A stretch of 64,000 nt of DNA from a virus. Its lineage: Duplodnaviria > Heunggongvirae > Uroviricota > Caudoviricetes. How positions within the stretch are numbered: the first letter of the stretch is position 1; every line of letters begins with the position of its first letter. This document shows, piece after piece, positions 1 through 64,000 of the stretch. Location of the stretch: IMG/VR virus record IMGVR_UViG_3300003310_000099, positions 234,295 to 298,294 of that record; one strand, given 5' to 3'. The notes beneath the pieces are model-generated. The model was not told where the DNA came from, did not search any database, and saw only the letters and a list, made by a program, of their open reading frames with translations. A program made the translations under genes and the position numbers.

Positions 1-15
1 GCAAAGGAGGATTAC

Positions 16-309
16 ATGGTAGTCCAAGATGAAAAAATGCTGGCTTGTTTTGTCAATTCTGAGCAACCACCGCTCAAAGTAAAACACCTGTGTTATTACA
101 CTACACCGAACATTGAGAGTGATAAGATTAACCTCATGGAAGTGTATGAGGCACATTATCCGCATCCTGAAGCGCCAGATGATGCTATTATCCATCTTAC
201 CACAACTAGACTGGTTAAGACACTAAGGCGTTCTGATTATGATTGTGCCCATGTCGTTCTGATGGAAGCACAACAGAAAGCGTGCCGATACATCGAAGTG
301 AGGGGATAA
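16..309 (+). CDS. hypothetical protein
   Basis: ORF with SD GGAGG upstream. Confidence 0.7.
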   Translation: MVVQDEKMLACFVNSEQPPLKVKHLCYYTTPNIESDKINLMEVYEAHYPHPEAPDDAIIHLTTTRLVKTLRRSDYDCAHVVLMEAQQKACRYIEVRG

Positions 310-310
310 A

Positions 311-502
311 ATGATTAAGATTTCTAATCCTGGTAGCGTGGTTTATCCAAATAAGTTCAAGCCTGGTGATAAGGCGAAGGTGCTTAAAGCGGTTGAATTC
401 TGCGATGGCACCCGCCACACCAAGGGTCAAATTGTTCCCGTTACAGAACGCAACGTATCCTATTTCAATGTGTTTCATCAAGATCATGAATTGGAGAATT
501 AA
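311..502 (+). CDS. hypothetical protein
   Basis: coupled ORF. Confidence 0.65.
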   Translation: MIKISNPGSVVYPNKFKPGDKAKVLKAVEFCDGTRHTKGQIVPVTERNVSYFNVFHQDHELEN

Positions 503-932
503 ATGGGCGTTGACTGCAAGATTCTGCTTCCCCACAATGTTCAAGTAAATGATGTTGCTGATATTATCGGCGTTGCGGCTGGTCTTAAAACCAGTCGCCG
601 TCCTTTGAATCACAATGATGCTTGGTCGCTTGAAGTCCACGGCGTTGGCGTCAAGCCCTCAATCGTTCTGACTCTTGCTGACATTCAAATCACTGCACCA
701 GATGGCACTTTTTTGGTTGGTTGATTTCTTCGGTGGTCGTATGGACTATCAAGATTGCGATGATTCATACGAAGATTATACCAAGTGGCCTAAGTCCAGT
801 CGTCACAATCGTCCTCAAGATGGCAAGCCTTGGCAGAACTTCCAGAAGCGTATGGAAGCAGTCAAGCCTCTAACCAAGGAAGAACTTGAAACTTTCGATT
901 GTTTTGCTGCATACAAACGAAAGGATATGTAA
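503..932 (+). pseudogene. probable frameshifted gene (503-724 + 675-932)
   Basis: overlapping ORFs switch frame near T6 run at ~709-714; second ORF lacks a good start. Confidence 0.4.
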
Positions 933-1201
933 TGCGTCCACCTAATGCAAAAAGTGTGCAGGAAGCTGTTGAACAGCTAAAAGAGGCTGAAAGTCTCTTT
1001 CTGTATGCTCGTAAAGGCATGGGAATGTACAATCCAAAGGATGCTTGGGAGAATTTCAGGGCACATTGCCAACAGTTATCCCAATGGATCGAACATGGAC
1101 GTGGCGTTACCGAAGAAATGAAACCTGAATTAGTCAAGACGCTATTTGCGTCTGAAAAAATTCTAGGGGATAATGATAAATACGATCCGCGTAAACATTG
1201 A
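932..1201 (+). CDS. hypothetical protein
   Basis: TAATG-coupled start. Confidence 0.65.
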   Translation: MRPPNAKSVQEAVEQLKEAESLFLYARKGMGMYNPKDAWENFRAHCQQLSQWIEHGRGVTEEMKPELVKTLFASEKILGDNDKYDPRKH

Positions 1202-1237
1202 AGTCCTGATGGTTGTTCATTGTAGGAGGTTTCATTG

Positions 1238-1576
1238 ATGAAAAAGGCTTTCTTTATCTATACTTCTGACGAAGACGGCTGCGTTGGTTTTAAGTGTGCT
1301 TTGGAAATTCCTGAAAGTATTCACACATATGAAGATGCAATTAATCATCTGCATCCTATTCTTGCCAGTCCAGAGTTCGTCAAGGATTTGATTGAAGGTG
1401 ATGCTCTGGATGATGATTTGTTCATGGGGCATAAGTTCAAGCTTACCTATTGCGGGTATCGCAACTATAATTTGGAATATGAATTCCAATACTGTGGCGA
1501 TGAAGAAATTGATGAAGATGAATTGTATCCAACACAGATTCACTACAAGGACATGGATTTCATTACCATTTGGTGA
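1238..1576 (+). CDS. acidic hypothetical protein
   Basis: SD AGGAGG. Confidence 0.7.
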   Translation: MKKAFFIYTSDEDGCVGFKCALEIPESIHTYEDAINHLHPILASPEFVKDLIEGDALDDDLFMGHKFKLTYCGYRNYNLEYEFQYCGDEEIDEDELYPTQIHYKDMDFITIW

Positions 1577-1578
1577 TT

Positions 1579-1848
1579 ATGGACCAATTATTTGAAAAAG
1601 CTTTGTATCTCGCCAATGATTTGAGTGGGATTAACAACACTGGCATGGCTTCTGTCAGAGTCCAGTGGCATCCTTATGAATGTCATTGGGAAGGCGAAGC
1701 TAATTGGAGTTGTAATACTCGGCTGGTAGCTCATGGTGACAGTCCAACCGATGCTGTTCTAGCATTGATTGATCTATTAGAAGATGAAAAAGAGCAAAAG
1801 GGTTGGCGTGAGTTATCGAAGCAATCCTTGAAAGATTGGGCTAATTAA
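1579..1848 (+). CDS. hypothetical protein
   Basis: ORF in operon. Confidence 0.65.
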   Translation: MDQLFEKALYLANDLSGINNTGMASVRVQWHPYECHWEGEANWSCNTRLVAHGDSPTDAVLALIDLLEDEKEQKGWRELSKQSLKDWAN

Positions 1849-1927
1849 TGTACACTTATAGGCTTTACAATAAAGATACAAAGGCATTAAGTGTAAAGAG
1901 ACTCAGAACGTCGTAGAGATTTAGAAA

Positions 1928-2140
1928 ATGAAAGAAATCATTATTGGACTTGTTGCCTTCATCATAGGTATGACATTTTATGTCAGCTATAATCGTCCCT
2001 ATTACGAAATGCGTGGTGTATTAGTAGTCGAATGGCGTCCTTTGGGGGTTGGGTTTTCTTACACTTGGAGCGGCCCTGGTTTCTGCGAAAATTATCCGCC
2101 TGAGTGGAACATTTACCGTGGTACAGTGAGGTTCAAATGA
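1928..2140 (+). CDS. small membrane protein
   Basis: N-terminal hydrophobic helix. Confidence 0.6.
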   Translation: MKEIIIGLVAFIIGMTFYVSYNRPYYEMRGVLVVEWRPLGVGFSYTWSGPGFCENYPPEWNIYRGTVRFK

Positions 2141-3066
2141 TCGTTCTCATTATGGGCTACAATGCTGCTGGCAAAAGCACTTTGGTTGAAAACTATACCA
2201 AAGATGGTTTTCATCGTGTAAACCGTGATGAACTTGGCGGCAAACTCGACAATCTTCCCCTAATCGTTGCCGATCTGCATAAGAAAGGCACAAAGAAGTT
2301 CGTATTAGACAATACTTATGCGGATATTGAGAGCCGTAAGAGTATTATTGAATGCGCAAAGAAACTCAAGCTGCCCATCAAGTGTGTGCTGCTTGACACC
2401 AGTTTCGAGGATGCTCAATTCAATGCCTGTACGCGGATGGTCCGTAAGGTTGGCAGGTTGATGGACCCCGAAGATTTCAAAACGTGCAAAGACCCTAATT
2501 TATTCCCTCCTGTTGCTTTATTTTCCTATAAAAAGCGTTTTCAGAAGCCCACTACTGCCGAAGGGTTTGAATCGGTAGAGAAGGTGCCATTTGTTCGCAA
2601 GAAAGACCCAAAGTATTGCAATAAGGCTCTTATTTTGGATTATGATGATTGTTTAAGGGTGTCGAAAACTGAACAAGGCTATCCTATTAAACCATCAGAT
2701 TTGAAGATTTTACCAGGACGTAAAGAAAAGCTTGCTGAATACGTCAAAAATGGCTATAGGTTGTTAGGAGCTTCTAATCAATCTGGTATTGCTAAGGGCA
2801 TCCTTACTGTTCAGCAAGCTGTGGATTGTTTTGAAGAAACTAACCGTTTATTGGGTCATAATATTGACTATTTTTTCTGTAGACATTCCATACCTCCTGT
2901 TGTATGCTATTGTCGGAAGCCACAGGTAGGAATTTTTGTGCATTTTCGAGAAAAATATTTTCTTGATCCAGCACAATGTATTTTTGTAGGCGATCAAAAA
3001 ACCGATGAAACCTTTGCGGTCAGATGTGGAATGAAATTTTATTACGCAAATGAATTTTTTCAATAG
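2137..3066 (+). CDS. polynucleotide kinase/phosphatase (P-loop kinase + HAD IIIA phosphatase)
   Basis: GYNAAGKST P-loop, VNRDEL, VLDNT; HAD motifs LDYDD, SNQSGI, CRKP, FVGD. Confidence 0.85.
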   Translation: MIVLIMGYNAAGKSTLVENYTKDGFHRVNRDELGGKLDNLPLIVADLHKKGTKKFVLDNTYADIESRKSIIECAKKLKLPIKCVLLDTSFEDAQFNACTRMVRKVGRLMDPEDFKTCKDPNLFPPVALFSYKKRFQKPTTAEGFESVEKVPFVRKKDPKYCNKALILDYDDCLRVSKTEQGYPIKPSDLKILPGRKEKLAEYVKNGYRLLGASNQSGIAKGILTVQQAVDCFEETNRLLGHNIDYFFCRHSIPPVVCYCRKPQVGIFVHFREKYFLDPAQCIFVGDQKTDETFAVRCGMKFYYANEFFQ

Positions 3067-3067
3067 T

Positions 3068-3928
3068 ATGTCTAATTTTATAGTTAAGTGCAACCAATGT
3101 AATGGTGAAATTGATGTTAAGACAAAGGCTAGGCTTGATAAGATTAAAAAACAATCTTATCTGTGTAAGATTTGTATTATAGAAAATAAAAGTAGGATTT
3201 GTCCAAAATGTAATGGTAAGATATTATATCAATCGCCGTATTCTAAAAGACAAGCAGAGGTTAAAAATTCTATATGTAAAAAATGTTGTTCCAATCAAAT
3301 ACCCAATATTTTTACAGATAATCAAAAAGAATTCATTGATGGTTTGTTGTTAGGTGATGCGAGCATTGTATACCCAAGTAAAAATTCTATTTATCCCAGA
3401 TTGACTTTATCCAGAAAAGCAGAGGATAAGGATTATTTATTTTGGCAATATGATGTATTCAGAGATTTTTATACTGATACTGGACCCACACCTAAGAACT
3501 TTTTTGACTATAGAACTGGAAAAACATATTTTCAATATCATTTACAAAGCAAAAGTGGTGAAGTTTTTACTGAGTATTATAAAAAGTGGTATCCAAATAA
3601 AAAGAAGATTATTCCAAGGGACTTAAAACTTACTCCGACAACATTGCTGGTTTGGTTTTTGGATGATGGAACAATTATTCGTGTCTCTGATGCCAACCTA
3701 ACACTTTGGTTAGCCACCAATGGATTTTGCGAAGAGGATGTTCGCTTTCTTGGCGAAGCTCTGCAAGCCTATTTTGGTCAAGGTTTTCATGTATATGGCA
3801 ATAGTAATAGAGGATACAAAATTAAATGCTCTACAGAATCAACGTTAAAATTTATTAAAGCCATCGACCCTGTTTTTCCAAATTGCATGAAGAGAAAAAG
3901 AACATGGGAATGGCGACCAACAAACTGA
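3068..3928 (+). CDS. LAGLIDADG homing endonuclease with N-terminal Cys fingers
   Basis: IDGLLLGDAS and LLVWFLDDG motifs, LATNGF; CxxC pairs; AT-rich. Confidence 0.85.
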   Translation: MSNFIVKCNQCNGEIDVKTKARLDKIKKQSYLCKICIIENKSRICPKCNGKILYQSPYSKRQAEVKNSICKKCCSNQIPNIFTDNQKEFIDGLLLGDASIVYPSKNSIYPRLTLSRKAEDKDYLFWQYDVFRDFYTDTGPTPKNFFDYRTGKTYFQYHLQSKSGEVFTEYYKKWYPNKKKIIPRDLKLTPTTLLVWFLDDGTIIRVSDANLTLWLATNGFCEEDVRFLGEALQAYFGQGFHVYGNSNRGYKIKCSTESTLKFIKAIDPVFPNCMKRKRTWEWRPTN

Positions 3929-3982
3929 TTCTACCTTTCCACCAGATGCGGATTTGTTTTTGCTAAGGATTTTTTTAAGTAA
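3912..3982 (+). pseudogene. degenerate displaced copy of the PNKP 3' end
   Basis: GDQQTDSTF/TRCG/FVFAKDFFK* aligns with PNKP GDQKTDETFAVRCGMKFYYANEFFQ* (2989-3066). Confidence 0.8.
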
Positions 3983-4461
3983 TGGAAATTTTCAAACCTG
4001 TCATCGGGCTTTATGCTTGGGGAACTTGGTGGGATAATCAAGCAGGAACCAACATTGAGTTTGGTAATCCATCAATGGTGGTGCATAAAGAAAAACTGCA
4101 CAGTAAAGGGCCATCCGCTGGCAAAAGAAGTCGATGGGTTCAAATTAAAGGTGAATGCGGCTTACATTTATGGCTGACTTCATGGACTATCATGGAGGAT
4201 AATGACGTAGCTGCCACGATTGATTCTCCATATGAAGGTAATTTCAATTCAATTAAGGCCGCTTTGCATAGGTTAGAAGGCAAGAAGTTAGAATCTATTG
4301 ATATAGATTCTAATGCTACCACCACATTTAGTTTTGATTTAGGTGGAAAGTTGATATGCAAAAGATTTGACGAGTGGAAGTCCGATGAAGAGTTGTGGTG
4401 CTTGCGTACTCCTGGCAAATTTCATGTCTGTTACGCAGATGGAAGCATACGAACCAGTTAA
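3982..4461 (+). CDS. hypothetical protein
   Basis: 159 aa ORF. Confidence 0.7.
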   Translation: MEIFKPVIGLYAWGTWWDNQAGTNIEFGNPSMVVHKEKLHSKGPSAGKRSRWVQIKGECGLHLWLTSWTIMEDNDVAATIDSPYEGNFNSIKAALHRLEGKKLESIDIDSNATTTFSFDLGGKLICKRFDEWKSDEELWCLRTPGKFHVCYADGSIRTS

Positions 4462-4716
4462 ATGAATAAGAAATCTATCATTCCTTTGTATGATCGTAAA
4501 ATTTATTGGAATATACTTAAAGACTGTGCAGCTATGTTCGGCATGAGTAAAAAAGACATTAATGCACAAGTCAAAAAGTTAAAATCAGAATTGTTTAACG
4601 ATGATTTATTTTATCACCATGAACCACTATATTGGGCAGCAAGTTGGGCTGGAATAGATAATCCAGACGATTATCATACCCAATATAGAGAAATACAGAA
4701 AAAATATTATGGATGA
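4462..4716 (+). CDS. hypothetical protein
   Basis: coupled ORF. Confidence 0.65.
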   Translation: MNKKSIIPLYDRKIYWNILKDCAAMFGMSKKDINAQVKKLKSELFNDDLFYHHEPLYWAASWAGIDNPDDYHTQYREIQKKYYG

Positions 4717-4725
4717 CATGGACAC

Positions 4726-4983
4726 ATGAAAAATCGCATTGCAGACATTTTGGACATATCCAAAATGACGGACGAACAAAAAAAGCAACAGGAAGAGGAC
4801 TTCCTAGCCAAGTCCTATATTTGCGATAAGTGTAGAAACTTACATATGTCCAGTGAAAACCTGGATGGCAATGTCTGCTTTCCACCAATGGGCGATCATC
4901 ATTGCGATGGCATTTTGCGTAAAGCAAGAAGCCTGGATGATGTATTTGGACCAGCAACAAAGGAAGAGAATCGAAATGAGTGA
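4726..4983 (+). CDS. hypothetical protein (Cys-containing)
   Basis: ORF, CxxC. Confidence 0.6.
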   Translation: MKNRIADILDISKMTDEQKKQQEEDFLAKSYICDKCRNLHMSSENLDGNVCFPPMGDHHCDGILRKARSLDDVFGPATKEENRNE

Positions 4984-5500
4984 AGAAATCCTACGTCGCT
5001 GGTATAAGGCTCATAAGACGGCGGAAGAGAATCCTAAACTTCTCCTGCGTAACGTCGGTGTCAAAGAATGTACTCGCATTAGCAAACTTTGCGGCGACCG
5101 CATGAAAGAATGCGCTGCGGCGGATGAAGAACTTCTAAAGGTAGAAGGCATTCCTCTCGTCAATCTATTCAAGGAAGCTACCGCCAATCGACCAAAATGT
5201 GGATGTACTTTAGGTGCATTTCGTGGTAGTTATCACCCTGAATGCTGGTGTAGGCTCAAGGAATGGTTTGCATATAGAGACGCTTTGATGGTTTTCATTT
5301 TTGAGAATTACATCAGAGATACGGAATACATGCAGGAGTATCGGCTTGCAGAAAGATTGCAGGCAGAAGATATCGGTGAGAATTTGTTAAGAAGAATGAA
5401 TCATTGGCCTGCATTGAGTGATACTTTGGAAGCAATGTCTCATCAAGATTATGCCGATCTTGAGGAAGAAATAGTCTCGATGATAGAGAGGAGTTTATAA
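4976..5500 (+). CDS. hypothetical protein
   Basis: start moved to ATG 4976. Confidence 0.65.
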   Translation: MSEEILRRWYKAHKTAEENPKLLLRNVGVKECTRISKLCGDRMKECAAADEELLKVEGIPLVNLFKEATANRPKCGCTLGAFRGSYHPECWCRLKEWFAYRDALMVFIFENYIRDTEYMQEYRLAERLQAEDIGENLLRRMNHWPALSDTLEAMSHQDYADLEEEIVSMIERSL

Positions 5501-5683
5501 ATGGACTTTTTCACAAGCTGCGGTCATTGTGGGTTCATGCACAGTGGCGTTTGCCCAAGAATCAAATCTATAGAATACTATGAAAATGGCATGATTAAGA
5601 AAATTGAGTATCATGGTCCTAATGAGCAACAGATGCCTCAGTACGATGATGAAGACGTACATGATGGCGTGCTACCTTTTTAG
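5501..5683 (+). CDS. small Cys/His protein
   Basis: CGHC..H...CP; SD AGGAG. Confidence 0.6.
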   Translation: MDFFTSCGHCGFMHSGVCPRIKSIEYYENGMIKKIEYHGPNEQQMPQYDDEDVHDGVLPF

Positions 5684-5684
5684 C

Positions 5685-5712
5685 TTTACAGATGCTGTTT
5701 TTGTAGTAGACT
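5685..5712 (+). promoter_or_regulatory. sigma70-type promoter
   Basis: TTTACA-N16-TAGACT. Confidence 0.5.
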
Positions 5713-5720
5713 AGGAGTGT

Positions 5721-5906
5721 ATGATGCCTCGTAGAGTCTTCTATGTGGATATTTCTAACCTTCTGGATCGGTGGTTTTTCTTCACTGACCTTGATAACTT
5801 CATGGGTTTTTTTAGTAAATCCAAAACCCGTCCAATTCCAGAAGTGGTAAAAGAATGGAATGACAAGTACGCAAAGCATCCAAAACAGTATGTTTTTTGT
5901 AGGTGA
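5721..5906 (+). CDS. hypothetical protein
   Basis: SD AGGAG. Confidence 0.55.
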   Translation: MMPRRVFYVDISNLLDRWFFFTDLDNFMGFFSKSKTRPIPEVVKEWNDKYAKHPKQYVFCR

Positions 5907-5909
5907 AAC

Positions 5910-6113
5910 ATGGAATGCGATGAATTCCTTTACATTATTCGAAATCACAGCCCGCAGGATATCGTTCAAGCAGAGCGAATCATGATGATTTGCCACTTGA
6001 AGGAATGTGAATCTTGTGCGAAGCTTATTGGCGAACAAATCAAATTGCATGGTGTAGTAAATGACGATGAAATTAAGAGATTGTCAGCAATGGATAGAGA
6101 GGTGGTGAACTAA
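5910..6113 (+). CDS. hypothetical protein
   Basis: ORF, HxxxCxxC. Confidence 0.6.
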   Translation: MECDEFLYIIRNHSPQDIVQAERIMMICHLKECESCAKLIGEQIKLHGVVNDDEIKRLSAMDREVVN

Positions 6114-6409
6114 TGGCTACTGTGGTTATGCAACGATGGCTAGAGAGTGAACGTGGTTGGAGCATAAGAGACGACGGAGTAAGTCTGCACCTAAGCGAAA
6201 AAGATCGTGTAGCTTATTGCAAACAATATTGGGCTGATGAAAAGAAAAGGAATACAACAGGTGAAGTGCCTGATGAGTATTCCAGGGAAGATGGCAGTCC
6301 AGTCTTGATTGATTTGGATAAGCGTAGTAAACTCTACAAGGATTTGGTGAAGTCCAAGCATGGTATTCGAGTTTACGGAGCATCCAAATGGCTAAAACAA
6401 TCAGTGTAG
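6113..6409 (+). CDS. hypothetical protein
   Basis: coupled ORF. Confidence 0.7.
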   Translation: MATVVMQRWLESERGWSIRDDGVSLHLSEKDRVAYCKQYWADEKKRNTTGEVPDEYSREDGSPVLIDLDKRSKLYKDLVKSKHGIRVYGASKWLKQSV

Positions 6410-6588
6410 ACTCAAAACAATTTGAAATGCTTTTCCAGCAGACTTTGGACAAACTGGAATTAGCGGCACTGAATGCTAATAAGCATAATTTTAACCCTGA
6501 AAGTCAAGCTATTCGTGACTTGCATCGGGCGTTCCACTATTATGTTCACGAATTGAAAAGGAATCTGGAAGATGCACCAGCAGGTTAA
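6388..6588 (+). CDS. hypothetical protein
   Basis: ORF. Confidence 0.55.
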   Translation: MAKTISVDSKQFEMLFQQTLDKLELAALNANKHNFNPESQAIRDLHRAFHYYVHELKRNLEDAPAG

Positions 6589-6598
6589 TATATAGTGC

Positions 6599-6823
6599 AT
6601 GATTACATTTACAACATGGCTAGAACGACGTGAAGGCGTTGGGTCTAAAATCTTGGCATTAGCACTGCCAATGGGTTCAGCAATAGCAGGTGGCGCAGCT
6701 GGTTTAGCTGCGGGTGGACCAGCAGGAGTATTACCAGGATGGCTTCTTGGTAAAAAATTAGGGGTCAAAGGTTCTGAAAAGCTTTTCCCACAAAGCACAG
6801 CAGAACTGATGAAAAAGAAATGA
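6599..6823 (+). CDS. putative late/head-internal protein with glycine zipper
   Basis: ATATATA 4 nt before ATG; MITFTTWLERRE; GSAIAGGAAGLAAGG. Confidence 0.6.
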   Translation: MITFTTWLERREGVGSKILALALPMGSAIAGGAAGLAAGGPAGVLPGWLLGKKLGVKGSEKLFPQSTAELMKKK

Positions 6824-7003
6824 CCGAAGAAGACATTGCTAAGATCAAGGAAATCCTTTTAGAAGAGATTGTAAGTAAGCTTACGATTTCATTAAGTCAA
6901 GAGGGTGACAACTATGGTGGTCCAGGTGGCTCTCTTAGTGTCTGTCTAAGATACGATGGTCAAATAATTGGGCAAGATTCAGTTTCTTATTAGGAGTTAA
7001 ACA

Positions 7004-7198
7004 ATGAGAACTGCACAATTTGAAGGCAATATCCCGATGGCATTTTCTCTTGAGGATGCAGTAGCTAATTCTCTTATTGAGAAGGCCACTGAGCATTCCA
7101 AGAAAACAAAGAAGACCGCATCCAGTTTTGTCAACGAAGTATTAAAGTTGGCACTCAAAAACCAGGATATTCTTAATGCGGTGGAGAATGGAAACTGA
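7004..7198 (+). CDS. hypothetical protein
   Basis: SD AGGAG. Confidence 0.6.
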   Translation: MRTAQFEGNIPMAFSLEDAVANSLIEKATEHSKKTKKTASSFVNEVLKLALKNQDILNAVENGN

Positions 7199-7415
7199 AA
7201 TTTTAGATTCCAAAGTGGTTTGTACCATATTGGAAGTGGTAATAGACGATTATCTAAAGGCTGACACCTTTTATAATCGTCTATTTAACCATAAAAAGAT
7301 CGCAGAAGCCAAGAAAGAATTGTTCAAAGTTTACCAAATGGCCTGTTCACAATTAAACCTGAAATATAACTCAGAACTACAAGAGTTAGTGGAAGGTATC
7401 GAGGAGGTTTTGTAA
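7188..7415 (+). CDS. hypothetical protein
   Basis: ORF. Confidence 0.6.
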   Translation: METEILDSKVVCTILEVVIDDYLKADTFYNRLFNHKKIAEAKKELFKVYQMACSQLNLKYNSELQELVEGIEEVL

Positions 7416-7785
7416 ATGTGTGAGAATTGCAAGAAGCAACGTAATGTTGTTGCTTGTTCCGTCTGTGGCAAGAAGACTTGCGACCGTTGTGGGCTTAATG
7501 TGATTCATGAAAACGGTCCTTGGGTATGCGTCGGTGGTGGAAAGTGTCACTTCATCGCTCGTCAGCAACCTTTGGTGAAGAAATGATGCTTAAAATCATG
7601 CAACCAGCATACATTCCTATTTCACAGGAATTGTATGCGGTTATAGAAAAGTATTTCTCCAAGAACAGGCGGTATTGTTGTCAGGATATTCAGGAAGCAA
7701 CCGAACCTGGGACTAAATTATCCGACGAAGCAGACCAGTTGCGCGCCCAATACGGGCAGTTTTACTTCACGTTATATGATGAATA

Positions 7786-8052
7786 ATGGATAAGCGGAAA
7801 AAAGATAAAGTATGTCCTAAATGCCACGTCTCTGGGTTTATCCACGATGGCTGGACATGCACTGGTCGCCCTCACTTCACCTGCCAAGGTTGCAAATCCG
7901 ACTGGACTTGTGGTAATAAGGACGGCAAACCTTATTACGATAATGCTTTAAGCCATCCAGACAAAATCATCATTCTAGGCTGGACGCAGGAAGATTACGA
8001 TTGTTATAATCTCAGTGTTGAGAATGGGGTTGTTCGTTTTGAGAGAAAGTAA
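7786..8052 (+). CDS. zinc-ribbon protein
   Basis: CPKC...CQGC. Confidence 0.6.
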   Translation: MDKRKKDKVCPKCHVSGFIHDGWTCTGRPHFTCQGCKSDWTCGNKDGKPYYDNALSHPDKIIILGWTQEDYDCYNLSVENGVVRFERK

Positions 8053-8132
8053 TGGGATTAAGCAAATTACCCATTGGCACACCCATCAGGAGGGTAAAAA
8101 CAGAACCTAAAGGTTCTGGTGCCTTTTCCTGA

Positions 8133-8396
8133 ATGGCTCATTCATTCGGGCGTACAGTTAGTGCGCCTAAACACATGAAGAATGAAGTGGGCGACGGTCC
8201 CTCTGGCATTTGTGTATTACTTCATTGTCAGTGCATGAACCAAAAAATGAGCAAAATGCACAAACCTTGGTATAAGGGCGAATATGAGATTCTAACAGAG
8301 AAAGAATACCAAATGTTAGTGCGATATCATGATGAAACATGCAACGTTCTCAAAGAGACAGAATGTCAAATGTTGGTAAGGTATAAAAATGCTTAA
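8133..8396 (+). CDS. hypothetical protein with C-terminal duplication
   Basis: QMLVRY twice. Confidence 0.55.
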   Translation: MAHSFGRTVSAPKHMKNEVGDGPSGICVLLHCQCMNQKMSKMHKPWYKGEYEILTEKEYQMLVRYHDETCNVLKETECQMLVRYKNA

Positions 8397-8697
8397 AGAA
8401 ATAACAACGACTGTGGAAGTATGTGATGTTTGTGAAAAATATCCAATGCGTTATCGTTGTCAAGGATGTTCTAAATCAGTTTGTCATAATTGCGTCAATG
8501 ATTTCACTCAGTTTCAACGTAGAGTCAGAACTAGTAGTTTGTATACAATAAAATTTTGCCCTGAGTGTATTAAAGTGGAAACACCTTTAATTAAACAGCT
8601 TCAAAGGATTAGTGATTTAAGCAAGGAGTGGTGGGCTTTGTGTGAAAAGTATGATAAATTAGCAGAAGAAGCTGAGTATGGTATTGAGGTTGATTAA
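8389..8697 (+). CDS. zinc-finger protein
   Basis: four CxxC pairs. Confidence 0.65.
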   Translation: MLKEITTTVEVCDVCEKYPMRYRCQGCSKSVCHNCVNDFTQFQRRVRTSSLYTIKFCPECIKVETPLIKQLQRISDLSKEWWALCEKYDKLAEEAEYGIEVD

Positions 8698-9035
8698 TGC
8701 ACCCTACACCCCGAAAGCCTATGCGAACCTTGGAAGGTGCCATAGGTAAAAAGCCTTGTGAGATTAAACTGCAAAGTATATTGCAGGAGTTGGGGGATCG
8801 TGTAGCAGTCAACAAAGTATTCGGCACACTATTAGATTTTCGTGAAGGTTTGAAACAAATTGGACATATCCCCGACAAGAAATGGCGTGGGCGTTGCTGG
8901 ATAGAACTTAAAGATAAAACCGCTCAACGATTTACTAATTTATATAAGACTTATGGCTGGCCTGAGACATTATACACTCATGCTTTATGTTGTATGACAG
9001 CTTATTTTAGAGAAACATGGAATAATGACAAATGA
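8697..9035 (+). CDS. hypothetical protein
   Basis: coupled ORF. Confidence 0.6.
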   Translation: MHPTPRKPMRTLEGAIGKKPCEIKLQSILQELGDRVAVNKVFGTLLDFREGLKQIGHIPDKKWRGRCWIELKDKTAQRFTNLYKTYGWPETLYTHALCCMTAYFRETWNNDK

Positions 9036-9209
9036 CCCCTTTTATTATACTATATTTAGCAATTGGGTTTTTAATTGCCGCCAATGCCCTTAAATTACTC
9101 GATGGACTTCCAACCTGGGCTAAGGTTGCTGCATTTACATTTGACTTATTTCTCTGGCCCATGCATCTTTTAATCAGTGTACTTATAATTTTAGTAGCTA
9201 GGAGATAAT

Positions 9210-9641
9210 ATGAGAAAGTTTTTTGCTTGTGTGTTAGTTGTGCTTGCTCTGCTCAATTGCAGTTGTGGTGTATTCGTTGCTGAGCGTATGATGGACAAAA
9301 TGACCGAAATGATGGAGAAGATGGCTGAGCTTCAATTGAAGATTGAAAAAGAACGGCGTGCCCAAATCTACACCATTGAAGGTGTAGTAGCAAAAGTAGA
9401 AATGCTTACAGTAGAAAGAGAACTGGAAGCTGCCAAAGAGATGGATAAAGAACTTAAAGCAGAGAAAAATATAAAGATCAATACGAAAAGGACTTATAAG
9501 GTTTACAATGTCATTTTTGAAGATGGTAGGGAAAAGGAATTTAGTGCTGTGCCTTCCAAGCCATTAGAGGCTGGTGTTGCCTATATTATCACCTACAATG
9601 GCATGAACGAGATTACTGAAATTAAGAAGGTACAACCATGA
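9210..9641 (+). CDS. putative lipoprotein/exported protein
   Basis: signal-like N-terminus ending in Cys; SD AGGAG. Confidence 0.6.
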   Translation: MRKFFACVLVVLALLNCSCGVFVAERMMDKMTEMMEKMAELQLKIEKERRAQIYTIEGVVAKVEMLTVERELEAAKEMDKELKAEKNIKINTKRTYKVYNVIFEDGREKEFSAVPSKPLEAGVAYIITYNGMNEITEIKKVQP

Positions 9642-9922
9642 AATGGAAAGTATATGAACCGACTCCTGGCCCGCCTTTAATGAACTGTAAAGGCGTCAGC
9701 TATATGGGTTATGGGATAAAACGCAATGGTCAGTTCCTTGATAAAGAAGATGACATTAAGGATGGCGATACGTTTGCTATACTTGGTGGAGAGGATTGGA
9801 TTGTAGAAAATAATAAGCGTTGGGGTAGGAACGGCACAACTTATTGTGCTTTAGAGTTTGCTAAAGACGACAGGAAATGTTGGGTGGCGGCTGGTTTCTG
9901 GTACTGCCCACAGAAAGCTTAG
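9638..9922 (+). CDS. hypothetical protein
   Basis: stop TAG lies within the repeat element. Confidence 0.65.
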   Translation: MKWKVYEPTPGPPLMNCKGVSYMGYGIKRNGQFLDKEDDIKDGDTFAILGGEDWIVENNKRWGRNGTTYCALEFAKDDRKCWVAAGFWYCPQKA

Positions 9923-9933
9923 CTGTACCGAGG
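9918..9933 (+). promoter_or_regulatory. CTTAGCTGTAC element copy 1
   Basis: exact 11-mer core. Confidence 0.8.
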
Positions 9934-10078
9934 GAGTTGAAATGAGACAGTTCATGTTTGGTTTGGTGGCGGGTCTTTTTATTGGCAGCGGAGTAACTTA
10001 CATCGTTGCTGATTATTATTGGCCTACAGTAAAAATCAGAGTTCAGAGTGGTCCTAATCCATTCTATGGAAGGTAAAA

Positions 10079-10612
10079 ATGAGTATTGTTGAAAATGCTG
10101 AGAAGATTGCACGCAAGGCTCACGAAGGACAGCTTCGTAAGTGGAGTGCTAACGTCCCCTATATCGTTCACCCGATTGGGGTTGCGGAAAAGGTTAAGAG
10201 TCTTTCTAATGTCGATGATATCGACATTGCAGCAGCACTTTTGCATGATGTTCTTGAAGATTGTGGGGAACATTGGGCATCCGTTATCGAGGAAGAAGTT
10301 GGTCGTGAAGTTCTTGACCTTGTGCGAGAATTAACGTTCCCCACCGAAGGCGAAGAGTGGGCTGGACGTTCGCGGGCTGAAAAGAATGTCATTCGTTTCG
10401 CACAAATGGAGCGAATGAGTTCCAAAGCCAAGAAGATCAAGATGGTTGACCGTTGGTATAATCTGAATGATATGAAGAATGCACCTTACAAGCTTATCAA
10501 GAAGACTGTTGATGAGTCTTGGAAGCTCCTTGAAATCTGCGGTGCCGCAGACAAGGAAATGGCAAAGGATTTGGAAGAGGCTATCAAGAATCTGGAAAGG
10601 CGGCTCAACTAA
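10079..10612 (+). CDS. HD-domain hydrolase, SpoT/Mesh1-like
   Basis: AHEGQLRK..PYIVHP, AALLHDVLED, IKMVDRWYN. Confidence 0.85.
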   Translation: MSIVENAEKIARKAHEGQLRKWSANVPYIVHPIGVAEKVKSLSNVDDIDIAAALLHDVLEDCGEHWASVIEEEVGREVLDLVRELTFPTEGEEWAGRSRAEKNVIRFAQMERMSSKAKKIKMVDRWYNLNDMKNAPYKLIKKTVDESWKLLEICGAADKEMAKDLEEAIKNLERRLN

Positions 10613-10953
10613 TGTATCACGAATTCCGAAACACGAATCGTAGCGGTTGGAAGTACACTTACACTGGTAAGGAATTACTTCCTTTTGCCAAGCTCTGTCT
10701 TGCCAACTACTACAAGGCAGAGTCTCAGGCGCGGGCAGAAATGTCCAAGCTGATTCAGGATATGCGTCGTAATCAGGATGATCCTGCACTGGTTCAGTGC
10801 CGTAAGGACATTGAATCTAATGGGTCTATGCGGGAAGAGTTGATGGTGTTCGTGCATGAGTTCACTCGTCAACCCGACCGTGAATATTATCTTGCTTTGG
10901 GCGATGTGGTATTCTTCGGGATGCTGGATACTCCAGAGGAGTTGATGAAGTAA
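10612..10953 (+). CDS. hypothetical protein
   Basis: coupled ORF. Confidence 0.7.
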   Translation: MYHEFRNTNRSGWKYTYTGKELLPFAKLCLANYYKAESQARAEMSKLIQDMRRNQDDPALVQCRKDIESNGSMREELMVFVHEFTRQPDREYYLALGDVVFFGMLDTPEELMK

Positions 10954-11108
10954 TGGAAGCCTCATTTTTAATGGCTATAATGACAATAGCATTGTCGTTG
11001 GTAGTTTTCAAAATGTTGGGGCTAATTTCAAAAGTTCTGAAAAAGAAGCCATCCCTTTATCAAGGGATTCCAGTCGAGTATTTGGAAAAATACCCGTTGA
11101 ACTGAAAG

Positions 11109-11124
11109 CTTAGCTGTACCTAGT
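11109..11124 (+). promoter_or_regulatory. CTTAGCTGTAC element copy 2
   Basis: exact core. Confidence 0.8.
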
Positions 11125-11126
11125 GG

Positions 11127-11155
11127 TTTACAAGTGTTGTTTTTCGTGGTAAAGT
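11127..11155 (+). promoter_or_regulatory. sigma70-type promoter
   Basis: TTTACA-N17-TAAAGT with TG extension. Confidence 0.55.
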
Positions 11156-11175
11156 AATACAAGGGAGGTTCTATT

Positions 11176-11481
11176 ATGGACAGTGATCTGTTGCAGTATC
11201 TTCGTAAGGGTAGTCAGCGAGTGCGGGCTGGTGTTCTGCTTGCCCGCAAGGTCAAGAAGAACAAGAAGGTCAAGGTGCTTGTCGGCTGGAGTAAGTGCAA
11301 GCTTACCGTCGATAAGTTCGACCCTGTTCGCGGCAAGGAAATTGCTGAAGCCCGTATTCAGCTTCGTCTGGAAGGCGATAATCGTAAGGTCAAGGTGCCG
11401 CATTCCATCAAGGCAAAGGTGGATGAATTCGTGCAGCGTGCGAAGCGGTATTACAAGACTGAGAACGTCAAGGTGGTCTAA
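11176..11481 (+). CDS. basic phage protein
   Basis: SD GGAGG; GWSKC...DKFD. Confidence 0.7.
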   Translation: MDSDLLQYLRKGSQRVRAGVLLARKVKKNKKVKVLVGWSKCKLTVDKFDPVRGKEIAEARIQLRLEGDNRKVKVPHSIKAKVDEFVQRAKRYYKTENVKVV

Positions 11482-11484
11482 AAT

Positions 11485-11598
11485 TAACCTTGTGCATATT
11501 CTGCTGGTGCAAGCCCAGAGTCGTGAAACTATCCTTGCCTTACGGCAGGCGATAAGCTAGTCTATATGGCGCGAAAGCCAAGAATATGCACAAGGTTA
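11485..11598 (+). ncRNA. candidate structured RNA (multi-way junction)
   Basis: perfect 18-bp closing inverted repeat enclosing 3-4 hairpins. Confidence 0.6.
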
Positions 11599-11869
11599 GC
11601 ACTTATGAAAAAAGCTAGATTTGTTTTGGATTACTGAGGCTTAAATGCTCGCCTTACAGTTCGTAAGGTATTGCCATTTTTATTTTCCCATGCGGCTGCT
11701 GTATTCGATAGTGAACCAGCAGTTAGAAAAGCAATACAGGCAATAAGCAACGATGAGCATTATGGAAAGCCCGTTCCCCCTAGAGAGGTTTGGTTTGTTT
11801 TAGAGAAAATTCGCGGTGATTTGAAAGATAAAAATATAGAATTCTTAGTACCGTCACCAGAAGAAACGC

Positions 11870-12148
11870 ATGGAACATGGGGATTGGCAAGCTAATCAGG
11901 AACTTAAAATGTACCCTAAAAAGTCAAAGAAAATTGAAATTGAACTGCCAGAAGAACCGCCTTCTGGCGGCTATGCTGCTTGTCCTAGCGGTGATAATGA
12001 CTACGATGATGCAATGAAAGAATGGCAGAAAAATGTAAATGCCGTTATTCTTGCTGCTATTCCCCGTGGCTATAATCTCAAGTCGTGTGAAACCAAAAAG
12101 GTTCAGATTGTGCGTCACTATGCCACAATCGTTGTGGAGGAACAGTAA
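11870..12148 (+). CDS. hypothetical protein
   Basis: ORF; start may be 11909. Confidence 0.6.
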   Translation: MEHGDWQANQELKMYPKKSKKIEIELPEEPPSGGYAACPSGDNDYDDAMKEWQKNVNAVILAAIPRGYNLKSCETKKVQIVRHYATIVVEEQ

Positions 12149-12432
12149 TGGAAAGACCATTGCATCGTGAGGTGTATGTATTTAATGCGGAAGACAACGG
12201 TGGCGAGTCATTGACTCTTACTACTGATTATTTTGATAATGGCGATGCCGCACATGGTCTGCCTGATGGTATCTTCACAAACCAAAAGCTAACTCTTATG
12301 AGTTATGGTAATTCTGCAAGTTTTGAACTTTGCGGAACCGTTCTCACCCCTGAAAATCTTCGGGAACTGGCTGATATTCTTGAAAATGGTGAGAAGTTGG
12401 CACTGAGCAAGGTAGTAAAGGTGGTTAAGTAA
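12148..12432 (+). CDS. hypothetical protein
   Basis: coupled ORF. Confidence 0.7.
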   Translation: MERPLHREVYVFNAEDNGGESLTLTTDYFDNGDAAHGLPDGIFTNQKLTLMSYGNSASFELCGTVLTPENLRELADILENGEKLALSKVVKVVK

Positions 12433-12758
12433 TGGAGTGGTTTTGGCTTGGCATAACCTCAATCATATATGTAATTTGCGCCTATTTGACTTATAAAGAA
12501 GAATGGCGCAATGAGTCTTGGTACTTACCAATCTGTTTCTTTTTCGGCACAACTTTAGTTGTTATCTGGTATATGGTTATCAAATATATCGGTGATAAAG
12601 ACCGAATATATTTCTTTAGCCTATGCTGGGATGCAGTTATGGTTGCCGTATACTATGTCCTACCAGTTTTGGTGTTCGGAGTTAAATTGGACAGGTACGG
12701 CATTGGTGGATTGTGTCTGATGATTGCTGGTTTAGTTTTACTCAAGGTGAAGCACTAG
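12432..12758 (+). CDS. 4-TM membrane protein, SMR/DMT-like
   Basis: four hydrophobic segments; C-terminal GLCLMIAGLVLL. Confidence 0.6.
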   Translation: MEWFWLGITSIIYVICAYLTYKEEWRNESWYLPICFFFGTTLVVIWYMVIKYIGDKDRIYFFSLCWDAVMVAVYYVLPVLVFGVKLDRYGIGGLCLMIAGLVLLKVKH

Positions 12759-12922
12759 ATTTTTTAATGGAGAAGACTAATGGAAGACCATGAGAAGTGG
12801 TTGCAAGAAAATGAAGAAGCTCGAAAACTAGTTGAGCTAGGCTTATCCCAAGCGAAGGCGGGACAATTTGCAGAGAACCCACCAGACTTGGAAAAGGATT
12901 TAGAAGATTTGGAAGAGTAAAC

Positions 12923-12938
12923 CTTAGCTGTACCGAGT
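12923..12938 (+). promoter_or_regulatory. element copy 3 (ATG at +21)
   Basis: CTTAGCTGTACCGAGT-AAACC-ATG. Confidence 0.85.
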
Positions 12939-12943
12939 AAACC

Positions 12944-13153
12944 ATGAATGACTGGACTTTCGACAAAATCAGTGAAACCTGGCTTTGCGGTAAAGAAAGC
13001 TGTGGTTGTGGCGTATACAATGATGGTAAAGGCTGGGAAGGCAACGTGTCATGCTCAGACCTTATTGTAGGCATTGGTCCATTTACCACGAAGGAAGAGG
13101 CAATGACTGAATGCCTAAAACAATTAGAGGAATTAAAGGTGCGAAATGGTTGA
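12944..13153 (+). CDS. hypothetical protein (leaderless)
   Basis: ATG at +21 of element. Confidence 0.65.
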   Translation: MNDWTFDKISETWLCGKESCGCGVYNDGKGWEGNVSCSDLIVGIGPFTTKEEAMTECLKQLEELKVRNG

Positions 13154-13412
13154 GTTATATGATGCTCATTACGAAATGGATTTGGGATGTGGCGGCGATA
13201 TTTGGCATTTAAGAGGCAATGTAGTCAACCATCCTAATTTCCCAGATTGGGATAGTGTTGGTCCTTCAACTCCAGTTGAGTTCGATGAAGCCACTGACAC
13301 CATGAAAACTGCAAGTGGCAAGACATACAAGATTATGTCTTATATCAACAAAGCAAGCGTCGTTGAGCAAATCAAGAAGGATATTGCAAAGAAAGGATAT
13401 GAAGTACACTAA
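13146..13412 (+). CDS. hypothetical phage protein
   Basis: ORF, LRGNVVNHPNF. Confidence 0.65.
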   Translation: MVELYDAHYEMDLGCGGDIWHLRGNVVNHPNFPDWDSVGPSTPVEFDEATDTMKTASGKTYKIMSYINKASVVEQIKKDIAKKGYEVH

Positions 13413-13690
13413 TGGCTAAATTTGCTATCTTTATGGTCTGTATGCTTGTCATGTTTTACGAGGGTCTTGGACTCCATCTGATGTGGGGTTGGTATATTAC
13501 CAAGGTTTTTGGTGGTATTCAACCTGGAATCGTCGCGTGTATTGGCTTGTCGATGATCGTTAGCATGGTTAAGCCATCGCCAGTGCCAGATGATATGGAT
13601 ACGGAGAAGGTTTTGTTTGTACTTCTTAATTCCGTGTTCCGTGTCACTTTCATGCTGATTGTTGGGTATATTCTCCATTTTTGGATTTGA
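13412..13690 (+). CDS. membrane protein
   Basis: three hydrophobic segments. Confidence 0.65.
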   Translation: MAKFAIFMVCMLVMFYEGLGLHLMWGWYITKVFGGIQPGIVACIGLSMIVSMVKPSPVPDDMDTEKVLFVLLNSVFRVTFMLIVGYILHFWI

Positions 13691-13851
13691 AAAATGATTT
13701 ACTTGGCAATTGTCATAGTTCTTGTTGCATTAAGTTTATATAATTGTTATAATCGGTATAAGAGGCTAGAATGGGCTTCTTATACCGATGGCTTTTATAA
13801 GGGCTTTTGGCAACTGCTGTTATATGTATTTTTACTAGGATTAGTGATAGG

Positions 13852-15222
13852 ATGGGGGATTTCAAGGTGAGATTTGGCAATCAACCCAAATCCAACAAAA
13901 TGAAGAAGAAGGAACTTCAAGAAAAGAAGTTCCGTGCAGAACAGCAACAGGCGGCTGTGCCTAAACCACCTGTTGTTTATGTTTTGAAGACGAAGGTACG
14001 CAATCTCTCGAAAGCCATTGAGGAAATTTTTGAAGGGAAGAAGGATTTCCCCTACACCGAAAACAAAATCCATAACATTAAGAATGCCGTAGGCAGTCTT
14101 AATAGAGATGAAGGACTTAAACGAATTCTTCTACATTTTGTCGATCAGAAGGTAGAATTCGCTGAGAAGGGCCATGTAAATAATTATTATGGTCATCGTG
14201 AAAACGTCAAAACTCCATTAAACGCTCTAATTAACCTCTCAAAATATCTTCATAAAGCTATTCGTCCTATTGAGGATTGGGAATCTCCCAGCCACAATAC
14301 TGCTCGCTGTATTGCCAGTTTTGCACGTCATTTGTACGCAAAATACTACGTTCCATCTTTTATGGATGAAGTTTGGTACAATGAAGGACTGGCACATCAA
14401 GTTTGGTTTCTTCACATTGGCTCAGGACAGAATATCAGAACTGCACAGGGTTTGCCTGTTCCATTGACCAAGAAAGAAGCCCATTTCTTTATGCAGGCTC
14501 CCAAGGACATTGGGCCATTAAACGCTATTCGTTACGGTCAAATTATCAATATGGGTGGCAATGAGGCTTTCGTTCGCCAAATCCTCAAAACCAGAATTGC
14601 CAATGATTTCGATATTGAGAGAAATAAGTTTTATCAGAGCATTTTCGTTTGGTTTATGGCAAATCCGATGTTGGACACTTGCCATTATGCGCCTATTCTT
14701 GACTATATTCACAATCAGAAATATGTTGGGTATCGGCTCAATGAACAGGGGATGATGGTTCCCCGTCAGCCCAATTTCTGTATGAAGGGGCGTGAGCCAG
14801 AATCATTATTGAGACAGGTTGAGGCTTGGCACAAGCAGACTGGCAAGGAAAGCCGTGGGAATAATTTCCCTGAATGGGCAGCTTGTGGACGTAAGGGTTT
14901 GTATCATAAGACCAATGATACTCTTCACACGATTCGTGAAATTTGCACTCAAAAGGAATTGATTGAAGAGGGTCGCAAGATGCACCATTGCGTTGCTTCT
15001 TATGCAGGAAGTTGCGCCCGTGGGGATATCTCTATTTGGTCCTACGAAGTCATGGATATTAACGGATTGAATAAGAGATTAACTCTGGAAGTTAGTAATC
15101 GTGAAGCTGTAATTCGTCAGGCTCGCGGCAAATATAATGCAATGGCTACTGCTAGTGATATGCATTTTGTCAAACTTTGGGCTAGGGAAGCTGGTATTGG
15201 CATTTCAAAATACATAATTTAA
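13852..15222 (+). CDS. PcfJ-like domain protein
   Basis: ELIEEGRKMHHCVASY, LTLEV, QARGKYN; start uncertain (13852-13900). Confidence 0.8.
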   Translation: MGDFKVRFGNQPKSNKMKKKELQEKKFRAEQQQAAVPKPPVVYVLKTKVRNLSKAIEEIFEGKKDFPYTENKIHNIKNAVGSLNRDEGLKRILLHFVDQKVEFAEKGHVNNYYGHRENVKTPLNALINLSKYLHKAIRPIEDWESPSHNTARCIASFARHLYAKYYVPSFMDEVWYNEGLAHQVWFLHIGSGQNIRTAQGLPVPLTKKEAHFFMQAPKDIGPLNAIRYGQIINMGGNEAFVRQILKTRIANDFDIERNKFYQSIFVWFMANPMLDTCHYAPILDYIHNQKYVGYRLNEQGMMVPRQPNFCMKGREPESLLRQVEAWHKQTGKESRGNNFPEWAACGRKGLYHKTNDTLHTIREICTQKELIEEGRKMHHCVASYAGSCARGDISIWSYEVMDINGLNKRLTLEVSNREAVIRQARGKYNAMATASDMHFVKLWAREAGIGISKYII

Positions 15223-15237
15223 CCATATATAATCTAT

Positions 15238-16128
15238 ATGGCTAAACCAGAATTTTTTAGAGGCACACCACCAAGTAGTGCATTTGGTAAAGAAATCCCT
15301 TGTCAGGGTCGTATTACAGGCACAGCTGGGAAGCCCGTCTATCAAGACAACCAAACTAATTTAACATCTTTATATTGGACGCCATTTTATGGTGAGAGTA
15401 TAGGTCTGTATAACGGCAGCACTTGGGATGTTATTACATTTACAGAAACTTCTGTATCAGTTCCTGGCACAACAGATACGAACTACGATTTATTTGCTTA
15501 TAATAATTCTGGAACATTAGCTTTAACAACAGCCGCTTGGTTTAATGACAGTACCAGAAATGACCCAATTGACTATACTGATGGCATTCCGCTTCTTATA
15601 TCTGATAAAACAAGACGTTATTTAGGATCATTTAGGACGACTGCATCTAGTGGGGAGACAGAGGACAGCAAGGCCAAGAGACTTGTGTGGAATTATTATA
15701 ACCGTAGGCAGGTAATTGGATTCCGTCCAAGTTTTACAGCTAGTTGGACTAGCAGTGGTAATGGTTCTTGGGCTGCAATGGACAGTGGTGCTTCTGAGTG
15801 GAGATTCGACTGGATACAAGGCGTCAATGAAGACAACATGAACGCGAGAGCATATTGTGGTTGTGGCCAAGGTGCCCAATTCGCCATTGCATTGAACGGA
15901 ACTAGCCCAAATGGTCAGTACACTACAATTGGTGGCCATAATGTATCAGGAATTATAAACTGCTCTTGTGAGTATTCAAACTTTATAGGTATTTTCGGTA
16001 GTTACAACTATTTGCAGGTAGTGCAAACTTCATACAGTGGCAGTTCGGCTACATTTTATGGCCTTAATACCACAGGTAGCGGCACATTGGGTAATAATAG
16101 TGGATTTGTTACTGTTTCTTGGCGTTAA
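15238..16128 (+). CDS. putative virion structural/tail-associated protein
   Basis: Thr/Ser/Gly/Asn-rich; late-type ATATATA upstream. Confidence 0.6.
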   Translation: MAKPEFFRGTPPSSAFGKEIPCQGRITGTAGKPVYQDNQTNLTSLYWTPFYGESIGLYNGSTWDVITFTETSVSVPGTTDTNYDLFAYNNSGTLALTTAAWFNDSTRNDPIDYTDGIPLLISDKTRRYLGSFRTTASSGETEDSKAKRLVWNYYNRRQVIGFRPSFTASWTSSGNGSWAAMDSGASEWRFDWIQGVNEDNMNARAYCGCGQGAQFAIALNGTSPNGQYTTIGGHNVSGIINCSCEYSNFIGIFGSYNYLQVVQTSYSGSSATFYGLNTTGSGTLGNNSGFVTVSWR

Positions 16129-16838
16129 GTTACCAATAAACAAACTGCTTGGCTAGATGCTGAAGCAATACAATATATTAAGTTTGAATTGTTTACTGGA
16201 ACAAGTACAGCTTCACCAGCTAATAATTCAAAACCAGTTGATGATGTAACACCAGATGAATTGCCAACATAAATTATTCCAGTATTGGTACTTTTGGCTT
16301 TAACAAGCACGCCTTTTGTGGATGTGTTAGACGCTAATTGTACGGCTGAAGTGCCAACAGATGTTTGGTTATGAGCGAAACTGGTGCCGATTTCATTATA
16401 GAGATTAGTTCTTAATGAAGTGTTTGAATTATCGGCACATGCGTTAGAAGTAGCACTACTTCCTGTAAGAGAATTGGCCCATTCTGAGACTTGTGAAATT
16501 TCTGCACGGGCTGTTATGGCACTTCCAGTGCTACCGTGTGTCCAAACAACTCTAATATATTGGACTGGTGCCATAAGCTGGAAGGATATGGACTTGACCT
16601 CATTGTTACCAGTTCCACCTGTAAAGGTGTAAAAATCATAGAAATTACTATTATCTGCGCTGCTTTGCACTGTAGCAGATGCGGGCACAGCAGGACCAGT
16701 AGCACCATTGGTGAGCTTTAAGTAAATGTGTTTTACACCTGTTGTGGTGGTATCCTGCGAGGATGAGGTTGTTGGGCCACCTCCTGCGGTTAAGGATATA
16801 TTATTAGAAATAACAGCGGTAGTTTTAGTCCATGCCAT
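16125..16838 (-). CDS. putative virion structural protein
   Basis: Thr/Ser-rich beta-type sequence; TATAAATA 4 nt before ATG. Confidence 0.65.
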   Translation of the reverse strand: MAWTKTTAVISNNISLTAGGGPTTSSSQDTTTTGVKHIYLKLTNGATGPAVPASATVQSSADNSNFYDFYTFTGGTGNNEVKSISFQLMAPVQYIRVVWTHGSTGSAITARAEISQVSEWANSLTGSSATSNACADNSNTSLRTNLYNEIGTSFAHNQTSVGTSAVQLASNTSTKGVLVKAKSTNTGIIYVGNSSGVTSSTGFELLAGEAVLVPVNNSNLIYCIASASSQAVCLLVT

Positions 16839-16842
16839 ACTT

Positions 16843-16850
16843 TATTTATA
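16843..16850 (-). promoter_or_regulatory. T4-like late promoter
   Basis: exact TATAAATA. Confidence 0.65.
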
Positions 16851-17487
16851 CATTCGGCTGATTATTTTTAGGCTTTTGTAGTGGACCTTCCTCTTCAATG
16901 AAATCCACTGCGTTCATTAAATTTTCAATTGGTGGGTTTGTTCCCAAGAAGTTAATTAAACTTAATAAAAATTCTCCCTTATGAAGTCGAATCCTTTCAT
17001 AGCTTATTAATAGAATTGGCATCTCCTCTTCATTTGCTTTAATTATGAAATCTAAGAATAATTGTTCGTGGTGAGTTTTAATTTTAAGTCCATGAATAGC
17101 ATCAGGCACTACATTAAGTCTTACTTCTGTAAGTGCTGAAGCTAAGTGGTCACGGATTATATAAATCCAAAATGGATTCCTGAGCAATTTGTACCAAAGA
17201 GGAAGATTTACACCACACTGCGGGATTTTCCATGACCATACTGGATTTATGTCTCTCTTATCTATTTGTGTCTTAACTTCATTCAGATTAATTGGCTGTG
17301 CTAAAACAGTTTTCCTAAATTCAACGTCTTCGGACAATTCTCCAGTTTTTGTTAGATTACCACCTAGCATATCAACAACTTTGGCTGTCATGCTGGTCCC
17401 ACCTCTACCCTGCCCAATAATACAGTAGGTTCGGTGTTCTGGCATTATTTTTGGTAAGTTAAATACGGCGGTAGAAAAACGAGGCAA
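16846..17487 (-). CDS. sulfotransferase-like P-loop protein
   Basis: IIGQGRGGTS, WKIP, IIRD, ISYE. Confidence 0.65.
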   Translation of the reverse strand: MPRFSTAVFNLPKIMPEHRTYCIIGQGRGGTSMTAKVVDMLGGNLTKTGELSEDVEFRKTVLAQPINLNEVKTQIDKRDINPVWSWKIPQCGVNLPLWYKLLRNPFWIYIIRDHLASALTEVRLNVVPDAIHGLKIKTHHEQLFLDFIIKANEEEMPILLISYERIRLHKGEFLLSLINFLGTNPPIENLMNAVDFIEEEGPLQKPKNNQPNV

Positions 17488-17524
17488 ATGACTCCTTTCA
17501 TCATAAGTTTCTCTGTAGTATATA

Positions 17525-18331
17525 TCATTTATTATTCAATTTAGAGAGAAGCTCGCCAACGGTGATTAACGGTGAAGGCTTTTCAAATTTATCAGGCTCC
17601 GCAGGACACATATTACATATAGATTCATTTTTCTGAGAAACAAATTGCTCAAGTTCTTGGTCCGTTGCTGTATGTTCTAATGGTTTATATGCCAGATAAC
17701 GGTCCCATTTAGGAGATATATTTGGCCATCGTTTTTTTTGAAGTTGCAGATAAGCAATTGTAGAACATTTGTATAATTTGCCATCTAAAATTTGCAGGCA
17801 ATGTTTGCATGGGCAGATGTTCCAGCTATCTTCAGGTCGATTATTTTCGTATGGGAGTACATCTGGCCCATAGCCTTGATAGCGACGTGTCCAATTCTCA
17901 AAACTGTCTCTTATCGCATGAGGGATTGTATTAGAATTCAAATAAGCTATAACTTTATCCCAAGTAATGTTAAATTCAGGAGAGTTACTATGTCTGCTTA
18001 CAATTAGATTAATATTTAGTTCACTAATTATTGTTCCTAGATTTGGGAAATTGGGTAGTAAAAATCCATTTGTTACGAGTTCGATGCTGTTTTTCCAGTG
18101 CTTTCTGGCAACCCTTAAAAAGTCTTCGATGCGGGGATTAAGTAGTGGCTCGCCACCTAATACAGAGAACCTTATTGGATTCAGTCTATTGCTCCACAGG
18201 CTCATTTGTTCGTCGGCATATTCTGGAGTAACTAAGCCTTTGTGTGCATTATTTGAGAAATGGCTACAGCTTTCACATGTAAAGTTGCAAGCATGAGCAG
18301 CGTGTATTTCGATTCTTGTAACATTGACCAT
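17525..18331 (-). CDS. radical SAM protein with C-terminal Cys cluster
   Basis: CNFTCESC, GGEP, VTNG, GKLYKC, CNMC. Confidence 0.9.
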   Translation of the reverse strand: MVNVTRIEIHAAHACNFTCESCSHFSNNAHKGLVTPEYADEQMSLWSNRLNPIRFSVLGGEPLLNPRIEDFLRVARKHWKNSIELVTNGFLLPNFPNLGTIISELNINLIVSRHSNSPEFNITWDKVIAYLNSNTIPHAIRDSFENWTRRYQGYGPDVLPYENNRPEDSWNICPCKHCLQILDGKLYKCSTIAYLQLQKKRWPNISPKWDRYLAYKPLEHTATDQELEQFVSQKNESICNMCPAEPDKFEKPSPLITVGELLSKLNNK

Positions 18332-18356
18332 TTACTTATATAGTATGTAGCGATAG

Positions 18357-18372
18357 CTTAGCTGTACCAAGT
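18357..18372 (+). promoter_or_regulatory. element copy 4
   Basis: exact core. Confidence 0.8.
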
Positions 18373-18374
18373 GC

Positions 18375-18403
18375 TTTACAAACCCCAATTTTCGTGGTAG
18401 AAT
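18375..18403 (+). promoter_or_regulatory. sigma70-type promoter
   Basis: TTTACA-N17-TAGAAT with TG extension. Confidence 0.65.
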
Positions 18404-18419
18404 GCTCAGAGGGTAACTC

Positions 18420-18614
18420 ATGTATAGGGAAAATCTTCTCGGCGTGAAACGGACCATCAAAGTCTGGAATATCATCAAGGTTTCTGGATTCTTGTTCTGC
18501 CTCAAAAAAACCTTCACTGTGGAAGGCTACGATGAACATGGTCATGTGCTAATATATCTCCCAGAGATTCATCCGCATCACCTGGAAGGTGTTGATTTTA
18601 GGAATCAAGAATAA
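18420..18614 (+). CDS. hypothetical protein
   Basis: ORF after promoters. Confidence 0.6.
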   Translation: MYRENLLGVKRTIKVWNIIKVSGFLFCLKKTFTVEGYDEHGHVLIYLPEIHPHHLEGVDFRNQE

Positions 18615-19228
18615 TGGAACTTACAGACATTGAATACTTTAGAGCAACTTATGGCTTGCGTGAATGCGATGTACAGCTAATTCCTTACGGTTCAAGGGTA
18701 TATGGAACGCACAGTGAATCGTCTGATTACGATTACATTGGGCTTGTGCCACCGAAGCGAATGGTGGATACTGGCACCGAATATCGTTGGAATTCGCTAA
18801 ACGTCCACATTTACAACCGTTACGACTTCCAAAAGCAACTGGAACGACATAAAATCCATGCTCTGGAAGCGTATTACATGCCTGATGGCATTGTGGCCAA
18901 GGATTTCAAGTTTGAGTTGCATTTGCCTACATTACGAGAAGTAATCTCGGAAAAGGCATCGCACAGTTTTGTGAAGGCAAAGAAGAAGATCGACAAGGAA
19001 AATGATTTCTATGTCGGTTGGAAAAGCTTATTCCATTCTTTGCGAATTCTGAATTTTGGAATTCAGATTGCAGGTAAGGGTAAGATTTACGATTATTCGG
19101 CTGCGAATAATCACTGGTTTGATATCAGGGATGCACAGCAATATAATTGGGAATACTTCAAGGATAAGTACCAACCAATTTATAATGCTTTGGCAACGGA
19201 GTTCAGGAAGCTGGCTCCAAAGGAGTGA
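18614..19228 (+). CDS. Pol-beta superfamily nucleotidyltransferase
   Basis: YGSRVYGT...SDYD. Confidence 0.85.
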   Translation: MELTDIEYFRATYGLRECDVQLIPYGSRVYGTHSESSDYDYIGLVPPKRMVDTGTEYRWNSLNVHIYNRYDFQKQLERHKIHALEAYYMPDGIVAKDFKFELHLPTLREVISEKASHSFVKAKKKIDKENDFYVGWKSLFHSLRILNFGIQIAGKGKIYDYSAANNHWFDIRDAQQYNWEYFKDKYQPIYNALATEFRKLAPKE

Positions 19229-19231
19229 AAA

Positions 19232-19462
19232 ATGGAAAATACACTTTTAGAAAAACTGCTACATGCAGTTGACGAAGCTATCCTCTATCGGACAGAGGGT
19301 AAGCTGAACGACTTGAAGAAGGTTCGTGAAGAAATTCGTCGTAAGAACGAATTGATTGCACTGACCCTCAATGCTTTTCGTTCAGAGAACATTGACCAAG
19401 ACAAGTATCGTGAGTTGTTTCTGTTGGAAGGAAGTTTGGATAAGTGGGGGCAAAACCGATGA
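19232..19462 (+). CDS. hypothetical protein
   Basis: SD AAGGAG. Confidence 0.65.
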   Translation: MENTLLEKLLHAVDEAILYRTEGKLNDLKKVREEIRRKNELIALTLNAFRSENIDQDKYRELFLLEGSLDKWGQNR

Positions 19463-19548
19463 TTACCAATATGTTGGATAAGGATGTGCTTTTTAATGAT
19501 AAGGAATGTCTAATGGGTTAGAAGGTCGAATCGTAAAGGACTAAGAAA

Positions 19549-19731
19549 ATGGCACTAGAACTACAAATAGCCATATTAATTGTGGCTGGTGTTGTCGGCA
19601 GTTTCTTAATCGGGTTGGGAGCTTATCTTGGATTGAAAGATTCCAATAACCCAACTGGATTTCTTTTTGGGCTTGGCGGTTTAGGTCTAATCGTATTTGC
19701 TATTCTAGCCGTGATTGGTAAGATCAAATAG
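19549..19731 (+). CDS. 2-TM membrane protein
   Basis: two hydrophobic helices; stop abuts element. Confidence 0.65.
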   Translation: MALELQIAILIVAGVVGSFLIGLGAYLGLKDSNNPTGFLFGLGGLGLIVFAILAVIGKIK

Positions 19732-19747
19732 CTTAGCTGTACCGAGT
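19732..19747 (+). promoter_or_regulatory. element copy 5 (ATG at +21)
   Basis: exact core. Confidence 0.85.
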
Positions 19748-19752
19748 AGTCC

Positions 19753-19926
19753 ATGATTACCTACAACCAAATTAAGAATCTGCCGAACAATCATCCTCTG
19801 GTCGAACAGTTTAAGCGAGAACTGCAAGACTTTGAGATGTATGAAAAGCGTATTGGCGACAATAATCCATTGGCGGATGAAGAATCCAAGGCTTATTTCG
19901 ACCGTTATATTGCGGGGGACCGATGA
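19753..19926 (+). CDS. 57-aa protein (leaderless; not in ORF track)
   Basis: MITYNQIKNL...; ATGA-coupled to next gene. Confidence 0.7.
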   Translation: MITYNQIKNLPNNHPLVEQFKRELQDFEMYEKRIGDNNPLADEESKAYFDRYIAGDR

Positions 19927-20183
19927 CGCCACATGATTTTCGCACAGTCGCTCATGACATGTGGACTAAGATTGCTTGGACTGATGAAGAATTACTTCAA
20001 GCACTCAAGGTCCACTACTGTCTTCTAGCTTATTTCTGTGAGCGTGGCGAAGGAATGATTTCTTTCGCTCTCCAAATGGAATTGAGTGCATTGGAGGGCT
20101 ATGCCAACGCCAGGAAGTGGAAGTGCAGTAATGATGGCACTAATACTTGGCAAATTAGGCGAAAAGATGGGACGCTTGCATGA
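19923..20183 (+). CDS. hypothetical protein
   Basis: coupled ORF. Confidence 0.65.
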   Translation: MTPHDFRTVAHDMWTKIAWTDEELLQALKVHYCLLAYFCERGEGMISFALQMELSALEGYANARKWKCSNDGTNTWQIRRKDGTLA

Positions 20184-20380
20184 TAAATATATACATGGTT
20201 GAATACATGGATAAGAGTGCTGGTATTGGTAAGCAGTTCTATTACGATGACCAGAGACTTGAGTTAGTTGGGCAAGATGAAATGCACGTTCCTTATTTTG
20301 CCCCGATCAATGACAAGAGTAAGAGATTTACGCTGCCCGATGGTGAACATATCGCACAACAGTTGATGTGCGGGGAATAG
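20180..20380 (+). CDS. hypothetical protein
   Basis: coupled ORF. Confidence 0.6.
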   Translation: MINIYMVEYMDKSAGIGKQFYYDDQRLELVGQDEMHVPYFAPINDKSKRFTLPDGEHIAQQLMCGE

Positions 20381-20389
20381 GAGTTTGCC

Positions 20390-20929
20390 TTGACTGAGAA
20401 CGTTAATGGAATGCAAGCTGCGGTTAATCAAAATCCTTTCGATACTGTAACCCGTTTAGTTTATGCTGATGCTCTTGAAGAAGCTGGCAATTGGAAAGAA
20501 TCCTGTTATCAGCGCAGGTTTGCTCAACGACTTGAAAAGCCATTAACCGATAAGCAAATTGAACAGCTTGAGGCTGATTTGAAGCGGGCTAATGGCAAGC
20601 GACGTGAACGCACCTTGAGTCTTGAAAATTGCATTAATTGTGCAAGGCGTGCATTGCTTGACGATGAGCGTTGGTCTTATGTTGCGGGCGGTACTGTGGC
20701 CAATGCTTATGGATATCGCAGTTATCAAACGGTTTGCGTTGCTGCGGTTCGTTCTAATGGCACGGTCAGGATTGGTGTTGCAGTGACTAGCGGCACTAAG
20801 GGGTCTAGTCCTACCACTCCTGTATGCGGTCTTAACAAGAATGCTGACAAAAAGGCTTTTCGTGCCTGGGCTGATAATAAGGATTCTGCGTTCACTATCA
20901 TAAGGTGCAGTCGTTCTAGTGGAGGATAA
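20390..20929 (+). CDS. TIGR02996-domain protein
   Basis: NPFDTVTRLVYADALEEAG. Confidence 0.75.
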   Translation: MTENVNGMQAAVNQNPFDTVTRLVYADALEEAGNWKESCYQRRFAQRLEKPLTDKQIEQLEADLKRANGKRRERTLSLENCINCARRALLDDERWSYVAGGTVANAYGYRSYQTVCVAAVRSNGTVRIGVAVTSGTKGSSPTTPVCGLNKNADKKAFRAWADNKDSAFTIIRCSRSSGG

Positions 20930-20931
20930 TC

Positions 20932-21336
20932 ATGTCCATTAAGTATGATTCAAAGACGAAGCGAGTCAAGCAGCAGATTTCTACCCTGAGCATGTACAAC
21001 TTTGAGGGAGAATTCTCCAAGGCTATCAAATATCTTCAAGATGAATTTAAGTCATTGAAAAAGAGTTATTCTAAACCTACCAAGGTAGTGGAATATAACT
21101 ATAATGGCGGTGCATACGCCGATGGCACTAGGGAAAAGAAAGTTTCCTTTGACAAGTTCTTTATCGAAGAAGGCCAAGATTATGAAGGTGATAAGGAACT
21201 GCAAATTTGGGGCGAGCGTGACATTCTTCCCGAAGAAATGGAAGGTTTGAAAGAAAAGGAGAAGAAGGAGGAAGAAGCTCGTACCGAATGGAAGCGTAAG
21301 CAATTTGAGGCTCTTAAAAAGGAATTTGGCGAATGA
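20932..21336 (+). CDS. hypothetical protein
   Basis: SD GGAGG. Confidence 0.7.
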   Translation: MSIKYDSKTKRVKQQISTLSMYNFEGEFSKAIKYLQDEFKSLKKSYSKPTKVVEYNYNGGAYADGTREKKVSFDKFFIEEGQDYEGDKELQIWGERDILPEEMEGLKEKEKKEEEARTEWKRKQFEALKKEFGE

Positions 21337-21578
21337 TAATGCCTTTTGATTGGGCAGTTTTGACTATCGAAGAAGCCAAGCTGCTCATGGAATATATTGA
21401 GAAGTCTACGGCGACGAAGACCCAACCGAAGTATTATGAAAAGATACAGAGGCTGGGTATGTTGCCTATTTATGAAAAACTGCGAGAGTTCGTAGAATTA
21501 AATAGCCATTATCAGGGTCTGCGAACCCTTAACATTGGCGACTTGGCAACCTTAACGGACCCCTGGAATGATGAGTGA
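21333..21578 (+). CDS. hypothetical protein
   Basis: coupled ORF. Confidence 0.6.
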   Translation: MIMPFDWAVLTIEEAKLLMEYIEKSTATKTQPKYYEKIQRLGMLPIYEKLREFVELNSHYQGLRTLNIGDLATLTDPWNDE

Positions 21579-21864
21579 TATCAAAATAATTAGCAGTGTA
21601 TTAGAAGGTGTAATGCTTCGCCCAAGCATGTACATTGGCCAACTGCATCTGGACCGTTTCCAATGTTTTATTTGCGGCTATATCTGTGGCAGTAACAATG
21701 ACTGCCAAGAATGGTATGATTTTGGTGAATGGATAATGAAAAAGTATCGTATTGCTCATTCGTCCATTGGGCCTTGTGGTGTGGTTGCTGAAAGGTTTGG
21801 CTGGAAAAAGCGTGGCTTGAAAGAACTTGTCCGCTTATGGAATGAATACAAGTGCAAAAAGTAG
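21568..21864 (+). CDS. hypothetical protein
   Basis: RPSMYIG motif. Confidence 0.65.
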   Translation: MMSDIKIISSVLEGVMLRPSMYIGQLHLDRFQCFICGYICGSNNDCQEWYDFGEWIMKKYRIAHSSIGPCGVVAERFGWKKRGLKELVRLWNEYKCKK

Positions 21865-22406
21865 CAATTTTAGGTCTAGCTGGTGATCCTCCTCATAACG
21901 GGCATAAAGCAGTCATGCAGCTTGCCTCTCGTTATGTGGATGAAGTTTGGCTCATGCCATGCTATTTACATAAATTCAAAACCCCCATTGCATCACCAGA
22001 AGATCGTTTGGCAATGTGCAGTTTGGTAGGCAAGACTAGCAATTACGAAATCAATCATAAGTTCTACGGCTATACCTTTGATATTGTCAACAATCTCAAA
22101 AAGGATATGCCTTATGATTTTAGTTTTGTAATTGGGCAGGACAATGCAGACCATATTAATACTTGGTGTAACTGGCAGGAACTAATTAAGCTGGTCCGAT
22201 TCATTGTAATACCTAGAGGCAACACGAAGCCATTGCAGGATTGGTATTTGAAGGATGGTCATATTTTCGCAGATGGAGTTGACGGACAGAATTGTAGTAG
22301 TACCAAGATCAGAGAGTTGATTAAGAAGAATAAATATGAAGAGGCAGGGGTTTATTTAGACCCTAATGTATTGCAATACATAAAGGATAAAGAGCTATAT
22401 GTCTGA
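21852..22406 (+). CDS. nadD: nicotinate/nicotinamide mononucleotide adenylyltransferase
   Basis: DPPHNGH, VIGQDN, SSTKIR. Confidence 0.85.
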   Translation: MQKVAILGLAGDPPHNGHKAVMQLASRYVDEVWLMPCYLHKFKTPIASPEDRLAMCSLVGKTSNYEINHKFYGYTFDIVNNLKKDMPYDFSFVIGQDNADHINTWCNWQELIKLVRFIVIPRGNTKPLQDWYLKDGHIFADGVDGQNCSSTKIRELIKKNKYEEAGVYLDPNVLQYIKDKELYV

Positions 22407-22656
22407 ACGTACAACAGCTAGATTACTCCGACGTGAAGGAATAAGGATTATGGATGAAAAGGTAGCAATAGCGGCATATAAGCCGAGATGTGTATGTTTG
22501 TTTTGTGCGAAGAGTGTTCCATTAGAGAAGACTGAGGAAGCATTTGCCCAGCATGAACCGAATTGCGAATGGGTGAAACATACTCGTACTAATTGGGAGA
22601 ATTGGAATGGACGTAAACGAGATGACGCCAACGCAGCTACGGGAACTGGCTGCTAA
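22399..22656 (+). CDS. hypothetical protein
   Basis: CLFC...HEPNC. Confidence 0.5.
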   Translation: MSERTTARLLRREGIRIMDEKVAIAAYKPRCVCLFCAKSVPLEKTEEAFAQHEPNCEWVKHTRTNWENWNGRKRDDANAATGTGC

Positions 22657-22968
22657 AAAGGAAAAAGAGGCTTCTGAGCGAATAAGCCATGTTGGTTATT
22701 TGAAAATGGATTTGTTTGATTTTGATGCACCAACTGGTCTTGATTCTTATGGCGAAACTAGGTATAGATTTTGTTTAAAACCAAAGAACAAAGAGACAGA
22801 CTTATCAAACAGTTTGAAGAAAAATTTGCGTTGGTAATGGACAAAGGTACAAAATTTGTCCGTTATGCTGAATGTGGCTCTTGGTGGGATACCGTGAATT
22901 ATGGCGTAGAAAATATGAGTGACGAGTGGGCTGGAATTTATTTGGAAAACATTGAGGAGTGCAAATGA
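22607..22968 (+). CDS. two overlapping ORFs possibly joined by -1 frameshift
   Basis: T TTA AAA heptamer at 22774-22780 in the correct frame. Confidence 0.45.
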
Positions 22969-23465
22969 GCCTGGACTATACCACCTATCTTGGTCCTTAT
23001 CTCCAGTGTAAAGTCAGCAAAACTGACTCTATGACCACTCGTAGAACCTGCACTAACAGTGCTTGCCCAAACCAGAACGGTCACATGAACAGCAAATTCT
23101 GCTATGAATGTGGTTCACCGATTGGCGATGTGGGATTCATTGTGAAAGCAAATAAAGTGGATTCTGGTGATATTCGAGAAGCAATCCATAATGATATGTG
23201 TCCTCCAGGTGGAGAATATTTTTACAAATTATCAAGGGATCAAGGAATCGACATTTGGATTGGTAATCTTTATCGCACCAAAAATTCTCGCCCATTTAGC
23301 TTTGATAGGGAAGAATCACAGCTAATTCCTATTGGTGCTGGTGTGATGAAGGGCGAGATTGATGAGTTTGTTGCTCAGTACGCCAAACAAATTGAGGTGA
23401 TTGAAAAGGCGTATGGAAAGGATAATGTAGAGTTGAAATGGGGTTTAATTCATTATATTTGTTGA
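22965..23465 (+). CDS. zinc-ribbon-containing protein
   Basis: C..C / FCYECG. Confidence 0.7.
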   Translation: MSLDYTTYLGPYLQCKVSKTDSMTTRRTCTNSACPNQNGHMNSKFCYECGSPIGDVGFIVKANKVDSGDIREAIHNDMCPPGGEYFYKLSRDQGIDIWIGNLYRTKNSRPFSFDREESQLIPIGAGVMKGEIDEFVAQYAKQIEVIEKAYGKDNVELKWGLIHYIC

Positions 23466-23581
23466 GGCAAACATGTTTGAAAAATTTTTGTATTACTATG
23501 TTGTTGGGATGTTTTGGATTTTGTTTTTCTCGCCACTTATTGTACTTGTTCTAATGTTGACTCGGTTGTTTTAAGGACATT

Positions 23582-24085
23582 ATGAAAGTAGCTTATTTTG
23601 TATTGGGTCCAGAGTCTAGTGGCACCCGCATGTTGACCGAAGCATTCATTAAATCTGGATGCTACGGCGACTGTGGCATAGACCAAAAAATGGATGATAT
23701 GAATTTCTCCGAAAGCTTAATTGTTTTTAGGAGAAGTTTGCCACATGGGGGCATCTGGCCCAACCTCCGTTACATAATTGAAAAGATGAAAAATGCTGGT
23801 TATAGAATTCATCCAATAATGATTTTGAGAGATAAGTTCTATACAGTTAAGTCCCAAGTCAAAAACCAGCATGTTGCCAATGAGATAGAGGCAAAAGACA
23901 ACATTCGTTTTGCAATAGAATACGCATATAGAAATCTGGCTGCGGTAGGATTGACTCCTACAGTTGTGTTGTATGAGATATTTGTTAAATACCCTGAAGT
24001 AAGGGAATTGATTTTTAAGTCTTTTGGGTTAATGCCGCCAATCATGGAATTCCATGATGGTAATTTGCAATATCAAGGAGTTTAG
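23582..24085 (+). CDS. sulfotransferase-like P-loop protein
   Basis: VLGPESSGTRML, ILRD, LYE. Confidence 0.6.
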   Translation: MKVAYFVLGPESSGTRMLTEAFIKSGCYGDCGIDQKMDDMNFSESLIVFRRSLPHGGIWPNLRYIIEKMKNAGYRIHPIMILRDKFYTVKSQVKNQHVANEIEAKDNIRFAIEYAYRNLAAVGLTPTVVLYEIFVKYPEVRELIFKSFGLMPPIMEFHDGNLQYQGV

Positions 24086-24087
24086 TA

Positions 24088-24429
24088 ATGATTACTCTGG
24101 CATGGGCAACCAAACGTCTGTTGATGGCTGAAATCTGCAATGAGGATGAAGGTGGCGTTACACCCGCTACCATTAGCTCTGCACTTGAAAGTGTGCGGTC
24201 GGGCTATGATCCAGCCCCCGAAGAAGAATTCGATATGAAGAAAGTCGAGGCTCAATTAACAGAATTGCTTGATGAGTTTCCTAATGGTCTTGCTAGTGAT
24301 TTTTTAGTTAAGGCGGATTGGGATATGCGATTTGAAATTGCACAGCGTAGGGAACGAATGAAGAGACGTGCTGCCAAAAGCTTAGCTGTACCGAGTGATG
24401 AGTTGGAACCTTCAAATCAGGGGGAATAA
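24088..24429 (+). CDS. hypothetical protein
   Basis: C-terminus reads through element (LAVPS). Confidence 0.65.
   Translation: MITLAWATKRLLMAEICNEDEGGVTPATISSALESVRSGYDPAPEEEFDMKKVEAQLTELLDEFPNGLASDFLVKADWDMRFEIAQRRERMKRRAAKSLAVPSDELEPSNQGE
24381..24396 (+). promoter_or_regulatory. element copy 6
   Basis: exact core. Confidence 0.8.
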
Positions 24430-24432
24430 ACT

Positions 24433-25287
24433 ATGCGTCGTGGTTGCAATGGCGGCTGGCTTGGTGAAAATAAAGAAAAGCCTCATGAGGGCAGCTTCAT
24501 GGGGGTGAATTTAGGGGCTTCATTCTGTGCCGAGCATGAATGGGGCGTCAAGCGACTAAATCAATGCCTTGGTATCAATAGTGATAGTAAAGTCATGGGC
24601 ATTAAGCGTTACCATGTCGGCAAGGTTGCGGAAGGTGTTATTACCTTGATGGAAGAACCCAACGATGTGGCACTCATTATTGAGGAACCTTCGTCTTGGA
24701 ATAAGCGGGACAAGATTGACAACGTGAGTAGGGAACTCACTTTTTCTTCGTACTCCAAGACTCCTGATTTCGCTACTGCTTGGGACGAAAAGAGCCTTGG
24801 TATTCGTGTCAAGGGTGAAAAGAACATTAAGAAGTTGAAGCGAGTACATGAAGCTTTATTGAACAATGATGCGGCTGTTTGGTTGGGGGGTGGTCATGTT
24901 TTCGAGAATGCTGGTCTTGTGATCGGTATTGTCAGTTTGATCCCCAAGGAAATGAAAGATACGATGAAGGCCGCTCACGAAGATCGAAAAAAGCTTGAGG
25001 ATGCTTCGGAGAAGTGCGGCATCAAGCAGCGTATTGATGAAATTAATAACAATTTCAGCAAGGAACATCCTGGTTGTTATGATACTCCGCTTGGTTATTT
25101 TGCTTTAAGTCCGTCTTGGAAGCGGAGCGACATGAAGACTAAGCATCCAGTGATGTACTGGTTGAATCCACGGCATCAGGACAAGGTGAACTATGGTTGG
25201 TTCACCGTCGAACAGCTTGAGCAGTGGATTGAAGGCAAGGGACCGATCCCCATGACTAAGAAACAGATGAATGAAAGGCGACGATGA
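24433..25287 (+). CDS. hypothetical phage protein
   Basis: 284 aa ORF. Confidence 0.75.
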   Translation: MRRGCNGGWLGENKEKPHEGSFMGVNLGASFCAEHEWGVKRLNQCLGINSDSKVMGIKRYHVGKVAEGVITLMEEPNDVALIIEEPSSWNKRDKIDNVSRELTFSSYSKTPDFATAWDEKSLGIRVKGEKNIKKLKRVHEALLNNDAAVWLGGGHVFENAGLVIGIVSLIPKEMKDTMKAAHEDRKKLEDASEKCGIKQRIDEINNNFSKEHPGCYDTPLGYFALSPSWKRSDMKTKHPVMYWLNPRHQDKVNYGWFTVEQLEQWIEGKGPIPMTKKQMNERRR

Positions 25288-25464
25288 GTTATTATTCAAC
25301 TGCTGACGCAAAGTACAAGAGTGCTTGTGACCATATAAAAGAAGCGATTAGAGATTTGTCTGCCATTGTGGTTGATGAAGTGGATGGCTACAGCGACCAC
25401 AATGACTTCCATGTTATAGAAGCTTTGCAGGAACTAATCGCAATTAAGAAAAAGCTCGAATAAC

Positions 25465-25480
25465 CTTAGCTGTACCGAGT
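25465..25480 (+). promoter_or_regulatory. element copy 7
   Basis: exact core; AGGAGG begins at +21. Confidence 0.85.
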
Positions 25481-25496
25481 GATGCAGGAGGAACCA

Positions 25497-25823
25497 ATGC
25501 CTGATTTTAACATCGAAGCTTTTTACCACTGTATCACTGCTGAACGCTTCCGTACAGAAGTTAAGGGCAGCAAAGGCAATTACACCGTAGAGTTTGGTCC
25601 GTCACAGGGTCGATATGAATACGATTACACTTGTAATTGCCAAGCGTTTAAGTTTGGTAAAGGCAAGCCATGTAAACACATCGAGGAAGTAATTGATTCT
25701 GGCAAACGTTGCGGCTGGATGCAAGTAATTGATGGCGGTATACCGCTTGAACCCCTGTGCGATGGGCACAAGGTATGTCCAAGGTGTGGTAGTGACGTAA
25801 GTGTTGCACGGCACGCAGTTTAA
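25497..25823 (+). CDS. SWIM zinc-finger protein
   Basis: YTCNC...PCKH; CPRC. Confidence 0.8.
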   Translation: MPDFNIEAFYHCITAERFRTEVKGSKGNYTVEFGPSQGRYEYDYTCNCQAFKFGKGKPCKHIEEVIDSGKRCGWMQVIDGGIPLEPLCDGHKVCPRCGSDVSVARHAV

Positions 25824-25833
25824 GGAGAATAAA

Positions 25834-26121
25834 GTGGAAGTAGAATATAAAAGCTATAGGTACGGTAAAGAATCTGTGGAAGTAGAAAGCGTCCAGGCTT
25901 TCCTTCATGACCAGATTCTTTATAAAGAAGAATACAGTGGTGGGCGTGAAAGGGTGCGACTTGAAGCTCAGCCTGAATTGGTCTGTGCTGCTTTGGGTCG
26001 TTTGGTGAATCGGCTTTTGGACAAGGGTGTTCTCAACCTGGAAGATTTGCATTTCATTGCTGATACGGGTTGGTCGATGAAGGATTTGAAGTTGAAGCCC
26101 GAAGAAAAGGACGAATCGTGA
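25834..26121 (+). CDS. hypothetical protein
   Basis: GTG start after AAGGAG. Confidence 0.6.
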   Translation: MEVEYKSYRYGKESVEVESVQAFLHDQILYKEEYSGGRERVRLEAQPELVCAALGRLVNRLLDKGVLNLEDLHFIADTGWSMKDLKLKPEEKDES

Positions 26122-26228
26122 GGCGCTAATTACTGTAGTTTACAGCCCCGTTCGTTTTGATTAGTGAAAACCAAGGGTCGTGAGGCGAATAATTACAATT
26201 AGTTTACAGCCCCGCCCTTGGTTTTCAT
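26108..26228 (+). ncRNA. tandem duplicated structured RNA motif
   Basis: two copies of TCGTGAGGCG..TAATTAC..TAGTTTACAGCCCCG, each closed by a different stem. Confidence 0.6.
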
Positions 26229-26246
26229 AATTTTCATGGAGTTGAA

Positions 26247-26726
26247 ATGAAATATGCACTGATTGACCTTGGCCCACCGCAAGGTCCAGTCTATTCCACT
26301 GCTTACCTTCACACACCTAAAGGCAACTTTATGGTGAAAGGTAATCATTTTATAATTACCAATCATTTGGCAAGTGATGATTTTCCACCTTTTTTTGGTA
26401 AGATTTTGATTCATCGCCATAAGCGTGCAGGGTCACTTTGTAATCTTATTAGTAAAGGTGTGAGGCTCAGCGTTAAACGAGAAGGTAAACGGGCATATTA
26501 CTTCTTTGAAAGTGAAGATGGTGGTTTTCTTTTTAAGAAAACCAGGCGTTTACCAAACAAGTGGATTAATTGTATTGAGCCTGATGTAAAGACTCATCTT
26601 CTGGTATCGGCGGATTACCTGGAGGAAAAAGGTCTTATTATCGGTGCTGAGTTCATTAGGCGTAAAGTTGAAGCGATGCCTGGGCATCCCAAGATTTATC
26701 AAACTTGTCCTCTTAGGAGAGTTTAA
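26247..26726 (+). CDS. hypothetical protein with TIGR02996-like C-terminal motif
   Basis: LLVSADYLEEKG. Confidence 0.6.
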   Translation: MKYALIDLGPPQGPVYSTAYLHTPKGNFMVKGNHFIITNHLASDDFPPFFGKILIHRHKRAGSLCNLISKGVRLSVKREGKRAYYFFESEDGGFLFKKTRRLPNKWINCIEPDVKTHLLVSADYLEEKGLIIGAEFIRRKVEAMPGHPKIYQTCPLRRV

Positions 26727-26971
26727 TGTACAATTCCGTTGAGGAAATCATTGAAGATTGTAAGAATAAGGGTATTGCTTCATGGGGGGATTATTACATT
26801 GAGCATAAGCGGGATACCCTGTTCGAGCAAGGTTATACAAAGCTTTACAAATATGCTCATCCCGATTCGTTGAGCATGAATCATCTTATTGACAGGGGCG
26901 ATCTTGAAGAATTGGCTTGGGATTTGATGCTTTACAATGAGCCTGTTGAAACTGTATGGGGTAATTTCTAA
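26726..26971 (+). CDS. hypothetical protein
   Basis: coupled ORF. Confidence 0.6.
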   Translation: MYNSVEEIIEDCKNKGIASWGDYYIEHKRDTLFEQGYTKLYKYAHPDSLSMNHLIDRGDLEELAWDLMLYNEPVETVWGNF

Positions 26972-26978
26972 ATAAACT

Positions 26979-27158
26979 ATGAGACGAGCAGAAATTAAAA
27001 CTAAAACTGTTACACAAAGCAATGATGCACATTGCCACAATCCACGGTCTAACGGGCATAAAAACCGTAAATCAATCAGGCGAAATAGCTCCAAGAGGCT
27101 AAGGCAATTAGTAAAACGGGATACCTTAGCTGTACTGAGTCAGGTACAGGAGAACTAA
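26979..27158 (+). CDS. small basic protein (59 aa; not in ORF track)
   Basis: CTAAATA-AACT-ATG; Arg/Lys-rich. Confidence 0.5.
   Translation: MRRAEIKTKTVTQSNDAHCHNPRSNGHKNRKSIRRNSSKRLRQLVKRDTLAVLSQVQEN
27125..27140 (+). promoter_or_regulatory. element copy 8
   Basis: CTTAGCTGTACTGAGT. Confidence 0.8.
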
Positions 27159-27160
27159 AA

Positions 27161-27541
27161 ATGCACTCGACCAATTACACTTACGAAGACGAAAAGAACA
27201 ATCGTGTTCTGGAAATTGATGTTCGGTATTCCCCGATTCCGTATACGCCTGCCCGATTGACGGCAGACCCTTACTATTCTGAGCCTGCTGATGGCGGGTA
27301 TTGCGAAGATTTCGATTTCAAGGTAATTCGTTGTACCACTTATGACGATGATGGGAATATCGTTAAGGATGATTTCACCAAGGAAGAGTTGAATCTTCTG
27401 ACGGCTGAATTTGATGAGATTTTCAATAACGATCAGAAGTTGCAGGAGCAAATCAACGACATTTGCATGGAAGCATCTGAGCGTGATTATGACGATGAAG
27501 GTTCCTGTTATGATGACGACGATTACGGGTGGCTTCCATGA
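27161..27541 (+). CDS. highly acidic protein
   Basis: Asp/Glu-rich; SD AGGAG. Confidence 0.7.
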   Translation: MHSTNYTYEDEKNNRVLEIDVRYSPIPYTPARLTADPYYSEPADGGYCEDFDFKVIRCTTYDDDGNIVKDDFTKEELNLLTAEFDEIFNNDQKLQEQINDICMEASERDYDDEGSCYDDDDYGWLP

Positions 27542-27756
27542 TCGTAAAAATTCAGCCTATTGAGCAATGGACTGGTCAAACCTACGAAGATAAGGCAGTC
27601 TATCTCGATGTGCCAGATAGCGTTGATGTAGATATTATTACATTAAATGATCCAAACATATTTTACTATGGGGAGAATGCTGACCTCTTAATCCAAGAGC
27701 TAATACGTCTAGGTTCAAAAGTCATAGACTGCCCTATCAAGGTGATTCATGTGTAA
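27538..27756 (+). CDS. hypothetical protein
   Basis: ATGA-coupled. Confidence 0.6.
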   Translation: MIVKIQPIEQWTGQTYEDKAVYLDVPDSVDVDIITLNDPNIFYYGENADLLIQELIRLGSKVIDCPIKVIHV

Positions 27757-27917
27757 AAAAAGTACGTCGAATTACACTCGTAGACATTGGCTCCACAAGG
27801 CATACTTGGTTGGATTTGATGCAGGTGTTAAAAAGAATGATGAGTGTCCGTATTGTTGCGGCACCAAAGAGTGGGAATGGTGGTGGGCTGGTTGGGGGGA
27901 AGGAGTTTTAGCTTAAA

Positions 27918-28109
27918 ATGGAAAACGACCGTTATATTCCGTGTCAGTGTTGCAGGCAGCGACTCAAGGATTGGAATTGGTATATCTGCAATGAATGCAG
28001 TTTCCGTGTATGCCCAAGCTGTCTTAGTCGGCATCGTGGGCCTTATGGCAACGGTGGTATGAAATGCTCACAGTGCGATTATGGCAGACTTCGCCAGGAG
28101 CGAAACTAA
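27918..28109 (+). CDS. zinc-finger protein
   Basis: four CxxC pairs. Confidence 0.65.
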   Translation: MENDRYIPCQCCRQRLKDWNWYICNECSFRVCPSCLSRHRGPYGNGGMKCSQCDYGRLRQERN

Positions 28110-28309
28110 TGAATCTTGCACCTAATGAAACGCTTAACAAGCTTATGAAAATGCCTTCTCAGGCGTTTACGGTTGAGGAACTCAAGTATCTTATTACTTT
28201 GAGTTATCCGTATCCTATTGGCTTTGAGAAGAATTTAGAGAGGATTTACAACCGACTTAGGGAAGTACCGCCAGAAGCTGGTGGTTTAGCAGGGGGCTAT
28301 TTGCAGTAA
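28109..28309 (+). CDS. hypothetical protein
   Basis: TAATG-coupled. Confidence 0.6.
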   Translation: MNLAPNETLNKLMKMPSQAFTVEELKYLITLSYPYPIGFEKNLERIYNRLREVPPEAGGLAGGYLQ

Positions 28310-28515
28310 TGGACGCTATTAAGAAAAATCTGACTGATATTCTGAATGAAATGGAAGTCCCTGCCATGAGGCGGGAGTTAAATATCCAGAACTTAAAGTG
28401 GTTGGCTCGTAATCTCCACTTTAAGAACAAGGATAAGGATAGTTTTCCTTCGGCAATTCATTTTATTACGACTTTGTTATGGATGCAAGGTGAACAATCG
28501 GTAACTATTGAATAA
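28309..28515 (+). CDS. hypothetical protein, paralogous to C-terminal domain of 45493-46335
   Basis: MEVPA..WLARNL..FPSAIH. Confidence 0.7.
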   Translation: MDAIKKNLTDILNEMEVPAMRRELNIQNLKWLARNLHFKNKDKDSFPSAIHFITTLLWMQGEQSVTIE

Positions 28516-28542
28516 AATCAGATCAGATTTTATATATAAAGT

Positions 28543-29214
28543 ATGAAATCTTTTGCTGAATATGTGGAAATGAGAGAGGGTGTATTAAGCCAAGTGCGTG
28601 GCTATTTTAACAAAGGCAATCAAGCGAATAATAAACTAGAATTGGATGCTAGGAACGCATTAAAAGCTGTAATTAAAAATCTTGCAAATTCTAGTGACCC
28701 TAAGTTAAAATATCTTTATAGTGGCGGCTATGCTCATGAATTATACAAGATTCGCCAATTTATAATAGCAAATAGGACGCAACCACAGGCTCAGCAACAA
28801 CCACAGCAGACCCAAGAGAGTATTGGTCAGGCTATTGGTAATTGGGCTGGTCAAGGTGGATTACTTGGTGCTGCATGGAACAAAATGACCCGTTCAAAAG
28901 AAATGGTGCAGCACAACGAACTTGAAAATAAAGCAATTAAGGCTTTGCAGGCTCTTGCAGACCGAGTAAATTACGAAAAAGGGGAATTGTATTACAGTGG
29001 TTACGGCTCAAGAATACAGTGGTACGTTAATTGGTTGAAAAAGGCACAGGCATTTAATAATACAAATATGGGCGTTCCTGATGAATCCCCACCAGAGGAT
29101 TATATCTCTTATCGTAGGGTTCAAAACCCTCAGCTTAGAAGTAAGCGAGTATCTGCACCTGGACAACAATTACCTGGCCAACAACAGACTCCAAGATCAG
29201 GCCGTTGGGCTTAA
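28543..29214 (+). CDS. putative head-internal protein with internal duplication
   Basis: TATATATA 4 nt before ATG; MKSFAEYVEMRE. Confidence 0.65.
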   Translation: MKSFAEYVEMREGVLSQVRGYFNKGNQANNKLELDARNALKAVIKNLANSSDPKLKYLYSGGYAHELYKIRQFIIANRTQPQAQQQPQQTQESIGQAIGNWAGQGGLLGAAWNKMTRSKEMVQHNELENKAIKALQALADRVNYEKGELYYSGYGSRIQWYVNWLKKAQAFNNTNMGVPDESPPEDYISYRRVQNPQLRSKRVSAPGQQLPGQQQTPRSGRWA

Positions 29215-29217
29215 AAG

Positions 29218-29233
29218 CTTAGCTGTACCTAGA
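29218..29233 (+). promoter_or_regulatory. element copy 9
   Basis: exact core. Confidence 0.8.
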
Positions 29234-29253
29234 GTTTAGCAAAGGAGATTCTT

Positions 29254-29484
29254 ATGCACTTCGTAGCTGAATTCTGGTGGTTGTGGCTTATTCTTTCTGT
29301 TGTCACGTTGCTCTATGGTGGCTACAATCAAGTTAGCCGCATGAAGGGCATGATGCGAGGTGACATTGATAACTTCTCAAAGGGGTTATTTGCTCTTTTC
29401 GTTGCAGCAATTCTACATTTTGGTTTCCTTGTCCTATTGGTGACTGCTATCGTGCTTCATGTCATCGACTACGCAAAGAACTAA
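29254..29484 (+). CDS. 2-TM membrane protein
   Basis: SD AAGGAG. Confidence 0.7.
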   Translation: MHFVAEFWWLWLILSVVTLLYGGYNQVSRMKGMMRGDIDNFSKGLFALFVAAILHFGFLVLLVTAIVLHVIDYAKN

Positions 29485-29493
29485 GGAGAAAAA

Positions 29494-29925
29494 ATGACGC
29501 CTCTTCAAATGATTGATGAATTCCAGTGTCCAGGCTGCATTCATGGTGTTAATACCACTGAATGCGAAAAGTTTGAAAAGCGTGATGATGGCACTCTTGC
29601 TTGTAAGAACCATCGTCCTTCAACTTTTATTGGTGGAATTGGTCGCATTGCATTGGGCTTGCCAAAGGGGTTTAACCGTTGCGGTACTATGGAATGGCCT
29701 GAAACCCCGCATTGTTTTATCCGTCTTTATGAAAAGCCCAAAGACCGAACAGAGTATAACAAGTTTAACATGCCTGTTTGGGCGATGGAAAAGGATGGAT
29801 TTCTTTTCGTCCGTTGTTATTCTCCAAGGGTTAATTGGACTTTTGTTGATGTAATTCAGGGCGGCAAGCTGGAACACGCTCCAGGGGCTTTGAATGTTGC
29901 CGAATTCATTGATGATATGGATTAG
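29494..29925 (+). CDS. hypothetical Cys-containing protein
   Basis: SD AAGGAG. Confidence 0.7.
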   Translation: MTPLQMIDEFQCPGCIHGVNTTECEKFEKRDDGTLACKNHRPSTFIGGIGRIALGLPKGFNRCGTMEWPETPHCFIRLYEKPKDRTEYNKFNMPVWAMEKDGFLFVRCYSPRVNWTFVDVIQGGKLEHAPGALNVAEFIDDMD

Positions 29926-29933
29926 GAGAATTT

Positions 29934-30356
29934 ATGAAAGTTTTGATGTACGGCAATCGTAAGGAAGACCCATCTTATTGGGATATTAGCACTCCTGAAA
30001 AGGAAGAGGCTGGTTTCCGCTGCTTGTTTCGTCATTTAGATGAAAATTGGCAGATGTTTCAGTATGCTGCCGACGACAACGAATACACCGTCAAGCAGCT
30101 AAAAGAGCTAGAAGAACTTGAAATCCTTTTGAAAGATGGTAAAGTTCCTAAGCTTTTCATCGAAGAGTCCAAGAAGAGTCTTGCTGAATTGCCAAGGGTT
30201 CGCAATCAAGTTGCTCGCCAACAGGAGGAGCTTGAATTAGCGCAGAAAGCCAAAACTGGTGACATTAAAGCTATTAAGTGGCTGTTGCGTTCTATTCAAG
30301 GCAGTGAGTACGCTGATTGGTCGATCATTGAAGTGATGAATCCGTTGGAGGGGTAA
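29934..30356 (+). CDS. hypothetical protein
   Basis: SD AGGAG. Confidence 0.7.
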   Translation: MKVLMYGNRKEDPSYWDISTPEKEEAGFRCLFRHLDENWQMFQYAADDNEYTVKQLKELEELEILLKDGKVPKLFIEESKKSLAELPRVRNQVARQQEELELAQKAKTGDIKAIKWLLRSIQGSEYADWSIIEVMNPLEG

Positions 30357-30357
30357 G

Positions 30358-31302
30358 ATGCCTAACTGCTTAGTTTGCCATAAACCTATTGTAAAACGGG
30401 TACATAGGCCAGCAAAATACATGCAGAAGTATTGTGGCATTGCATGTAGAGACGAAGCAGCAAGCATTATTAGCATTCAGCCTTGTAAAGTATGCAAAAA
30501 GCCATTTAAGAAGCGTAGAAAGGGCACTGTATGCTGCTCTGTTGAATGTTTTAATGCTAACAAAAAAGGAACGATGGACAAGGATGTTCTGATTGAGGCG
30601 ATGCTTCAATGTCGTTTTGGTGGCTGGCCAAATTGGACCAATATATCTAAAAAACTTAAATGTTCTCATCGTTTTGCAGTTAAAATGGCAAAACATTATG
30701 GTTTAATTGATAAAAAGCGTCGGGGGCCAATTGTCGATGGTGTCTTTCTGCCTATTCCTAAAAAACCGCCAGAACCAATTAATCCAGAATTAACCTCAAA
30801 GGAAACTCTGGAGCGGACATTGATTGAGAACAGACGGGTTGACAACAATGGTTGTTGGTTGTGGACTAAACGGCTCGATTTTCGTGGTTATGGCGTCATG
30901 CACCTGCCAAGACCTTATGAAGATGAGTATTTGGTAAAATTCATCAGTTTGTACATTTGGAAAGACATTCCACTAGAAAAGAGAAAATTTGTTTTTCATA
31001 AGTGTAATGTGCGTCACTGTTTCAATCCAGACCATCTAATTCCTTGTGAAACTAGATTGGAATTGGCTAAATTGTTCACCAAATATGGCAGAAATAAGTT
31101 GCCAATTGGTGTAAAGCATGTAAGATGGACGCTTGATTTACCGACTGCTCTTGATATTAGGGATGCTATCATCCACGGCGAAACTAACAAGCAAATTGTT
31201 AAAAGATTTGGCATCAAGTCTCAAATTGTACAGAATATCAGGATGCGAAGGACTTGGAAATATATTTGGAAACTGAAACACGAATACTTGGAGGCGAAAT
31301 GA
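30358..31302 (+). CDS. HNH homing endonuclease with N-terminal Cys fingers
   Basis: GCWLW..RGYG, HKCNVRHCFNPDHL, C-terminal HTH-like segment. Confidence 0.85.
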   Translation: MPNCLVCHKPIVKRVHRPAKYMQKYCGIACRDEAASIISIQPCKVCKKPFKKRRKGTVCCSVECFNANKKGTMDKDVLIEAMLQCRFGGWPNWTNISKKLKCSHRFAVKMAKHYGLIDKKRRGPIVDGVFLPIPKKPPEPINPELTSKETLERTLIENRRVDNNGCWLWTKRLDFRGYGVMHLPRPYEDEYLVKFISLYIWKDIPLEKRKFVFHKCNVRHCFNPDHLIPCETRLELAKLFTKYGRNKLPIGVKHVRWTLDLPTALDIRDAIIHGETNKQIVKRFGIKSQIVQNIRMRRTWKYIWKLKHEYLEAK

Positions 31303-31496
31303 TTGTTTTATCAGAACACTCGCACACTGGCTCTTATAGCGATTTCTCTTTTGTTGAGAGAACTTGCTTTTTTGAGGATTTGAACGTCGTACTCAAAGTG
31401 ACAAGATACGATAGTGGGATTATTAATTACAATCCTTATGGGAACGCAGCTAACTTTGCCAAGGCACAGGAAATCTATGAGCGATTGTGTAAATAA
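31299..31496 (+). CDS. hypothetical protein
   Basis: ATGA-coupled. Confidence 0.55.
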   Translation: MIVLSEHSHTGSYSDFSFVERTCFFEDLNVVLKVTRYDSGIINYNPYGNAANFAKAQEIYERLCK

Positions 31497-31601
31497 AGTA
31501 TGGACAAAATTAAAGCATGGATGCTCGGCTTAGCTATAAAAGCCACTTTGGTTTGGAGATTCTTTGTCGAGTTAGTTAAAGCTGTCTTCGGCGTCAAATA
31601 G

Positions 31602-31617
31602 CTTAGCTGTACCGAGT
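31602..31617 (+). promoter_or_regulatory. element copy 10
   Basis: exact core; GGAGG begins at +21. Confidence 0.85.
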
Positions 31618-31634
31618 AGTGTGGAGGTGCAAAA

Positions 31635-31889
31635 ATGACTAAAGCATTTGACGAACACGGTGAACTTTCTAACCGTTATAAGGATTTGTGGGCCAAGAAG
31701 AATCTGATTAGCCATAAGCTAATCAGCAATATGTCATTCGACAATGACGATGCCAAGTGGAAGGTTTTGGATGAAATTAGTGACGAACTTGAACAGGTGA
31801 GTCACATGTTCATTGACCTTTTGGCGGAACACTTACAGATTCCGCCTAATGTCTTTACTGAAGTTAAGAAGAAGTCTAAGTGTTCGTAG
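31635..31889 (+). CDS. hypothetical protein
   Basis: SD GGAGG. Confidence 0.7.
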   Translation: MTKAFDEHGELSNRYKDLWAKKNLISHKLISNMSFDNDDAKWKVLDEISDELEQVSHMFIDLLAEHLQIPPNVFTEVKKKSKCS

Positions 31890-32457
31890 TAAGCTGGCAC
31901 ATGTCTGGGAATAAATCTCGGCATGTGGCAGCTTTTTTAGGCACTATACCTTTTCTCCTAGCTTCGGCTTTGTCTCTTTGGCTAGGAATTTCTTTGCGGA
32001 AAGTTGTTCTTAATCTGTCTTCTTCGGCAGCATATTCTTGTAATTTAGCTGTAAGCCATGCTCTGTTGGCTATCATAGCGTCTCGAATATGCTCTGGTCT
32101 GAGTAAGTTTTCAATTACTTCTTGGACCATATTGAATGAGTCGTGGGCGCGGGCACAACGGTCTTTTAATTTGAGGCAACCAACATCCTGATCCCTTAAT
32201 TTATCGTTTTCCTCTTCATAAGTGGTGAATTGGTGTCTTATCATCTTGACAAATTCAGTGCCATTGAAGGGACGTGGGGTGAATCTATTGGCGGCATGAC
32301 CAGCTTGCATAGAGTCATAGATGCCCTTGGCCAATATGTCTTTTTTCTCCTGGGGCAATGCGTGAATTAGACCAGTAGTATATAAAGAATTCCACAATGG
32401 GTATGCAGACCTGTATTTTAATGCACCCTCATTTAACAACCACTCTTTGAAGTTCAT
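31876..32457 (-). CDS. putative late/head-internal protein
   Basis: ACTAAATA 4 nt before ATG; MNFKEWLLNE. Confidence 0.7.
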   Translation of the reverse strand: MNFKEWLLNEGALKYRSAYPLWNSLYTTGLIHALPQEKKDILAKGIYDSMQAGHAANRFTPRPFNGTEFVKMIRHQFTTYEEENDKLRDQDVGCLKLKDRCARAHDSFNMVQEVIENLLRPEHIRDAMIANRAWLTAKLQEYAAEEDRLRTTFRKEIPSQRDKAEARRKGIVPKKAATCRDLFPDMCQLTTNT

Positions 32458-32484
32458 GCTTTATTTAGTGGGCAAGGATTAAAA

Positions 32485-33003
32485 ATGATTAAGCCTATCC
32501 ATGCAAAAAAGCATTATAAACCCGATTTGGGTGATTTAGTCTGGGATTTCGATGGCGATAAAGTATCCAGATACTTGGTCGATGAAGAGGGTCCAGGCAC
32601 CGATAAAATCATTCCTCTTGCTTGCGCTCATCCTAATCCTTTGGTTGCGTGCAAGATGTTTGACATTGATATTGCACCAATTAAGCTGCAATATGAGTGT
32701 CCTTATACCAAATACGCTCATTTTTCTTTACTTCCTACTGCGTTGCTTATCAATGGTGACGTGCAGGTGTATAAGAATGTCCAGCACCATTCCCCCGATT
32801 ACCTTTTAGATTGGGAATGGCATAAGCAAATGTATCCGAAAGACTTACTAGGTCTTTCTCAAATTCAAAAGATTATGCTGGGTAGTGGGTATACAAACAT
32901 GACCCATTTTAATGATGGCAGCGGGAGTATTGTGGCTCGCAGAGTCATGCTTGATAATGGGGATGCGTTACTGGTTCATTTCCATGAATGGTACAATAAG
33001 TAA
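32485..33003 (+). CDS. hypothetical protein
   Basis: 172 aa ORF. Confidence 0.7.
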   Translation: MIKPIHAKKHYKPDLGDLVWDFDGDKVSRYLVDEEGPGTDKIIPLACAHPNPLVACKMFDIDIAPIKLQYECPYTKYAHFSLLPTALLINGDVQVYKNVQHHSPDYLLDWEWHKQMYPKDLLGLSQIQKIMLGSGYTNMTHFNDGSGSIVARRVMLDNGDALLVHFHEWYNK

Positions 33004-33012
33004 GGAGATTAA

Positions 33013-33285
33013 ATGTTAATTCTCAACAGTACCAGAAAGCCCCGTGAACGGTATCGTATTGTTAATGGCGGCATGGGCTATTACAAAGACCCACAGGATA
33101 GCCCAAATTACAAATACCATATCGCCATTGGTATCGACCGTGGCAATGGCTACCAAGGCTCAATGTCAATTGAATATTTTCTCAAAGAGGAAAAGCCACC
33201 TTTACTCGCAAGAGTGAATTTGATAAAATTTCTTAAAGCCGAAGGGTATGAATCCTGGCTCAAAAGAAAGGGAATCAAATGTTAG
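33013..33285 (+). CDS. hypothetical protein
   Basis: SD AAGGAG. Confidence 0.65.
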   Translation: MLILNSTRKPRERYRIVNGGMGYYKDPQDSPNYKYHIAIGIDRGNGYQGSMSIEYFLKEEKPPLLARVNLIKFLKAEGYESWLKRKGIKC

Positions 33286-33557
33286 GTTGTTTACTTACTT
33301 TAGTCGCAATTATCTGTCCTAGAATTCTTATGATCTTTATTTTGCTTGCCACTAATTGGTTTAGCAGAGCTTATGATACATTTATCTGGCCATTCCTTGG
33401 CTTTATGTTCATGCCTTACACCACTTTAGCGTATATGGCAGCTATGCTTAACAACAATCATAGCGTTGATGGCTGGTGGGTTGTATTATTAGTATTCGCT
33501 ATTTTTAGTGATCTTACTACTGGTGGTTACGAAGTAAACAAAAGGACAAACAAATGA
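33279..33557 (+). CDS. membrane protein
   Basis: PRI..WPFLG..MPYTTL; three TM segments. Confidence 0.7.
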   Translation: MLGCLLTLVAIICPRILMIFILLATNWFSRAYDTFIWPFLGFMFMPYTTLAYMAAMLNNNHSVDGWWVVLLVFAIFSDLTTGGYEVNKRTNK

Positions 33558-33799
33558 ACGCAACTCCTGAGTTTTGGACACCGCAAGAGCTTACAGACAA
33601 AGAACTTAACGACATTTGTTCATGGCTTATGGCCTGGCAACGTGCATGTGTCAGTAGTGATTGTTTGGCTAGTGACTTCACTGAGGATGGGCAACTTTTG
33701 CCGAGTCAGAAACTTGACCCTAATTTCAAGACTGCAATGAATCATGTGCAGTCTTTAATACGGCACATCAGGGCTAAAAAGCTTAGCTGTACCGAGTAA
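33554..33799 (+). CDS. hypothetical protein ending in element-encoded LSCTE
   Basis: coupled ORF. Confidence 0.6.
   Translation: MNATPEFWTPQELTDKELNDICSWLMAWQRACVSSDCLASDFTEDGQLLPSQKLDPNFKTAMNHVQSLIRHIRAKKLSCTE
33782..33797 (+). promoter_or_regulatory. element copy 11
   Basis: exact core; AAGGAG begins at +21. Confidence 0.85.
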
Positions 33800-33815
33800 A
33801 CAAAGGAGCCAAAAA

Positions 33816-34112
33816 ATGACTGATGAAATTTTCCTGGTTTACGAAAATGCGGATTCTACCGAAGGTAGAGGTCCAATGATTATTGTCTCTGATTCTGGGT
33901 TCTTTCTTAGTGAGAAAGAAGCCTGGGATTTTGCCGATACTGTTCCTGGTATTATGGGGCAAAAACCGCCAAGCGGTAGCTGGCGTAAAGAACAGTATCC
34001 TGATGTTGAAGTGCGGAAATTCCTCCGACATAATTGCGACAAAGCCAAACAAAAAGTCAGTTTGCAGAAGCAGATTGCAGACCTACAACGCCAACTGAAA
34101 GCGATTTCCTAA
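33816..34112 (+). CDS. hypothetical phage protein
   Basis: NADSTEGRGP. Confidence 0.7.
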   Translation: MTDEIFLVYENADSTEGRGPMIIVSDSGFFLSEKEAWDFADTVPGIMGQKPPSGSWRKEQYPDVEVRKFLRHNCDKAKQKVSLQKQIADLQRQLKAIS

Positions 34113-34113
34113 T

Positions 34114-34470
34114 ATGTTAAGAAATGACGGCAAATACGAAATCTTCATCCTTGAAGCCAAAAAGGATAATGATTGGTTTCGTATTAGTTTTGATGGTGGA
34201 TTTAAGTACGGCAAGCGTTGGTACGCAGACGGCAGTGGTAAGGAATATGAACCTTACGAGAGTTTTAGTGCCAGTGGTAAGTGTTGGCAAGAGACTGGAG
34301 TACATGGCACTTACGATGTAGAACAGGCAATTAAACTTTACTTTATCCTCATGGAAAACAATCCTGATTATATGTTCAGGGTGGTTAAGAAGACTATTTG
34401 GCAGGATAGTGAAGTTTTATGGTGTGGCAAGAAATTTCACGGAACAGCGTGTCGAGCGACAGATGGGTAA
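34114..34470 (+). CDS. hypothetical protein
   Basis: ORF. Confidence 0.65.
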   Translation: MLRNDGKYEIFILEAKKDNDWFRISFDGGFKYGKRWYADGSGKEYEPYESFSASGKCWQETGVHGTYDVEQAIKLYFILMENNPDYMFRVVKKTIWQDSEVLWCGKKFHGTACRATDG

Positions 34471-34480
34471 AGGAATATAA

Positions 34481-34693
34481 GTGAAAACCGCATTTGCAAT
34501 TGTTCGTATTGACCATTTCCTTGGCGATGTGCCATTGGCAAATAAAATTACCGTGAAGGAAATCTTATTTGATTGGGCTAAGGCTGAGGAAGAAGTGCGA
34601 AGACTAAACCAATTAAATCATGACAAGGGCTGCGAGTATTTTGCTCAGCATACAAGACTTGAATCCGCAGCTTTACAAAACGAGAAATCGTAG
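34481..34693 (+). CDS. hypothetical protein
   Basis: GTG start with SD. Confidence 0.6.
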   Translation: MKTAFAIVRIDHFLGDVPLANKITVKEILFDWAKAEEEVRRLNQLNHDKGCEYFAQHTRLESAALQNEKS

Positions 34694-34699
34694 TAGAAT
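34672..34699 (+). promoter_or_regulatory. sigma70-type promoter
   Basis: TTTACA-N16-TAGAAT. Confidence 0.55.
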
Positions 34700-34709
34700 A
34701 GGAGGAGCG

Positions 34710-34922
34710 ATGAAACTTTTCTTGTACGATGAGAAGCATCAGCAAGTACACAGTCATCTTGACCTTGGGCCGCTTAGCGAGCGGGAAATTGAGTTGCTGG
34801 ATCAAGTCACTGTATGGCTTGAGCGTGAAGGTATCTTCAACAGGTATCATAGCATAACTGTTGCAGAATCCTACAAGCAAACCTATGAAGATGGTGAATC
34901 CCAAATCGAATTTGAGGGGTAA
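34710..34922 (+). CDS. hypothetical protein
   Basis: SD AGGAGG. Confidence 0.65.
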   Translation: MKLFLYDEKHQQVHSHLDLGPLSEREIELLDQVTVWLEREGIFNRYHSITVAESYKQTYEDGESQIEFEG

Positions 34923-35115
34923 ACATGCCACAGTTAGTTGCAGACCTGGATAATCTACAAATTCAGTGGAGTTATTCAGAACGCAAGCGGGTAGCCGACC
35001 TACTTGTTTGGAATCCTGAAATGACAGAGATTATTAAAACTGTCAGGATTCCAAACAAGGTGGCGGAAATCTTGGCTGAACACGGCATGAACTCTGGAAG
35101 TTAGGGGAGAATTAA

Positions 35116-35448
35116 ATGGCTGCTAAGAAGGATTTGTACGCAAAGGGCGAGTCTTACAAGTATCCGAGTTATTTCGGTTCCCATGCCAGCATGGTTGACG
35201 AAGAACTCACGGCTGCTCTGCAAAAGGTAATTGCAGGTGAGACTCCCGACCTGAAAGAAGATCAGCTTGCCGTTATTAACAAGTTGATTAAGCAACCAGC
35301 AGATGACCTTGTTGTTCTCCGTGACGAACACAAGGAACCTTATTCCACAAGCCGCAAGGTTTTGGATAATGGCATGGCAGACCCGAATCGCTATGCTCAA
35401 AACCGTGTGGAATATCTCTGCGCAGGCTCAGTCAAGAAGGAACAATGA
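35116..35448 (+). CDS. hypothetical phage protein
   Basis: YFGSHASMV...LDNGMADPNR. Confidence 0.7.
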   Translation: MAAKKDLYAKGESYKYPSYFGSHASMVDEELTAALQKVIAGETPDLKEDQLAVINKLIKQPADDLVVLRDEHKEPYSTSRKVLDNGMADPNRYAQNRVEYLCAGSVKKEQ

Positions 35449-35710
35449 AAACTCAGCCTCAATTGTTTGGTAATGACCCGCCAAACAAACTTGTTGGAAC
35501 AATAGCACCACAACCGCCTAAACCTCCCCAAACTCGACGGGAGGTAAAGGTGGGTTGTGGTTGCTTGAAATTAATTGTTATTACCGTAATAGCATTCCTA
35601 ATTTGGTATATGCTTAAAGGGTAATAACAATTAATTCATTTATACAAATATAAGAACCGTGGTAATAAGGGACACCCTTCCCTATAACCGCGCCTATACG
35701 CGAGGCAATA

Positions 35711-36136
35711 ATGCACGGAATTATTTGTTATTGGCGTTATGTGAAGACAAAGAACAATTACGATAAGCAATGGGTGTTGGCAGAATCATTTGCCATTGAT
35801 CTTGATGGTCGTCCGCTCACAATTCCCTCAACTGGTGGTGGTGATCGTGTTGAATGGGATAAGTGGATGAATAAAAAGGTATATGCTAATAAGGAAGCAA
35901 AAGCAGAAGACGATTACGATTGGGAACCAATCATGGGTCGTGCTGTCACAATTTGCACCCTGGAGTCTGGTGTGAGGCTACTTGACATTCATCCGCCTGA
36001 ATGGTCGGATTGGCTATCTATTTCTTTTTATGAAGAATTGTGTAAGTCCGACAAATGGGTTAAGATGCTGGAACGTGGTTTTGATATGTATTTAGGCACT
36101 GCCAAAGAAGCTCGTAAGTATTGGATCAGCAAATGA
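35711..36136 (+). CDS. hypothetical protein
   Basis: ORF. Confidence 0.65.
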   Translation: MHGIICYWRYVKTKNNYDKQWVLAESFAIDLDGRPLTIPSTGGGDRVEWDKWMNKKVYANKEAKAEDDYDWEPIMGRAVTICTLESGVRLLDIHPPEWSDWLSISFYEELCKSDKWVKMLERGFDMYLGTAKEARKYWISK

Positions 36137-36585
36137 AAAGATCGCTTCAAAACGGTAAATGGTTTGAATTAAAGTCTGAGGAAGAACATAAGCAATTGAA
36201 GGCTTATGGGTCTATTACGCCAAAAGACTATGGTTTTGCCAATGTTCAAATTGGTAAATATAATGGTCCTGGCAAATACATGCTCTTGCAATATAACCAG
36301 CGTTGTCCGCGTAACTGTTGTTATGATGATGTGAACGAATTATTGACAGTAGCAGATGTTGCTAAAGAAGCTAAGCAAGAAATGCTTAACTATGCCAAGA
36401 TTGCTCATGAAGCACAACCTATGAAGGTTTGTTTAATTCAAAAAGTAATTGAACATGATTGGGAACCTAATTTAGATTATAAAGTCCCATTTGCCGTCAG
36501 TCTGGATTCTGACCAAGCAGACCGTATTGTTGAGCAGTTGGACTATCGCTATTCTCATGTAGAGATTGACTTGCTGTTGGATTAG
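36133..36585 (+). CDS. hypothetical protein
   Basis: ATGA-coupled; stop abuts element. Confidence 0.65.
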   Translation: MKRSLQNGKWFELKSEEEHKQLKAYGSITPKDYGFANVQIGKYNGPGKYMLLQYNQRCPRNCCYDDVNELLTVADVAKEAKQEMLNYAKIAHEAQPMKVCLIQKVIEHDWEPNLDYKVPFAVSLDSDQADRIVEQLDYRYSHVEIDLLLD

Positions 36586-36601
36586 CTTAGCTGTACCGAG
36601 T
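36586..36601 (+). promoter_or_regulatory. element copy 12 (ATG at +21)
   Basis: exact core. Confidence 0.85.
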
Positions 36602-36606
36602 AAGCC

Positions 36607-36831
36607 ATGAATTGGACAAAAGAACTACCTACTGATGCAGGCTGGTACTGGAACCGCAAGAACAAGTACAAGAAGGAAAACATCTACTACGTCTGGATTT
36701 CTCTTGAAGAATCCTTGTTTAAGGACGTAAACGTATTACACTGTCGTCGTTCTGGTGAGTCACTTTTTGACAAAGAGCGTGTAGAATCTATCGGTGGCGA
36801 GTGGTACGGTCCAATCAAGGCACCCGAATAG
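36607..36831 (+). CDS. single-gene cassette protein
   Basis: WTKELPT.AGWYW; flanked by two elements. Confidence 0.75.
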   Translation: MNWTKELPTDAGWYWNRKNKYKKENIYYVWISLEESLFKDVNVLHCRRSGESLFDKERVESIGGEWYGPIKAPE

Positions 36832-36847
36832 CTTAGCTGTACCGAGT
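36832..36847 (+). promoter_or_regulatory. element copy 13
   Basis: exact core. Confidence 0.8.
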
Positions 36848-36877
36848 CAACTGTTCCTTTCAACAATCGGGGGTCAA

Positions 36878-37969
36878 ATGAAAACTCGCAGCAAGACGGT
36901 TGAATTGGTTAAGGAAGGTCATTTCGACAAAACTACGTTGAGTGGGCAGCTAGAGCGGATCATCAAAAAGGGCATTAGTCCCACGTTGCATAAGCAAGGG
37001 TGGACGTTCGTTCCGCCTGAGTTTATTGACAACATGAATATGACTATTGCCAAGATTCGTCTTTTGAAGAAGATGAAGCGTGAGCGTGAAGGCTCTGATG
37101 AAGTCTTTGCGCGTCAATCCGAAGAAGTTTTGCAGCGAATGGCAGTATTCTGTCGTGAATCCAACTGGTCCTTTAAGGACGCAGCAATTGAGAATAAGGT
37201 TTGTCCGAAACAGAATTTTGATTTCCCAATGCCCGAAGAAATCAAGCCTTATTTCGGGCACATTTATGATCGTGATGCGCATATTCGCCTGATTTATAGC
37301 TCTTTGAAGGCTGCTCAGGCGAGCGTGTTTGAACAACGCAATCATTGCCTCTTGTGGGGCAAGCCTGGATGTGGTAAAACCGAAACTGTTTTGAGTTTCG
37401 AGAAGATGGTAGGTGCCCAAAATGTAATCAAATTGGACGCTACTTCCACTACCAAGGCAGGTGCAGAGAATCTATTGCTGGAGTTGGACGTAGTACCGCC
37501 AATTCTTCTGATTGAAGAGTTGGAGAAGTGCAACCCATTGAATTTGCCGTGGTTGCTGGGCATCCTAGACCAACGTGGCGAGATTATTAAGACTAATGCA
37601 CGCATCGGCAGTCAGCGGAAGTCTGCTAAGTGTCTTTGCATTGCAACGGTTAATAATCTCCATGAATTGACGAATATGATGAGCGGTGCCTTGGCGTCCC
37701 GTTTCCAACATAAGATTTATTTTCCACGTCCCAATCGGGCGATTTTGGAAAAGATTCTTTTGCGGGAAATTGTCAAGGTGAAGGGCAATGAAGCGTGGAT
37801 CAAGCCGATTCTGGATTATGTTCTGGAAATCGAAAAGGTGAATGATCCACGTCGGGCTATCTCTTTGCTGGATGGCCGCGAGAAGTGGCTGACGAACGAG
37901 TACAAGGACGATTTGATGGCGGTGCGTGAAGCAATGCACACTGACAATGTAGAGTTGCCAGATAACTAA
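36878..37969 (+). CDS. AAA+ ATPase
   Basis: GKPGCGKT, ILLIEELEK, ATVN, ALASRF. Confidence 0.85.
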   Translation: MKTRSKTVELVKEGHFDKTTLSGQLERIIKKGISPTLHKQGWTFVPPEFIDNMNMTIAKIRLLKKMKREREGSDEVFARQSEEVLQRMAVFCRESNWSFKDAAIENKVCPKQNFDFPMPEEIKPYFGHIYDRDAHIRLIYSSLKAAQASVFEQRNHCLLWGKPGCGKTETVLSFEKMVGAQNVIKLDATSTTKAGAENLLLELDVVPPILLIEELEKCNPLNLPWLLGILDQRGEIIKTNARIGSQRKSAKCLCIATVNNLHELTNMMSGALASRFQHKIYFPRPNRAILEKILLREIVKVKGNEAWIKPILDYVLEIEKVNDPRRAISLLDGREKWLTNEYKDDLMAVREAMHTDNVELPDN

Positions 37970-37980
37970 GGAGAAAATTT

Positions 37981-38424
37981 ATGTTGGATTTCAAGGGTTT
38001 GAACAAGGCACAGGTGTTAGCGGCTCTTTACAATGCTTCCCGTCCTTTGGGTATGGGTTTTATGCACTATAACCCTACCCCGATGACCGAAGAGGAAGCT
38101 CAAAAGGAATTAGAACGCACCACCTATTTTGATTATCTTAATGGGCGTGTGATGAAGCTGAATTTGGGCAAGGATCAGGTTGACCCTTGGCTGTATGACC
38201 GTGACAATGGGGAAGGGGCTGCTCAGCGTGCCATTGATGCTGCCGCAGCAGGCAATAAGGCTGCAATCATGGCCGCACATGTGCAAGGGGTCAAGGAAGC
38301 TGCTGGCGCTGCATTAGACTCGATGAATACTCCAATGAGTATCGAGGGGCATGTTATTAACATGACCCTGAATGACGTAAAGGATGAACTTGGTCCCAAG
38401 GTGGCTAAGGCTTTGGAGAATTAA
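37981..38424 (+). CDS. hypothetical protein
   Basis: VLAALYN..FDYLNGRVMK..YDRDNG; SD AAGGAG. Confidence 0.75.
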   Translation: MLDFKGLNKAQVLAALYNASRPLGMGFMHYNPTPMTEEEAQKELERTTYFDYLNGRVMKLNLGKDQVDPWLYDRDNGEGAAQRAIDAAAAGNKAAIMAAHVQGVKEAAGAALDSMNTPMSIEGHVINMTLNDVKDELGPKVAKALEN

Positions 38425-38431
38425 AGGAAAT

Positions 38432-38607
38432 AAGCGAAGCCAACATACCGAGACGCGATGGCTAAGCGTGTAGGTCGTTGGTAGCGGGATTCATGCGTAG
38501 GACATAACCTGTTGGCCTTGCATGAGTATAGACAATTGCTTCAATCCGAAACTGTCAACAGAGACTTCGGAGAACAAGAAGCTACCGCTGATAAACGCTT
38601 CTTCTTT
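38432..38607 (+). ncRNA. candidate multi-stem structured RNA
   Basis: nested complementary segments in ORF-free gap. Confidence 0.55.
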
Positions 38608-38609
38608 AC

Positions 38610-38625
38610 CTTAGCTGTACCAAGT
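38610..38625 (+). promoter_or_regulatory. element copy 14 (ATG at +21)
   Basis: exact core. Confidence 0.85.
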
Positions 38626-38630
38626 CAAAC

Positions 38631-38918
38631 ATGAACAACCTCATCAGCGTTGAAGACATTAAGAAAATCTTAGTAGACAATTATGTTGTCTATGTTAAGT
38701 ATGTTCGCATTGGTGAAACCTATCGGTTCGCCCTTGATGCTGATTGGTTTACTCCAAAACATTCTCAGATGGTCAAGGCTGGTGAGACTGCCAAAAGTGC
38801 AGGTGGTTTCAAACTTTATCGTGATCGGCTTGAATGGGAAGTAACCTATTCACAAACTCTACATCTTGGCACTGCACCAGATGACGAAAAAAATCTGTGT
38901 GAACTATTCTACAATTAA
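38631..38918 (+). CDS. hypothetical protein (leaderless)
   Basis: ATG at +21. Confidence 0.7.
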   Translation: MNNLISVEDIKKILVDNYVVYVKYVRIGETYRFALDADWFTPKHSQMVKAGETAKSAGGFKLYRDRLEWEVTYSQTLHLGTAPDDEKNLCELFYN

Positions 38919-38926
38919 GGAATCAA

Positions 38927-39394
38927 ATGCTGCACGAATCTAAAGAGATTACGCGGGATGAAGCACGATATTTGCTTTTAACTCACCTTGCCAGTCTGGT
39001 GGATTATTGGGAGAATGAGAGTCGTGCAACCGAGTCCAAGAAGAAGTTGGAAGGCTTGCTTTTTAGCGTTTTGTCAGCTTTAGATGGTTGCTCTTGTGGT
39101 CTGCCAGGTTTCATGCTGATTCCGAGTCTGCACGAAAGCGATAAGGAATACGCAATTGAAAACCATTATGATTACTACCCGCATTTGGATAAGCTGCCAG
39201 AGGGCACTTATGACATTGGCGGTAGTCTTCACGAACAAATTCATAAATATCTGGACGGCTCGGTTGAGCGACCCAAGAATCTCCGCACGTTCAACGAGTA
39301 TGTAAACTACTGTCCCGTCCAACTAAGAGAGATGTGGTGGGATACCTTAGCTGTACCAAGTGGTGAAACTGACCAACAAACCCAGGAGAACTAA
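38927..39394 (+). CDS. hypothetical protein
   Basis: reads through element. Confidence 0.7.
   Translation: MLHESKEITRDEARYLLLTHLASLVDYWENESRATESKKKLEGLLFSVLSALDGCSCGLPGFMLIPSLHESDKEYAIENHYDYYPHLDKLPEGTYDIGGSLHEQIHKYLDGSVERPKNLRTFNEYVNYCPVQLREMWWDTLAVPSGETDQQTQEN
39346..39361 (+). promoter_or_regulatory. element copy 15
   Basis: exact core. Confidence 0.8.
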
Positions 39395-39395
39395 A

Positions 39396-39623
39396 ATGAA
39401 GGAAATGGCTGGTTGTCTGACGGTAATTTTTGGTATGATCGGTGCAGTGATCGTTCTGGCAGTCCTTATGGCTCTGCCAACGATGTGGTTGTGGAACGCC
39501 ATCGTTCCCGATATCACCAAGAATGCCGTCACGGAATTGACCTTTTTGCAGGCTCTTGGTCTGAACTTCCTCTGTGGAATTCTGTTCAAGAGCAGCGGTG
39601 TCAGTGCCTCCAAGAGCGAGTAA
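39396..39623 (+). CDS. membrane protein
   Basis: MWLWN..LTFLQALGL; SD AGGAG. Confidence 0.7.
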   Translation: MKEMAGCLTVIFGMIGAVIVLAVLMALPTMWLWNAIVPDITKNAVTELTFLQALGLNFLCGILFKSSGVSASKSE

Positions 39624-40154
39624 ACATGGACACCCCTGAATTCCTTAAAGTATTATTCAAAATATACTGCGAGGAATGCAAACAAAACCATGAACGGTAT
39701 GAATTTTGCGAGTGTCATGCTTGTATTATGAAGCATGGCACTCGTATTTCTACCTATCCACCACTTTACAAATGCGATAAATGTGGTAAAATGAATTGGT
39801 GGGAACCAAATGAAAATGAATGAAATCATCGAAGATTATATCAAGGGCATAGAGAATGTCCGTCGTCAAGCGGGTTATAATGCCGCAATTTGCGAAGAAG
39901 ATACCATGTATGGCGGTCAAACCCTTGATGAAGAAATCAAATTAGCAAAGGAAAGGCTTGAACGTGCAAAAGCTGACCTACAAGTGGAGCAAAAGGGAGA
40001 ATGATTTCATTATCAATTTCCCCCGTAAATGCGATGGTCATTTAGTTCATAGTTTCTTTGCTGGACATATCAATGGCAAAGAATTTATGGAAGAATTAGA
40101 GAAGCGTGGCTATGACCTCAAAACCCTCAAATTTGAAGTGAAGGAAAAGGAACC

Positions 40155-40487
40155 ATGCAAGGATACTTAGGCGAAACCGAACTCAAGTCCACAGATGGCA
40201 CCCCATACCAAGGCTTTGGGCCTACCGAATGGGCAATGAAGTACATTGAATTCTATGGACAGATTGACGGTGGGCACCATAAGCAATGGGTTTTAGATCA
40301 AGTCGCTCGTATCCTCAAAGGTACTCCAGTTGAATTGTCCTTGGCTAAGTGGGACAACGGACAACAAGAATACCGTTTCAATACTGGTGAACCTTCAAAA
40401 GAGTACCTGAGTTGGGTTGAGGAAATGCGTTGTCCTGACGAAGACGGCAATGCCGAATATGAGTATGATGAGGGCTGCGCACCTTGA
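40155..40487 (+). CDS. hypothetical phage protein
   Basis: YGQIDGGHHKQWVLDQ...GCAP. Confidence 0.7.
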   Translation: MQGYLGETELKSTDGTPYQGFGPTEWAMKYIEFYGQIDGGHHKQWVLDQVARILKGTPVELSLAKWDNGQQEYRFNTGEPSKEYLSWVEEMRCPDEDGNAEYEYDEGCAP

Positions 40488-41209
40488 AGCTTTATATCTC
40501 TGCCCCATTTGGTAATTATTATAGCCACCCTGACGCTATCAGTGTATTAGGAACATATACACATGAACACAGGGCTGGTTTCATTAAGAAATGGTGGCGA
40601 GTATTAAAGACCCTTCGCCCCTATCCTGGTGGCTGGATCAATAAACTAGGATTACCCAATCCTGGTATTCATGCTGCACCTAAACCGACTGAAAATACTG
40701 TAATCAGTCTGCACGCTTTTGATAAGGATGAGTGGTTTAGGGTACAGTATATTGCTTATCAATATCTTGGTTGGCGCGAGGTAGAATTAAATCTATCTTG
40801 TCCTAATGTTGCAGCATCAACTATAGATGAAGCTGTTTACGCTGCACGGTCGGCCATTCTGTTTGGAATGGATGTAACCGCTAAGTTAGGTCCAGTTAAG
40901 CCAATGCAGTTTGTAAGACCTTTATCTGAGGCTGGTGTCACTAAATTTCATTTATGCAACACGATTCCAACGCCTAATGGTGGGATTAGTGGTGCAGGAT
41001 TAAAGCCATTTAGTCTGTGGGCTGTAGAAGAAGTTCGCAAGTATTATCCTTGGGCACATATTATCGGCGGTGGTGGCATCAATAATGAGCAAGACGTTAA
41101 AGATTACATTAACGCTGGGGCTAATGATGTTGCAATCGCTGGCGCACTATTGAATCCATTTACAGCAAGAAAAAAGATTGCTAATCTGGTGGAGTGTCTA
41201 AAACCTTAG
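40484..41209 (+). CDS. pyrD: dihydroorotate dehydrogenase (class 1-like)
   Basis: NKLGLPNPG, ELNLSCPN, CNT, GGISG, IIGGGGI. Confidence 0.85.
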   Translation: MKLYISAPFGNYYSHPDAISVLGTYTHEHRAGFIKKWWRVLKTLRPYPGGWINKLGLPNPGIHAAPKPTENTVISLHAFDKDEWFRVQYIAYQYLGWREVELNLSCPNVAASTIDEAVYAARSAILFGMDVTAKLGPVKPMQFVRPLSEAGVTKFHLCNTIPTPNGGISGAGLKPFSLWAVEEVRKYYPWAHIIGGGGINNEQDVKDYINAGANDVAIAGALLNPFTARKKIANLVECLKP

Positions 41210-41220
41210 CTGTACCGATG
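41205..41220 (+). promoter_or_regulatory. element copy 16 (ATG at +21)
   Basis: exact core; supplies pyrD stop codon. Confidence 0.85.
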
Positions 41221-41225
41221 AAGTT

Positions 41226-41897
41226 ATGTTCAACCGAGCTAAGCGACTTCTGAACCTGAAAGATTATGCGAATCATATCTCACCCATTGATTGTGGTGAG
41301 ATTAACTTGCAGCCGCCATACGTTAGGCAGTATGTTCTGCGGATGATGGTTCGAGGGCTGTATGGTTCCCAGATTGTTCTCCCTGATTCGCTACTCTGGT
41401 TGAAGGATACGATTGAGTATTGCGACGGTATTCAGAAGAAGCATGGCATCCATCATCAATTCATTTACATTACAGTCCGTCATGGGCTTGTAACCAGTAC
41501 GAATGATGATACTTGGCATGTCGATGGTTTCTCAATGCGATACGAACATCTGCCAGAACAAAACTACATTTATTCCAATGTATCTGGCACTGAGATTCTA
41601 AGGCAAGGATTCGATATCCCTGATGACTTTGATCCTGAAAAGCATCATATTCATCAGTATTTTCAAGACCATGCGAAGGGCGAATCATACGCTCTGCCTG
41701 TCAATAGGCTGTTCGTAATTGATCCTTATATCGTCCATCGTAGGCCAAATGTCAGTGGCCAAAGAACTTTTGTAAGGATTTCCTTCGTCCCAATCGAAAT
41801 TGAGGACGATACTTGTGAAAAGAATCCCTTAATGCCTTCACGAACCTATAACCGTGAAGACGTTAGAAAAACTCTGCGGAGGTACGGATATGACTAA
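41226..41897 (+). CDS. 2OG-Fe(II) oxygenase-like protein
   Basis: WHVDG, distal H, RTFVRISF. Confidence 0.65.
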   Translation: MFNRAKRLLNLKDYANHISPIDCGEINLQPPYVRQYVLRMMVRGLYGSQIVLPDSLLWLKDTIEYCDGIQKKHGIHHQFIYITVRHGLVTSTNDDTWHVDGFSMRYEHLPEQNYIYSNVSGTEILRQGFDIPDDFDPEKHHIHQYFQDHAKGESYALPVNRLFVIDPYIVHRRPNVSGQRTFVRISFVPIEIEDDTCEKNPLMPSRTYNREDVRKTLRRYGYD

Positions 41898-42099
41898 GAT
41901 GCAAATTAAGCAGGCCAAAGCACTTGCGGCTCAGATTGAGAGGAAAAAGGAAGAAATCGCAAAGAATCGTGATGAATTGCGCAACATGCTTGCAGACCTT
42001 GAAGAACTTATTTGTAGTCTCGATAGCGGTATTGAAGAAATTGAAAATGGCTTGTCTTGTCTTGAAAATGGCTTGGATCATATTAGCGGGCTGCTCTAA
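41890..42099 (+). CDS. coiled-coil protein
   Basis: heptad pattern. Confidence 0.6.
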   Translation: MTKMQIKQAKALAAQIERKKEEIAKNRDELRNMLADLEELICSLDSGIEEIENGLSCLENGLDHISGLL

Positions 42100-42515
42100 T
42101 GAAGATTAGAAAGAGCTTCCTCAAGGAAGTAGAGCGGTTTGATAGCTGCAATAGGAATCCTAGCAGTCCGCAACGCACCGAATTAGGTATAGAACAGTTT
42201 TATGAGTGGGAATCTCATGGTAAGATGCCAGAGAAGCCCGACCCATATTTTACCCATTTACTTGATGGCAAAGCATGGTGGGAATGGACTCTTAATGAAA
42301 TTGCCAAAACCTATTTGACTGAGAATTGGTTTGGCTGGTATCAATATGCCAAAGATTTCATTGATGACCCCAAAGGCTTTCACCAGTTGAGACAAAGAAC
42401 GTATCAAGAACCAATCGACCCCGTTGACTTCATTTTGAAGATTGACAAGGATTTAACTTTAGAAGAGAAAAGGTACTACTGGCAAGGAATTCCCACCTTG
42501 CTCAAAACATTATGA
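42099..42515 (+). CDS. hypothetical protein
   Basis: coupled ORF. Confidence 0.65.
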   Translation: MKIRKSFLKEVERFDSCNRNPSSPQRTELGIEQFYEWESHGKMPEKPDPYFTHLLDGKAWWEWTLNEIAKTYLTENWFGWYQYAKDFIDDPKGFHQLRQRTYQEPIDPVDFILKIDKDLTLEEKRYYWQGIPTLLKTL

Positions 42516-42697
42516 AAAAATCAAAGAAAATGTATTGGATGGCATTTATTGCTGGTTTAGCCAATCTACCATTTGTATTTATGACAAGTCCAGAGAATCT
42601 TAGGAATCTCTGGTTTACTGTTCCAATGGTTGTCATGCTGTTCACTATGTTTGGTTTGGCTGTCCATGCGATGCGGCTTGAGGGCGAAGGCCGATAG
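42512..42697 (+). CDS. 2-TM membrane protein
   Basis: stop abuts element. Confidence 0.6.
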   Translation: MKKSKKMYWMAFIAGLANLPFVFMTSPENLRNLWFTVPMVVMLFTMFGLAVHAMRLEGEGR

Positions 42698-42713
42698 CTT
42701 AGCTGTACCGAGT
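42698..42713 (+). promoter_or_regulatory. element copy 17
   Basis: exact core. Confidence 0.8.
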
Positions 42714-42747
42714 GGTTTGTAACCAACAACCCAAACGGAGAACAAAT

Positions 42748-43314
42748 ATGAGCCGTGAAATTAGCAATTCCGATGACGTGATTGATAGCCGCGACGTAAT
42801 TGCCCGTATTGAGGAACTTGAGAGCGATTTTGAATCCGCTCATGATTCCGATGTACTTTCACGCATCGAAGCTCTTGAGGAAGAACTCAAGACAGCACAT
42901 GAAATGGAACTCGAAGATGCTAAGGGTGTCGAGGGCATCTTTGTTGAACCTGATTTCGACAAGTGGCTTGAAAGCAACGATGATCCCAACGCGATTGAAT
43001 TGACTGAACTCAAGGCAGTTGCTGATTTCGACACTTGGCTTGAACAGAATGAGGATGATGACGCACAGGAGTTGAAGGCTCTGCGTGCCTTGGCAGATGA
43101 AGCGGAAGGCTATGCAGACGATTGGAAGCATGGTGCGACCCTCATTCGGGAGACTTATTTCGAGGAATACTGTGAGGATTACATTAGCGACATTGGCGAT
43201 TTGCCCAAGGAAATTCCTAATTATATCGTGATTGATTGGGCAGCGACTGCTAGTAATCTCCGTGTGGATTACTCCGAAGTTGATTACGATGGTGTGTCCT
43301 ATTTGGTGAGGTAA
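42748..43314 (+). CDS. acidic ArdA-like putative antirestriction protein
   Basis: very Asp/Glu-rich; PNYIVIDWAATA..DY C-terminus. Confidence 0.55.
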   Translation: MSREISNSDDVIDSRDVIARIEELESDFESAHDSDVLSRIEALEEELKTAHEMELEDAKGVEGIFVEPDFDKWLESNDDPNAIELTELKAVADFDTWLEQNEDDDAQELKALRALADEAEGYADDWKHGATLIRETYFEEYCEDYISDIGDLPKEIPNYIVIDWAATASNLRVDYSEVDYDGVSYLVR

Positions 43315-43315
43315 A

Positions 43316-43699
43316 ATGAATACTTCTGCAAGCAAAACGAGTGTAATGCCATCTTATCACTATAAGAAAGCAGTGAAGGAAGTGAAGGCTATCCCCGACT
43401 GCAAAAAGACTTATAGTTCAGGTGGCTATTCAACTTACGAAACTCCATTGTTCTATATTCGTATTCTGGACAATGAGGAAAACGTACAGATTCAGTTGGC
43501 TGAACGTGAAACCTTCGACCGTTGGGCGAATTCAGTCAATTTTGCTGTTGAACGTAGCAAGACGCCAAAGTGTTATTACCCATTGGTTCTGCCCCAATAC
43601 CTTTGGGCAATCAAGGTGTTAAAGTCCAAACTGTTTAATTTCAACAGTTATATCGGGGCAATTGAATTGCCTTGGTTTGAGACGAAGAGGAACCGATGA
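43316..43699 (+). CDS. hypothetical protein
   Basis: ORF. Confidence 0.65.
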   Translation: MNTSASKTSVMPSYHYKKAVKEVKAIPDCKKTYSSGGYSTYETPLFYIRILDNEENVQIQLAERETFDRWANSVNFAVERSKTPKCYYPLVLPQYLWAIKVLKSKLFNFNSYIGAIELPWFETKRNR

Positions 43700-43941
43700 A
43701 ACTTGGTGAAATGTTAAGTGATATGGTGCGTTATGGGGATATTGAGGAAGCCCCTTGGCCCGAAGAGTGGCTTAAAGAAGTAAATTGGCAGACAATTTAC
43801 AAGGAAGACCCCGAACTCTATTATAGACTCAGCATTGCCGCATCCATCCTTAAATTGATGAATAAATCAGAAGGTGGAAGCTGGTCAATACACGATGATA
43901 TTGTTCGACCATTCCTAAATCAAGAGGTGAATAATGGTTAA
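43696..43941 (+). CDS. hypothetical protein
   Basis: coupled ORF. Confidence 0.6.
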   Translation: MKLGEMLSDMVRYGDIEEAPWPEEWLKEVNWQTIYKEDPELYYRLSIAASILKLMNKSEGGSWSIHDDIVRPFLNQEVNNG

Positions 43942-44224
43942 GTGGACACTTAAAGATACGATTGAATGCTACAAGCAAGGCTGGGCACCGTTCAATACGG
44001 ATTACGGCACTACTGAAATCATGGCCCTTGATGACCCTTATGGAGTAGCAAGCGACTTTGGATTTGAATTCAAAGGAACTTACTTCAAGGGAAAGAACCG
44101 AGACAGCAATGCCCTTCGCTCTGTAAAGCGCAAAGCTGCGAAGGGCAATGACCTATGCAAACGGGCGTTGCAGCTTTGTAAAAAGAATCAATTTGTAGGT
44201 GATTTGCTTCCTTTCATGGACTAG
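43934..44224 (+). CDS. hypothetical protein
   Basis: ORF. Confidence 0.6.
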   Translation: MVKWTLKDTIECYKQGWAPFNTDYGTTEIMALDDPYGVASDFGFEFKGTYFKGKNRDSNALRSVKRKAAKGNDLCKRALQLCKKNQFVGDLLPFMD

Positions 44225-44232
44225 GAGCTATT

Positions 44233-44580
44233 ATGTACGCTTTTGAACGAACCGTACTGCCCAAGGACAAGCTCGAAGGTATTACCAAATATGAAAATTC
44301 ATTTGGTAAAGATTGGGTAGAACGGTCTGTGCGGTGGACAAAGGCAGATGCCTACATTAAGGCTAACTTCGTCCGTATTGATAACGAGTCAAGCAGTAGG
44401 AGTTGTGGACGTTGTTGCGAAGAAGGCAAGATTGTTTATCGTCGCATTGATATGCAACCTATTACACAAGATGACCTATTCGCTTTTGCTCATTATGAAC
44501 TTGGCCAGGTGAATAAGATTCATGGCAAGCCAGGTGATTTGAAGGTGATGCAGGAATGGCTCTGCGACTCAGGAGATTAA
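44233..44580 (+). CDS. hypothetical protein
   Basis: SD AGGAG. Confidence 0.65.
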   Translation: MYAFERTVLPKDKLEGITKYENSFGKDWVERSVRWTKADAYIKANFVRIDNESSSRSCGRCCEEGKIVYRRIDMQPITQDDLFAFAHYELGQVNKIHGKPGDLKVMQEWLCDSGD

Positions 44581-44732
44581 ATGTATAAAGCTACAGGCCA
44601 CATTGGTTACTTCTGGAAGGGTCCAGACGTAGACCTTGGAACTTATAAATGGTTTTTCTTTGCTTGGCTTAATGCTAAGATTTGGCTGCTCGATTGGCCG
44701 CATTCAACGGCAACTATTGTAAAGGTTTGAAA

Positions 44733-44954
44733 ATGCAAATTACTCTAAAAATACCCGTCACTAACGATGAGATTAAGGAAGAAATTATGAATTTGCGGGA
44801 TGCTATTGCTCTCCGTAATTCCGAAATTCAACTATTACGGGACGCTATTGCTCATTATCAGAAGCAATGCAAGCATCCTGGTCAGAAAACTGGTTATAAT
44901 GAACGAGACGGCAATTGGGCTACCCCTTGTCCAATCTGTGGAGACTCACGATAA
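44733..44954 (+). CDS. coiled-coil + CxH/CxxC protein
   Basis: QCKH...CPIC. Confidence 0.6.
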   Translation: MQITLKIPVTNDEIKEEIMNLRDAIALRNSEIQLLRDAIAHYQKQCKHPGQKTGYNERDGNWATPCPICGDSR

Positions 44955-44963
44955 GGAGTAATA

Positions 44964-45290
44964 ATGAGCAAGTTTATGGGCGAGAAGTTTATGGCAATGA
45001 TCCGTGATTTTAAGAACGTATCAGTCTCTGAAACTCCAGGTTTCCGCACTATGAAGGCATTTTATGCCAAATTACTGAAAGTTGGATTCTCTGAGGTCGA
45101 GGCTATCAACGTAGTTTGCAACACGGAAATTGACGTAAATCAATACTTCGCTGACAATTACCTTGAAGAAACGACCGATATTTTCGCTGACTTGGCATTA
45201 AAGATCAGGAAGGAATGCAACAAAGTGAGTCCGCTGTTGTTCTCAAAGTATATTGAGTGCAATAAGCTAACCATTAAGTTTACGACTTAG
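44964..45290 (+). CDS. hypothetical protein
   Basis: SD AAGGAG. Confidence 0.65.
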   Translation: MSKFMGEKFMAMIRDFKNVSVSETPGFRTMKAFYAKLLKVGFSEVEAINVVCNTEIDVNQYFADNYLEETTDIFADLALKIRKECNKVSPLLFSKYIECNKLTIKFTT

Positions 45291-45482
45291 CCATTCGACA
45301 AATGAAAAAGATTCAGCTGTAGCTCCAGCGAGGGCGTCTTTATAACATTGCTTGCACATACCATGTGTAACTGGACGCTTATCGTTGGGGTCGGGGATGT
45401 AGCGGTTGCCAGCAGTTCCATCAGGCTTGATAAGTCTTTGCGGGTTACACCAAGCACAAACTCTTATTAAATCTTTTTCCAT
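45267..45482 (-). CDS. small zinc-binding late protein with FxEWL motif
   Basis: CATAAATA 5 nt before ATG; CAWC..HGMCKQC; FSFVEWL. Confidence 0.65.
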   Translation of the reverse strand: MEKDLIRVCAWCNPQRLIKPDGTAGNRYIPDPNDKRPVTHGMCKQCYKDALAGATAESFSFVEWLSRKLNG

Positions 45483-45492
45483 AGGTGTATTT

Positions 45493-46335
45493 ATGACAAT
45501 TAAAGAAACTCTGGTGTCGATTCGCAGGAAATATCGTCTATTGGCTGAGGCTGAATGCGAAAAGGCTTTCAATGACTACTATTGTAGCCAATTTGAAAAT
45601 GTTACGCTAGTCAAGAAAACCCCAGATTCCATTCAAATTGACGGTGATTTGGTCAGCAATATCAAAATTGACCAATACAACAATTTGAGTTGCGATACTA
45701 CGTTCATGCTGCCCGAATACCTACGCTATTTCCGCACAATCCTCAATACTCATTTTGAGAGAGAGGAACATGCGTATTATGGGCGTTTAGGCTCCCATTT
45801 CTTCATCAATTATTTTCGTCAGCATTATAAGGAAATTTGGGACGATTACCTTGAACACATGCTGTCCATTGATGACCACATGCTCAAGGAAAAGGGTGGA
45901 TTTTCATTCCGTGAATGGCTGTTGGGCCGCAATAACGACGGCAGAGGCGAATTGCGATATATTAGACCACCACTACTAAAGAATTTAGTGTCCACTAAGG
46001 AAGGTATTACATGGCATCCTTCCAAGGATAATTGCTCCATTTGTCATGGTGAAAAAGGTGGCGTAAAGGGCAATGAGAACATCATCGACGGAAAGTTAAT
46101 CTGCGATTATTGTTCAGTTGGTCTAAGTCACCCTTCACCGCCATTGGCATCGACATTAAGGCATCTTGTAAGTAAGATGGATGTGCCAGCCGAGCATAAA
46201 GATGATTTAATCTGGTTAGCCAAAAATCTGGCAACTAACAATAAGAAGCATCCAGATTTCCCAGAGGCCATTCATTTGGTGGCATCACTGCTCAAATTTA
46301 CAGGGCAAAATATTGAAATTGTCGGCAGGCCATAA
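45493..46335 (+). CDS. mosaic protein (FSFREWL + Zn finger + domain paralogous to 28309-28515)
   Basis: motifs visible in translation. Confidence 0.7.
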   Translation: MTIKETLVSIRRKYRLLAEAECEKAFNDYYCSQFENVTLVKKTPDSIQIDGDLVSNIKIDQYNNLSCDTTFMLPEYLRYFRTILNTHFEREEHAYYGRLGSHFFINYFRQHYKEIWDDYLEHMLSIDDHMLKEKGGFSFREWLLGRNNDGRGELRYIRPPLLKNLVSTKEGITWHPSKDNCSICHGEKGGVKGNENIIDGKLICDYCSVGLSHPSPPLASTLRHLVSKMDVPAEHKDDLIWLAKNLATNNKKHPDFPEAIHLVASLLKFTGQNIEIVGRP

Positions 46336-46346
46336 TATATAAATTC

Positions 46347-47326
46347 ATGATAAATGAATATGAAGCTTATGAGCCAGGTTGGGATGAAATGAATCCCGAC
46401 TCTGCCATGCACAGTTTTGGTGATGCTGACAAATTTACTGCTTTTATATGGGTTTATGATAGGAAAAGTGGTAAATCATTATTGTATTCACAACCTGGGA
46501 ATGAGTTTCATGGTACAGGCACAGGTCCAAAAGAATACGGCGGCACCGAGCTAAGAAAAGCCCTATTATTCAAAAAAAGGGATGCAGTTGCCTGTTTTGG
46601 TCGGTTTGGTGTGACCAATAAAGGTGGATTCGTCACTATTTGGAAATATCAAGAGGAAGAACCACTTACCCATTACGACCGCACTTACCAAAAAGAAGGG
46701 AATCGTGGCTTTAATTCACCAAATAAAGATGACATTAAAGTGCTTCTAAAGGGTTTAATGGCGCAGGCTCCCATGAAGGTAATTGGTAAATCCCCAGCTA
46801 AATTACCTATTACCGCCGATTATGTATTTGTTGTCGGTGGTAATGCACAGACCGTTGGCGAATTTATAGGAGATTCAGGCAAAGAACAAGACCCTCGTTG
46901 TAAAGCAATGGTGATTGATATTCAAGGTAGGCCAACACCATTAGACCAGATTCAAGCATCAATGCACATGGTTAGAGGGCAACAGCTTGCATTGCTCAGA
47001 GGCGGTTTTTGTTCTCAATATCAGGCATTAAAAAGGAATGCAGATACTGCACATTGCCAGATTCAGCATCGTCAAATAGATGATATTCAGAGTAAGTTTA
47101 AGTGCGGCGACGATCAAGATGAATACCAGAAAATGCTCAAGGCTGGTAGAGCAGATTATAAGCAGATTATAAGCAGAAATTAAGAGACATTTTCCGTTCA
47201 CCAGAAAAGATTGGTCAAGAATTCAGAACTCAGAGAGAAATAGATGCAGCATGGGATAAGCTCCAAGGTGAAGGTTTCAGTTTCAAAGAATGGCTGAATA
47301 CCTTAGCTGTACCGAGTAAGCCATGA
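46347..47326 (+). pseudogene. late gene frameshifted by 11-bp tandem duplication
   Basis: AGCAGATTATA x2 at 47150-47171; removing one unit restores ORF to FSFKEWL...*. Confidence 0.75.
47302..47317 (+). promoter_or_regulatory. element copy 18 (ATG at +21)
   Basis: exact core. Confidence 0.85.
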
Positions 47327-47523
47327 AACACCCAAACGAAAAACAGATGTTGTTCCACATGCTCGCTAGAATCGACTATAGCGGCACACTTCCAGAAGCC
47401 GAAATGGAACTAGGATACCTCTGTGGTGATTACTTTTTCCACAATTCCAAGTATTATGACAAAGCCAGAACATTGGTCAAACAACTGTGGCTTGAACTCC
47501 ATGAAATGGGTAAAGTAGCATGA
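47323..47523 (+). CDS. hypothetical protein (leaderless)
   Basis: ATG at +21. Confidence 0.65.
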   Translation: MKHPNEKQMLFHMLARIDYSGTLPEAEMELGYLCGDYFFHNSKYYDKARTLVKQLWLELHEMGKVA

Positions 47524-47971
47524 AAGAAACTCCGTGCCGATGTGGGGAATTTTTCTTTGCCCACCCACAAGGAACTTGTCGTAAATCCTCATTAGGAATA
47601 AGTCCTATGACCCAAACAGTCAAGTTTAGCTACGAAGATGGTATGGATTTGATTAACGCTCTCGAAGCATTAGCTAAAATCCTGCCCAAATATGGCGTCA
47701 AGCTTGAAATGCTTGATGGCGGTGAGGGCTATGAAGAAATCCGCCTAACTAAAATTGAAGCGACCAATGAAATACGGTAATTGCTTAATTGGACTCATTG
47801 TAATTCTATTCACTATTCAGGAACGTGGTAGAATTATCATTCAGAAGTCCAAACACGGTTTTGTCCCACATTTACTGTTCCGAACCAATAAAGGTAGATT
47901 TTATCATTACCGTTTGGTAAAAGATGTTCTGCCTCATCCCTTGTGCTATCTGGTATTTCAAGGAGAATTCC

Positions 47972-48442
47972 ATGATTATCTACGATAAGGTCCAACGATT
48001 CCATCCTGTCACTGGCAAGCCTGTTGAAAAGTGGATTCAAAAAGAAATTCGCTGTGATTACACTGGCCTAGTCCTAGACTACAACGACAATGGACCTGAA
48101 AGCTACTGTACCTATAACCTCAACTACGGCGACAACGATCCGTGCTTCGGGGCAAGTGGTGAAGAATATAAGCTAGGCCAAGATTTTAAGATTGAAGTCT
48201 TCCCCTTCATGAGCCAGGAATACCATTTCTATAGCAATGGTGGTTCCGACCTTAAAGAAGACTATGCGGAATGCCTCATGATGGAAGAAGCAATGAAGAA
48301 TTGCAATGACCCCAAGAGCGAATGGCATCGTTGCTATACTTTTGATGCTGTCTGTCGCCAAGCCCGTGTACGCACGGCTCGTAAACTTATTGAAAGCAAG
48401 GAAATCACCCCTGAACAATTGAATGAACCCTGTTTATATTAA
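47972..48442 (+). CDS. hypothetical protein
   Basis: SD AAGGAG. Confidence 0.7.
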   Translation: MIIYDKVQRFHPVTGKPVEKWIQKEIRCDYTGLVLDYNDNGPESYCTYNLNYGDNDPCFGASGEEYKLGQDFKIEVFPFMSQEYHFYSNGGSDLKEDYAECLMMEEAMKNCNDPKSEWHRCYTFDAVCRQARVRTARKLIESKEITPEQLNEPCLY

Positions 48443-48456
48443 GAGGAACACCGCTA

Positions 48457-48720
48457 ATGCGTGAAGATTTACAGTATGCAATTAATAGGGAATGGTTTGG
48501 TTCGCCCAAAGATTGTGTCCCTAAGTCTGCATTACAACAGATTTTAGATGCCAATAAGCCAAAAAAATATGGTGTACTTGGCAATGTGGAAGGTTTCAAG
48601 GGACAAATAATCCCTTGTGAAACCATCCAAGAGATTAAAACACTGGTTAATGAAGGCTTTAGAATTTATGCAATTTTCAATAAAGAAGAACTGGAACAAG
48701 TAGTCGCCAAACTATGTTAA
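48457..48720 (+). CDS. hypothetical protein
   Basis: ORF. Confidence 0.6.
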   Translation: MREDLQYAINREWFGSPKDCVPKSALQQILDANKPKKYGVLGNVEGFKGQIIPCETIQEIKTLVNEGFRIYAIFNKEELEQVVAKLC

Positions 48721-48723
48721 AGC

Positions 48724-49455
48724 ATGGATTACTTATCAATCTGTGCAATTTTCAAACAAGAAAATCCATTCCTTAAAGAATGGCTCGATTACTACGCAAC
48801 AAAGGTAGATTCATTCTACCTTTGTTGCAATGACGAAGACGACGAAGAAGCCAAAAATATCATTAAACCCTATAATGTTCACTATTATCATAAGATTGGT
48901 GAAGAATTACAGATGGGGTTTTACAATGAGGTCTTAAAAGAGGCTAAATCCAGGTGGATAGCATTCATCGACCTGGATGAATTCATAGTTAATATAGACA
49001 ACCTACCAGCTTACGAGCAATACGGTGGTTTGGTATTAAATATGATTTGCTTCGGAGCTAATGGATTAATTGAATTCCCAATATCTCAGACTCAACAACT
49101 CACAAAGCGTCTGCCCGACTATTGCGGTTGGCCAGGGCATTCGTTTATTAAAAGTATCGTAAACCCTGATAAGGTATTGAGATACGGCAATCAGCCTCAC
49201 GCACCTATTTACAAGGATTCATTTGCGGTTAATACCAAGCATGAGATTGTGACGGGGCATTTCACTACGCCAGAAGTATCGGAGATAATGAGGATCAATC
49301 ATTATTATACTCGGAGCAGGAAGTGGTGGGAGATTAAGATGAATCGGGGTCATGCGGACAACAAGAATAATAAATACTACTGGCATGATTTCCTGACTAT
49401 CGAAAAGAACGCTACGGTAGACGATTATACCTTAGCTGTACCGAGTAGTCCATGA
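48724..49455 (+). CDS. glycosyltransferase, GT-A fold (GT92/GT2-like)
   Basis: LSICAIFKQE, EWLDY, FIDLDEF, KSIV, INHYYTRS. Confidence 0.85.
   Translation: MDYLSICAIFKQENPFLKEWLDYYATKVDSFYLCCNDEDDEEAKNIIKPYNVHYYHKIGEELQMGFYNEVLKEAKSRWIAFIDLDEFIVNIDNLPAYEQYGGLVLNMICFGANGLIEFPISQTQQLTKRLPDYCGWPGHSFIKSIVNPDKVLRYGNQPHAPIYKDSFAVNTKHEIVTGHFTTPEVSEIMRINHYYTRSRKWWEIKMNRGHADNKNNKYYWHDFLTIEKNATVDDYTLAVPSSP
49431..49446 (+). promoter_or_regulatory. element copy 19 (ATG at +21)
   Basis: exact core. Confidence 0.85.
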
Positions 49456-49844
49456 ACAACACTCTTTATGAAGTCACCGATGCTTTCTTGGAAGACTATT
49501 CTCTCCCTTACCATATTAACAATGGTAGTTGTGAAGAATGGGCCAATGAAGTTTTTGACAAGCTAAAAGACACTGACCATCAGGTTGAAATTTGGGCAAC
49601 TCCGTTTGGATTTGCTGACACTACGCACGTTTTTCTGCGTATTGACGGCAAGTTCTATGATGCTGAATGCCTTTCAGGTGTCGAAGACCACATGGATTTG
49701 CCTCTGTTTAAGAATTTAATGCCGAAACGTCAGTCTGTTTGGCTGGAAGATCATAATGGCCGCAAGCCCATTGTTGAAAACAAACGGGACATGACTGATG
49801 AAGCAGTGGCAGAATATCGAAAAGAAAATGGAATTACATGGTAA
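49452..49844 (+). CDS. putative papain/transglutaminase-like Cys-His-Asp protein
   Basis: NGSCEEWA, HVFL, YDAE. Confidence 0.55.
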   Translation: MNNTLYEVTDAFLEDYSLPYHINNGSCEEWANEVFDKLKDTDHQVEIWATPFGFADTTHVFLRIDGKFYDAECLSGVEDHMDLPLFKNLMPKRQSVWLEDHNGRKPIVENKRDMTDEAVAEYRKENGITW

Positions 49845-50053
49845 TTAAAGCTAAAGACCTAAAAGTAGGCAACAAGGTGGTGGTACATGAATTTGGCCAC
49901 CGTCATGTTTATGAGTTAATTACGGTTAAGGAATATCCTAAATTGCCTGTGGGCGGTTCTGGATTCATTGCAGTTAGCACAAATGAATGGCAATGGGGTG
50001 TTCCTGGGCTGGGCGGCAATCTTGACTTGGACGAAGAAATAGAGATTGAATAA
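49838..50053 (+). CDS. hypothetical protein
   Basis: KAKDLKVG. Confidence 0.6.
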   Translation: MVIKAKDLKVGNKVVVHEFGHRHVYELITVKEYPKLPVGGSGFIAVSTNEWQWGVPGLGGNLDLDEEIEIE

Positions 50054-50361
50054 TGACAACACTATACACTTTGGTTAAAATTCATGGTGGTAAGGAAACA
50101 GTCTATATGACTGATGTTCTTCCCAAGGTGAAAGCTCGTAAGAAAGCTCTGGAGCAGAGTCAGAGGGGTCAGCGACCTAACTACTCCATTCGGCCAGCAC
50201 TACCAGAAGAATTGAAGTATCGGCGTCCACCGAGTTTCAACTTCGATCCTAGTGGGGATGCAGGTAGTGATAAATACATGCGGCGGAAGGCTGGAGCTAA
50301 AAGGATTAAGCAGAAGAATCCCCGTAACAGAATCAAACCTGAATCGGAGTCACAACCATGA
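50053..50361 (+). CDS. basic hypothetical protein
   Basis: coupled ORF. Confidence 0.6.
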   Translation: MTTLYTLVKIHGGKETVYMTDVLPKVKARKKALEQSQRGQRPNYSIRPALPEELKYRRPPSFNFDPSGDAGSDKYMRRKAGAKRIKQKNPRNRIKPESESQP

Positions 50362-50558
50362 TTTACGAATTGGTTGTATACTGTGGTTCAACCAAAGTGT
50401 TTCGTGTGCTAAATCTGTTTACAGGCACCGTCTACTCCAATACTTATGATACCTTTGAGCAGGCTTCTGCCTCCATTGAAGATGGTGTAATTCGGGCAGG
50501 CAAGGTAGTTAAACGTACTACCTTGGAAGAAATCAATTGGAAATTGGAGATATCATGA
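50358..50558 (+). CDS. hypothetical protein
   Basis: coupled ORF. Confidence 0.6.
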   Translation: MIYELVVYCGSTKVFRVLNLFTGTVYSNTYDTFEQASASIEDGVIRAGKVVKRTTLEEINWKLEIS

Positions 50559-50944
50559 TTCACTATTGTATTCAGGCTGGAACGGTCAATCGGTATTTCG
50601 ACCGTCATGACAATGACCTTTACCAATTACAAATTGGGTCTGTGAAGATTGATATTGATAAGGAAAAAGCGGAGAAGTTAGTTGTGGAGAGTTTGCCAGA
50701 AGATCAATTAGTCTGGCATATTAACCCTAAGAAGGGTGAAATCTTTTTCAATGAACTTTATCCTGAATGGTCATTAGTGCCGCATCCGATTAGCTGGGTT
50801 GCAGGCAACATCTATTATTCAAGCAAGAAAACGGCCATTACTGCACTGCGTCAGTATATTCAGCGTGAAATGAATAAGTTGGCAATGAATACGCAGGCTC
50901 AACTGAATGTCATGGGTGTTCTGCGAGATAGCTTAGGAGAATGA
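50555..50944 (+). CDS. hypothetical protein
   Basis: coupled ORF. Confidence 0.65.
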   Translation: MIHYCIQAGTVNRYFDRHDNDLYQLQIGSVKIDIDKEKAEKLVVESLPEDQLVWHINPKKGEIFFNELYPEWSLVPHPISWVAGNIYYSSKKTAITALRQYIQREMNKLAMNTQAQLNVMGVLRDSLGE

Positions 50945-51118
50945 TAATGAACCGTATTGTAAATGCAATCGCAAATGCCACTATTCCAGTTTCTTTTGAG
51001 ATTTGGGTTATTCGTAACCTAATTATAACGGCATGTGCGGTTCTCTGCATCTGTCTAAATGCAGATAGATCAATCTTTGTGGCAATGGGTGTACTCGCAA
51101 TCATCATTGCCTGGAAAG

Positions 51119-51134
51119 CTTAGCTGTACCGAGT
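51119..51134 (+). promoter_or_regulatory. element copy 20 (ATG at +21)
   Basis: exact core. Confidence 0.85.
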
Positions 51135-51139
51135 AGTCC

Positions 51140-51409
51140 ATGATTAACCAGAAAGTACAAGCCACTGTTTGGTACTACGTTCCTAACATCTATGGCGATG
51201 ACGTAGACAAAGACTTCCTTGGCGATATCATTGGCACTGTTGAATCAATTGCTCCCTACAACCCGAACATTCTGCGAATCAGGGTTGAGAAATTCAGACC
51301 GAATTTCATCAATGCTGATTGGACTGATGATCTGAGTCCTATTAAATTTGCGTGCCATTACAAAGATGGCTACCTGGAGGAATGGGATTACAATGCGCAG
51401 CGAGTATGA
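51140..51409 (+). CDS. hypothetical protein (leaderless)
   Basis: ATG at +21. Confidence 0.65.
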   Translation: MINQKVQATVWYYVPNIYGDDVDKDFLGDIIGTVESIAPYNPNILRIRVEKFRPNFINADWTDDLSPIKFACHYKDGYLEEWDYNAQRV

Positions 51410-51587
51410 AATTCTGAATGATTTGAAGCGTGTTGAATGCGAATTGTCGCCAGAAAACCTGACCTGTGATGGTGAATTGCCGCCAAGTGCCTATACTATT
51501 AGGGCAAATGAACTCTACAAAGAGCGTGCCAAGTTGGTGAGGGAACTAGGCCGAGAACCTACGGGCAAGGAACTTTGGGGGTATTAA
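51393..51587 (+). CDS. hypothetical phage protein
   Basis: LSPENLTCDGEL. Confidence 0.65.
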   Translation: MRSEYEILNDLKRVECELSPENLTCDGELPPSAYTIRANELYKERAKLVRELGREPTGKELWGY

Positions 51588-51872
51588 ATGTACATTATCC
51601 GAGTCTTTACAGGCGATGAAACCCTCACCTATAACTTCCAGAACACTTCTTGGGGTAAAGGTGGCGACGATGCACTAGGAATTGTTGTATTCCTGGGGGC
51701 GTTCAAGAAATACTACGAGAATCATAGACAACCCGCATCGGTTCGTATTATGAACGATAATGGGCTATTCTATAACCCTAAACTGAACAAGTACGTCCAT
51801 ACGGATAATTGGAAAGAAATCTCCATTCCGTTGAATGACGCCGCAGAAAAAGAGCTTAGCTGTACCGAGTGA
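51588..51872 (+). CDS. hypothetical protein ending in LSCTE
   Basis: ORF. Confidence 0.6.
   Translation: MYIIRVFTGDETLTYNFQNTSWGKGGDDALGIVVFLGAFKKYYENHRQPASVRIMNDNGLFYNPKLNKYVHTDNWKEISIPLNDAAEKELSCTE
51855..51870 (+). promoter_or_regulatory. element copy 21 (ATG at +21)
   Basis: exact core. Confidence 0.85.
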
Positions 51873-51875
51873 CTT

Positions 51876-52541
51876 ATGCACTACAAAATCCTAATTGACG
51901 AACAGAAGTTTGATACTTTCTTCAACTTTCTTCCCGAACTGGAGAAGGATGAAGTTTACTATCTTTCTCTGTTTGGTCGGCATAAGTATGCTCAGTCTAT
52001 GCCGAATCTGAGAGACAATCAGCTTGTTCGCTTCACTTCCTCCAAGGAAAACTTGAAGGAAAAAATCTTGAGGCTCCAATGCTCCATTGGTGGCTACAAA
52101 CGCGATGGCGTCGATGTTCCTCAAGAAGCCTTGGCTCTGTATATTGCGGTTAATCCCCGTAATAAGATCAAGGCGAACAAGGAATTGCTCGTTGAATTAG
52201 CCAAGTGCTTTGCGGATGGTAAGTCTGACTTTAATCCGCTCTCTTTGGCTAACACCGCAATTCATCAAGCTACCAATCGCAAGGTCTTTGTCGATTTTGA
52301 TTATGATAACATTGAGCCGCAAACTCATTTGAGCAAAATCAATGAAGTGCTGCCCAATAATGCTTACAAAATCCTCAAAACCCGTGGTGGTTTCCATCTG
52401 CTGGTTTTGATTGACAAAGCACCTAAGTCTCAGTGGTTCAAGGCTTTAGCAGCTTTGGAAGGCTGCGACGTTAAGGGCAGTAATACCATGATTCCTGTCC
52501 CTGGTTGTACTCAAGGTGGCTTCTGCCCTTACATTCAGTGA
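51876..52541 (+). CDS. putative AEP/prim-pol-like protein
   Basis: VFVDFD, KTRGGFH, distal D. Confidence 0.5.
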   Translation: MHYKILIDEQKFDTFFNFLPELEKDEVYYLSLFGRHKYAQSMPNLRDNQLVRFTSSKENLKEKILRLQCSIGGYKRDGVDVPQEALALYIAVNPRNKIKANKELLVELAKCFADGKSDFNPLSLANTAIHQATNRKVFVDFDYDNIEPQTHLSKINEVLPNNAYKILKTRGGFHLLVLIDKAPKSQWFKALAALEGCDVKGSNTMIPVPGCTQGGFCPYIQ

Positions 52542-52553
52542 GGAAACTTCTCT

Positions 52554-52745
52554 ATGAACGAAGTTGAAAAACTGGTTGAGAACTTAAAGCCGCACATTCT
52601 TAATCACGAAGGCAAGGAATGCGAATGTTGGGTTAATGTAGGCGGCAAGACATACCGTTTAACAGGCGGCGTCTCCACTTATGGTAACTTGGTGGTGTTG
52701 TTCGCCACCGAGACTGGTAAGCCTACTTTTTGCAGCATGGTCTAA
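52554..52745 (+). CDS. hypothetical protein
   Basis: ORF. Confidence 0.55.
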   Translation: MNEVEKLVENLKPHILNHEGKECECWVNVGGKTYRLTGGVSTYGNLVVLFATETGKPTFCSMV

Positions 52746-52755
52746 AGGTGTTCAA

Positions 52756-52989
52756 ATGGCAAAGCTAATCTTTCTCGAAGACATTGAACTTGAAATTGTT
52801 GAATCTTATGATGAAGACGACGATTCGTATGAATCGGTTGATGAAGTCTTCCATAAGGGTGAAGAAATCGAAGACGTGGATATCATGGATAAACACGATG
52901 ATTTCTTCAACGTGCAATTTGGGGATGGCTCTGTTGCCTTCGGCGTCCCTTACGTTGCCGTTAAGATAGAGGATGATAATGAAGAGTAA
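52756..52989 (+). CDS. very acidic small protein
   Basis: Asp/Glu-rich. Confidence 0.65.
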   Translation: MAKLIFLEDIELEIVESYDEDDDSYESVDEVFHKGEEIEDVDIMDKHDDFFNVQFGDGSVAFGVPYVAVKIEDDNEE

Positions 52990-53290
52990 GAAGCAGACAC
53001 AGAAGGAACATGCCAAACGGCGCTTTGCCGAAAGGCTGAATCTCAAATACAGTCAATATATTAACGATATGCTTTTGCACATGATCCATTCCAATCGTGC
53101 AAAAGTCGTTAAAAAGCAATCTAATCGGGTTTCAGTCTATGAAGTGACCTTTACTCCTAGACTGCAAGATAGTCTCGATGGCATTGTCAGCGAAGTGACT
53201 GTGCATATTGTATACGATAAATTCAGAAAAACCATTGTGACAGTCTCTGAACCTGGGTCTGCTTTCGATAGCGAATTGGAGGATGTTTAA
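52973..53290 (+). CDS. hypothetical protein, possible RelE-like fold
   Basis: HAKRRFAER...IVYD..TIVTV. Confidence 0.55.
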   Translation: MIMKSKKQTQKEHAKRRFAERLNLKYSQYINDMLLHMIHSNRAKVVKKQSNRVSVYEVTFTPRLQDSLDGIVSEVTVHIVYDKFRKTIVTVSEPGSAFDSELEDV

Positions 53291-53595
53291 TGGACATGGA
53301 CAAATTGTTCCTTGCTCAGACTATTCGCCATCTTCATGAAGCCTATGATAAGATGGGCGAGGCTCTGAAAGGTGCGCAGGCCGCAAAGAATGAAAAGCTT
53401 TTTGGCCTCATTTACCAGAAGCAATGGGAAATTGCGGAATTGGCGGCTACACTGATTGCTGAAACTAGACAACCGCAAATTGAATGCGATGATTGTGGTC
53501 ATAAGAATAATGACCTGATTACCAAGGGCGATCATCACGGCGGGCAAAAGACCGTTTGTCGTGATCGTAACCTATGTCACTCCAGGGGCGGATAG
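53290..53595 (+). CDS. hypothetical protein
   Basis: stop abuts element. Confidence 0.6.
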   Translation: MDMDKLFLAQTIRHLHEAYDKMGEALKGAQAAKNEKLFGLIYQKQWEIAELAATLIAETRQPQIECDDCGHKNNDLITKGDHHGGQKTVCRDRNLCHSRGG

Positions 53596-53611
53596 CTTAG
53601 CTGTACCAAGT
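53596..53611 (+). promoter_or_regulatory. element copy 22
   Basis: exact core. Confidence 0.8.
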
Positions 53612-53631
53612 ATAACTCAAGGAGCTAATAA

Positions 53632-54009
53632 ATGCACTCCGAAGAAGCCAAAGATGCCGCCCGTAAAATTGGTTTGTTCTACCTGGAAAAGAACAACAAC
53701 AATTATGAAGCAACGGAGCAGGAGATTAACAAACTCCGTATTACCAAGGTGGACGTGACCGATAATAAGGTCATTATCATCACCGAACGCCCTGGATTAC
53801 TCATTGGCAAGCGTGGTGAGAACATTGACAAGCTTACCGAAGCACTCGGTATGAATGTCCATATTATTGAGGAATTTGATCCGCTGTCTGCTTACCTAAT
53901 CCCTTACGATTACAGTGAGTATGAGCGTGAATTAGAAGATCGTTATTACGATAGTCTTGAGGAATCGGTGAAAGACCCTTATTATATGGATGAACTCAAT
54001 GATTATTAA
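53632..54009 (+). CDS. type II KH-domain protein resembling ribosomal protein S3 N-domain
   Basis: IITERPGLLIGKRGENIDKL. Confidence 0.8.
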   Translation: MHSEEAKDAARKIGLFYLEKNNNNYEATEQEINKLRITKVDVTDNKVIIITERPGLLIGKRGENIDKLTEALGMNVHIIEEFDPLSAYLIPYDYSEYERELEDRYYDSLEESVKDPYYMDELNDY

Positions 54010-54232
54010 ACAAGAATATCAGCAGACATATTCCATGAATGGCATACAGTGGTTGCCATGTGGCGCGCAAATTGCACGCTTCCAGCCAAGAGATTTCGTC
54101 TGGACCGCTGAATCACTTGAAATGTTCACAAAACTGTTTTGTGCATTCTATCCTTACAATTTGTACGAACCACTGCCGCTCTTATTGTGGCTCGCTTTGG
54201 TGCGTAGAGCAAATCTTAGCTGATTCAAAGAG

Positions 54233-54430
54233 GTGAAAATGTCAATTTTTTGGCAAGAAACCAAGGTTCCTGATGGCGTCTATGGTGGCATCCAAAGTGG
54301 TTATGAAGTCGAAATCCTGGTCAATGATAAAAGGGTGAGGTTCCATACCGAACGTGGACTAAGGGGAATAAATATCCCTGTGACCGTGACCATTAAGGAT
54401 GGAGACTTAATCCGACTCGACAAACCTTAG
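54233..54430 (+). CDS. hypothetical protein
   Basis: stop within element. Confidence 0.6.
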   Translation: MKMSIFWQETKVPDGVYGGIQSGYEVEILVNDKRVRFHTERGLRGINIPVTVTIKDGDLIRLDKP

Positions 54431-54441
54431 CTGTACCAAGT
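54426..54441 (+). promoter_or_regulatory. element copy 23
   Basis: exact core. Confidence 0.8.
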
Positions 54442-54601
54442 GATTCAAAGGGGTACAAAGTGAAAGAGATTACACTCGAAATCACCATTGAAAAGTCTCA
54501 ATGGGTTGAAACAAATGCTCTTATTCGGCGGATTCAAAAGGAACTTGAATGGCCGCTTGCAACTGGTGGCTGTTCTATCGTCTCTATTCAGGAGAAACAA
54601 C

Positions 54602-54988
54602 ATGCTGGTTTGGAAAAAGATTCTGTGGCTCCGTGAACGAGTCCGTGAACAGCAGAAGTGGATTGACCGTTGTGGCGGCAATCTTACAGGCTACATTGAA
54701 TACTATGGCGACCCTGGCGTACCTCCGTTGAAGGACGGCAAGACGCACATTCTCACTGTGCCTGAGAATAAGCAGCATTTTATTGAGAATACCCATAAGC
54801 GTGTTCCTGGGACTACTGACCAGTTTTACGCTAACCATTACGGCGACGGTGGCACCAAGATTTATGAGGCAGATTATAACCGTCTCATGCAGTGGAAACA
54901 GGAATTGAGTAAGCTTGAATCTAAAAATCCTTCTGCCAAGATGAAAGCGGATGCCAAGCTCTTGGCTATTATGGATGGTTATGTATGA
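54602..54988 (+). CDS. hypothetical phage protein
   Basis: SD AGGAG; QQKWIDRCGG..GY..IYEAD. Confidence 0.7.
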   Translation: MLVWKKILWLRERVREQQKWIDRCGGNLTGYIEYYGDPGVPPLKDGKTHILTVPENKQHFIENTHKRVPGTTDQFYANHYGDGGTKIYEADYNRLMQWKQELSKLESKNPSAKMKADAKLLAIMDGYV

Positions 54989-55287
54989 GCGAAATCAGAC
55001 TGTGGCTTGATGATGTGCGTGAAATGCCCCCAAGATATACACATTGGGCCAAAACCGCACGCCAAGCCATTGAACTTCTCGAAACTGGAGAAGTCACTGA
55101 ATGTTCACTTGACCATGATTTAGGCAATCAGGTTGAAACAGGCTATGACGTTGCTAAATGGATTGAGGAACATGCCCACAATGGCACACTTCCCATCATC
55201 CGTTGCAAAGTTCATAGCCAAAATGCCGTAGGTGCAAAGAATATCAAAATGGCTTTGCAAAGTGCCTATAGAGCATGGGGAATATGA
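54985..55287 (+). CDS. cyclic-phosphate-processing receiver domain protein
   Basis: LWLDDVR, SLDHDLG, TGYD, VHSQN. Confidence 0.8.
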   Translation: MSEIRLWLDDVREMPPRYTHWAKTARQAIELLETGEVTECSLDHDLGNQVETGYDVAKWIEEHAHNGTLPIIRCKVHSQNAVGAKNIKMALQSAYRAWGI

Positions 55288-55577
55288 TTAAACTTAAAAT
55301 GGAAAAAGACCTGACGCTCACCATCAAGGGCGTCAACTATGATGAAATGCGGTCCATTCTCACCGCCGCCAGTATTCAGCACTATGAATCTGAAAAGGAA
55401 ATTGATGCCAAAGTTCCTACTTCCAAGGAAGATTGGCTAATTGAAGTAGAAAAGGAAAATATCGCTGACGAAAAAGAGTGGGCTAAAGAACAGCGAACCA
55501 TCATTGACTCCCTATTAAGGATGATTGGCGATGAAATCAACCGACACAATAAAAAGCGAAGTAGACGCCGAAATTGA
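55284..55577 (+). CDS. hypothetical protein
   Basis: coupled ORF. Confidence 0.6.
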   Translation: MIKLKMEKDLTLTIKGVNYDEMRSILTAASIQHYESEKEIDAKVPTSKEDWLIEVEKENIADEKEWAKEQRTIIDSLLRMIGDEINRHNKKRSRRRN

Positions 55578-55764
55578 ACTCATTGATTTCCTTACATTCG
55601 ATGAACTACTTGGAAAGTTAAAGGAACACGCCAAGGAAATTCATCCAGATAAGGAATTCATACCCTTTTGGCGTCTACTTCTCCGTGGCAACGAGTTAGT
55701 GATTCGTGCAACCGTAAGCGATGGCAAGGTTGGTCCTCAAGAGCCAGTAGAGTTAGTCCGAAAC

Positions 55765-55780
55765 CTTAGCTGTACCGAGT
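55765..55780 (+). promoter_or_regulatory. element copy 24 (ATG at +21)
   Basis: exact core. Confidence 0.85.
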
Positions 55781-55785
55781 AATCC

Positions 55786-55965
55786 ATGAACACTTGCACT
55801 GGCAGCGGAAAGCTAAGCTCTGTATCAGACTTTAACGTGCTTACCAAGCACGCTAATTGTCCTGTCTGTCACCAAAAGGTACGCATCACTATACCTGATA
55901 GGAAGATGCACGCTAATCGTGCAAAATTCGCAAAGCATAGGAGGGACAATGGACGCGACAATTAA
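55786..55965 (+). CDS. 59-aa zinc-binding protein (leaderless; not in ORF track)
   Basis: CTGSG..CPVC..KH. Confidence 0.65.
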   Translation: MNTCTGSGKLSSVSDFNVLTKHANCPVCHQKVRITIPDRKMHANRAKFAKHRRDNGRDN

Positions 55966-56164
55966 CCTGGAAAAGCGTAAGCTAACTGTAGGCCAAATGG
56001 CTGAACTGTGGTCCGAAATTGATGATTGTGGCTACAAGCTGCGTAATCTGAACATTCAGACTCAGAATTCAGGGGAATTCTACAAGATCGTGGACCGTCT
56101 AGTTGAATTGCAAAAGAAACTCAAGTGGCATGAAGTGGCCGAAAAGCTTAGCTGTACGGAGTAA
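55949..56164 (+). CDS. hypothetical protein ending in LSCTE
   Basis: SD AGGAGG. Confidence 0.65.
   Translation: MDATINLEKRKLTVGQMAELWSEIDDCGYKLRNLNIQTQNSGEFYKIVDRLVELQKKLKWHEVAEKLSCTE
56147..56162 (+). promoter_or_regulatory. element copy 25 (ATG at +21)
   Basis: CTTAGCTGTACGGAGT. Confidence 0.85.
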
Positions 56165-56167
56165 AGC

Positions 56168-56629
56168 ATGAACACTTACGAAGTCACTCCTATCGCCCGT
56201 GAACTCATGAATCAGCATGGCCTTGGCCACTGGACCTTCCAGTATGATCGGGCCAAACGTCGTGCAGGTTTGTGCCAACATCGTCGGCAGACTATCTCCC
56301 TCAGTGTGAATTACGTTCATCGTAATGACATTGTGGATATCAAGGACACCATTCTTCACGAAATCGCCCATGCTCTGGTTGGCCCTGGTCATGGCCATAA
56401 TAATGTCTGGAGAGCGATGTGCGTCAAGATTGGTGCAAAGCCTCAACGGTGCTGCGGTGAGCATGTCGATATGCCCAAGGGACGTTGGCAGGCTCTTTGT
56501 CGTGGTTGTGGTAAAACCTTCCACAAGCATCGTCGTCCCAAGTATATGACTGGAACTCATTGCCGTAAGTGTGGGCCAGTCTTGGGCGCTCTGGTTTGGG
56601 GTGGTGGATATGTCGAAATACAGGGGTAG
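56168..56629 (+). CDS. SprT-like zinc metalloprotease
   Basis: RRAGLC, HEIAH, GH..W, C-terminal zinc ribbon. Confidence 0.85.
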   Translation: MNTYEVTPIARELMNQHGLGHWTFQYDRAKRRAGLCQHRRQTISLSVNYVHRNDIVDIKDTILHEIAHALVGPGHGHNNVWRAMCVKIGAKPQRCCGEHVDMPKGRWQALCRGCGKTFHKHRRPKYMTGTHCRKCGPVLGALVWGGGYVEIQG

Positions 56630-56642
56630 GCGGTGCTTAGCC

Positions 56643-56688
56643 GAGCAACTAGAGGGGCATAATGTTCTCTAGTTGCCTCGCCCCTTTA
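56643..56688 (+). terminator. hairpin/terminator
   Basis: GCAACTAGAG / CTCTAGTTGC inverted repeat. Confidence 0.55.
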
Positions 56689-56690
56689 AC

Positions 56691-56706
56691 CTTAGCTGTA
56701 CCGAGT
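56691..56706 (+). promoter_or_regulatory. element copy 26 (ATG at +21)
   Basis: exact core. Confidence 0.85.
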
Positions 56707-56711
56707 AAACT

Positions 56712-56930
56712 ATGAAACTAAATGAAAATCAACTAAACAGCCTACGCCGTAATATCGAAAAGGATATTGCAGACGCTACTGGACTTGAAATTGATAACGT
56801 CGAACAACGATGGGACCACTATCGAGCATGGTTCTCCTATGAGAACCGCAACGATAAGCTGATTCGTGGTTACATTGATTTTAAGGCCCATTTCTGTGAG
56901 AATAACCTGGAAGATTTTACTGAGGTGTAA
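56712..56930 (+). CDS. hypothetical protein (leaderless)
   Basis: ATG at +21. Confidence 0.65.
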   Translation: MKLNENQLNSLRRNIEKDIADATGLEIDNVEQRWDHYRAWFSYENRNDKLIRGYIDFKAHFCENNLEDFTEV

Positions 56931-57261
56931 AAGTGGATGAACGCCCTCACATGGTTCAAGTAATTCGCAATCAGCATCAAGGCAATACAGCAATTCTGCT
57001 TGCTTTGAATGAATTAGAATTTCATCTGTGCAGACATTACACGGAAATTCTAATTCAAAAGGAAAAAGAGTTTAATAAAGCACTCGAAATGAGGCAAACT
57101 AATGCACTTCAATGTAATCAATGATGAATACAAGGAAGAAGTTAGGGTTGCTGTTCACGATGATGAATGGAATCCTATTGAATTCTTCCGTTTTCATTCA
57201 GGGCATCCTTTGATTGGGAAGTCTGATGAACGAATCATCGCCTATTGTATGGAGAAACTCA

Positions 57262-57852
57262 ATGCCAAAAAGTAAAATTCCTGTCAGTACCCTACGCCGT
57301 GGCCTTCCCCAAATCCCTGTCAACGTAACCAATGTTACGTTAAAGGAAACCGAACGTCATGGCGACGTGAATGACCCCGAAAAGGGTAATCGTGCCGATG
57401 TTTATTTCGGCGGCACCATTACCGTCAATGGCAAGGTTCTCCCTTGTGAAGTCCACCTATTTCGAGTGGATAAGGAAGGCTGGAATAAAGGTTCATGGTA
57501 TGTCACCATGAGCGTGAATGAAAATAAGAATTGGAATGAGAACGTATCCACAAGGGATATGTTCGATGCACTGCCCGAACACTGCAAGGAATGCCATAAG
57601 GAAAGCTATGTCGGCAAGGCATTCGCAGAAGCTGTTTTCCCATTGCTCCGCAGCAAGGGGTTTAATCTGGCCCCTGGTGTCGGCTACAGAGGCCAAAACT
57701 GCGATTGGTGGATGATGGACGTTACTTGTGATAAACAAGGTGAACGAATTGCGGGTAGTCGCTCCCGTCGATTCACCTACAAGCAACGTCGCCAAGTGAC
57801 CTGTCCTATTCATGGCGAATTCATTCAAGAGACTGAGGAATCATCGCTGTGA
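57262..57852 (+). CDS. hypothetical protein
   Basis: SD GGAG. Confidence 0.7.
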   Translation: MPKSKIPVSTLRRGLPQIPVNVTNVTLKETERHGDVNDPEKGNRADVYFGGTITVNGKVLPCEVHLFRVDKEGWNKGSWYVTMSVNENKNWNENVSTRDMFDALPEHCKECHKESYVGKAFAEAVFPLLRSKGFNLAPGVGYRGQNCDWWMMDVTCDKQGERIAGSRSRRFTYKQRRQVTCPIHGEFIQETEESSL

Positions 57853-58007
57853 TTAGAATAGAAAAACGATACCCGAATCATCCTGAATCCCCTTATCTGG
57901 TCATTAACCAAAAATCACCAGATAAGGGGCAAATTATCGCAACCATCATCCCTCATACTTTCCTTGAGGATGAAGATAAAATCGCCCTGGACAAGTGGCT
58001 CAAAAAC

Positions 58008-58023
58008 CTTAGCTGTACCGAGT
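58008..58023 (+). promoter_or_regulatory. element copy 27 (ATG at +21)
   Basis: exact core. Confidence 0.85.
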
Positions 58024-58028
58024 AAAAC

Positions 58029-58262
58029 ATGAACGACAACGATTACTTCAATCTGATGCGGAAAGAAACTGCCCAAAAGTTGCTCAGTGAGACTGCCATT
58101 ATTGCAGCCGCACTGGAAGACTTGGCCAATGACCGTAATGTAAGCGAAGCACAACGAACGCTTCGTGACCACATTGATGGTAATTGGCACGCTGTTGTAG
58201 TGGGCAACTGTACATCAGTGGGCCATCTTCTATACGAAGATTGTCCTGAACAGGAGAATTAA
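58029..58262 (+). CDS. hypothetical protein (leaderless)
   Basis: ATG at +21. Confidence 0.65.
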   Translation: MNDNDYFNLMRKETAQKLLSETAIIAAALEDLANDRNVSEAQRTLRDHIDGNWHAVVVGNCTSVGHLLYEDCPEQEN

Positions 58263-58463
58263 ATGGACCTGGATGATATTCCGCAAAACGAGATTGATTT
58301 GCCAATGGGCGTTACGGAAGTTGAGTACGATACAGAAGCTGAAATGAAGGCTTTTATCGACGGGCTTCAGTTCGCTGATGACATTGACGTGAACAATAGC
58401 AATTATTTCGTGCGGAATGGCAAATTCATCGTGCGTGTTGTCGTCGGTGATTGGGACGAATAA
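58263..58463 (+). CDS. acidic small protein
   Basis: SD AGGAG. Confidence 0.65.
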   Translation: MDLDDIPQNEIDLPMGVTEVEYDTEAEMKAFIDGLQFADDIDVNNSNYFVRNGKFIVRVVVGDWDE

Positions 58464-58465
58464 AC

Positions 58466-58481
58466 CTTAGCTGTACCAAGG
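58466..58481 (+). promoter_or_regulatory. element copy 28
   Basis: exact core. Confidence 0.8.
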
Positions 58482-58489
58482 AGAATGTA

Positions 58490-58726
58490 ATGCTTGATGC
58501 AATTATGCTGATGCTACACGGTATGGGGTCAGTTGACAGTGGCGTTGAAACTGTCCTGAATGAAGACACCTACCGAGGTTTCATCAATCTGATTCAGTCA
58601 GTGTATGGCGATCATGCCGCTGACGTTGTTCTGTCTACATTCGTCAAGCGTGACGACGGTTCCTATGCGTGCGTCATGGAATCGACCGACGAAGCCTTTG
58701 AACTCTGTCTACTTGGAAAGGGCTAA
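58490..58726 (+). CDS. hypothetical protein
   Basis: ORF after element. Confidence 0.6.
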   Translation: MLDAIMLMLHGMGSVDSGVETVLNEDTYRGFINLIQSVYGDHAADVVLSTFVKRDDGSYACVMESTDEAFELCLLGKG

Positions 58727-58728
58727 AC

Positions 58729-58995
58729 ATGGATTTGCCGAAGCTGAAAGATTATGGCAATTCGCCTTCGACCCGATTCCTGAATATCGGACCCGTTACG
58801 GTCTGGTTCAGTTATGAAACGCCTATTGCGTTTCGTGTGGACGGTGGACCGCAACGAGTGCTGGACTATAAGGGCAGTCGCACCACTTTCCGCCATCTGA
58901 ATATGATTGATGGCGGCAATAAGGATGCTCGTCTGTCTCAGACTGAATTTCAGAAGCTGTGGGAAAAGGAAGTGGTGCTGAGGGCGAAAGCTTAG
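58729..58995 (+). CDS. hypothetical phage protein
   Basis: WFSYETPIAF..SRTTFRHLN. Confidence 0.7.
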   Translation: MDLPKLKDYGNSPSTRFLNIGPVTVWFSYETPIAFRVDGGPQRVLDYKGSRTTFRHLNMIDGGNKDARLSQTEFQKLWEKEVVLRAKA

Positions 58996-59006
58996 CTGTA
59001 CCAAGT
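58991..59006 (+). promoter_or_regulatory. element copy 29
   Basis: exact core; precedes non-coding cassette. Confidence 0.8.
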
Positions 59007-59011
59007 GATCT

Positions 59012-59149
59012 GAGCGGAACGTTGCTCTCCGCTATATAAGACAGAGCAACTTAGTCGGTGGTAAAGGCTTCGAGCCGTGACACTGGATGACAAAAGCCTC
59101 TGTGGTAATGAATCTGAAATCGCTGGTTTGATCCCAGCCAGAGGCGACA
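59012..59149 (+). ncRNA. candidate ncRNA: 5' pseudoknot + tRNA-like acceptor/T-arm domain
   Basis: AGCGGA/TCCGCT and GTTGCTC/GAGCAAC; GCCTCTG/CAGAGGC with GCTGG-TTTGATC-CCAGC. Confidence 0.65.
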
Positions 59150-59153
59150 AAAG

Positions 59154-59169
59154 CTTAGCTGTACCAAGT
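59154..59169 (+). promoter_or_regulatory. element copy 30
   Basis: exact core. Confidence 0.8.
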
Positions 59170-59206
59170 AGTTTGTTCCGACACTGATAACAAAGGGGAG
59201 AACAAA

Positions 59207-59920
59207 ATGGCAAAGAAGAATGACCGTCCGACGTTTGCAGTTCCTCAAGCAATTCTGCCGTCCGTTGAGCGATTCATCGCTGCAAAGCAAGTCGCTGAAA
59301 TGGCCGAAAGCCGTATGAAGGCCGAGGAAGGCATCGTCAAGGAAACCATGATTGATAGCTTTGCGGAAAGCATCGTCAAGCTGCGTTGCAAGCCCACCAA
59401 TCCGCGTATGACCATCGCCAAGGATGGTAAACCCGATATTGAGTGCTTGTTCCAAGTTCAGTCCAAGTTCTATCCCCAGGCCGCACAAGGGGATGGACCA
59501 GTCAGCGAACGCCTCAAGGCTGCTTTCGTTGCCGCTGGTGTCTCTGACGAAACCGCCGATAAGCTGCTCAAGTTTGAAGTGGCTTGTGAAGATAAAACCA
59601 CTTTGCGACCATTCAGCGAATTGATGAATGGTGCGCCCGTTGAGCAAGAATTGGCTGGTCGGGTTATGAAGCTCTTACTCGAAAACTTCACCGATCAGGA
59701 ACGCGCTTTGATCCTCCAACCAAGTGAGAAGATCGAAGTCAAGGATGGTTTCTTTGAACGCCTTGGTATGTACGTCAAGGATAAGGCGGAAGCCTTGGCT
59801 GCGATTCGGGTTATGAAGCCTGTTAGCTTTATGTCTCACATGAAGCTGGGCCTCAGTGAAACGCCGCAAGGTCGCCTCAACCGCCTCTTTGAGTACGCCA
59901 AGAGCATGATTTGTGGCTAA
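59207..59920 (+). CDS. hypothetical protein
   Basis: SD GGGGAG; followed by terminator. Confidence 0.75.
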   Translation: MAKKNDRPTFAVPQAILPSVERFIAAKQVAEMAESRMKAEEGIVKETMIDSFAESIVKLRCKPTNPRMTIAKDGKPDIECLFQVQSKFYPQAAQGDGPVSERLKAAFVAAGVSDETADKLLKFEVACEDKTTLRPFSELMNGAPVEQELAGRVMKLLLENFTDQERALILQPSEKIEVKDGFFERLGMYVKDKAEALAAIRVMKPVSFMSHMKLGLSETPQGRLNRLFEYAKSMICG

Positions 59921-59923
59921 ATT

Positions 59924-59963
59924 AAAGAGTCCAGAGCGTAAAAACCTCTGGACTCTCTTTCTT
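59924..59963 (+). terminator. intrinsic terminator
   Basis: AGAGTCCAGAG / CTCTGGACTCT followed by T-rich tail. Confidence 0.7.
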
Positions 59964-59976
59964 GCCTGAGTAAACT

Positions 59977-60447
59977 ATGAACCTAAAAGATGAAATCACC
60001 CGTATTGAACAAGAAATGGCCAATATGGTTAATAAAGCCATGAATAGGAGCAATATGAACGAAGATTACGAAGAAAACATCTTTGAAGATGACGACCTCA
60101 CTCCAGATGAGGATGGTTTACTCAATCGTGGCGAAATGACTTTGGCCGAATTTGACGATGCAAATGTCCCCGTTGATATTTGGCTTGAAGAATTGAATAA
60201 AGATAATGCCGATGATGATTTGGCCATCTATAATGCAGGCTATCGCTATTCCCTTCGCTGTGGCAATTATATGCCGCGTAAAGGTAGCGTAAGTGAAGGT
60301 GCCGTCAATGCCTTTGGCAAAGATAAAGAAACAATGCAGAAGGCAATTAACAAATACATTCTGCCTTTGTATCAGACTGCCATTAGCAAAATCACTAAGA
60401 TGGCTGAGACAGGCAACGGCGATCTGTACTATTGGAGCAACGACTAA
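59977..60447 (+). CDS. acidic hypothetical protein
   Basis: ORF; degenerate element tail upstream. Confidence 0.65.
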   Translation: MNLKDEITRIEQEMANMVNKAMNRSNMNEDYEENIFEDDDLTPDEDGLLNRGEMTLAEFDDANVPVDIWLEELNKDNADDDLAIYNAGYRYSLRCGNYMPRKGSVSEGAVNAFGKDKETMQKAINKYILPLYQTAISKITKMAETGNGDLYYWSND

Positions 60448-60450
60448 TAC

Positions 60451-60466
60451 CTTAGCTGTACTGAGT
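60451..60466 (+). promoter_or_regulatory. element copy 31 (ATG at +21)
   Basis: CTTAGCTGTACTGAGT. Confidence 0.85.
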
Positions 60467-60471
60467 AAATC

Positions 60472-60627
60472 ATGAACACCCTCGATAATTGGTTCAAAAA
60501 GATCGAAGAGTATAAGCAAAAAGCAAAGCTGGGTACTCTCACCAAGGAAGAACAAGAAGATTGGGATTTCATGGAGGAAAAGCTTGAAGATTGGCGCTCC
60601 GATTATTACGGCATGGAGAATTACTAA
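60472..60627 (+). CDS. 51-aa protein (leaderless; not in ORF track)
   Basis: TAATG-coupled to next gene. Confidence 0.65.
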   Translation: MNTLDNWFKKIEEYKQKAKLGTLTKEEQEDWDFMEEKLEDWRSDYYGMENY

Positions 60628-60833
60628 TGGACAAAGTTACGGAAGCTATGGGCTATGAAGTTGACCCACAACAAATCGAAAATGCTGTCCATGAGCATCA
60701 AAATGTCAGTACCGCACGCCTCAAACGTGAACTCAAGCGATTGGAAACTGTTTTTAACGCTAAGGGTGGACGTGGCGTAGACTTGGCCGATCAGATTGAC
60801 AACATCCGTATCGCTATCGCAGTAAGGGAGTAA
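60627..60833 (+). CDS. hypothetical protein
   Basis: coupled ORF. Confidence 0.6.
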   Translation: MDKVTEAMGYEVDPQQIENAVHEHQNVSTARLKRELKRLETVFNAKGGRGVDLADQIDNIRIAIAVRE

Positions 60834-60834
60834 A

Positions 60835-61236
60835 ATGTGGTTTCTTTATCACCTTGATAATCAAGGTATAATTTTGGACAAAGTTGACTTGGAACTGCAT
60901 CACGCCGATTGGGTAAATAACAACAATAAGGCTATTTTCCCAAAAATGGGAAAGGGCGATAGCGTAGTAGCTACCCAAAATGATATGCCTGTTGGTGTCT
61001 CTAATTGGGAAACTACCCTCTGTTGCCCAAAGTGCCTAAAGTACCACTACACATATCAGGAGTGTAAAGTGAAGAATATCGCCATTGACCCCATTGAACA
61101 AACTATCAAGTTAGGCGTCATTACGCTTGGCATTATTGCAGTGCTGGCAATCGGCAGTACCGTACTCTTTATCGTTTTGCTGATTAGCCTGTTCTCCATC
61201 CTGTTCGGCGGCATTGTCCTGGCCCTTATACCTTAG
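60835..61236 (+). CDS. membrane-anchored protein
   Basis: C-terminal TM; stop within element. Confidence 0.6.
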   Translation: MWFLYHLDNQGIILDKVDLELHHADWVNNNNKAIFPKMGKGDSVVATQNDMPVGVSNWETTLCCPKCLKYHYTYQECKVKNIAIDPIEQTIKLGVITLGIIAVLAIGSTVLFIVLLISLFSILFGGIVLALIP

Positions 61237-61247
61237 CTGTACCAAGT
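61232..61247 (+). promoter_or_regulatory. element copy 32 (ATG at +21)
   Basis: exact core. Confidence 0.85.
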
Positions 61248-61252
61248 GAACT

Positions 61253-61477
61253 ATGAAACTCAAAGTCAACGATGTTATCCTGGTTCATGGCTTCGTCATG
61301 CTCAGTGGGCTGGAAGATGGACAGAAATACCGTGTCCATTCTACCCCTGATTATTACCAAAACCCAACCTATCAGTTTACCAAAGCAAAAGGTAAAAAGG
61401 TTGTCTGCCGTCACTATGCAAGCAGTGTCGATGCCATGATTCAGGAAAATAACCTTAACCGAATTGAGGTGCTGTAA
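61253..61477 (+). CDS. hypothetical protein (leaderless)
   Basis: ATG at +21. Confidence 0.65.
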   Translation: MKLKVNDVILVHGFVMLSGLEDGQKYRVHSTPDYYQNPTYQFTKAKGKKVVCRHYASSVDAMIQENNLNRIEVL

Positions 61478-61743
61478 TGGACGAAATTTTCTTCACGGTG
61501 GTTGACCCAATCAGCGAAGGTCTGGAAAACCGTATCTATATCGACATTAACAAGGAAGATGGCTTTGCCACCGTTGCAGGCACGTCAATCGACGCTCAAC
61601 AGTTGGCCGAATTGGGCATCCTTTTGTTTGCCATTGCCAACCAGATTGGCAAGCCTGACCTCGATTCGTGCAATGAATTGCTCGATGGCTATAACATTCC
61701 TCTCCCCAAGAATGCACTCATGGAGGTTGCTACTGATGCCTAG
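61477..61743 (+). CDS. hypothetical protein
   Basis: coupled ORF. Confidence 0.6.
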   Translation: MDEIFFTVVDPISEGLENRIYIDINKEDGFATVAGTSIDAQQLAELGILLFAIANQIGKPDLDSCNELLDGYNIPLPKNALMEVATDA

Positions 61744-61963
61744 AATCTATACGTCAGCCAATGACCCCATTGACTTCTGCCGCCGCTGCTTCCCCAAGGA
61801 ATCCACGGCAAATAAACTGTACGCCAACGTAGGTGATGGTCCCGACAAGCGTGGCAATTGCTTCGATTATGACGCCGACCATCCCAATTACGAAGAAACC
61901 GATTACAAATGCTATAGCTGCCGTAAGCTGTTGACCGAAAAGGACAACTATGCTCTGTCCTAA
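61736..61963 (+). CDS. zinc-binding small protein
   Basis: CRRC..CYSC; SD GGAGG. Confidence 0.6.
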   Translation: MPRIYTSANDPIDFCRRCFPKESTANKLYANVGDGPDKRGNCFDYDADHPNYEETDYKCYSCRKLLTEKDNYALS

Positions 61964-62225
61964 TGTTACAACACAACCAGACCGCGATGAAGATGGTAAA
62001 CTTGTCTTCAAAAAGCGGCCCCATAAAATCATGGGCAAAGGTGTCGTCACTTGCACCAAATGTAATACTTCTTGGTGCTGCTGCGAATGCGCAGTCGAAT
62101 GCGATGCACTCGATCATCACTATTTTGATATGATTTATGAACATGAAGGCAAAACACCACCAGTCTACGAAGTGGTGTGCTGCAAGTGTTCGGGTAATAA
62201 ACCATCGTGGACCGACCGCGATTAA
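61950..62225 (+). CDS. Cys-rich small protein
   Basis: multiple CxxC pairs. Confidence 0.6.
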   Translation: MLCPNVTTQPDRDEDGKLVFKKRPHKIMGKGVVTCTKCNTSWCCCECAVECDALDHHYFDMIYEHEGKTPPVYEVVCCKCSGNKPSWTDRD

Positions 62226-62226
62226 C

Positions 62227-62239
62227 CTTAGCTGTACCA
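62227..62239 (+). promoter_or_regulatory. element copy 33 (truncated; ATG at +13)
   Basis: CTTAGCTGTACCA-ATG. Confidence 0.7.
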
Positions 62240-62419
62240 ATGAGAAAAGATCAACCACTGTATCGTCAATACCTGGAAGCTGTTATCAAGTCACTCCTTG
62301 CCGAACGTGAATTAAACGGCAAGGGTGATTTTGATAAGATTGAAGGCATAGATTTTCAAGGCAACTCTGCCTATTATATGCCGTACAACATTAAAGAGGC
62401 TATCAATGAAAGACTTTAA
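62240..62419 (+). CDS. hypothetical protein
   Basis: ORF after element. Confidence 0.55.
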   Translation: MRKDQPLYRQYLEAVIKSLLAERELNGKGDFDKIEGIDFQGNSAYYMPYNIKEAINERL

Positions 62420-62557
62420 TTCGGGCGAACGCTTGGCCCTGGAATGGGTGCAACAGCAGCTGGAAGACCTCCTTGATAAAAAGGATATTACCGATAAGGA
62501 AGTCAAAATCGTCTCGGAACGTATCTGCCGACGAATTGACAAAATCTGGAGCGAACA

Positions 62558-62776
62558 GTGAACGAGTTAATCTTCCAAGATGCAGTCAGTGGCCTCACCG
62601 AATACTATCCATTTTTAATGGATGAGTCACTGGTAGGCGAATTTGAATCCTGTATCAAATACCCCAATTCAGGCAATAACCAACTAGATTACCAAAACGT
62701 CAGGGATCAATTAGAAAAAATCTGCCGTAAATTTGAATATCTTTTGATCTACAAAGAAGTAAAGAGGATGCCGTGA
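62558..62776 (+). CDS. hypothetical protein
   Basis: GTGA-coupled. Confidence 0.55.
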   Translation: MNELIFQDAVSGLTEYYPFLMDESLVGEFESCIKYPNSGNNQLDYQNVRDQLEKICRKFEYLLIYKEVKRMP

Positions 62777-62936
62777 GCGAAAAACAAGAATTCAATGATG
62801 TAGTCGAAGCTATCCAGTTTAGATTGGAACAACTGAATAGCATGGGCTATAAAATGACCGATCAATTCGTTGCCCGATTGATTGCTAAATACTGCGTTGA
62901 CGTGGCACCAATCATCGTCCGAGAAGGAATTAAAGA

Positions 62937-63128
62937 ATGAAAAAAATTCACGCTGGCCTCACAATCCTACTCAAATACGGCGATGGCCATATTTGCGCAG
63001 AACATGACGAAATCTTTGCAGGTAGCGATAAAGCTACCCCCGAAACTATGTCCAAAGAAGATTTAGACGCACTTGAAGAACTCGGCTGGTCCTGGCATGA
63101 TACCGATAGCTGGCACCATTTTGTCTAA
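62937..63128 (+). CDS. small phage protein
   Basis: AEHDEI...LEELGW. Confidence 0.7.
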   Translation: MKKIHAGLTILLKYGDGHICAEHDEIFAGSDKATPETMSKEDLDALEELGWSWHDTDSWHHFV

Positions 63129-63130
63129 AC

Positions 63131-63146
63131 CTTAGCTGTACCAAGT
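63131..63146 (+). promoter_or_regulatory. element copy 34 (ATG at +21)
   Basis: exact core. Confidence 0.85.
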
Positions 63147-63151
63147 AAACC

Positions 63152-63313
63152 ATGAACCACTGCAAAAGCTGCCTCGAACCTGAAACTCAACCCGATGGTG
63201 TCATCGACCTAATCGAAGGTCTTTGTGACTATTGCCGCGAAAAACAAGAATACGGCAAAATCCTCACCCAAGACCTAATCGAATCTGGAGATTTTGACTA
63301 TGAAACTACTTAA
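63152..63313 (+). CDS. 53-aa zinc-binding protein (leaderless; not in ORF track)
   Basis: CKSC..CDYC. Confidence 0.65.
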   Translation: MNHCKSCLEPETQPDGVIDLIEGLCDYCREKQEYGKILTQDLIESGDFDYETT

Positions 63314-63361
63314 TCGCCTTACCCAACTGTCTATGCTGTGGCTGCTCTATTGGAGAAAACG

Positions 63362-63571
63362 ATGAAAAAGTATAAATATAGCATCGAATTTATTACCGAT
63401 GCCCCAATCTCCGAACGCGAACAATGCCTGCTCGCTGAAAAATTACACCAGCTTATCGTTGAAGCTGGTGCCGCAAGCGGCGAAGAAGTCTATGCAATGG
63501 CAGGCTTTGAAAAGCCTGTTGAAGTGACTGAATCAGAATTAACCCAATTCAAATTGGAGGCAGGGTACTAA
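63362..63571 (+). CDS. hypothetical protein
   Basis: SD GGAG. Confidence 0.6.
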   Translation: MKKYKYSIEFITDAPISEREQCLLAEKLHQLIVEAGAASGEEVYAMAGFEKPVEVTESELTQFKLEAGY

Positions 63572-63783
63572 TGCCACAAGTAATCGAAATCCTCGATAAT
63601 GTCATCATCGGTATCCATAAGTGCAAAACCAATGTCCAAGCCATTGACCTCTTCAAATCTATCATCAAGGAAAATATCCACGGCGCAGACCGTTGGCCCG
63701 ATGAAGATTTTAACTCCGTGGTCGGTGAAGGCTATATCATGCTCGATGGTCAAAATGGCTCCATCTGCCTTAATATGGAGTAA
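63571..63783 (+). CDS. hypothetical protein
   Basis: coupled ORF. Confidence 0.6.
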   Translation: MPQVIEILDNVIIGIHKCKTNVQAIDLFKSIIKENIHGADRWPDEDFNSVVGEGYIMLDGQNGSICLNME

Positions 63784-63786
63784 ATC

Positions 63787-64000
63787 ATGACAATGCAAGC
63801 AGTTAAGAAGAAACTGGATGAACTTAATAAGGCTATTAAAGCCTTGGAAACACCCCAGCCAAAGGTTATTAAAATGCCACTGGCCATTATGGGTGTGTTC
63901 CGTGGCGATGTGTGGTATTACCCTCCAAACAAAAAATTTGGTATCGTTTACTACACCGTCAAATCGGTTAATAAGAGGAAGAACCGAGTAGAATTCACCG
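63787..64000 (+). CDS. hypothetical protein (runs off window)
   Basis: open to window end. Confidence 0.55.
   Translation, partial: MTMQAVKKKLDELNKAIKALETPQPKVIKMPLAIMGVFRGDVWYYPPNKKFGIVYYTVKSVNKRKNRVEFT

Follow-up and report, generated by a model that had tools for sequence, protein, structure and literature searches.

What kind of signal is a short sequence that recurs, almost always in one orientation, at junction after junction between the genes of a huge phage? An earlier note had described such an element, 16 bp long, in the window analysed here, a stretch of 64,000 nucleotides from a 373-kb record, and had proposed that it is a promoter which may double as a crossover site for gene cassettes.

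The repeated block and its position between genes

Exploring the window, we found 34 exact matches to CTTAGCTGTAC on the + strand, at all positions listed earlier, and none on the - strand, compared with a chance expectation of 0.01 (Table 1). Allowing up to 3 mismatches to the 16-mer yielded no extra copy in the window. The spacing between copies was also as described, the shortest interval being 163 bp (58991 to 59154) and the longest 5434 bp (12923 to 18357). The whole record carries 110 copies on the + strand and 2 on the - strand, with density rising to 24 per 10 kb just past the window edge. The claim of a repeated element thus held while its length did not, as the full block is 20 bp, WWAS-CTTAGCTGTACC-N-AGT, with W, W, A and S at positions -4 to -1 and AGT at positions 13-15 (numbering counts from the initial C of CTTAGC, +21 lying 21 nt past it). 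Downstream of the block, Y is found at +20 in 100 of the 110 copies and R at +21 in 104, followed by a T bias at +22; a preference for RTRA at the putative start is seen in addition to the contiguous block.

The copies are positioned at gene junctions: none of the 34 in the window has a + strand frame open across -90 to +120, and in the record such frames were found at 9 of 110 copies versus 54% of random positions. The single-gene unit at 36607-36831 proved exact, its ATG being at +21 of the copy at 36586 and its TAG abutting the copy at 36832. The unit between 58991 and 59154, previously taken for an RNA, lacks an ORF and holds just a tRNA-like minihelix (59096-59146) of 24.7 bits, under the gathering score of 29; the fold is not distinctive (z -0.9). 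In agreement with the note, the motif, with its TGTACC core, does not match the sigma70 consensus and is unrelated to the T4 late sequence TATAAATA.

Table 1. Copies of the 20-bp block in the window, with the position of the core and the start that follows.
Copy	Block	Strand	Core	Start	Remarks
1	9914..9933	+	9918	next ATG +24 (9942)	ORF 9638..9922 stops at TAG within motif
2	11105..11124	+	11109	ATG 11176	tandem sigma70-type promoter: TTTACA 11127-11132, TGgTAAAGT ending 11155
3	12919..12938	+	12923	leaderless geometry, ATG +21	ORF 12944..13153
4	18353..18372	+	18357	ATG 18420	tandem sigma70-type promoter: TTTACA 18375-18380, TAGAAT 18398-18403
5	19728..19747	+	19732	leaderless geometry, ATG +21	ORF 19753..19926; upstream TAG abuts motif
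6	24377..24396	+	24381	leader + SD, GGGGGAA then ATG 24433 (+52)	ORF 24433..25287
7	25461..25480	+	25465	ambiguous, GTG 25479 or ATG 25482	ORF 25479..25823
8	27121..27140	+	27125	leader + SD, ATG 27161 (+36)	
9	29214..29233	+	29218	leader + SD, ATG 29254 (+36)	
10	31598..31617	+	31602	leader + SD, ATG 31635 (+33)	
11	33778..33797	+	33782	leader + SD, ATG 33816 (+34)	upstream ORF stop overlaps motif 3' end (+15)
12	36582..36601	+	36586	leaderless geometry, ATG +21	one-gene unit; ORF 36607..36831, TAG abuts next copy
13	36828..36847	+	36832	leader + SD, ATG 36878 (+46)	363-aa product
14	38606..38625	+	38610	leaderless geometry, ATG +21	ORF 38631..38918
15	39342..39361	+	39346	leader + SD, ATG 39396 (+50)	
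16	41201..41220	+	41205	leaderless geometry, ATG +21	ORF 41226..41897
17	42694..42713	+	42698	leader + SD, ATG 42748 (+50)	
18	47298..47317	+	47302	leaderless geometry, ATG +21	ORF 47323..47523
19	49427..49446	+	49431	leaderless geometry, ATG +21	ORF 49452..49844; upstream gene ends in ATGA overlap
20	51115..51134	+	51119	leaderless geometry, ATG +21	ORF 51140..51409
21	51851..51870	+	51855	leaderless geometry, ATG +21	ORF 51876..52541; G004 ortholog likewise motif + ATG +21
22	53592..53611	+	53596	leader + SD, ATG 53632 (+36)	
23	54422..54441	+	54426	uncertain, GTG 54460 or TTG 54488	
24	55761..55780	+	55765	leaderless geometry, ATG +21	ORF 55786..55965
25	56143..56162	+	56147	leaderless geometry, ATG +21	ORF 56168..56629
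26	56687..56706	+	56691	leaderless geometry, ATG +21	ORF 56712..56930; upstream 48 nt fold -20 kcal/mol (hairpin)
27	58004..58023	+	58008	leaderless geometry, ATG +21	ORF 58029..58262
28	58462..58481	+	58466	ATG 58490 (+24)	
29	58987..59006	+	58991	+21 is G (59012)	heads 163-bp unit without ORF
30	59150..59169	+	59154	leader + SD, ATG 59207 (+53)	ORF 59207..59920; G004 ortholog also behind motif
31	60447..60466	+	60451	leaderless geometry, ATG +21	ORF 60472..60627
32	61228..61247	+	61232	leaderless geometry, ATG +21	ORF 61253..61477
33	62223..62242	+	62227	ATG within motif at +13, none at +21	atypical 3' end AATG
34	63127..63146	+	63131	leaderless geometry, ATG +21	ORF 63152..63313

Sequence context and the promoter reading

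Analysis of the flanks revealed an ATG precisely at +21 in 25 of the 110 record copies (about 1 expected per position; every other offset reaches at most 7) and in 16 of the 34 window copies. tRNA genes begin at +21, +23 and +26 after the record copies 124467, 44112 and 43692, respectively, and other copies sit immediately 3' of tRNAs and of tmRNA. A strong hairpin lies within 48 nt upstream of 30/110 copies versus 11/508 control gene ends, and several of these hairpins are GC stems followed by a T-run. At record copy 151816, motif and ATG both come within ~45 nt of a canonical terminator that precedes them, leaving no space for a different promoter. Upstream ORFs stop inside or against the motif, indicating that the motif itself is also transcribed.

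The related huge phages G004 and G006 (complete, 572 kb) carry their own versions of the motif, CTTAGTTGTACC in 98 copies and yTAAY-CTGTACC in 144 copies, with ATG at +21 in 23/98 and 44/144, respectively. The register of the ATG is thus common to both despite different flanks and genes, and the part of the motif shared clade-wide is (C)TGTACC. At 20 orthologous genes the motif is altered in concert between the present record (G000), where position 5 is always C, with NAG(T/G), and G004, where it is always T, with a different 3' part. Metagenome relatives that are 65-87% identical retain the motif while their flanks have diverged. One relative carries a T4-like portal.

The position and orientation of the element, the upstream terminators, the fixed ATG, the Y/R at +20/+21, the placement before tRNA genes and the lineage-specific conservation in two related huge phages all support the proposal that it is a promoter. 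We consider it likely that the element is a phage-specific promoter lacking a -35 element, probably read by host RNA polymerase together with a phage-encoded specificity factor. Judged from sequence statistics, transcription would start at the purine at +21; counted from there, the conserved block would span ~-25 to -6 and (C)TGTACC ~-16 to -10, the latter region containing a putative -10-like hexamer, TA-C-C-N-A, 7 nt before the start. Copies with ATG at +21 would give rise to leaderless mRNA, and the remaining ones would be followed by a leader of 10-45 nt that contains a GGAG-type ribosome site, or by a tRNA or small RNA gene. Given that upstream genes stop in or against the motif and that a terminator hairpin precedes it in the densest part, the units would form a chain of terminator, promoter and gene. 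The phage also has a second -10-like class, TATATA or TAAATA followed by 4-5 nt and ATG, suggesting that this phage uses promoter-adjacent leaderless starts generally.

An established precedent is found in Deinococcus-Thermus, where TANNNT lies 6-7 bp before ORFs, and the fixed distance of 6-7 nt between this -10-like hexamer and the start codon implies that transcription begins at the A of ATG (PMC12340547). The order here is similar, TACCNA, 7 nt and then ATG; unlike there, the hexamer is embedded in a block that is far longer and specific to the phage, and it is the phage genome that shows the pattern. A -10-adjacent leaderless arrangement has also been reported for the Thermus phage phiYS40.

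Candidate readers of the element

The earlier note placed the reader, a phage RNA polymerase or a sigma factor or activator, outside the window. Three sigma-70-family genes are indeed encoded there, whereas a phage RNA polymerase was detected neither in the record nor in the 572-kb relative. One phage sigma is a region-2-only protein of 110 aa; the candidate sigA has a primary-sigma-like -35-reading helix, and tblastn found no homolog of it in G006, though G006 retains the motif core. None of the three sigmas could be matched to the motif. The host core RNA polymerase would most likely carry a phage specificity factor, for which these three are the candidates, perhaps with a helper contacting the lineage-specific upstream half of the block. 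T4 late promoters (TATAAATA), which lack a -35 element and have a conserved block of 8 bp read by the minimal sigma gp55, are similar in that both are presumably read by host core and a small phage sigma, here the 110-aa protein. The motif itself differs from them in sequence (TGTACC core) and in length (20 bp), and it is the separate TATATA/TAAATA class that resembles the T4 late sequence.

A contiguous block reaching -25 without a -35 element is nevertheless unusual for sigma-70-family holoenzymes and more reminiscent of single-subunit RNA polymerase promoters. The block (~-25 to -6, plus RTRA at the start) could accordingly belong to an unrecognised phage-encoded polymerase, single-subunit or non-canonical and possibly virion-delivered, which we regard as unlikely. 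Phages of the T7/T3/SP6 group have phage-specific single-block promoters, conserved from -17 to +6, that co-evolve with their polymerase. They share with the present element a contiguous ~20-bp block just 5' of the start, a preference in the first transcribed bases and a large number of identical copies in each genome, all changing in concert between related phages. Moreover, the record is truncated: the contig from which G004 was taken measures 590 kb, so that ~200 kb of gene content lies outside the record, and G006 has large ORFs of 846, 874 and 1525 aa without a family match. However, searches with PF00940, PF00623 and PF00562 gave no match in G000, G004 and the complete G006, the DFDGD motif is absent from every long frame, and no T7-type or multisubunit RNA polymerase signal was seen in G000, G004 and G006-G009, a clade in which Pfam sensitivity is poor and terminase matches were weak. 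Pfam gave no match to family-B DNA polymerase (DNA_pol_B) in any of the records; G006 has a DnaE-type pol III alpha. Unlike in the T7 group, the block lies farther upstream and the copy number is ~6x higher. Conservation of several sigma genes across the clade and a hexamer-to-ATG distance that suits the geometry of a bacterial holoenzyme argue against such a polymerase.

That the motif is transcribed, and that its distance to the ATG is fixed across three genomes, would also be expected if it acted in RNA, either as a sequence-specific processing site that leaves some units with a 5' AUG or as a fixed-distance translation signal. We find this improbable, as ATG is at +21 in just 23-31% of the copies, some copies directly follow canonical terminators, where read-through RNA would be scarce, and Y/R at +20/+21 is the usual signature of initiation. 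The only secondary structure read from the motif sequence is a 4-bp AGCT repeat, and we know of no protein RNase specific for 20 nt. Other copies stand ahead of tRNA genes or SD-led genes with a spacing that varies, ruling out a general translation signal.

Cassette layout and possible gene shuffling

The suggestion that the motif is primarily a recombination site, integron-like (site-specific) or PeSL-like (homologous), that moves cassettes between positions or genomes fared worst and is very improbable. It draws on the motif-rich 240-320 kb, which shares ~25% of its genes with G004 versus 55-85% elsewhere, on the mosaic gene order of metagenome relatives L063 and L153, and on homology to G000 that starts at the motif in L128 (copy 4, core 18357) and at the right-hand junction of L153, in which an unrelated upstream gene joins at the motif of copy 8 (core 27125). 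However, within this region junctions that lack the motif show synteny breaks as often (53/56) as those that carry it (24/24), whole-gene indels necessarily break at junctions, where the motif sits, and the single cleanly resolved indel (L069 versus 323685-324210) joins within a terminator hairpin, outside the motif. The fixed +21 ATG and the placement before tRNA genes would be left unexplained.

Integron attC arrays likewise consist of co-oriented short gene units split by a recurring element, but the analogy drawn earlier fails: no tyrosine integrase or resolvase gene was found in the record, the motif lacks an inverted repeat of the attC type, and each unit has its own promoter-like motif, also before tRNA genes, where integrons share one Pc promoter. 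The analogy to the PeSL (promoter-early stem-loop) cassettes of T4-type phages (Arbiol et al. 2010, PMC2839356; Comeau et al. 2014, PMC4122927) holds for layout and not for promoter type. Both systems have dozens to >100 short units of stop codon, stem-loop terminator, promoter, ribosome site and small ORFan, clustered in hyperplastic regions whose gene content varies between relatives, whereas PeSL promoters fit the host sigma70 consensus and this motif does not. Strong upstream hairpins at just 30/110 copies, and a quarter of units without leader or ribosome site, also set the present units apart. Recombination between PeSL copies and mini-circles were demonstrated (PMC2839356, PMC4122927), a precedent for cassette movement.

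Motif-led units lie where the genome varies most, in a hyperplastic region that is mosaic from one relative to another. Any contribution of homologous recombination at the repeated terminator-promoter-leader to gene shuffling is unproven and would be a by-product. As a promoter, the element most likely heads more than 100 small gene units in this huge phage, about a quarter of which would start directly at the ATG.

Sequence and placement of the repeated element

A search of the whole window for the 11-mer CTTAGCTGTAC recovered 34 exact copies, all on the + strand, against 0.01 expected from shuffled sequence, and every start position listed in the earlier note, as well as the single orientation, was matched exactly. 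No further window copies were found at up to 3 mismatches to the 16-mer. Alignment of the copies in the whole record (G000; 373,404 bp, 41% G+C, nearly all genes on the + strand), which carries 110 on the + and 2 on the - strand, revealed an element that is real but longer than the 16 bp first described. Counting from the first C of CTTAGC as position 0, the element runs W-W-A-S over positions -4 to -1 (the A in 108/110 copies), CTTAGCTGTACC over positions 0-11 and AGT over positions 13-15, with a pyrimidine at +20 in 100/110 copies, a purine at +21 in 104/110 and then T at +22. Motif density is 3-6 copies per 10 kb within the window and reaches 24 copies per 10 kb farther along the record (310-320 kb); the last copy lies at 325182. 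The two reverse copies (record 321933 and 324262), the only ones, have extended flanks in common, and each faces a GC hairpin, flanked on either side by runs of A/T, that resembles a bidirectional terminator; they would yield RNAs of ~40 nt or have another role. TTACA-N13-AGCTAAGCT, considered as a separate class, is simply the reverse complement of the motif, and other abundant 10-12-mers were rejected as promoter classes, being tandem repeats within one 1877-aa gene; this ORF consists of ~100-bp repeats and is the source of the next commonest 12-mers.

The placement at gene junctions claimed earlier was borne out, as a reading frame runs through -90 to +120 at only 9 of the 110 copies compared with 54% of random positions. 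The upstream gene stops at the TAG of CTTAGC in 18 copies, at a TAG abutting the motif in 12, in AGTAA or AGTGA in 8 and in an ATGA overlap in 5. Downstream, the ATG of the next ORF is found exactly at +21, with no ribosome site, in 25 copies (16 of them within the window), while any other offset accounts for at most 7 copies and ~1 is expected per position. The remaining copies often carry TTGTAAC at +19 to +25, followed by a leader of 20-30 nt, an ACTGGAG-type site and an ATG at +33 to +54. Behind three copies tRNA genes start at +21, +23 and +26, and other copies begin 4 nt past the 3' end of a tRNA or tmRNA. Folding energies of -12 kcal/mol or below were obtained for the upstream 48 nt in 30/110 copies versus 11/508 control gene ends, and these strong hairpins cluster beyond 300 kb (24 of the 57 copies there). 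Some are canonical terminators with a GC stem and a T-run. A hairpin family without a T-run, CAGGGT-TCGCCC-ACCCTG, lies 2-10 nt upstream of many copies (record 313-323 kb; 303-311 kb in the closest relative, G004); its loop is conserved and its stems differ between the two genomes by compensatory changes. At copy 151816, terminator, motif and ATG fit within ~45 nt, leaving the motif as the only possible promoter for that gene. One 163-bp unit between two window copies holds no ORF and includes a tRNA-like acceptor/T-arm minihelix scoring 24.7 bits, under Rfam's 29; similar ORF-less units occur elsewhere in the record and are in part conserved in contig L120 (see table).

Versions of the motif in related phages

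Metagenome scanning with the 16-mer retrieved short sediment contigs that are 65-87% identical to G000, in which the motif is exact and the flanks have diverged. A motif scan of IMG/VR returned only single chance matches, and missed the 390-kb record G004 because its motif is one base different. G004 shares 326 reciprocal best hits with G000 in a protein-based search, at a median of 67% amino-acid identity. Its version, W-T-A-S-C(T/C)TAGTTGTACC-A-A, is present in 98 + and 2 - copies with T at position 5 in all and the 3' AGT replaced; the density ramp is as in G000. Each of 20/20 orthologous motif-bearing genes carries the G000 version in G000 and the G004 version in G004. A third version, yTAAY-CTGTACC, is found in 144 copies (11 on the opposite strand) in the more distant, complete 572-kb relative G006, with C/A at +20/+21. 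The motif sequence has changed in concert between these related phages, and comparison of the three versions indicates that only (C)TGTACC, about -16 to -10 relative to the inferred start, is invariant throughout the family, the outer parts being lineage-specific. A literature search met the motif strings only in unrelated primers, and neither string in a relevant context.

Together, the comparative data argue well for the earlier proposal that the motif is a phage-specific promoter. The sequence is conserved upstream of genes and coupled to their orientation far above chance, and this coupling, the junction position, the upstream terminators and the pyrimidine/purine step at +20/+21 are all as predicted by a promoter starting at +21. 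The same holds for the concerted lineage change, for the use ahead of tRNA genes, whose 5' ends lie at +21 to +26, and for the ATG fixed at +21 in three genomes (25/110, 23/98 and, in the same register, 44/144 copies), a combination that would be hard to obtain otherwise. Transcription would start at +21, and an ATG located there would give a leaderless mRNA. The main motif presents TACCNA 7 nt before the ATG, and in Deinococcus-Thermus leaderless genes are driven by TANNNT elements placed at this distance (PMC12340547). The reported lack of a sigma70 or T4 late consensus also held: the conserved block contains neither a -35 element nor TATAAT and differs from the true sigma70-type promoters of G000, and the T4 late element TATAAATA is absent at -10. 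The novel elements are the promoter family, the way it is conserved and co-varies among the phages of this 570-590-kb clade, and how widespread leaderless starts are.

Other promoter-like classes and the putative reader

The G000 record, labelled 'provirus', is probably a huge-phage genome truncated by provirus trimming, as judged from its relatives. G004, also labelled 'provirus', begins at base 200,021 of a 590,099-bp JGI contig, and the 10 kb ahead of this cut resemble the same phage, with + strand ORFans among IF3, DnaJ, Cpn10-like and metabolic genes. Genes of the relative include those for IF3, for IF1/eIF-1A-like and EF-Tu domain-2 proteins and for CsrA (see table); IF3 normally disfavours leaderless mRNAs. 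G006 (572,167 bp, terminal repeats) encodes a T4-like portal, a tail sheath and a DnaE polymerase split by an intein, none of which was met among the large ORFs scanned in the 373-kb G000 record. For G000, gene searches cover these 373 kb, with ~200 kb of the genome absent from the record. Megablast of 20 kb against deposited phages gave no match. Inteins were seen in both G000, with a LAGLIDADG endonuclease, and G006. G000 encodes ~58 tRNA genes, a tmRNA and an amber-suppressor tRNA; TAG is otherwise a stop, including the TAG within the motif. Stop-codon recoding was discarded as the cause of the scarcity of large ORFs, since reading through TAG, TGA or TAA brings no meaningful gain.

A second promoter-like class, unrelated to the motif, consists of TATATA or TAAATA followed after 4-5 nt by an ATG that opens a real ORF, with record-wide counts of 10-16 at the peak spacing versus 1-3 at other spacings. 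Unlike the main motif, it resembles the T4 late promoter. It would likewise give leaderless mRNAs, which suggests that this phage makes general use of leaderless starts adjacent to a promoter. Strong sigma70-type promoters (TTGACA/TTTACA-N17-cgTGgTAnAnT) are few; three are positioned in tandem 3 nt behind a motif copy, and one heads an operon of ClpX, phosphatase, GGACT and sigA, the first of three sigma-70-family genes. TTGACA-N17-TATTAT precedes sigB, and a motif copy separates ClpX from the sigA operon in G004 and in contig L200.

Locations and properties of features (record, G000; window, its bases 234295-298294)
Feature	Location	Properties
TATATA/TAAATA-ATG sites	window 6589-6601, 28533-28545, 46336-46349 (+); 18342-18329 (-)	
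Strong sigma70-type promoters	window 11127-11155, 18375-18403; record 155055, 192325, 196456	
sigA	record 157512-158339	275 aa; regions 2 and 4
sigB	record 16864-17343	159 aa; regions 2 and 4
sigC	record 96335-96667, complement	110 aa; region 2 only
DUF5591 protein	record 326365-327975	archaeosine/queuine transglycosylase-type domain; may modify bases of DNA or tRNA
CCA-adding/poly(A) polymerase family enzyme	record 332642-334159 (-)	
Ro60-like vWA protein	record 28860-30368	94% identical in G004
Amber-suppressor tRNA	record 167507-167581 (L009 7507-7581)	CTA anticodon
Intein in structural-region protein	record 344114-347272	1052 aa; LAGLIDADG endonuclease
Inteins in DnaE polymerase and T4-like portal	G006 187398-189992, 476937-479477	
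Tandem-repeat ORF	record 360853-366486	1877 aa
ORF-less unit	window 59012-59153	163 bp
tRNA-like minihelix	window 59096-59146	
Similar ORF-less units	record 302564-302884, 305226-305417, 305802-305959	
IF3, IF1/eIF-1A-like, EF-Tu domain-2 protein, CsrA	L201 4170-4751; L199 20044-20262, 19247-19618, 3843-4031	relative

The earlier note expected an RNA polymerase or sigma gene elsewhere in the phage; the three sigma genes were found, and a polymerase signal is absent from the record. Searches of six records, namely G000, G004, G006 (complete) and the relatives G007-G009, gave no signal of a T7-type or multisubunit polymerase, and single-subunit RNAP (PF00940) had no match in any of them; the sensitivity of that profile here is unproven, the control genomes containing no positive. 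Four large orphan proteins compared with PDB sequences revealed no polymerase, one having beta-propeller repeats, and a DFDGD in the window ORF 32485-33003, considered as an RNAP fragment, belongs to 172 aa with no family match and is consistent with chance. The lack of a polymerase signal, the three phage sigma genes and the small number of strong sigma70-type promoters make host core polymerase with a phage specificity factor the most economical putative reader. That a divergent phage polymerase reads the motif is unlikely given these searches, and is retained as a rival because Pfam sensitivity is low in this clade and ~200 kb are missing: even terminase is barely detected, and no family-B polymerase (DNA_pol_B) was found by Pfam in any record, though G006 has a DnaE-type enzyme.

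As to which factor would act with host core polymerase, sigA is fast-evolving (56% identity versus 79-88% for its neighbours) and keeps a primary-sigma-like -35 helix; tblastn detected no homolog in G006. Genes like sigB and sigC occur in each of the three genomes. Presence/absence and region 2.4 variants did not tie sigA to the motif, and none of the three sigma genes could be assigned to it. The region-2-only sigC is a candidate reader of the TATATA/TAAATA class.

Possible cassette exchange and implications for the clade

The suggestion that the motif doubles as a crossover site found no specific support. The motif-rich 240-320 kb share 51/202 genes with G004 compared with 55-85% elsewhere, and gene order differs in sediment contigs L063 and L153. 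Among informative junctions, all of the motif-bearing ones (24/24) and 53/56 of those without it are synteny breaks, so that breaks are not enriched at motif junctions, a test rendered uninformative by almost every junction in the region being a break. The motif-free 234-244 kb likewise show high gene turnover. The only base-resolved indel, two units of G000 (323685-324210) missing from contig L069, is joined within a shared terminator hairpin. For contig L128, and for L153 at its right-hand junction, the motif is where homology to G000 starts; this does not single out the motif, because any whole-gene replacement breaks there. The analogy to integron arrays failed: no integrase or resolvase was found in the 373-kb record, tyrosine integrase (PF00589) having no match in this truncated record with positive controls, and the inverted repeats of the motif, read from the sequence, are only AGCT-T-AGCT and GTAC, without 20-30-bp arms or the imperfect inverted repeat of attC type. 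A role of the motif in recombination is possible only as a by-product.

The likeness to the PeSL cassettes of T4-type phages was partly retained. These terminator-promoter cassettes flank ORFans in hyperplastic regions (PMC2839356), and the motif is similarly enriched in a hyperplastic region ahead of ORFans, with a stem-loop terminator in the unit, but only in a subset of copies (30/110). The promoter type does not match, since that of PeSL is the host sigma70 consensus, whereas the motif lacks both a -35 element and TATAAT. For PeSL, recombination between copies yields indels and mini-circles; in this clade relatives are mosaic, and a single indel has its joint within the terminator.

A more far-reaching reading, to which we give little credence, is that the 570-590-kb clade combines a TGTACC-core promoter of a non-standard reader, wholesale leaderless translation and cassette exchange by repeated units. 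The reader would be either a so far unrecognised polymerase or a minimal sigma that acts with a new partner binding DNA, much of the accessory genome would be run from this promoter type, leaderless translation would perhaps be favoured by the phage's own initiation factors (a relative has IF3 and an IF1-like gene), and the terminator-promoter units would also drive cassette exchange.

Huge phages have come to light almost entirely through metagenomes, and to our knowledge the timing of their gene expression is not known. Three genomes of one clade now provide 98-144 copies each of a common promoter core whose flanks are lineage-specific and for which a start site is inferred. Short and exact, the motif is orthogonal to sigma70, and with an identified reader the pair could be a compact expression switch. 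The shared core offers a handle, from sequence only, on operon structure, on the regulon of the phage sigma factors and on start-codon annotation, which gains because many small genes starting at +21 without a ribosome site are easily mis-called. Leaderless mRNAs from about a quarter of one promoter class, and from a second leaderless class, would be unusual in phages, and together with phage initiation factors they make a link between the take-over of transcription and that of translation testable.

Follow-up and report, generated by a model that had tools for sequence, protein, structure and literature searches.

A 64-kb window, the whole stretch of DNA analysed here, comes from the 373-kb genome of an uncultured jumbo phage and carries many copies of the motif CTTAGCTGTACCGAGT, a number of which are followed at one fixed distance by an ATG. 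The question is whether the motif marks the points at which RNAs begin, or is a signal that acts in translation, in RNA processing or on the DNA itself.

Motif copies and their spacing to gene starts

A scan of the window allowing up to three mismatches finds CTTAGCTGTACCGAGT 34 times on the plus strand and 0 times on the minus strand; genome-wide there are 111 forward and 3 reverse copies. Below, C1 is the first C of the motif and +21 the nucleotide 21 nt after it. Leader lengths, and the word leaderless, are predictions based on an RNA start at +21.

9914..9939 (+), copy with C1 9918, variant ...CCGAGG; +21 is G; SD-like GAGGGAG within the motif; ATG 9942, leader 3 nt
11105..11130 (+), copy with C1 11109; +21 is A; gene ATG 11176 (101 aa)
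11127-11155, sigma-70-type extended -10 promoter, TTTACA-N17-TAAAGT; its -35 hexamer contains +21 of the copy with C1 11109
12919..12944 (+), copy; leaderless ATG 12944, ORF 12944-13153 (69 aa)
18353..18378 (+), copy with C1 18357; divergent intergenic; a minus-strand radical-SAM gene (17525-18331) starts 25 nt away
18375-18403, sigma-70-type promoter, TTTACA-N17-TAGAAT; overlaps the copy with C1 18357
19728..19753 (+), copy; leaderless ATG 19753
24377..24402 (+), copy; +21 is G; leader 31 nt, SD GGGGG; ATG 24433 (284 aa)
25461..25486 (+), copy; +21 is A of AGGAGG; leader 11 nt; ATG 25497 (108 aa)
27121..27146 (+), copy; +21 is A (ACAGGAG); leader 15 nt; ATG 27161 (126 aa)
29214..29239 (+), copy with 2 mismatches; +21 is G; leader 15 nt, AAGGAG; ATG 29254 (76 aa)
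31598..31623 (+), copy; +21 is G of GGAGG; leader 12 nt; ATG 31635 (84 aa)
33778..33803 (+), copy; +21 is A of AAGGAG; leader 13 nt; ATG 33816 (98 aa)
36582..36607 (+), copy; leaderless ATG 36607, ORF 36607-36831 (74 aa)
36828..36853 (+), copy; +21 is G (GTTCC); leader 25 nt, GGGGG; ATG 36878, AAA ATPase (363 aa)
38606..38631 (+), copy; leaderless ATG 38631, ORF 38631-38918 (95 aa), homologue in LR756511
39342..39367 (+), copy; +21 is A; leader 29 nt, AGGAG; ATG 39396
41201..41226 (+), copy with 2 mismatches; leaderless ATG 41226, ORF 41226-41897 (223 aa)
42694..42719 (+), copy; +21 is G (GTAAC leader); leader 29 nt, GGAG; ATG 42748 (188 aa)
47298..47323 (+), copy; leaderless ATG 47323, ORF 47323-47523 (66 aa)
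49427..49452 (+), copy; leaderless ATG 49452, ORF 49452-49844 (130 aa)
51115..51140 (+), copy; leaderless ATG 51140, ORF 51140-51409 (89 aa), homologue in LR756511
51851..51876 (+), copy; leaderless ATG 51876, ORF 51876-52541 (221 aa)
53592..53617 (+), sole copy with a pyrimidine (T) at +21; leader 15 nt, AAGGAG; ATG 53632 (125 aa)
54422..54447 (+), copy; +21 is A; leader 13 nt; GTG 54460
55761..55786 (+), copy; leaderless ATG 55786
56143..56168 (+), copy with C1 56147, ACGGAGT variant creating GGAG; ATG at +21, SprT-like protein 56168-56629 (153 aa)
56687..56712 (+), copy; leaderless ATG 56712, ORF 56712-56930 (72 aa)
58004..58029 (+), copy; leaderless ATG 58029, ORF 58029-58262 (77 aa)
58462..58487 (+), copy, variant ...CCAAGG creating AAGGAG; +21 is G; ATG 58490, leader 3 nt
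58987..59012 (+), copy; +21 is G; hairpin-like sequence after it, the interval to the next copy having no clear ORF; product possibly a small RNA
59150..59175 (+), copy; +21 is G (GTTCC); leader 32 nt; ATG 59207 (237 aa)
60447..60472 (+), copy; leaderless ATG 60472
61228..61253 (+), copy; leaderless ATG 61253, ORF 61253-61477 (74 aa)
62223..62248 (+), degenerate copy, 3 mismatches; +21 is A; no clear ORF downstream
63127..63152 (+), copy; leaderless ATG 63152

When the +21 nucleotide is numbered +1, the conserved block is WWAS-CTTAGCTGTACC-R-AGT at -25 to -6, contiguous over ∼20 bp and worth ∼30 bits, with a weak initiation region Y-1 R+1 T+2 R+3 A+4 downstream. The initial annotation had placed the element at -21 to -6; its downstream end stands, but WWAS (-25 to -22) moves the upstream limit out to -25, and -1, +1, +2 and +4 are informative as well. 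A -35 element is absent from the motif copies, and -12 to -7 is not AT-rich (TACCRAGT).

An ATG exactly at +21 had been proposed for 16 of the 34 window copies, and all 16 coordinates are correct; chance would give 0.78 of 34 (binomial P ∼1e-17), and no other offset from 16 to 60 nt past C1 has more than 4 ATGs. A purine at +21 in 33 of 34 copies, a pyrimidine-purine (YR) step at +20/+21 in 28 of 34, and the four copies in which +21 had been placed at or just before an SD (25486, 31623, 33803 and 27146) were likewise recovered. That the 16 ATGs have no SD is true of 15; at C1 56147 the ATG is preceded, at 8 nt, by the GGAG of the variant. The estimate that about half of the transcripts start on the AUG describes the window (16/34) but not the genome, where the ATG is at +21 in 27 of 111 copies (24%). 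Of the 84 genome copies without this ATG, 78 have a purine at +21 and 71 have the YR step, typically as T followed by GTAAC; SD-led starts then follow at variable distances. T+2 and A+4 occur in copies with and without the ATG (ATGAAC versus GTAAC). Asn or Lys follows the start codon in 19 of the 27 leaderless genes, compared with 20% of SD-led genes. The 27 proteins show no paralogy among themselves, which means that gene duplication does not account for the ATG at +21.

In two relatives, giant phages of 390 and 595 kb, the motif has diverged (CTTAGTTGTACC and TAAAGCTGTAC) but its distance from the ATG is unchanged. In the 390-kb relative, G001 (RIIA 74% identical), CTTAGTTGTACC occurs 101 times; 23 of these copies have ATG at +21, 81 have Y-1 and 88 have R+1, and -7 to -2 is not conserved. 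The 595-kb LR756511 (RIIA 54% identical) contains 77 copies of AAGCTGTAC versus 4.5 expected, with an A at the same distance and an ATG at 0 or +1 in 11 copies. The motif also persists, between diverged flanks, in metagenome fragments of 70-87% identity.

Genes beginning at +21

Four genes of under 60 aa had also been predicted from the +21 spacing. All four ORFs are present, and two of them have orthologue support.

19753..19926 (+), 57-aa gene, start at +21; orthologue in the 390-kb relative likewise at +21, 67% identity, dN/dS 0.20
55786..55965 (+), 59-aa Cys-rich gene, start at +21; G001 orthologue likewise at +21, 61% identity, dN/dS 0.24; weak match to phrog_2834
60472..60627 (+), 51-aa ORF, start at +21; one line of support, codon usage (0.43 per codon)
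63152..63313 (+), 53-aa Cys-rich ORF, start at +21; one line of support, codon usage (0.31 per codon)

Fewer than 2% of shadow ORFs reach 0.30 per codon, and the codon-usage score is positive in all 16 window ORFs starting at +21. No SD-led alternative start was found for the +21 ORFs of the window, and in most copies the ATG is immediately preceded by an in-frame stop (T-6 R R). Orthologue alignments of the RNA ligase and the SprT-like, 221-aa, 69-aa, 57-aa and 59-aa proteins begin at residue 1 (Met1); several of these orthologues are again at +21, one with a codon-sized indel directly after the ATG. In G001, the orthologue of the SprT-like protein (56168) starts at +21, as does that of the 221-aa ORF (51876), which is one codon shorter; the orthologue of the 69-aa ORF (12944) shares the Met start but follows an SD-like AGGAAG. 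By inference, ribosomes translate these messages in their leaderless form.

RNA start or another role

The motif is, in our judgement, likely to be a phage-specific promoter with its RNA start at +21, producing leaderless mRNAs and read by the host core polymerase with a phage sigma factor; all the computational tests run agree with a promoter whose start is fixed at +21. The block from -25 to -6, without a -35 element, would position the polymerase, and transcription would begin at the purine 21 nt past C1. Where an ATG begins with that purine (16/34 in the window, 27/111 in the genome), the primary transcript would be leaderless; the remaining copies would give a leader, either very short and beginning at the SD or 22-33 nt long (GTAAC...GGAG), and some would instead drive a tRNA. 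The +21 nucleotide would then presumably be a 5'-triphosphate transcript start; the actual start could lie 1-2 nt off +21, or the 5' ends could come from processing.

Behind three motif copies lie the genes for tRNA-Met, tRNA-Val and tRNA-Pro, with their first nucleotides 0, 2 and 5 nt past +21, which argues that the motif marks RNA 5' ends and not translation starts. An SD-independent initiation or re-initiation signal that sets the ATG distance in polycistronic mRNA would explain the fixed 21 nt without an SD, and an upstream stop codon within the motif, which is frequent, suits termination-reinitiation. Nevertheless, we consider such a signal very improbable, because copies also stand before tRNA genes, a placement that points to a role ahead of non-coding genes, and because the three quarters of copies without an ATG at +21 keep Y-1/R+1, with ordinary SD-led starts at varying distances behind them. 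By inspection, the motif is not complementary to the anti-SD tail.

Given these upstream stop codons, read-through RNAs certainly include the motif; with few terminators between cassettes, every gene is probably on such transcripts as well, and the SDs created inside some variants (GGAG at C1 56147; AAGGAG in 13 genome copies) place the motif at times in translated mRNA. A sequence-specific endoribonuclease could find it on long transcripts of few promoters and cut at +21, leaving monophosphate leaderless mRNAs and tRNA precursors. The strict strand-specificity and the packing of cassettes without terminators fit this, and the YR step could equally mark cleavage. However, the copies have no conserved RNA structure, and we know of no nuclease with a 20-nt unstructured recognition sequence. 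Cleavage would also leave ∼100 genes without any enriched alternative promoter signal: in the window, sigma-70-type promoter matches and terminators are no more frequent than in shuffled controls, which leaves the motif-led genes with no other visible promoter signal. Two copies (window 18357; genome 124467) lie in divergent intergenic regions by minus-strand gene starts, where no co-directional upstream transcript is expected, and at three copies a host-type promoter follows directly and would make transcripts that exclude the motif. Processing at +21 is therefore an unlikely origin of the spacing.

Least probable of all, to the point of being nearly negligible, is a DNA-level site, marking a boundary between cassettes or recombining segments or serving for strand-specific nicking, with only a secondary link to gene starts. 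Identical repeats do flank ∼100 small, unrelated, fast-evolving genes, the gene content between copies varies among relatives, and such repeat-flanked cassettes resemble the PeSL cassettes of T4-type hyperplastic regions. A pure recombination site, however, needs neither single-nucleotide spacing to ATGs, SDs and tRNA 5' ends nor a Y-1/R+1 step. A role in shuffling could exist alongside the promoter function.

The candidate reader and a proposed cascade

A contiguous block followed by an initiation region is the layout of T7-type promoters and differs from that of -35/-10 promoters. This raises the possibility, which we regard as rather unlikely, that the start at +21 is used by an unrecognised phage-encoded RNA polymerase, either of the single-subunit type or very divergent. 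Pfam can miss phage polymerases that have diverged strongly, and many large ORFs of this phage have no family assignment. Jumbo-phage polymerases have been described as very diverged (PMC7598289). Against this, a six-frame search of the phage gave no match to T7-like or multisubunit RNA polymerase domains (PF00940, PF00623, PF00562) even at E≤0.1, although controls did give matches for PF00623 and PF00562; no polymerase domain was seen in the large ORFs, and the largest of the unassigned ones is propeller-like.

The phage does encode three sigma-70-family (sigma-like) ORFs, conserved in both relatives. With no phage polymerase detected, a phage sigma on the host core is the likeliest reader. 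To our knowledge, no sigma-70-family promoter has a contiguous 20-bp element at this position, and although two of the three candidates carry region 4, the motif has no -35 element that this region could contact. The nearest known parallels are phiYS40's leaderless transcripts and the phiEco32 gp36 promoters. The latter, a precedent for single-element sigma promoters, consist of one element, tAATGTAtA, and initiate 6-8 bp beyond it (PMC8948821); here the block ends at -6.

The favoured candidate for the reader is sig159, a 159-aa FliA/ECF-like sigma that is 81% identical in G001 and is preceded in both phages by TTGAC(A/T)-N17-TAT(T/A)(A/C)T. The motif-led genes include rIIA, RNA ligase, the SprT-like protein, the AAA ATPase and many small unknown ORFs, and look like an early/middle class. 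In the proposed cascade, host sigma-70 would transcribe sig159 from its consensus host-type promoter, and the phage sigma would in turn activate the ∼110 motif promoters.

Copies of the element and their spacing to start codons

The virus record, of which the window covers bases 234295-298294, is 373,404 bp long and 98% complete (CheckV). It belongs to a myovirus-like jumbo phage, has 41% GC and encodes rIIA, baseplate and tail proteins as well as 58 tRNAs. Scanning with up to three mismatches finds the motif, CTTAGCTGTACCGAGT, 34 times in the window and always on the + strand; the whole genome has 111 forward and 3 reverse copies. They cluster at 244-325 kb, among small ORFs of unassigned function packed on the + strand. 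No GenBank phage matched 20 kb of the window in a megablast search, and the window contains no Rfam family and no tRNA. Other over-represented k-mers of the genome were rejected as promoters, being tRNA T-arms and repeats within one 1877-aa repeat protein. We also note that at genome 290-330 kb (window 55700 onward), exactly at the peak of motif density (as many as 25 copies in 10 kb), GC increases to 45-50% from about 40%, which suggests a compositionally distinct cassette region with fast turnover.

Positions are counted here from the first C of the motif, and +21 is the putative RNA start (+1 in promoter numbering). The initial annotation reported an ATG beginning exactly at +21 in 16 of the 34 window copies, a purine at +21 in 33 and a pyrimidine-purine step at +20/+21 in 28; all three counts were reproduced, and the four copies said to have a Shine-Dalgarno (SD) sequence at or just after +21 do have one. 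An ATG is expected at any one position 0.78 times per 34 copies (binomial P ∼1e-17 for the 16 observed), and no other offset between 16 and 60 has more than four ATGs in the window. The proposal that about half of the transcripts start on AUG describes the window (16/34) but not the genome, where the share is 27 of 111. All 27 starts at this position are ATG, and copies with GTG there have an SD-led ATG shortly downstream. The absence of an SD from the ATG copies holds for 15 of the 16, which have no GGAG, GAGG or AGGA upstream; the exception is the copy at window 56147, an ACGGAGT variant with GGAG 8 nt before the ATG.

When positional base frequencies were recomputed over 109 copies, information was found only at -25 to -6 and at -1, +1, +2 and +4, where the preferences are for pyrimidine (101/109), purine (104/109), T (78/109) and A (68/109), respectively. 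An earlier estimate of the span, -21 to -6, is right at its downstream end, but the block begins four bases earlier, with WWAS at -25 to -22. No information is present upstream of -26 in this matrix, and hence no -35 element. The contiguous block fits neither the consensus nor the spacing of host-type sigma-70 (-35/-10, 16-18 bp), sigma-28 (TAAA-N15-GCCGATAA) or sigma-54 (GG-N10-GC, -24/-12) promoters. Sigma-28, with which it has CCGA in common, was rejected because neither its spacing nor its conserved bases agree and the relatives do not retain CCGA; sigma-54 was likewise rejected on spacing, given its -24/-12 geometry, and on conserved bases.

Position +21 as a putative RNA 5' end

Several independent observations from sequence comparison point to +21 as an RNA 5' end set by its distance from the motif. 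The motif is very likely a promoter, and an exact start at +21 with leaderless translation is likely. Among the 84 genomic copies without ATG at +21, 78 have a purine there and 71 a pyrimidine-purine step, most commonly as T·GTAAC, and GGAG and a start codon follow 15-30 nt after +21. The leaderless and leadered classes thus have a common initial sequence, RTRAAC (ATGAAC versus GTAAC), which accounts for Asn or Lys as the second residue in 19 of the 27 leaderless genes, compared to 20% of SD-led genes. Three tRNAs, all outside the window, also begin at or near +21 (genome coordinates of the tRNA start, then of the locus):

124488 (124467-124560), tRNA-Met, begins 0 nt after +21
44135 (44112-44207), tRNA-Val, begins 2 nt after +21
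43718 (43692-43793), tRNA-Pro, begins 5 nt after +21

These 5' ends exclude a purely translational signal, and the primary transcripts would need little or no 5' trimming. Nor does the motif have a conserved RNA fold (RNAalifold on 18 copies: -0.63 kcal/mol, 3 pairs, no covariation). Across 55 kb, sigma-70-type promoters are not enriched (48, 45 and 22 matches versus 48.5, 44.4 and 28.3 in shuffles), so that apart from the motif no promoter is visible for the motif-headed genes; terminator-like sites are not enriched either. At window 18357, 25 nt separate the motif copy from the start of a minus-strand gene, and the tRNA-Met copy is 94 nt from another such start; a co-directional upstream transcript is not expected at either site.

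The 27 proteins starting at +21 show no similarity to each other, and duplication of one gene start therefore does not explain the +21 ATG arrangement. Directly upstream, an in-frame stop is formed in most leaderless copies by the conserved T at -6 with two purines, and none has an SD-led in-frame start downstream of the +21 ATG. Codon-usage log-odds of the 16 window ORFs are 0.17-0.43 per codon (long genes, 0.33 ± 0.09; shadow ORFs of 50-100 aa, 0.00 ± 0.16). Four genes of under 60 aa had been predicted from the spacing rule. Two of them have orthologues, with synonymous divergence close to saturation and dN/dS of 0.20 (gene at 19753) and 0.24 (gene at 55786); for those at 60472 and 63152 the support is codon usage only.

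An upstream stop codon lies inside the motif or within 3 nt of it in 19 of the 34 window copies, as the TAG of CTTAGC, the TAG of ATAG·C, or T-6 plus two bases. As terminators are also rare, every motif-headed gene is probably carried on read-through transcripts too. Some variants create an SD within the motif, as GGAG at 56147 or as AAGGAG in 13 copies across the genome, one of them at window 58466. These variants show that conventional translation of such internal copies does occur in some cases, and leaderless and read-through expression may coexist.

Three motif copies are directly followed by a strong sigma-70-type promoter, TTKACA-N17-TG-n-TAnAAT, whose -35 hexamer covers +21 and whose spacer is nearly identical (TTTTCGTGGTA):

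window 11127-11155, sigma-70-type promoter after motif
window 18375-18403, sigma-70-type promoter after motif
genome 196431-196465, sigma-70-type promoter after motif

The pairing is kept in LR756511, a 595-kb relative, near 203060 (minus strand) and in a metagenome locus (L167), and may serve as a regulatory switch or as a promoter for both the early and the middle phase.

A second signal, ATAAATA/TATATAA, lies 10-12 nt before an ATG without SD in about 25 genes genome-wide, including these in the window:

15238, ATAAATA/TATATAA signal
16838, minus strand, ATAAATA/TATATAA signal
18331, minus strand, ATAAATA/TATATAA signal
28543, ATAAATA/TATATAA signal
46347, ATAAATA/TATATAA signal

ATG is enriched three- to fourfold at these offsets (16/123 and 21/77). 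The signal resembles the T4 late element TATAAATA at -13 to -6 and would also yield leaderless or 1-nt-leader mRNAs, those of structural genes included.

Good reverse-strand motif copies number only two (genome 324262 and 321933, minus strand). After each comes TTAGGTTGGAATAAAAAAAGGGGGCCGAAGCCCCC, a GC hairpin that would be taken for a terminator when read on the + strand; a second metagenome locus (L108), from a relative, keeps this arrangement, which may specify a unit for a small or antisense RNA. At window 58991-59153 a motif copy is followed by the hairpin-like GAGCGGAACGTTGCTCTCCGCT and then TATATAAG, and the stretch up to the next copy, at 59154, contains no convincing ORF; this may be a short non-coding transcript.

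Relatives and the candidate reader

Among GenBank records the nearest is LR756511.1, from an uncultured phage of 595 kb whose RIIA is 54% identical. A 390-kb IMG/VR contig (IMGVR_UViG_3300036766_002289; G001) is closer, with 74% identity, and was retrieved using a two-sequence RIIA alignment as query; RIIA alone found nothing. Both have a single element, likewise without a -35. The most over-represented k-mers of LR756511 spell TATAAAGCTGTACTWAA, and AAGCTGTAC occurs 77 times against 4.5 expected; its base equivalent to +21 is mostly A after T, with either ACCTCTAAC...AAGGAG leaders following or ATG at 0/+1 (11 copies). G001 lacks AGCTGTAC and carries a one-base variant, CTTAGTTGTACC, in 101 copies, 97 of them on one strand; ATG stands at +21 in 23, a pyrimidine at -1 in 81 and a purine at +1 in 88. 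G001 keeps the distance from motif to start despite a lack of conservation at positions -7 to -2. The motif is also retained amid diverged flanks in metagenome fragments with 70-87% identity to the genome, and one orthologous pair has a codon-sized indel directly after the +21 ATG. Common to all motif variants is the core A-G-(C/T)-T-G-T-A-C at -18 to -11. A search for the AGCTGTAC core in two more remote huge contigs (RIIA 33-34% identical) found it absent. Scanning IMG/VR with the exact motif gave single chance matches only, and with the LR756511-type motif chance matches predominate among the matches listed. Literature searches with motif strings returned primers only, and the available papers contain neither a description of the motif nor a mention of LR756511.

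G001 has homologues of seven of the 27 leaderless-gene proteins, five of which again have ATG at +21. Aligned from residue 1 are a T4-type RNA ligase (364 aa), a SprT-like protein and proteins of 221, 69, 57 and 59 aa. The LR756511 orthologue of the RNA ligase also lies behind a motif copy, but with an SD leader. This enzyme is a T4-type RNA ligase 1 (genome 313895-314989, behind a leaderless motif copy), and the window also encodes a polynucleotide kinase/phosphatase (2104-3066) and a LAGLIDADG homing endonuclease (3050-3928), a set resembling the RNA-repair Pnkp/Rnl pair with which T4 counters anticodon nucleases.

Three ORFs of the sigma-70 family are present, and all match Sigma70_r2, two also r4, as well as NCBIfam sigma-70 models and phrog_351. 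The 159-aa protein (genome 16864-17343) is FliA/ECF-like with regions 2 and 4, that of 275 aa (157512-158339) resembles the C-terminal part of RpoD, and that of 110 aa (96335-96667, minus strand) has region 2 only. Since all three have homologues in both relatives, the motif is not assignable to one of them on conservation, although the 159-aa protein is the best conserved, with 81% identity in G001. A near-consensus host-type promoter (TTGACA-N17-TATTAT here) lies upstream of its gene in both phages. This arrangement suggests a cascade in which host sigma-70 would transcribe the gene of a phage sigma, with the 159-aa protein as candidate, which would in turn direct transcription from the motif.

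A 20-bp block of moderate GC is unusual for an element read by a sigma factor, and a hidden phage polymerase reading the motif is therefore the main mechanistic rival to this cascade. However, six-frame searches of the genome found no multisubunit polymerase domains and no T7-like polymerase (PF00940), the latter being the weaker negative as the control genomes do not have that family, and the large ORFs examined have no polymerase domain. The sigma cascade, with the 159-aa protein as its putative middle step, remains the preferred reading.

Several other gene products are of note. An IF1 homologue (PF01176, E 1e-24; genome 167301-167492, outside the window) adjoins a tRNA with anticodon CUA (167507-167581), which is of the amber suppressor type; a TAG stop is embedded in many motif copies. 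Homologues of IF3 and S21 were not found. Also outside the window are genes for a PARP-like/WGR protein (genome 159616-161205), a protein-kinase-like protein (69242-70918) and a nicotinate phosphoribosyltransferase (60605-61981).

Known promoter systems and implications

The gp36 promoters of phiEco32 have a single tAATGTAtA element without -35, with starts 6-8 bp downstream, and are used in middle/late transcription by the host core with the phage sigma gp36 (PMC8948821). The motif is similarly one highly conserved element without -35, with its block ending at -6; both phages encode a sigma-family protein of their own and use host-type promoters for early genes, and TGTA occurs in both motifs. 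In contrast to the 9-bp element and about six promoters of phiEco32, the block here is 20 bp long and present in ∼110 copies, has tRNA targets and would place a quarter of its starts on AUG.

T4 late promoters have TATAAATA at -13 to -6 and are read by the sigma gp55 with gp33 and the clamp. They too have no -35 and an 8-bp core at -13 to -6, where TACCRAGT sits here; the phage also has rIIA and the 110-aa region-2-only sigma-like ORF. The motif nevertheless differs in sequence, is GC-richer and reaches 12 bp further upstream, and its gene class looks early/middle rather than late; T4 late promoters are better matched by the separate ATAAATA/TATATAA signal. Promoters of T7-type single-subunit polymerases span -17 to +6, and the motif resembles them as a contiguous ∼20 bp divided into a binding part and an initiation part of weak conservation, in many identical copies of one orientation with read-through allowed between units. 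It differs in that the block ends at -6, not running through +1, and no T7-like polymerase gene was detected. PeSL cassettes of T4-type hyperplastic regions pair host sigma-70 promoters with stem-loops. Here, too, small unrelated ORFs are densely packed, each headed by one promoter sequence, and gene content varies among relatives, although the motif does not resemble a sigma-70 promoter and stem-loop partners are not enriched.

Leaderless transcripts are known from lambda, where cI is so expressed from PRM. In the Thermus phage phiYS40 most middle and late transcripts are leaderless (Sevostyanova et al. 2007, as summarised in PMC3594737), this mode there serving a whole temporal class of phage genes; in Deinococcus-Thermus a -10 motif adjoining ORFs drives leaderless genes (PMC12340547). 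In all three systems, as proposed here, the promoter is placed such that RNA starts on an AUG without SD, but they use ordinary -10-type elements and the host holoenzyme rather than a phage-private 20-bp element, whose family here would also make leadered mRNAs and tRNAs. For jumbo phages with mapped starts, no leaderless transcripts occur in phiKZ (PMC8244752) and UTRs are 26-491 nt in AR9 (PMC5312081).

Phage-private promoters and leaderless phage transcripts are thus both already known. What is new is a private 20-bp element in ∼100 copies; one putative start position common to leaderless mRNAs, mRNAs with minimal or normal leaders, and tRNAs; a distance, but not a sequence, conserved across the giant-phage clade; and recruitment of the start onto AUG independently in unrelated genes. 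If the start is confirmed, transcription of ∼110 units in this uncultured giant phage and, via the motif variants, in its relatives would be mapped at single-nucleotide resolution; start codons would be corrected and small genes missed by ORF-length filters revealed. It would also be the first case in a jumbo phage, phiKZ and AR9 not being such, of a private promoter class that systematically gives leaderless mRNAs. The compact element (∼26 bp, -25 to +1) with its cognate factor could be an orthogonal expression part.

These features raise the question of whether leaderless initiation in giant phages is an escape from, or a competition with, host SD-dependent translation. We offer only tentatively the broader possibility that the giant-phage clade, including the 373-, 390- and 595-kb genomes, has a private transcription system. 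In it a phage sigma or unrecognised polymerase would read the AG(C/T)TGTAC core, and the ruler-fixed start would have been used repeatedly, within each lineage and in unrelated genes, for the first base of an AUG or a tRNA, such that leaderless expression would be a deliberate programme. If true, approximately a quarter of the early/middle genes would be independent of SD-based initiation, with possible help from phage-encoded translation factors, the IF1 homologue among them, and some tRNAs would be independent of 5' processing.

Follow-up and report, generated by a model that had tools for sequence, protein, structure and literature searches.

Two tandem hairpins directly upstream of a small phage gene were identified, and by comparative sequence analysis they are members of an undescribed, evolutionarily conserved RNA family that has a narrow distribution and sits as a leader specific to one gene. 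The family comprised 17 units at 12 loci in related uncultured huge phages, and all 17 units were located immediately 5' of genes of a single orphan family, here called the P0002 family. The hairpins lie in a 64,000-nt stretch of DNA (the window, to which all positions below refer) taken from a 373,404-bp IMG/VR virus record with a G+C content of ~42%. The region around them is tightly filled with small + strand genes, and both hairpins and their flanking genes are on that strand; no tRNA or tmRNA was detected.

The original prediction was that a two-part core occurs twice in succession, closed each time by a different stem. Both core strings were found exactly, TCGTGAGGCG at 26116-26125 and 26178-26187 and TAGTTTACAGCCCCG at 26136-26150 and 26200-26214, and there was no third exact copy of either string in the window. 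The shared core is 35-37 nt long and the two closing stems are unrelated in sequence, with pairing kept in each. Unit 1 (26108-26158) scored 57.9 bits with a covariance model, R1, that was built from the close clade only. Its closing helix, P1, has 8 bp, formed by 26108-26115 (AGGACGAA) and 26151-26158 (TTCGTTTT), and includes two G-U pairs; the conserved 5' strand UCGUGAGGC begins at 26116 and the string GUUUACAGCCCCG has its 3' end at 26150. Unit 2 (26164-26228), the gene-proximal unit, scored 85.9 bits with R1 and showed covariation in P1, which here has 14 bp with one G-U pair (26164-26177, GTGAAAACCAAGGG, with 26215-26228, CCCTTGGTTTTCAT). A bulged G+C helix, P2, pairs 26179-26186 with 26209-26214 in this unit, and the A+U-rich apex ends in GUUUAC (26202-26207). 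A U-rich tract that resembles a terminator tail (UUUUCAUAAUUUUCA, 26222-26236) overlaps the 3' arm of unit 2 and then extends past it.

The hairpins occupy the leader of the gene starting at 26247, as had been claimed, and the stop codon of the preceding gene falls inside the first copy. That upstream open reading frame (P0001, 25801-26121) places its final four codons and its TGA (26119-26121) inside the 5' half of unit 1, with the TGA in the conserved 5' strand. The end of unit 2 is separated by 18 nt from the start codon of the P0002 gene (26247-26249), and a Shine-Dalgarno sequence, GGAG, is found at 26238-26241. The P0002 gene itself (26247-26726) encodes a protein of 159 aa with a pI of 9.8. 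A 136-nt stretch folded into two long hairpins with a minimum free energy of -45.3 kcal/mol, as compared to -27.7 ± 3.6 kcal/mol for 200 shuffled sequences (z = -4.9).

Homologous loci were reached solely through the downstream protein, after which the contigs were inspected. Seven homologues of P0002 were found at 63-79% identity, and a profile search returned 26 proteins at E ≤ 0.001, of which those aligned extended down to about 26-44% identity. Of 13 homologous loci whose upstream DNA could be read, 12 had the element directly 5' of the P0002-family gene. It adjoined the 5' side of the gene in every one of the close loci (L042-L047 and L050), and it was also present upstream of the gene in the distant loci L054, L055, L056 and L057 (the same locus as L058), where R1 gave scores of 58, 46, 44, and 35 and 23 bits, respectively. 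In the distant homologue L059 the gene overlaps the gene upstream of it, and no element was present.

The number of units varied among these loci. Tandem pairs were found at five (the window, L042, L044, L045 and L057), and single units at L046, L047, L054, L055 and L056; the L050 locus is truncated at a contig end, and in L043 unit 1 has decayed so that just its 5' half is left. The prediction of a tandem motif thus held for the window, but the tandem arrangement is dispensable, as 7 of the 12 loci were counted as having a single intact unit. The gene-proximal unit, corresponding to unit 2 of the window, is the one that is universally kept. L057, from a distant lineage, has the tandem form again, with entirely different P1 sequences.

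Searches by sequence gave little beyond these loci. R1 found no copy in the 373-kb genome other than the two units. Scans with the exact core over viral and metagenome contig collections returned chance matches in G+C-rich DNA only, and scans with a degenerate core over IMG/VR and 185,579 prokaryote genomes added no members; L076 and L135 were rejected as members, with a match to the core only (16-20 bits) and no P1. No relatives were obtained from protein-based locus searches of IMG/VR with P0001, P0002 or alignment A1, and alignment A5 was too diverse to serve as a locus-search query. A tblastn search of P0002 against GenBank phages gave no match, and blastn of the region gave one match, of 83 bp at 76% identity (LR756511).

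The anatomy of the hairpin was derived from an alignment of the 17 units (A4). P1 consists of 7-19 contiguous bp whose sequence varies freely, with arm pairs such as CAAGGG/CCCTTG, ACGAA/TTCGT, CAAGAAG/CTTCTTG, GGTAGGGG/CCCCTACC, GGCAGGGG/CCCCTGCC, ATACGGGAA/TTCCCGTAT, GCTGATAGA/TCTATCAGC and GGGCAAGAG/CTCTTGCCC. Of 17 P1 pairs tested, 12 were altered on both sides. Pairing was kept in 84% of P1 cells, as compared to 44-59% when the partner strand was slid, and the covariation score was matched by none of 500 shuffles. RNAalifold independently recovered the same P1 helix, with 10 compensatory pairs. Inside P1, P2 is nearly invariant and consists of G, a bulged U, G, a bulged A or U, and GGC, opposite GCC, C and C. 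Among the five inner pairs of P2, four were unchanged in all 17 units and one was altered once; because P2 never varies, its pairing is not proven by covariation, and we regard it as plausible from the sequences. The apex is 13-19 nt long, A+U-rich and variable in sequence, and when folded alone it reached ~0 kcal/mol in 15 of the 17 units. A stable apical stem, P3, was removed from the model; its pairs were only 78% kept and showed little covariation, and the apex has this negligible folding energy. The invariant GUUUAY (GUUAC once) is unpaired and, with 0-1 nt, bridges the apex and the 3' strand of P2. The whole hairpin is 55-75 nt long.

Mean pairwise identity was 85% in the core, 49% in the P1 arms and 51% in the apex, and the conservation of the core held where the neighboring proteins drop to 34-44% identity. 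The combination of covarying stems with invariant unpaired bases points to selection on both the fold and specific bases, that is, to a recognition site; the same pattern reaches across loci at 34-44% protein identity and is also seen between units 1 and 2 of the window, despite their unrelated stems. Only about 15 nucleotides are conserved and at the same time unpaired or bulged. The proposal that an RNA structure is under selection was therefore borne out, with the homologues retaining the core together with a closing stem that covaries; the opposite pattern, in which relatives keep the core and lose the stems, was looked for among the homologues and not found. The core needed redefinition: GWGWGGC and GUUUAY(N)GCCCC are conserved, but the TAATTAC block between them is not kept in distant relatives. 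In the helices, G-U wobbles outnumbered A-C mismatches by 10 to 6, which is not decisive for the strand alone, and the + strand was assigned by gene context.

A search of the whole window against Rfam 15 gave no matches at the gathering threshold, in agreement with the expectation that the motif is not in that database. With the limit relaxed to E ≤ 10 on 25950-26400, the matches were to unrelated eukaryotic miRNA and snoRNA models only, the best at 27.8 bits against a threshold of 50. Three roles had been suggested for the hairpins, an aptamer, a protein-binding sponge and a small ribozyme. Nothing indicates a ribozyme: the Rfam searches gave no covariance-model match to hammerhead, twister, pistol, hatchet or HDV-like ribozymes, and there was no match to known self-cleaving ribozyme families. 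Nothing indicates a sponge either, with a single locus in the whole genome. Both roles are unlikely, while an aptamer role is possible.

The original prediction had overlooked the U-rich tract, reminiscent of an intrinsic terminator, behind most of the units. At least 5 U were found in the 8 nt past the last G-C pair of P1 in 13 of the 17 units, where ~4% per unit was expected; the four units with no good U tract were L044 unit 1, L046, L043 unit 2 and L057 unit 1. In the window the stem and tail read UUUUGAUU and AUAAUUUU in the two units, a G+C-rich stem followed by a U-rich tract, and A tracts were frequently found 5' of the stem. The apex between the GGC:GCC pairs, at ~20-28 nt, is far above the usual terminator loop. 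The phage genome has few other terminator-like sites.

The arrangement of ribosome-binding sites divided the loci. In the window clade the gap from hairpin to ATG is 12-18 nt and contains a Shine-Dalgarno sequence, so that the window and six close relatives have a normal site 3' of the hairpin. At L046, L054, L055, L056 and L057 there was no Shine-Dalgarno sequence between hairpin and ATG, the hairpin ending 0-13 nt before the ATG, and the other genes on the contigs of these five loci mostly do have one. Two of the five, L046 (AAGGAG) and L056 (GAGGAG), have a strong Shine-Dalgarno sequence directly 5' of the hairpin, and there the ATG follows 0-3 nt past it.

The explanation that we tentatively favor, at slightly less than even odds, is that the hairpin is a cis-regulatory leader that acts as a conditional terminator or, in the distant relatives, as a translation gate, with a factor docking on the invariant module. 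Termination, read-through and a trans-acting factor at the hairpin are all inferred. The hairpin would act as a conditional intrinsic terminator for transcripts arriving from the upstream genes. A trans-acting factor would recognize the invariant module of bulges and loop and alter the hairpin or the polymerase, resulting in read-through, and in the distant relatives the bound or unbound state of the hairpin would gate ribosome access. A tandem pair of units might sharpen the response. A protein is favored as the factor because the association with the gene is one-to-one and no ligand-type alternative fold is visible; it could be the downstream gene's own, strongly basic product, which would make the control autogenous.

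Phages are known to use protein-dependent attenuators and autogenous translational operators, among them the T4 RegA, gp32 and gp43 operators and the coat-protein hairpin of MS2. The element described here resembles these as a short hairpin, placed beside the start of the presumed regulated gene, in which particular bases of the bulges and loop are defined; the product of that gene is small and basic. It differs in being much longer (55-75 nt), in having a terminator-like tail and in that it can be duplicated.

The P0002 family proteins are 150-187 aa long and basic (pI 9.7-10.1), and the gene is single-copy in the 373-kb genome. Three residues are invariant (R100, P103 and W106), within a conserved RRxPxxW motif. 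P0002 matched no Pfam family, ToxN included. An AlphaFold model from 25 sequences had a pLDDT of 93 and consisted of an N-terminal beta domain and two C-terminal helices; no clear fold match to this model was found with Foldseek (PDB), VIA-align (48,161 chains, best Z 4.0) or the ESM Atlas. The C-terminal helices (LLVSADYLEEKG..AEFIR) have a weak resemblance to the 'repeat-companion' domain TIGR02996 (E 8e-4, below the cut-off), a domain found in Planctomycetes and Myxobacteria, and this sub-threshold resemblance to the NCBIfam entry was seen in 7 of 25 family members.

Several observations count against the favored reading. Four units have no good U tract, the apex is oversized, P2 is invariant and no antiterminator fold was found: pairing of the 3' strand of unit 1 with the 5' strand of unit 2 was no better than in shuffled sequences (z -1.2 to +0.6). 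The downstream protein has no RNA-binding domain or fold recognizable by Pfam and fold searches. The counts of G-U and A-C also weigh against it insofar as they leave the strand undecided.

The main alternative is a riboswitch for a small molecule, with its aptamer embedded in the terminator. The predicted ligand pocket would be built from the bulged helix and GUUUAY, completion of the terminator would depend on ligand binding, and a tandem pair would make the response steeper. The HMP-PP riboswitch was exposed through an abnormally conserved terminator loop and an exclusive gene association (PMC6478431), and the reasoning applied to that thiS motif applies here almost verbatim; this precedent counts toward the favored reading as well. 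The two elements are both compact extended hairpins with a U tract, exceptionally well conserved bases in loop and bulges, an exclusive tie to one gene class and tandem terminator arrangements (PMC6478431); the phage hairpin differs in that it has no sequence or Rfam match, no evident alternative ON-state fold or pseudoknot and no known ligand, precedes a gene of no known function, and is confined to phages. The conserved core with covarying stems in a 5' leader, the one gene family and the recurrent tandem form all agree with a riboswitch. Tandem homologous domains are also known in the NAD+-I (nadA) riboswitch, two bulged hairpins in a 5' leader (PMC10702441); the phage element differs in having no Rfam match, an optional tandem form and a terminator-like tail on each unit. 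However, no pseudoknot or alternative ligand-bound fold was evident in the hairpins, the associated gene bears no signature of metabolism or transport, the distribution is very narrow, in one phage clade, and no more than the ~15 conserved bases left unpaired or bulged are on offer for a pocket. We consider a riboswitch improbable on balance. A new and very small class, limited to huge phages, that would respond to a metabolite of the host or the phage and time the orphan basic protein is likewise an improbable outcome. A comparably low probability is given to plain constitutive terminators, one or two of them, insulating the upstream genes, in which the core would be historical or a polymerase-specific stop signal. 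The G+C-rich stems with A tracts 5' and U tracts 3' in 13 of 17 units fit this, as does the scarcity of other terminator-like sites in the genome. Termination needs no sequence identity, yet the core is far better conserved than P1 and is identical in two units with unrelated stems. A generic stop signal would be expected to recur, and here there is one locus per genome, always at the same gene; at five loci the hairpin adjoins the start codon, and expression of the gene there must still be achieved.

The remaining explanations, a processing site, a split ribosome-binding site and a promoter, each account for only part of the data. An RNA processing or stability element, by RNase III- or RNase E-type intercistronic cleavage or as a 5' hairpin protecting the P0002 message, is rather unlikely. 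Stacked P1 and P2 would give an interrupted helix of ~20 bp with conserved bulges, in an intercistronic position just 5' of the ribosome-binding site, and in these respects the element is like the intercistronic RNase III sites of the T7 type, as in T7 early mRNA. RNase E has a loose sequence preference that the loop AGUUU may resemble. Processing signals normally recur, as the T7 sites do, whereas the 373-kb genome has a single locus, and P1 length ranges from 7 to 19 bp. Still less probable is a translation-enhancing split ribosome-binding site, in which the hairpin would bring an upstream Shine-Dalgarno sequence beside the start codon, as described for T4 genes 38 and 25 (PMC3014915). L046 and L056, with the hairpin between Shine-Dalgarno sequence and start codon, have just this layout, but the window and most loci do not: GGAG in the window and the sites of its six close relatives follow the hairpin, and L054, L055 and L057 have no convincing site on either side. 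The T4 hairpins are 15-20 nt long and have no conserved core (PMC3014915), and a split site leaves both the invariant core and unit 1 unexplained. A signal at the DNA level is very improbable, whether as an inverted-repeat operator or as a sigma-70 promoter of the P0002 gene, TTTACA-N17-CATAAT (26203-26231), with TTTACA of the apex as the -35. This site agrees with the consensus at 10 of 12 positions and ranks in the top three over 18 kb, but promoter-like sites were not enriched (37 found, 40 expected from shuffles). The -10 hexamer is not conserved among the homologues, any -10 in L055 and L056 would overlap the start codon, and unit 1 retains GUUUAC with no -10 at all. The covariation of the arms, in place of a kept sequence, is the opposite of operator behavior.

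Four further roles were considered and are not supported. For a trp-type attenuator, in which strand 2 of unit 1 would pair with strand 3 of unit 2 while a ribosome occupies the UGA in strand 1, the 2:3 folds were no better than shuffles, and the single-unit loci need no such pairing. A stop-codon readthrough or SECIS-like role of unit 1 was discarded, as the frame past the UGA is not conserved owing to indels in the apex. A type III toxin-antitoxin (ToxIN-like) repeat array does not fit the seven single-unit loci of 12 or units separated by unrelated stems; P0002 had no Pfam match to ToxN, and its model had no match to a ToxN or MazF fold in the fold searches. A CRISPR mini-array or solitary repeat is unsupported on the phage side, with no CRISPR-like array in the 373-kb phage record.

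The conserved RNA motif is a candidate for Rfam, as a new family of a familiar kind and not a new principle. Huge phages are known almost wholly from metagenomes and the regulation of their individual genes is very little understood; the element is compact and its read-out is simple, namely termination or translation at a single small gene. Binding by a protein would give a first clue to what this orphan protein family does, and binding by a metabolite would make the hairpin a rare phage-borne riboswitch class.

A dispersed 15-nt element, CTTAGCTGTACYRAG, was present in 34 copies in the window (9918-63145), all on the + strand; genome-wide, the + strand had 106 copies and the - strand 2. It is typically placed 10-25 nt 5' of start codons, often within the end of the preceding gene. 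It is probably these phages' own promoter or another per-gene signal. The nearest upstream copy of the promoter-like CTTAGCTGTACCGAG element is at 25465-25479 and the next copy downstream is at 27125-27139, both on the + strand; these copies flank the hairpins, which are therefore internal to one gene block. This word recurs as AGCTGTACC ahead of genes in L046, L054, L055 and L057, and the dispersed element therefore marks the whole huge-phage clade.

The product of the block's first gene (25479-25823) is a small protein containing a SWIM zinc finger (PF04434, E 7e-5), and synteny of the gene is preserved in L042. In L055, a TnpB/Cas12f1-like gene (PF07282; 25-1179, - strand) was found upstream of the hairpin locus, at a distance of ~250 nt. 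L057 has a direct repeat with a period of ~115 nt (GAGTCAGAARAGTGCAAGCC ... CTAGTAAGGTGA, 1150-1360), located in a non-coding stretch of ~350 nt 5' of the tandem hairpins; this could represent an additional module of the leader, structured or repeated. In L054, the P0010 gene call begins within the hairpin (1501-1540); the true start is likely the conserved MKY at 1540, and the database protein likely has a spurious N-terminal extension of 13 residues.
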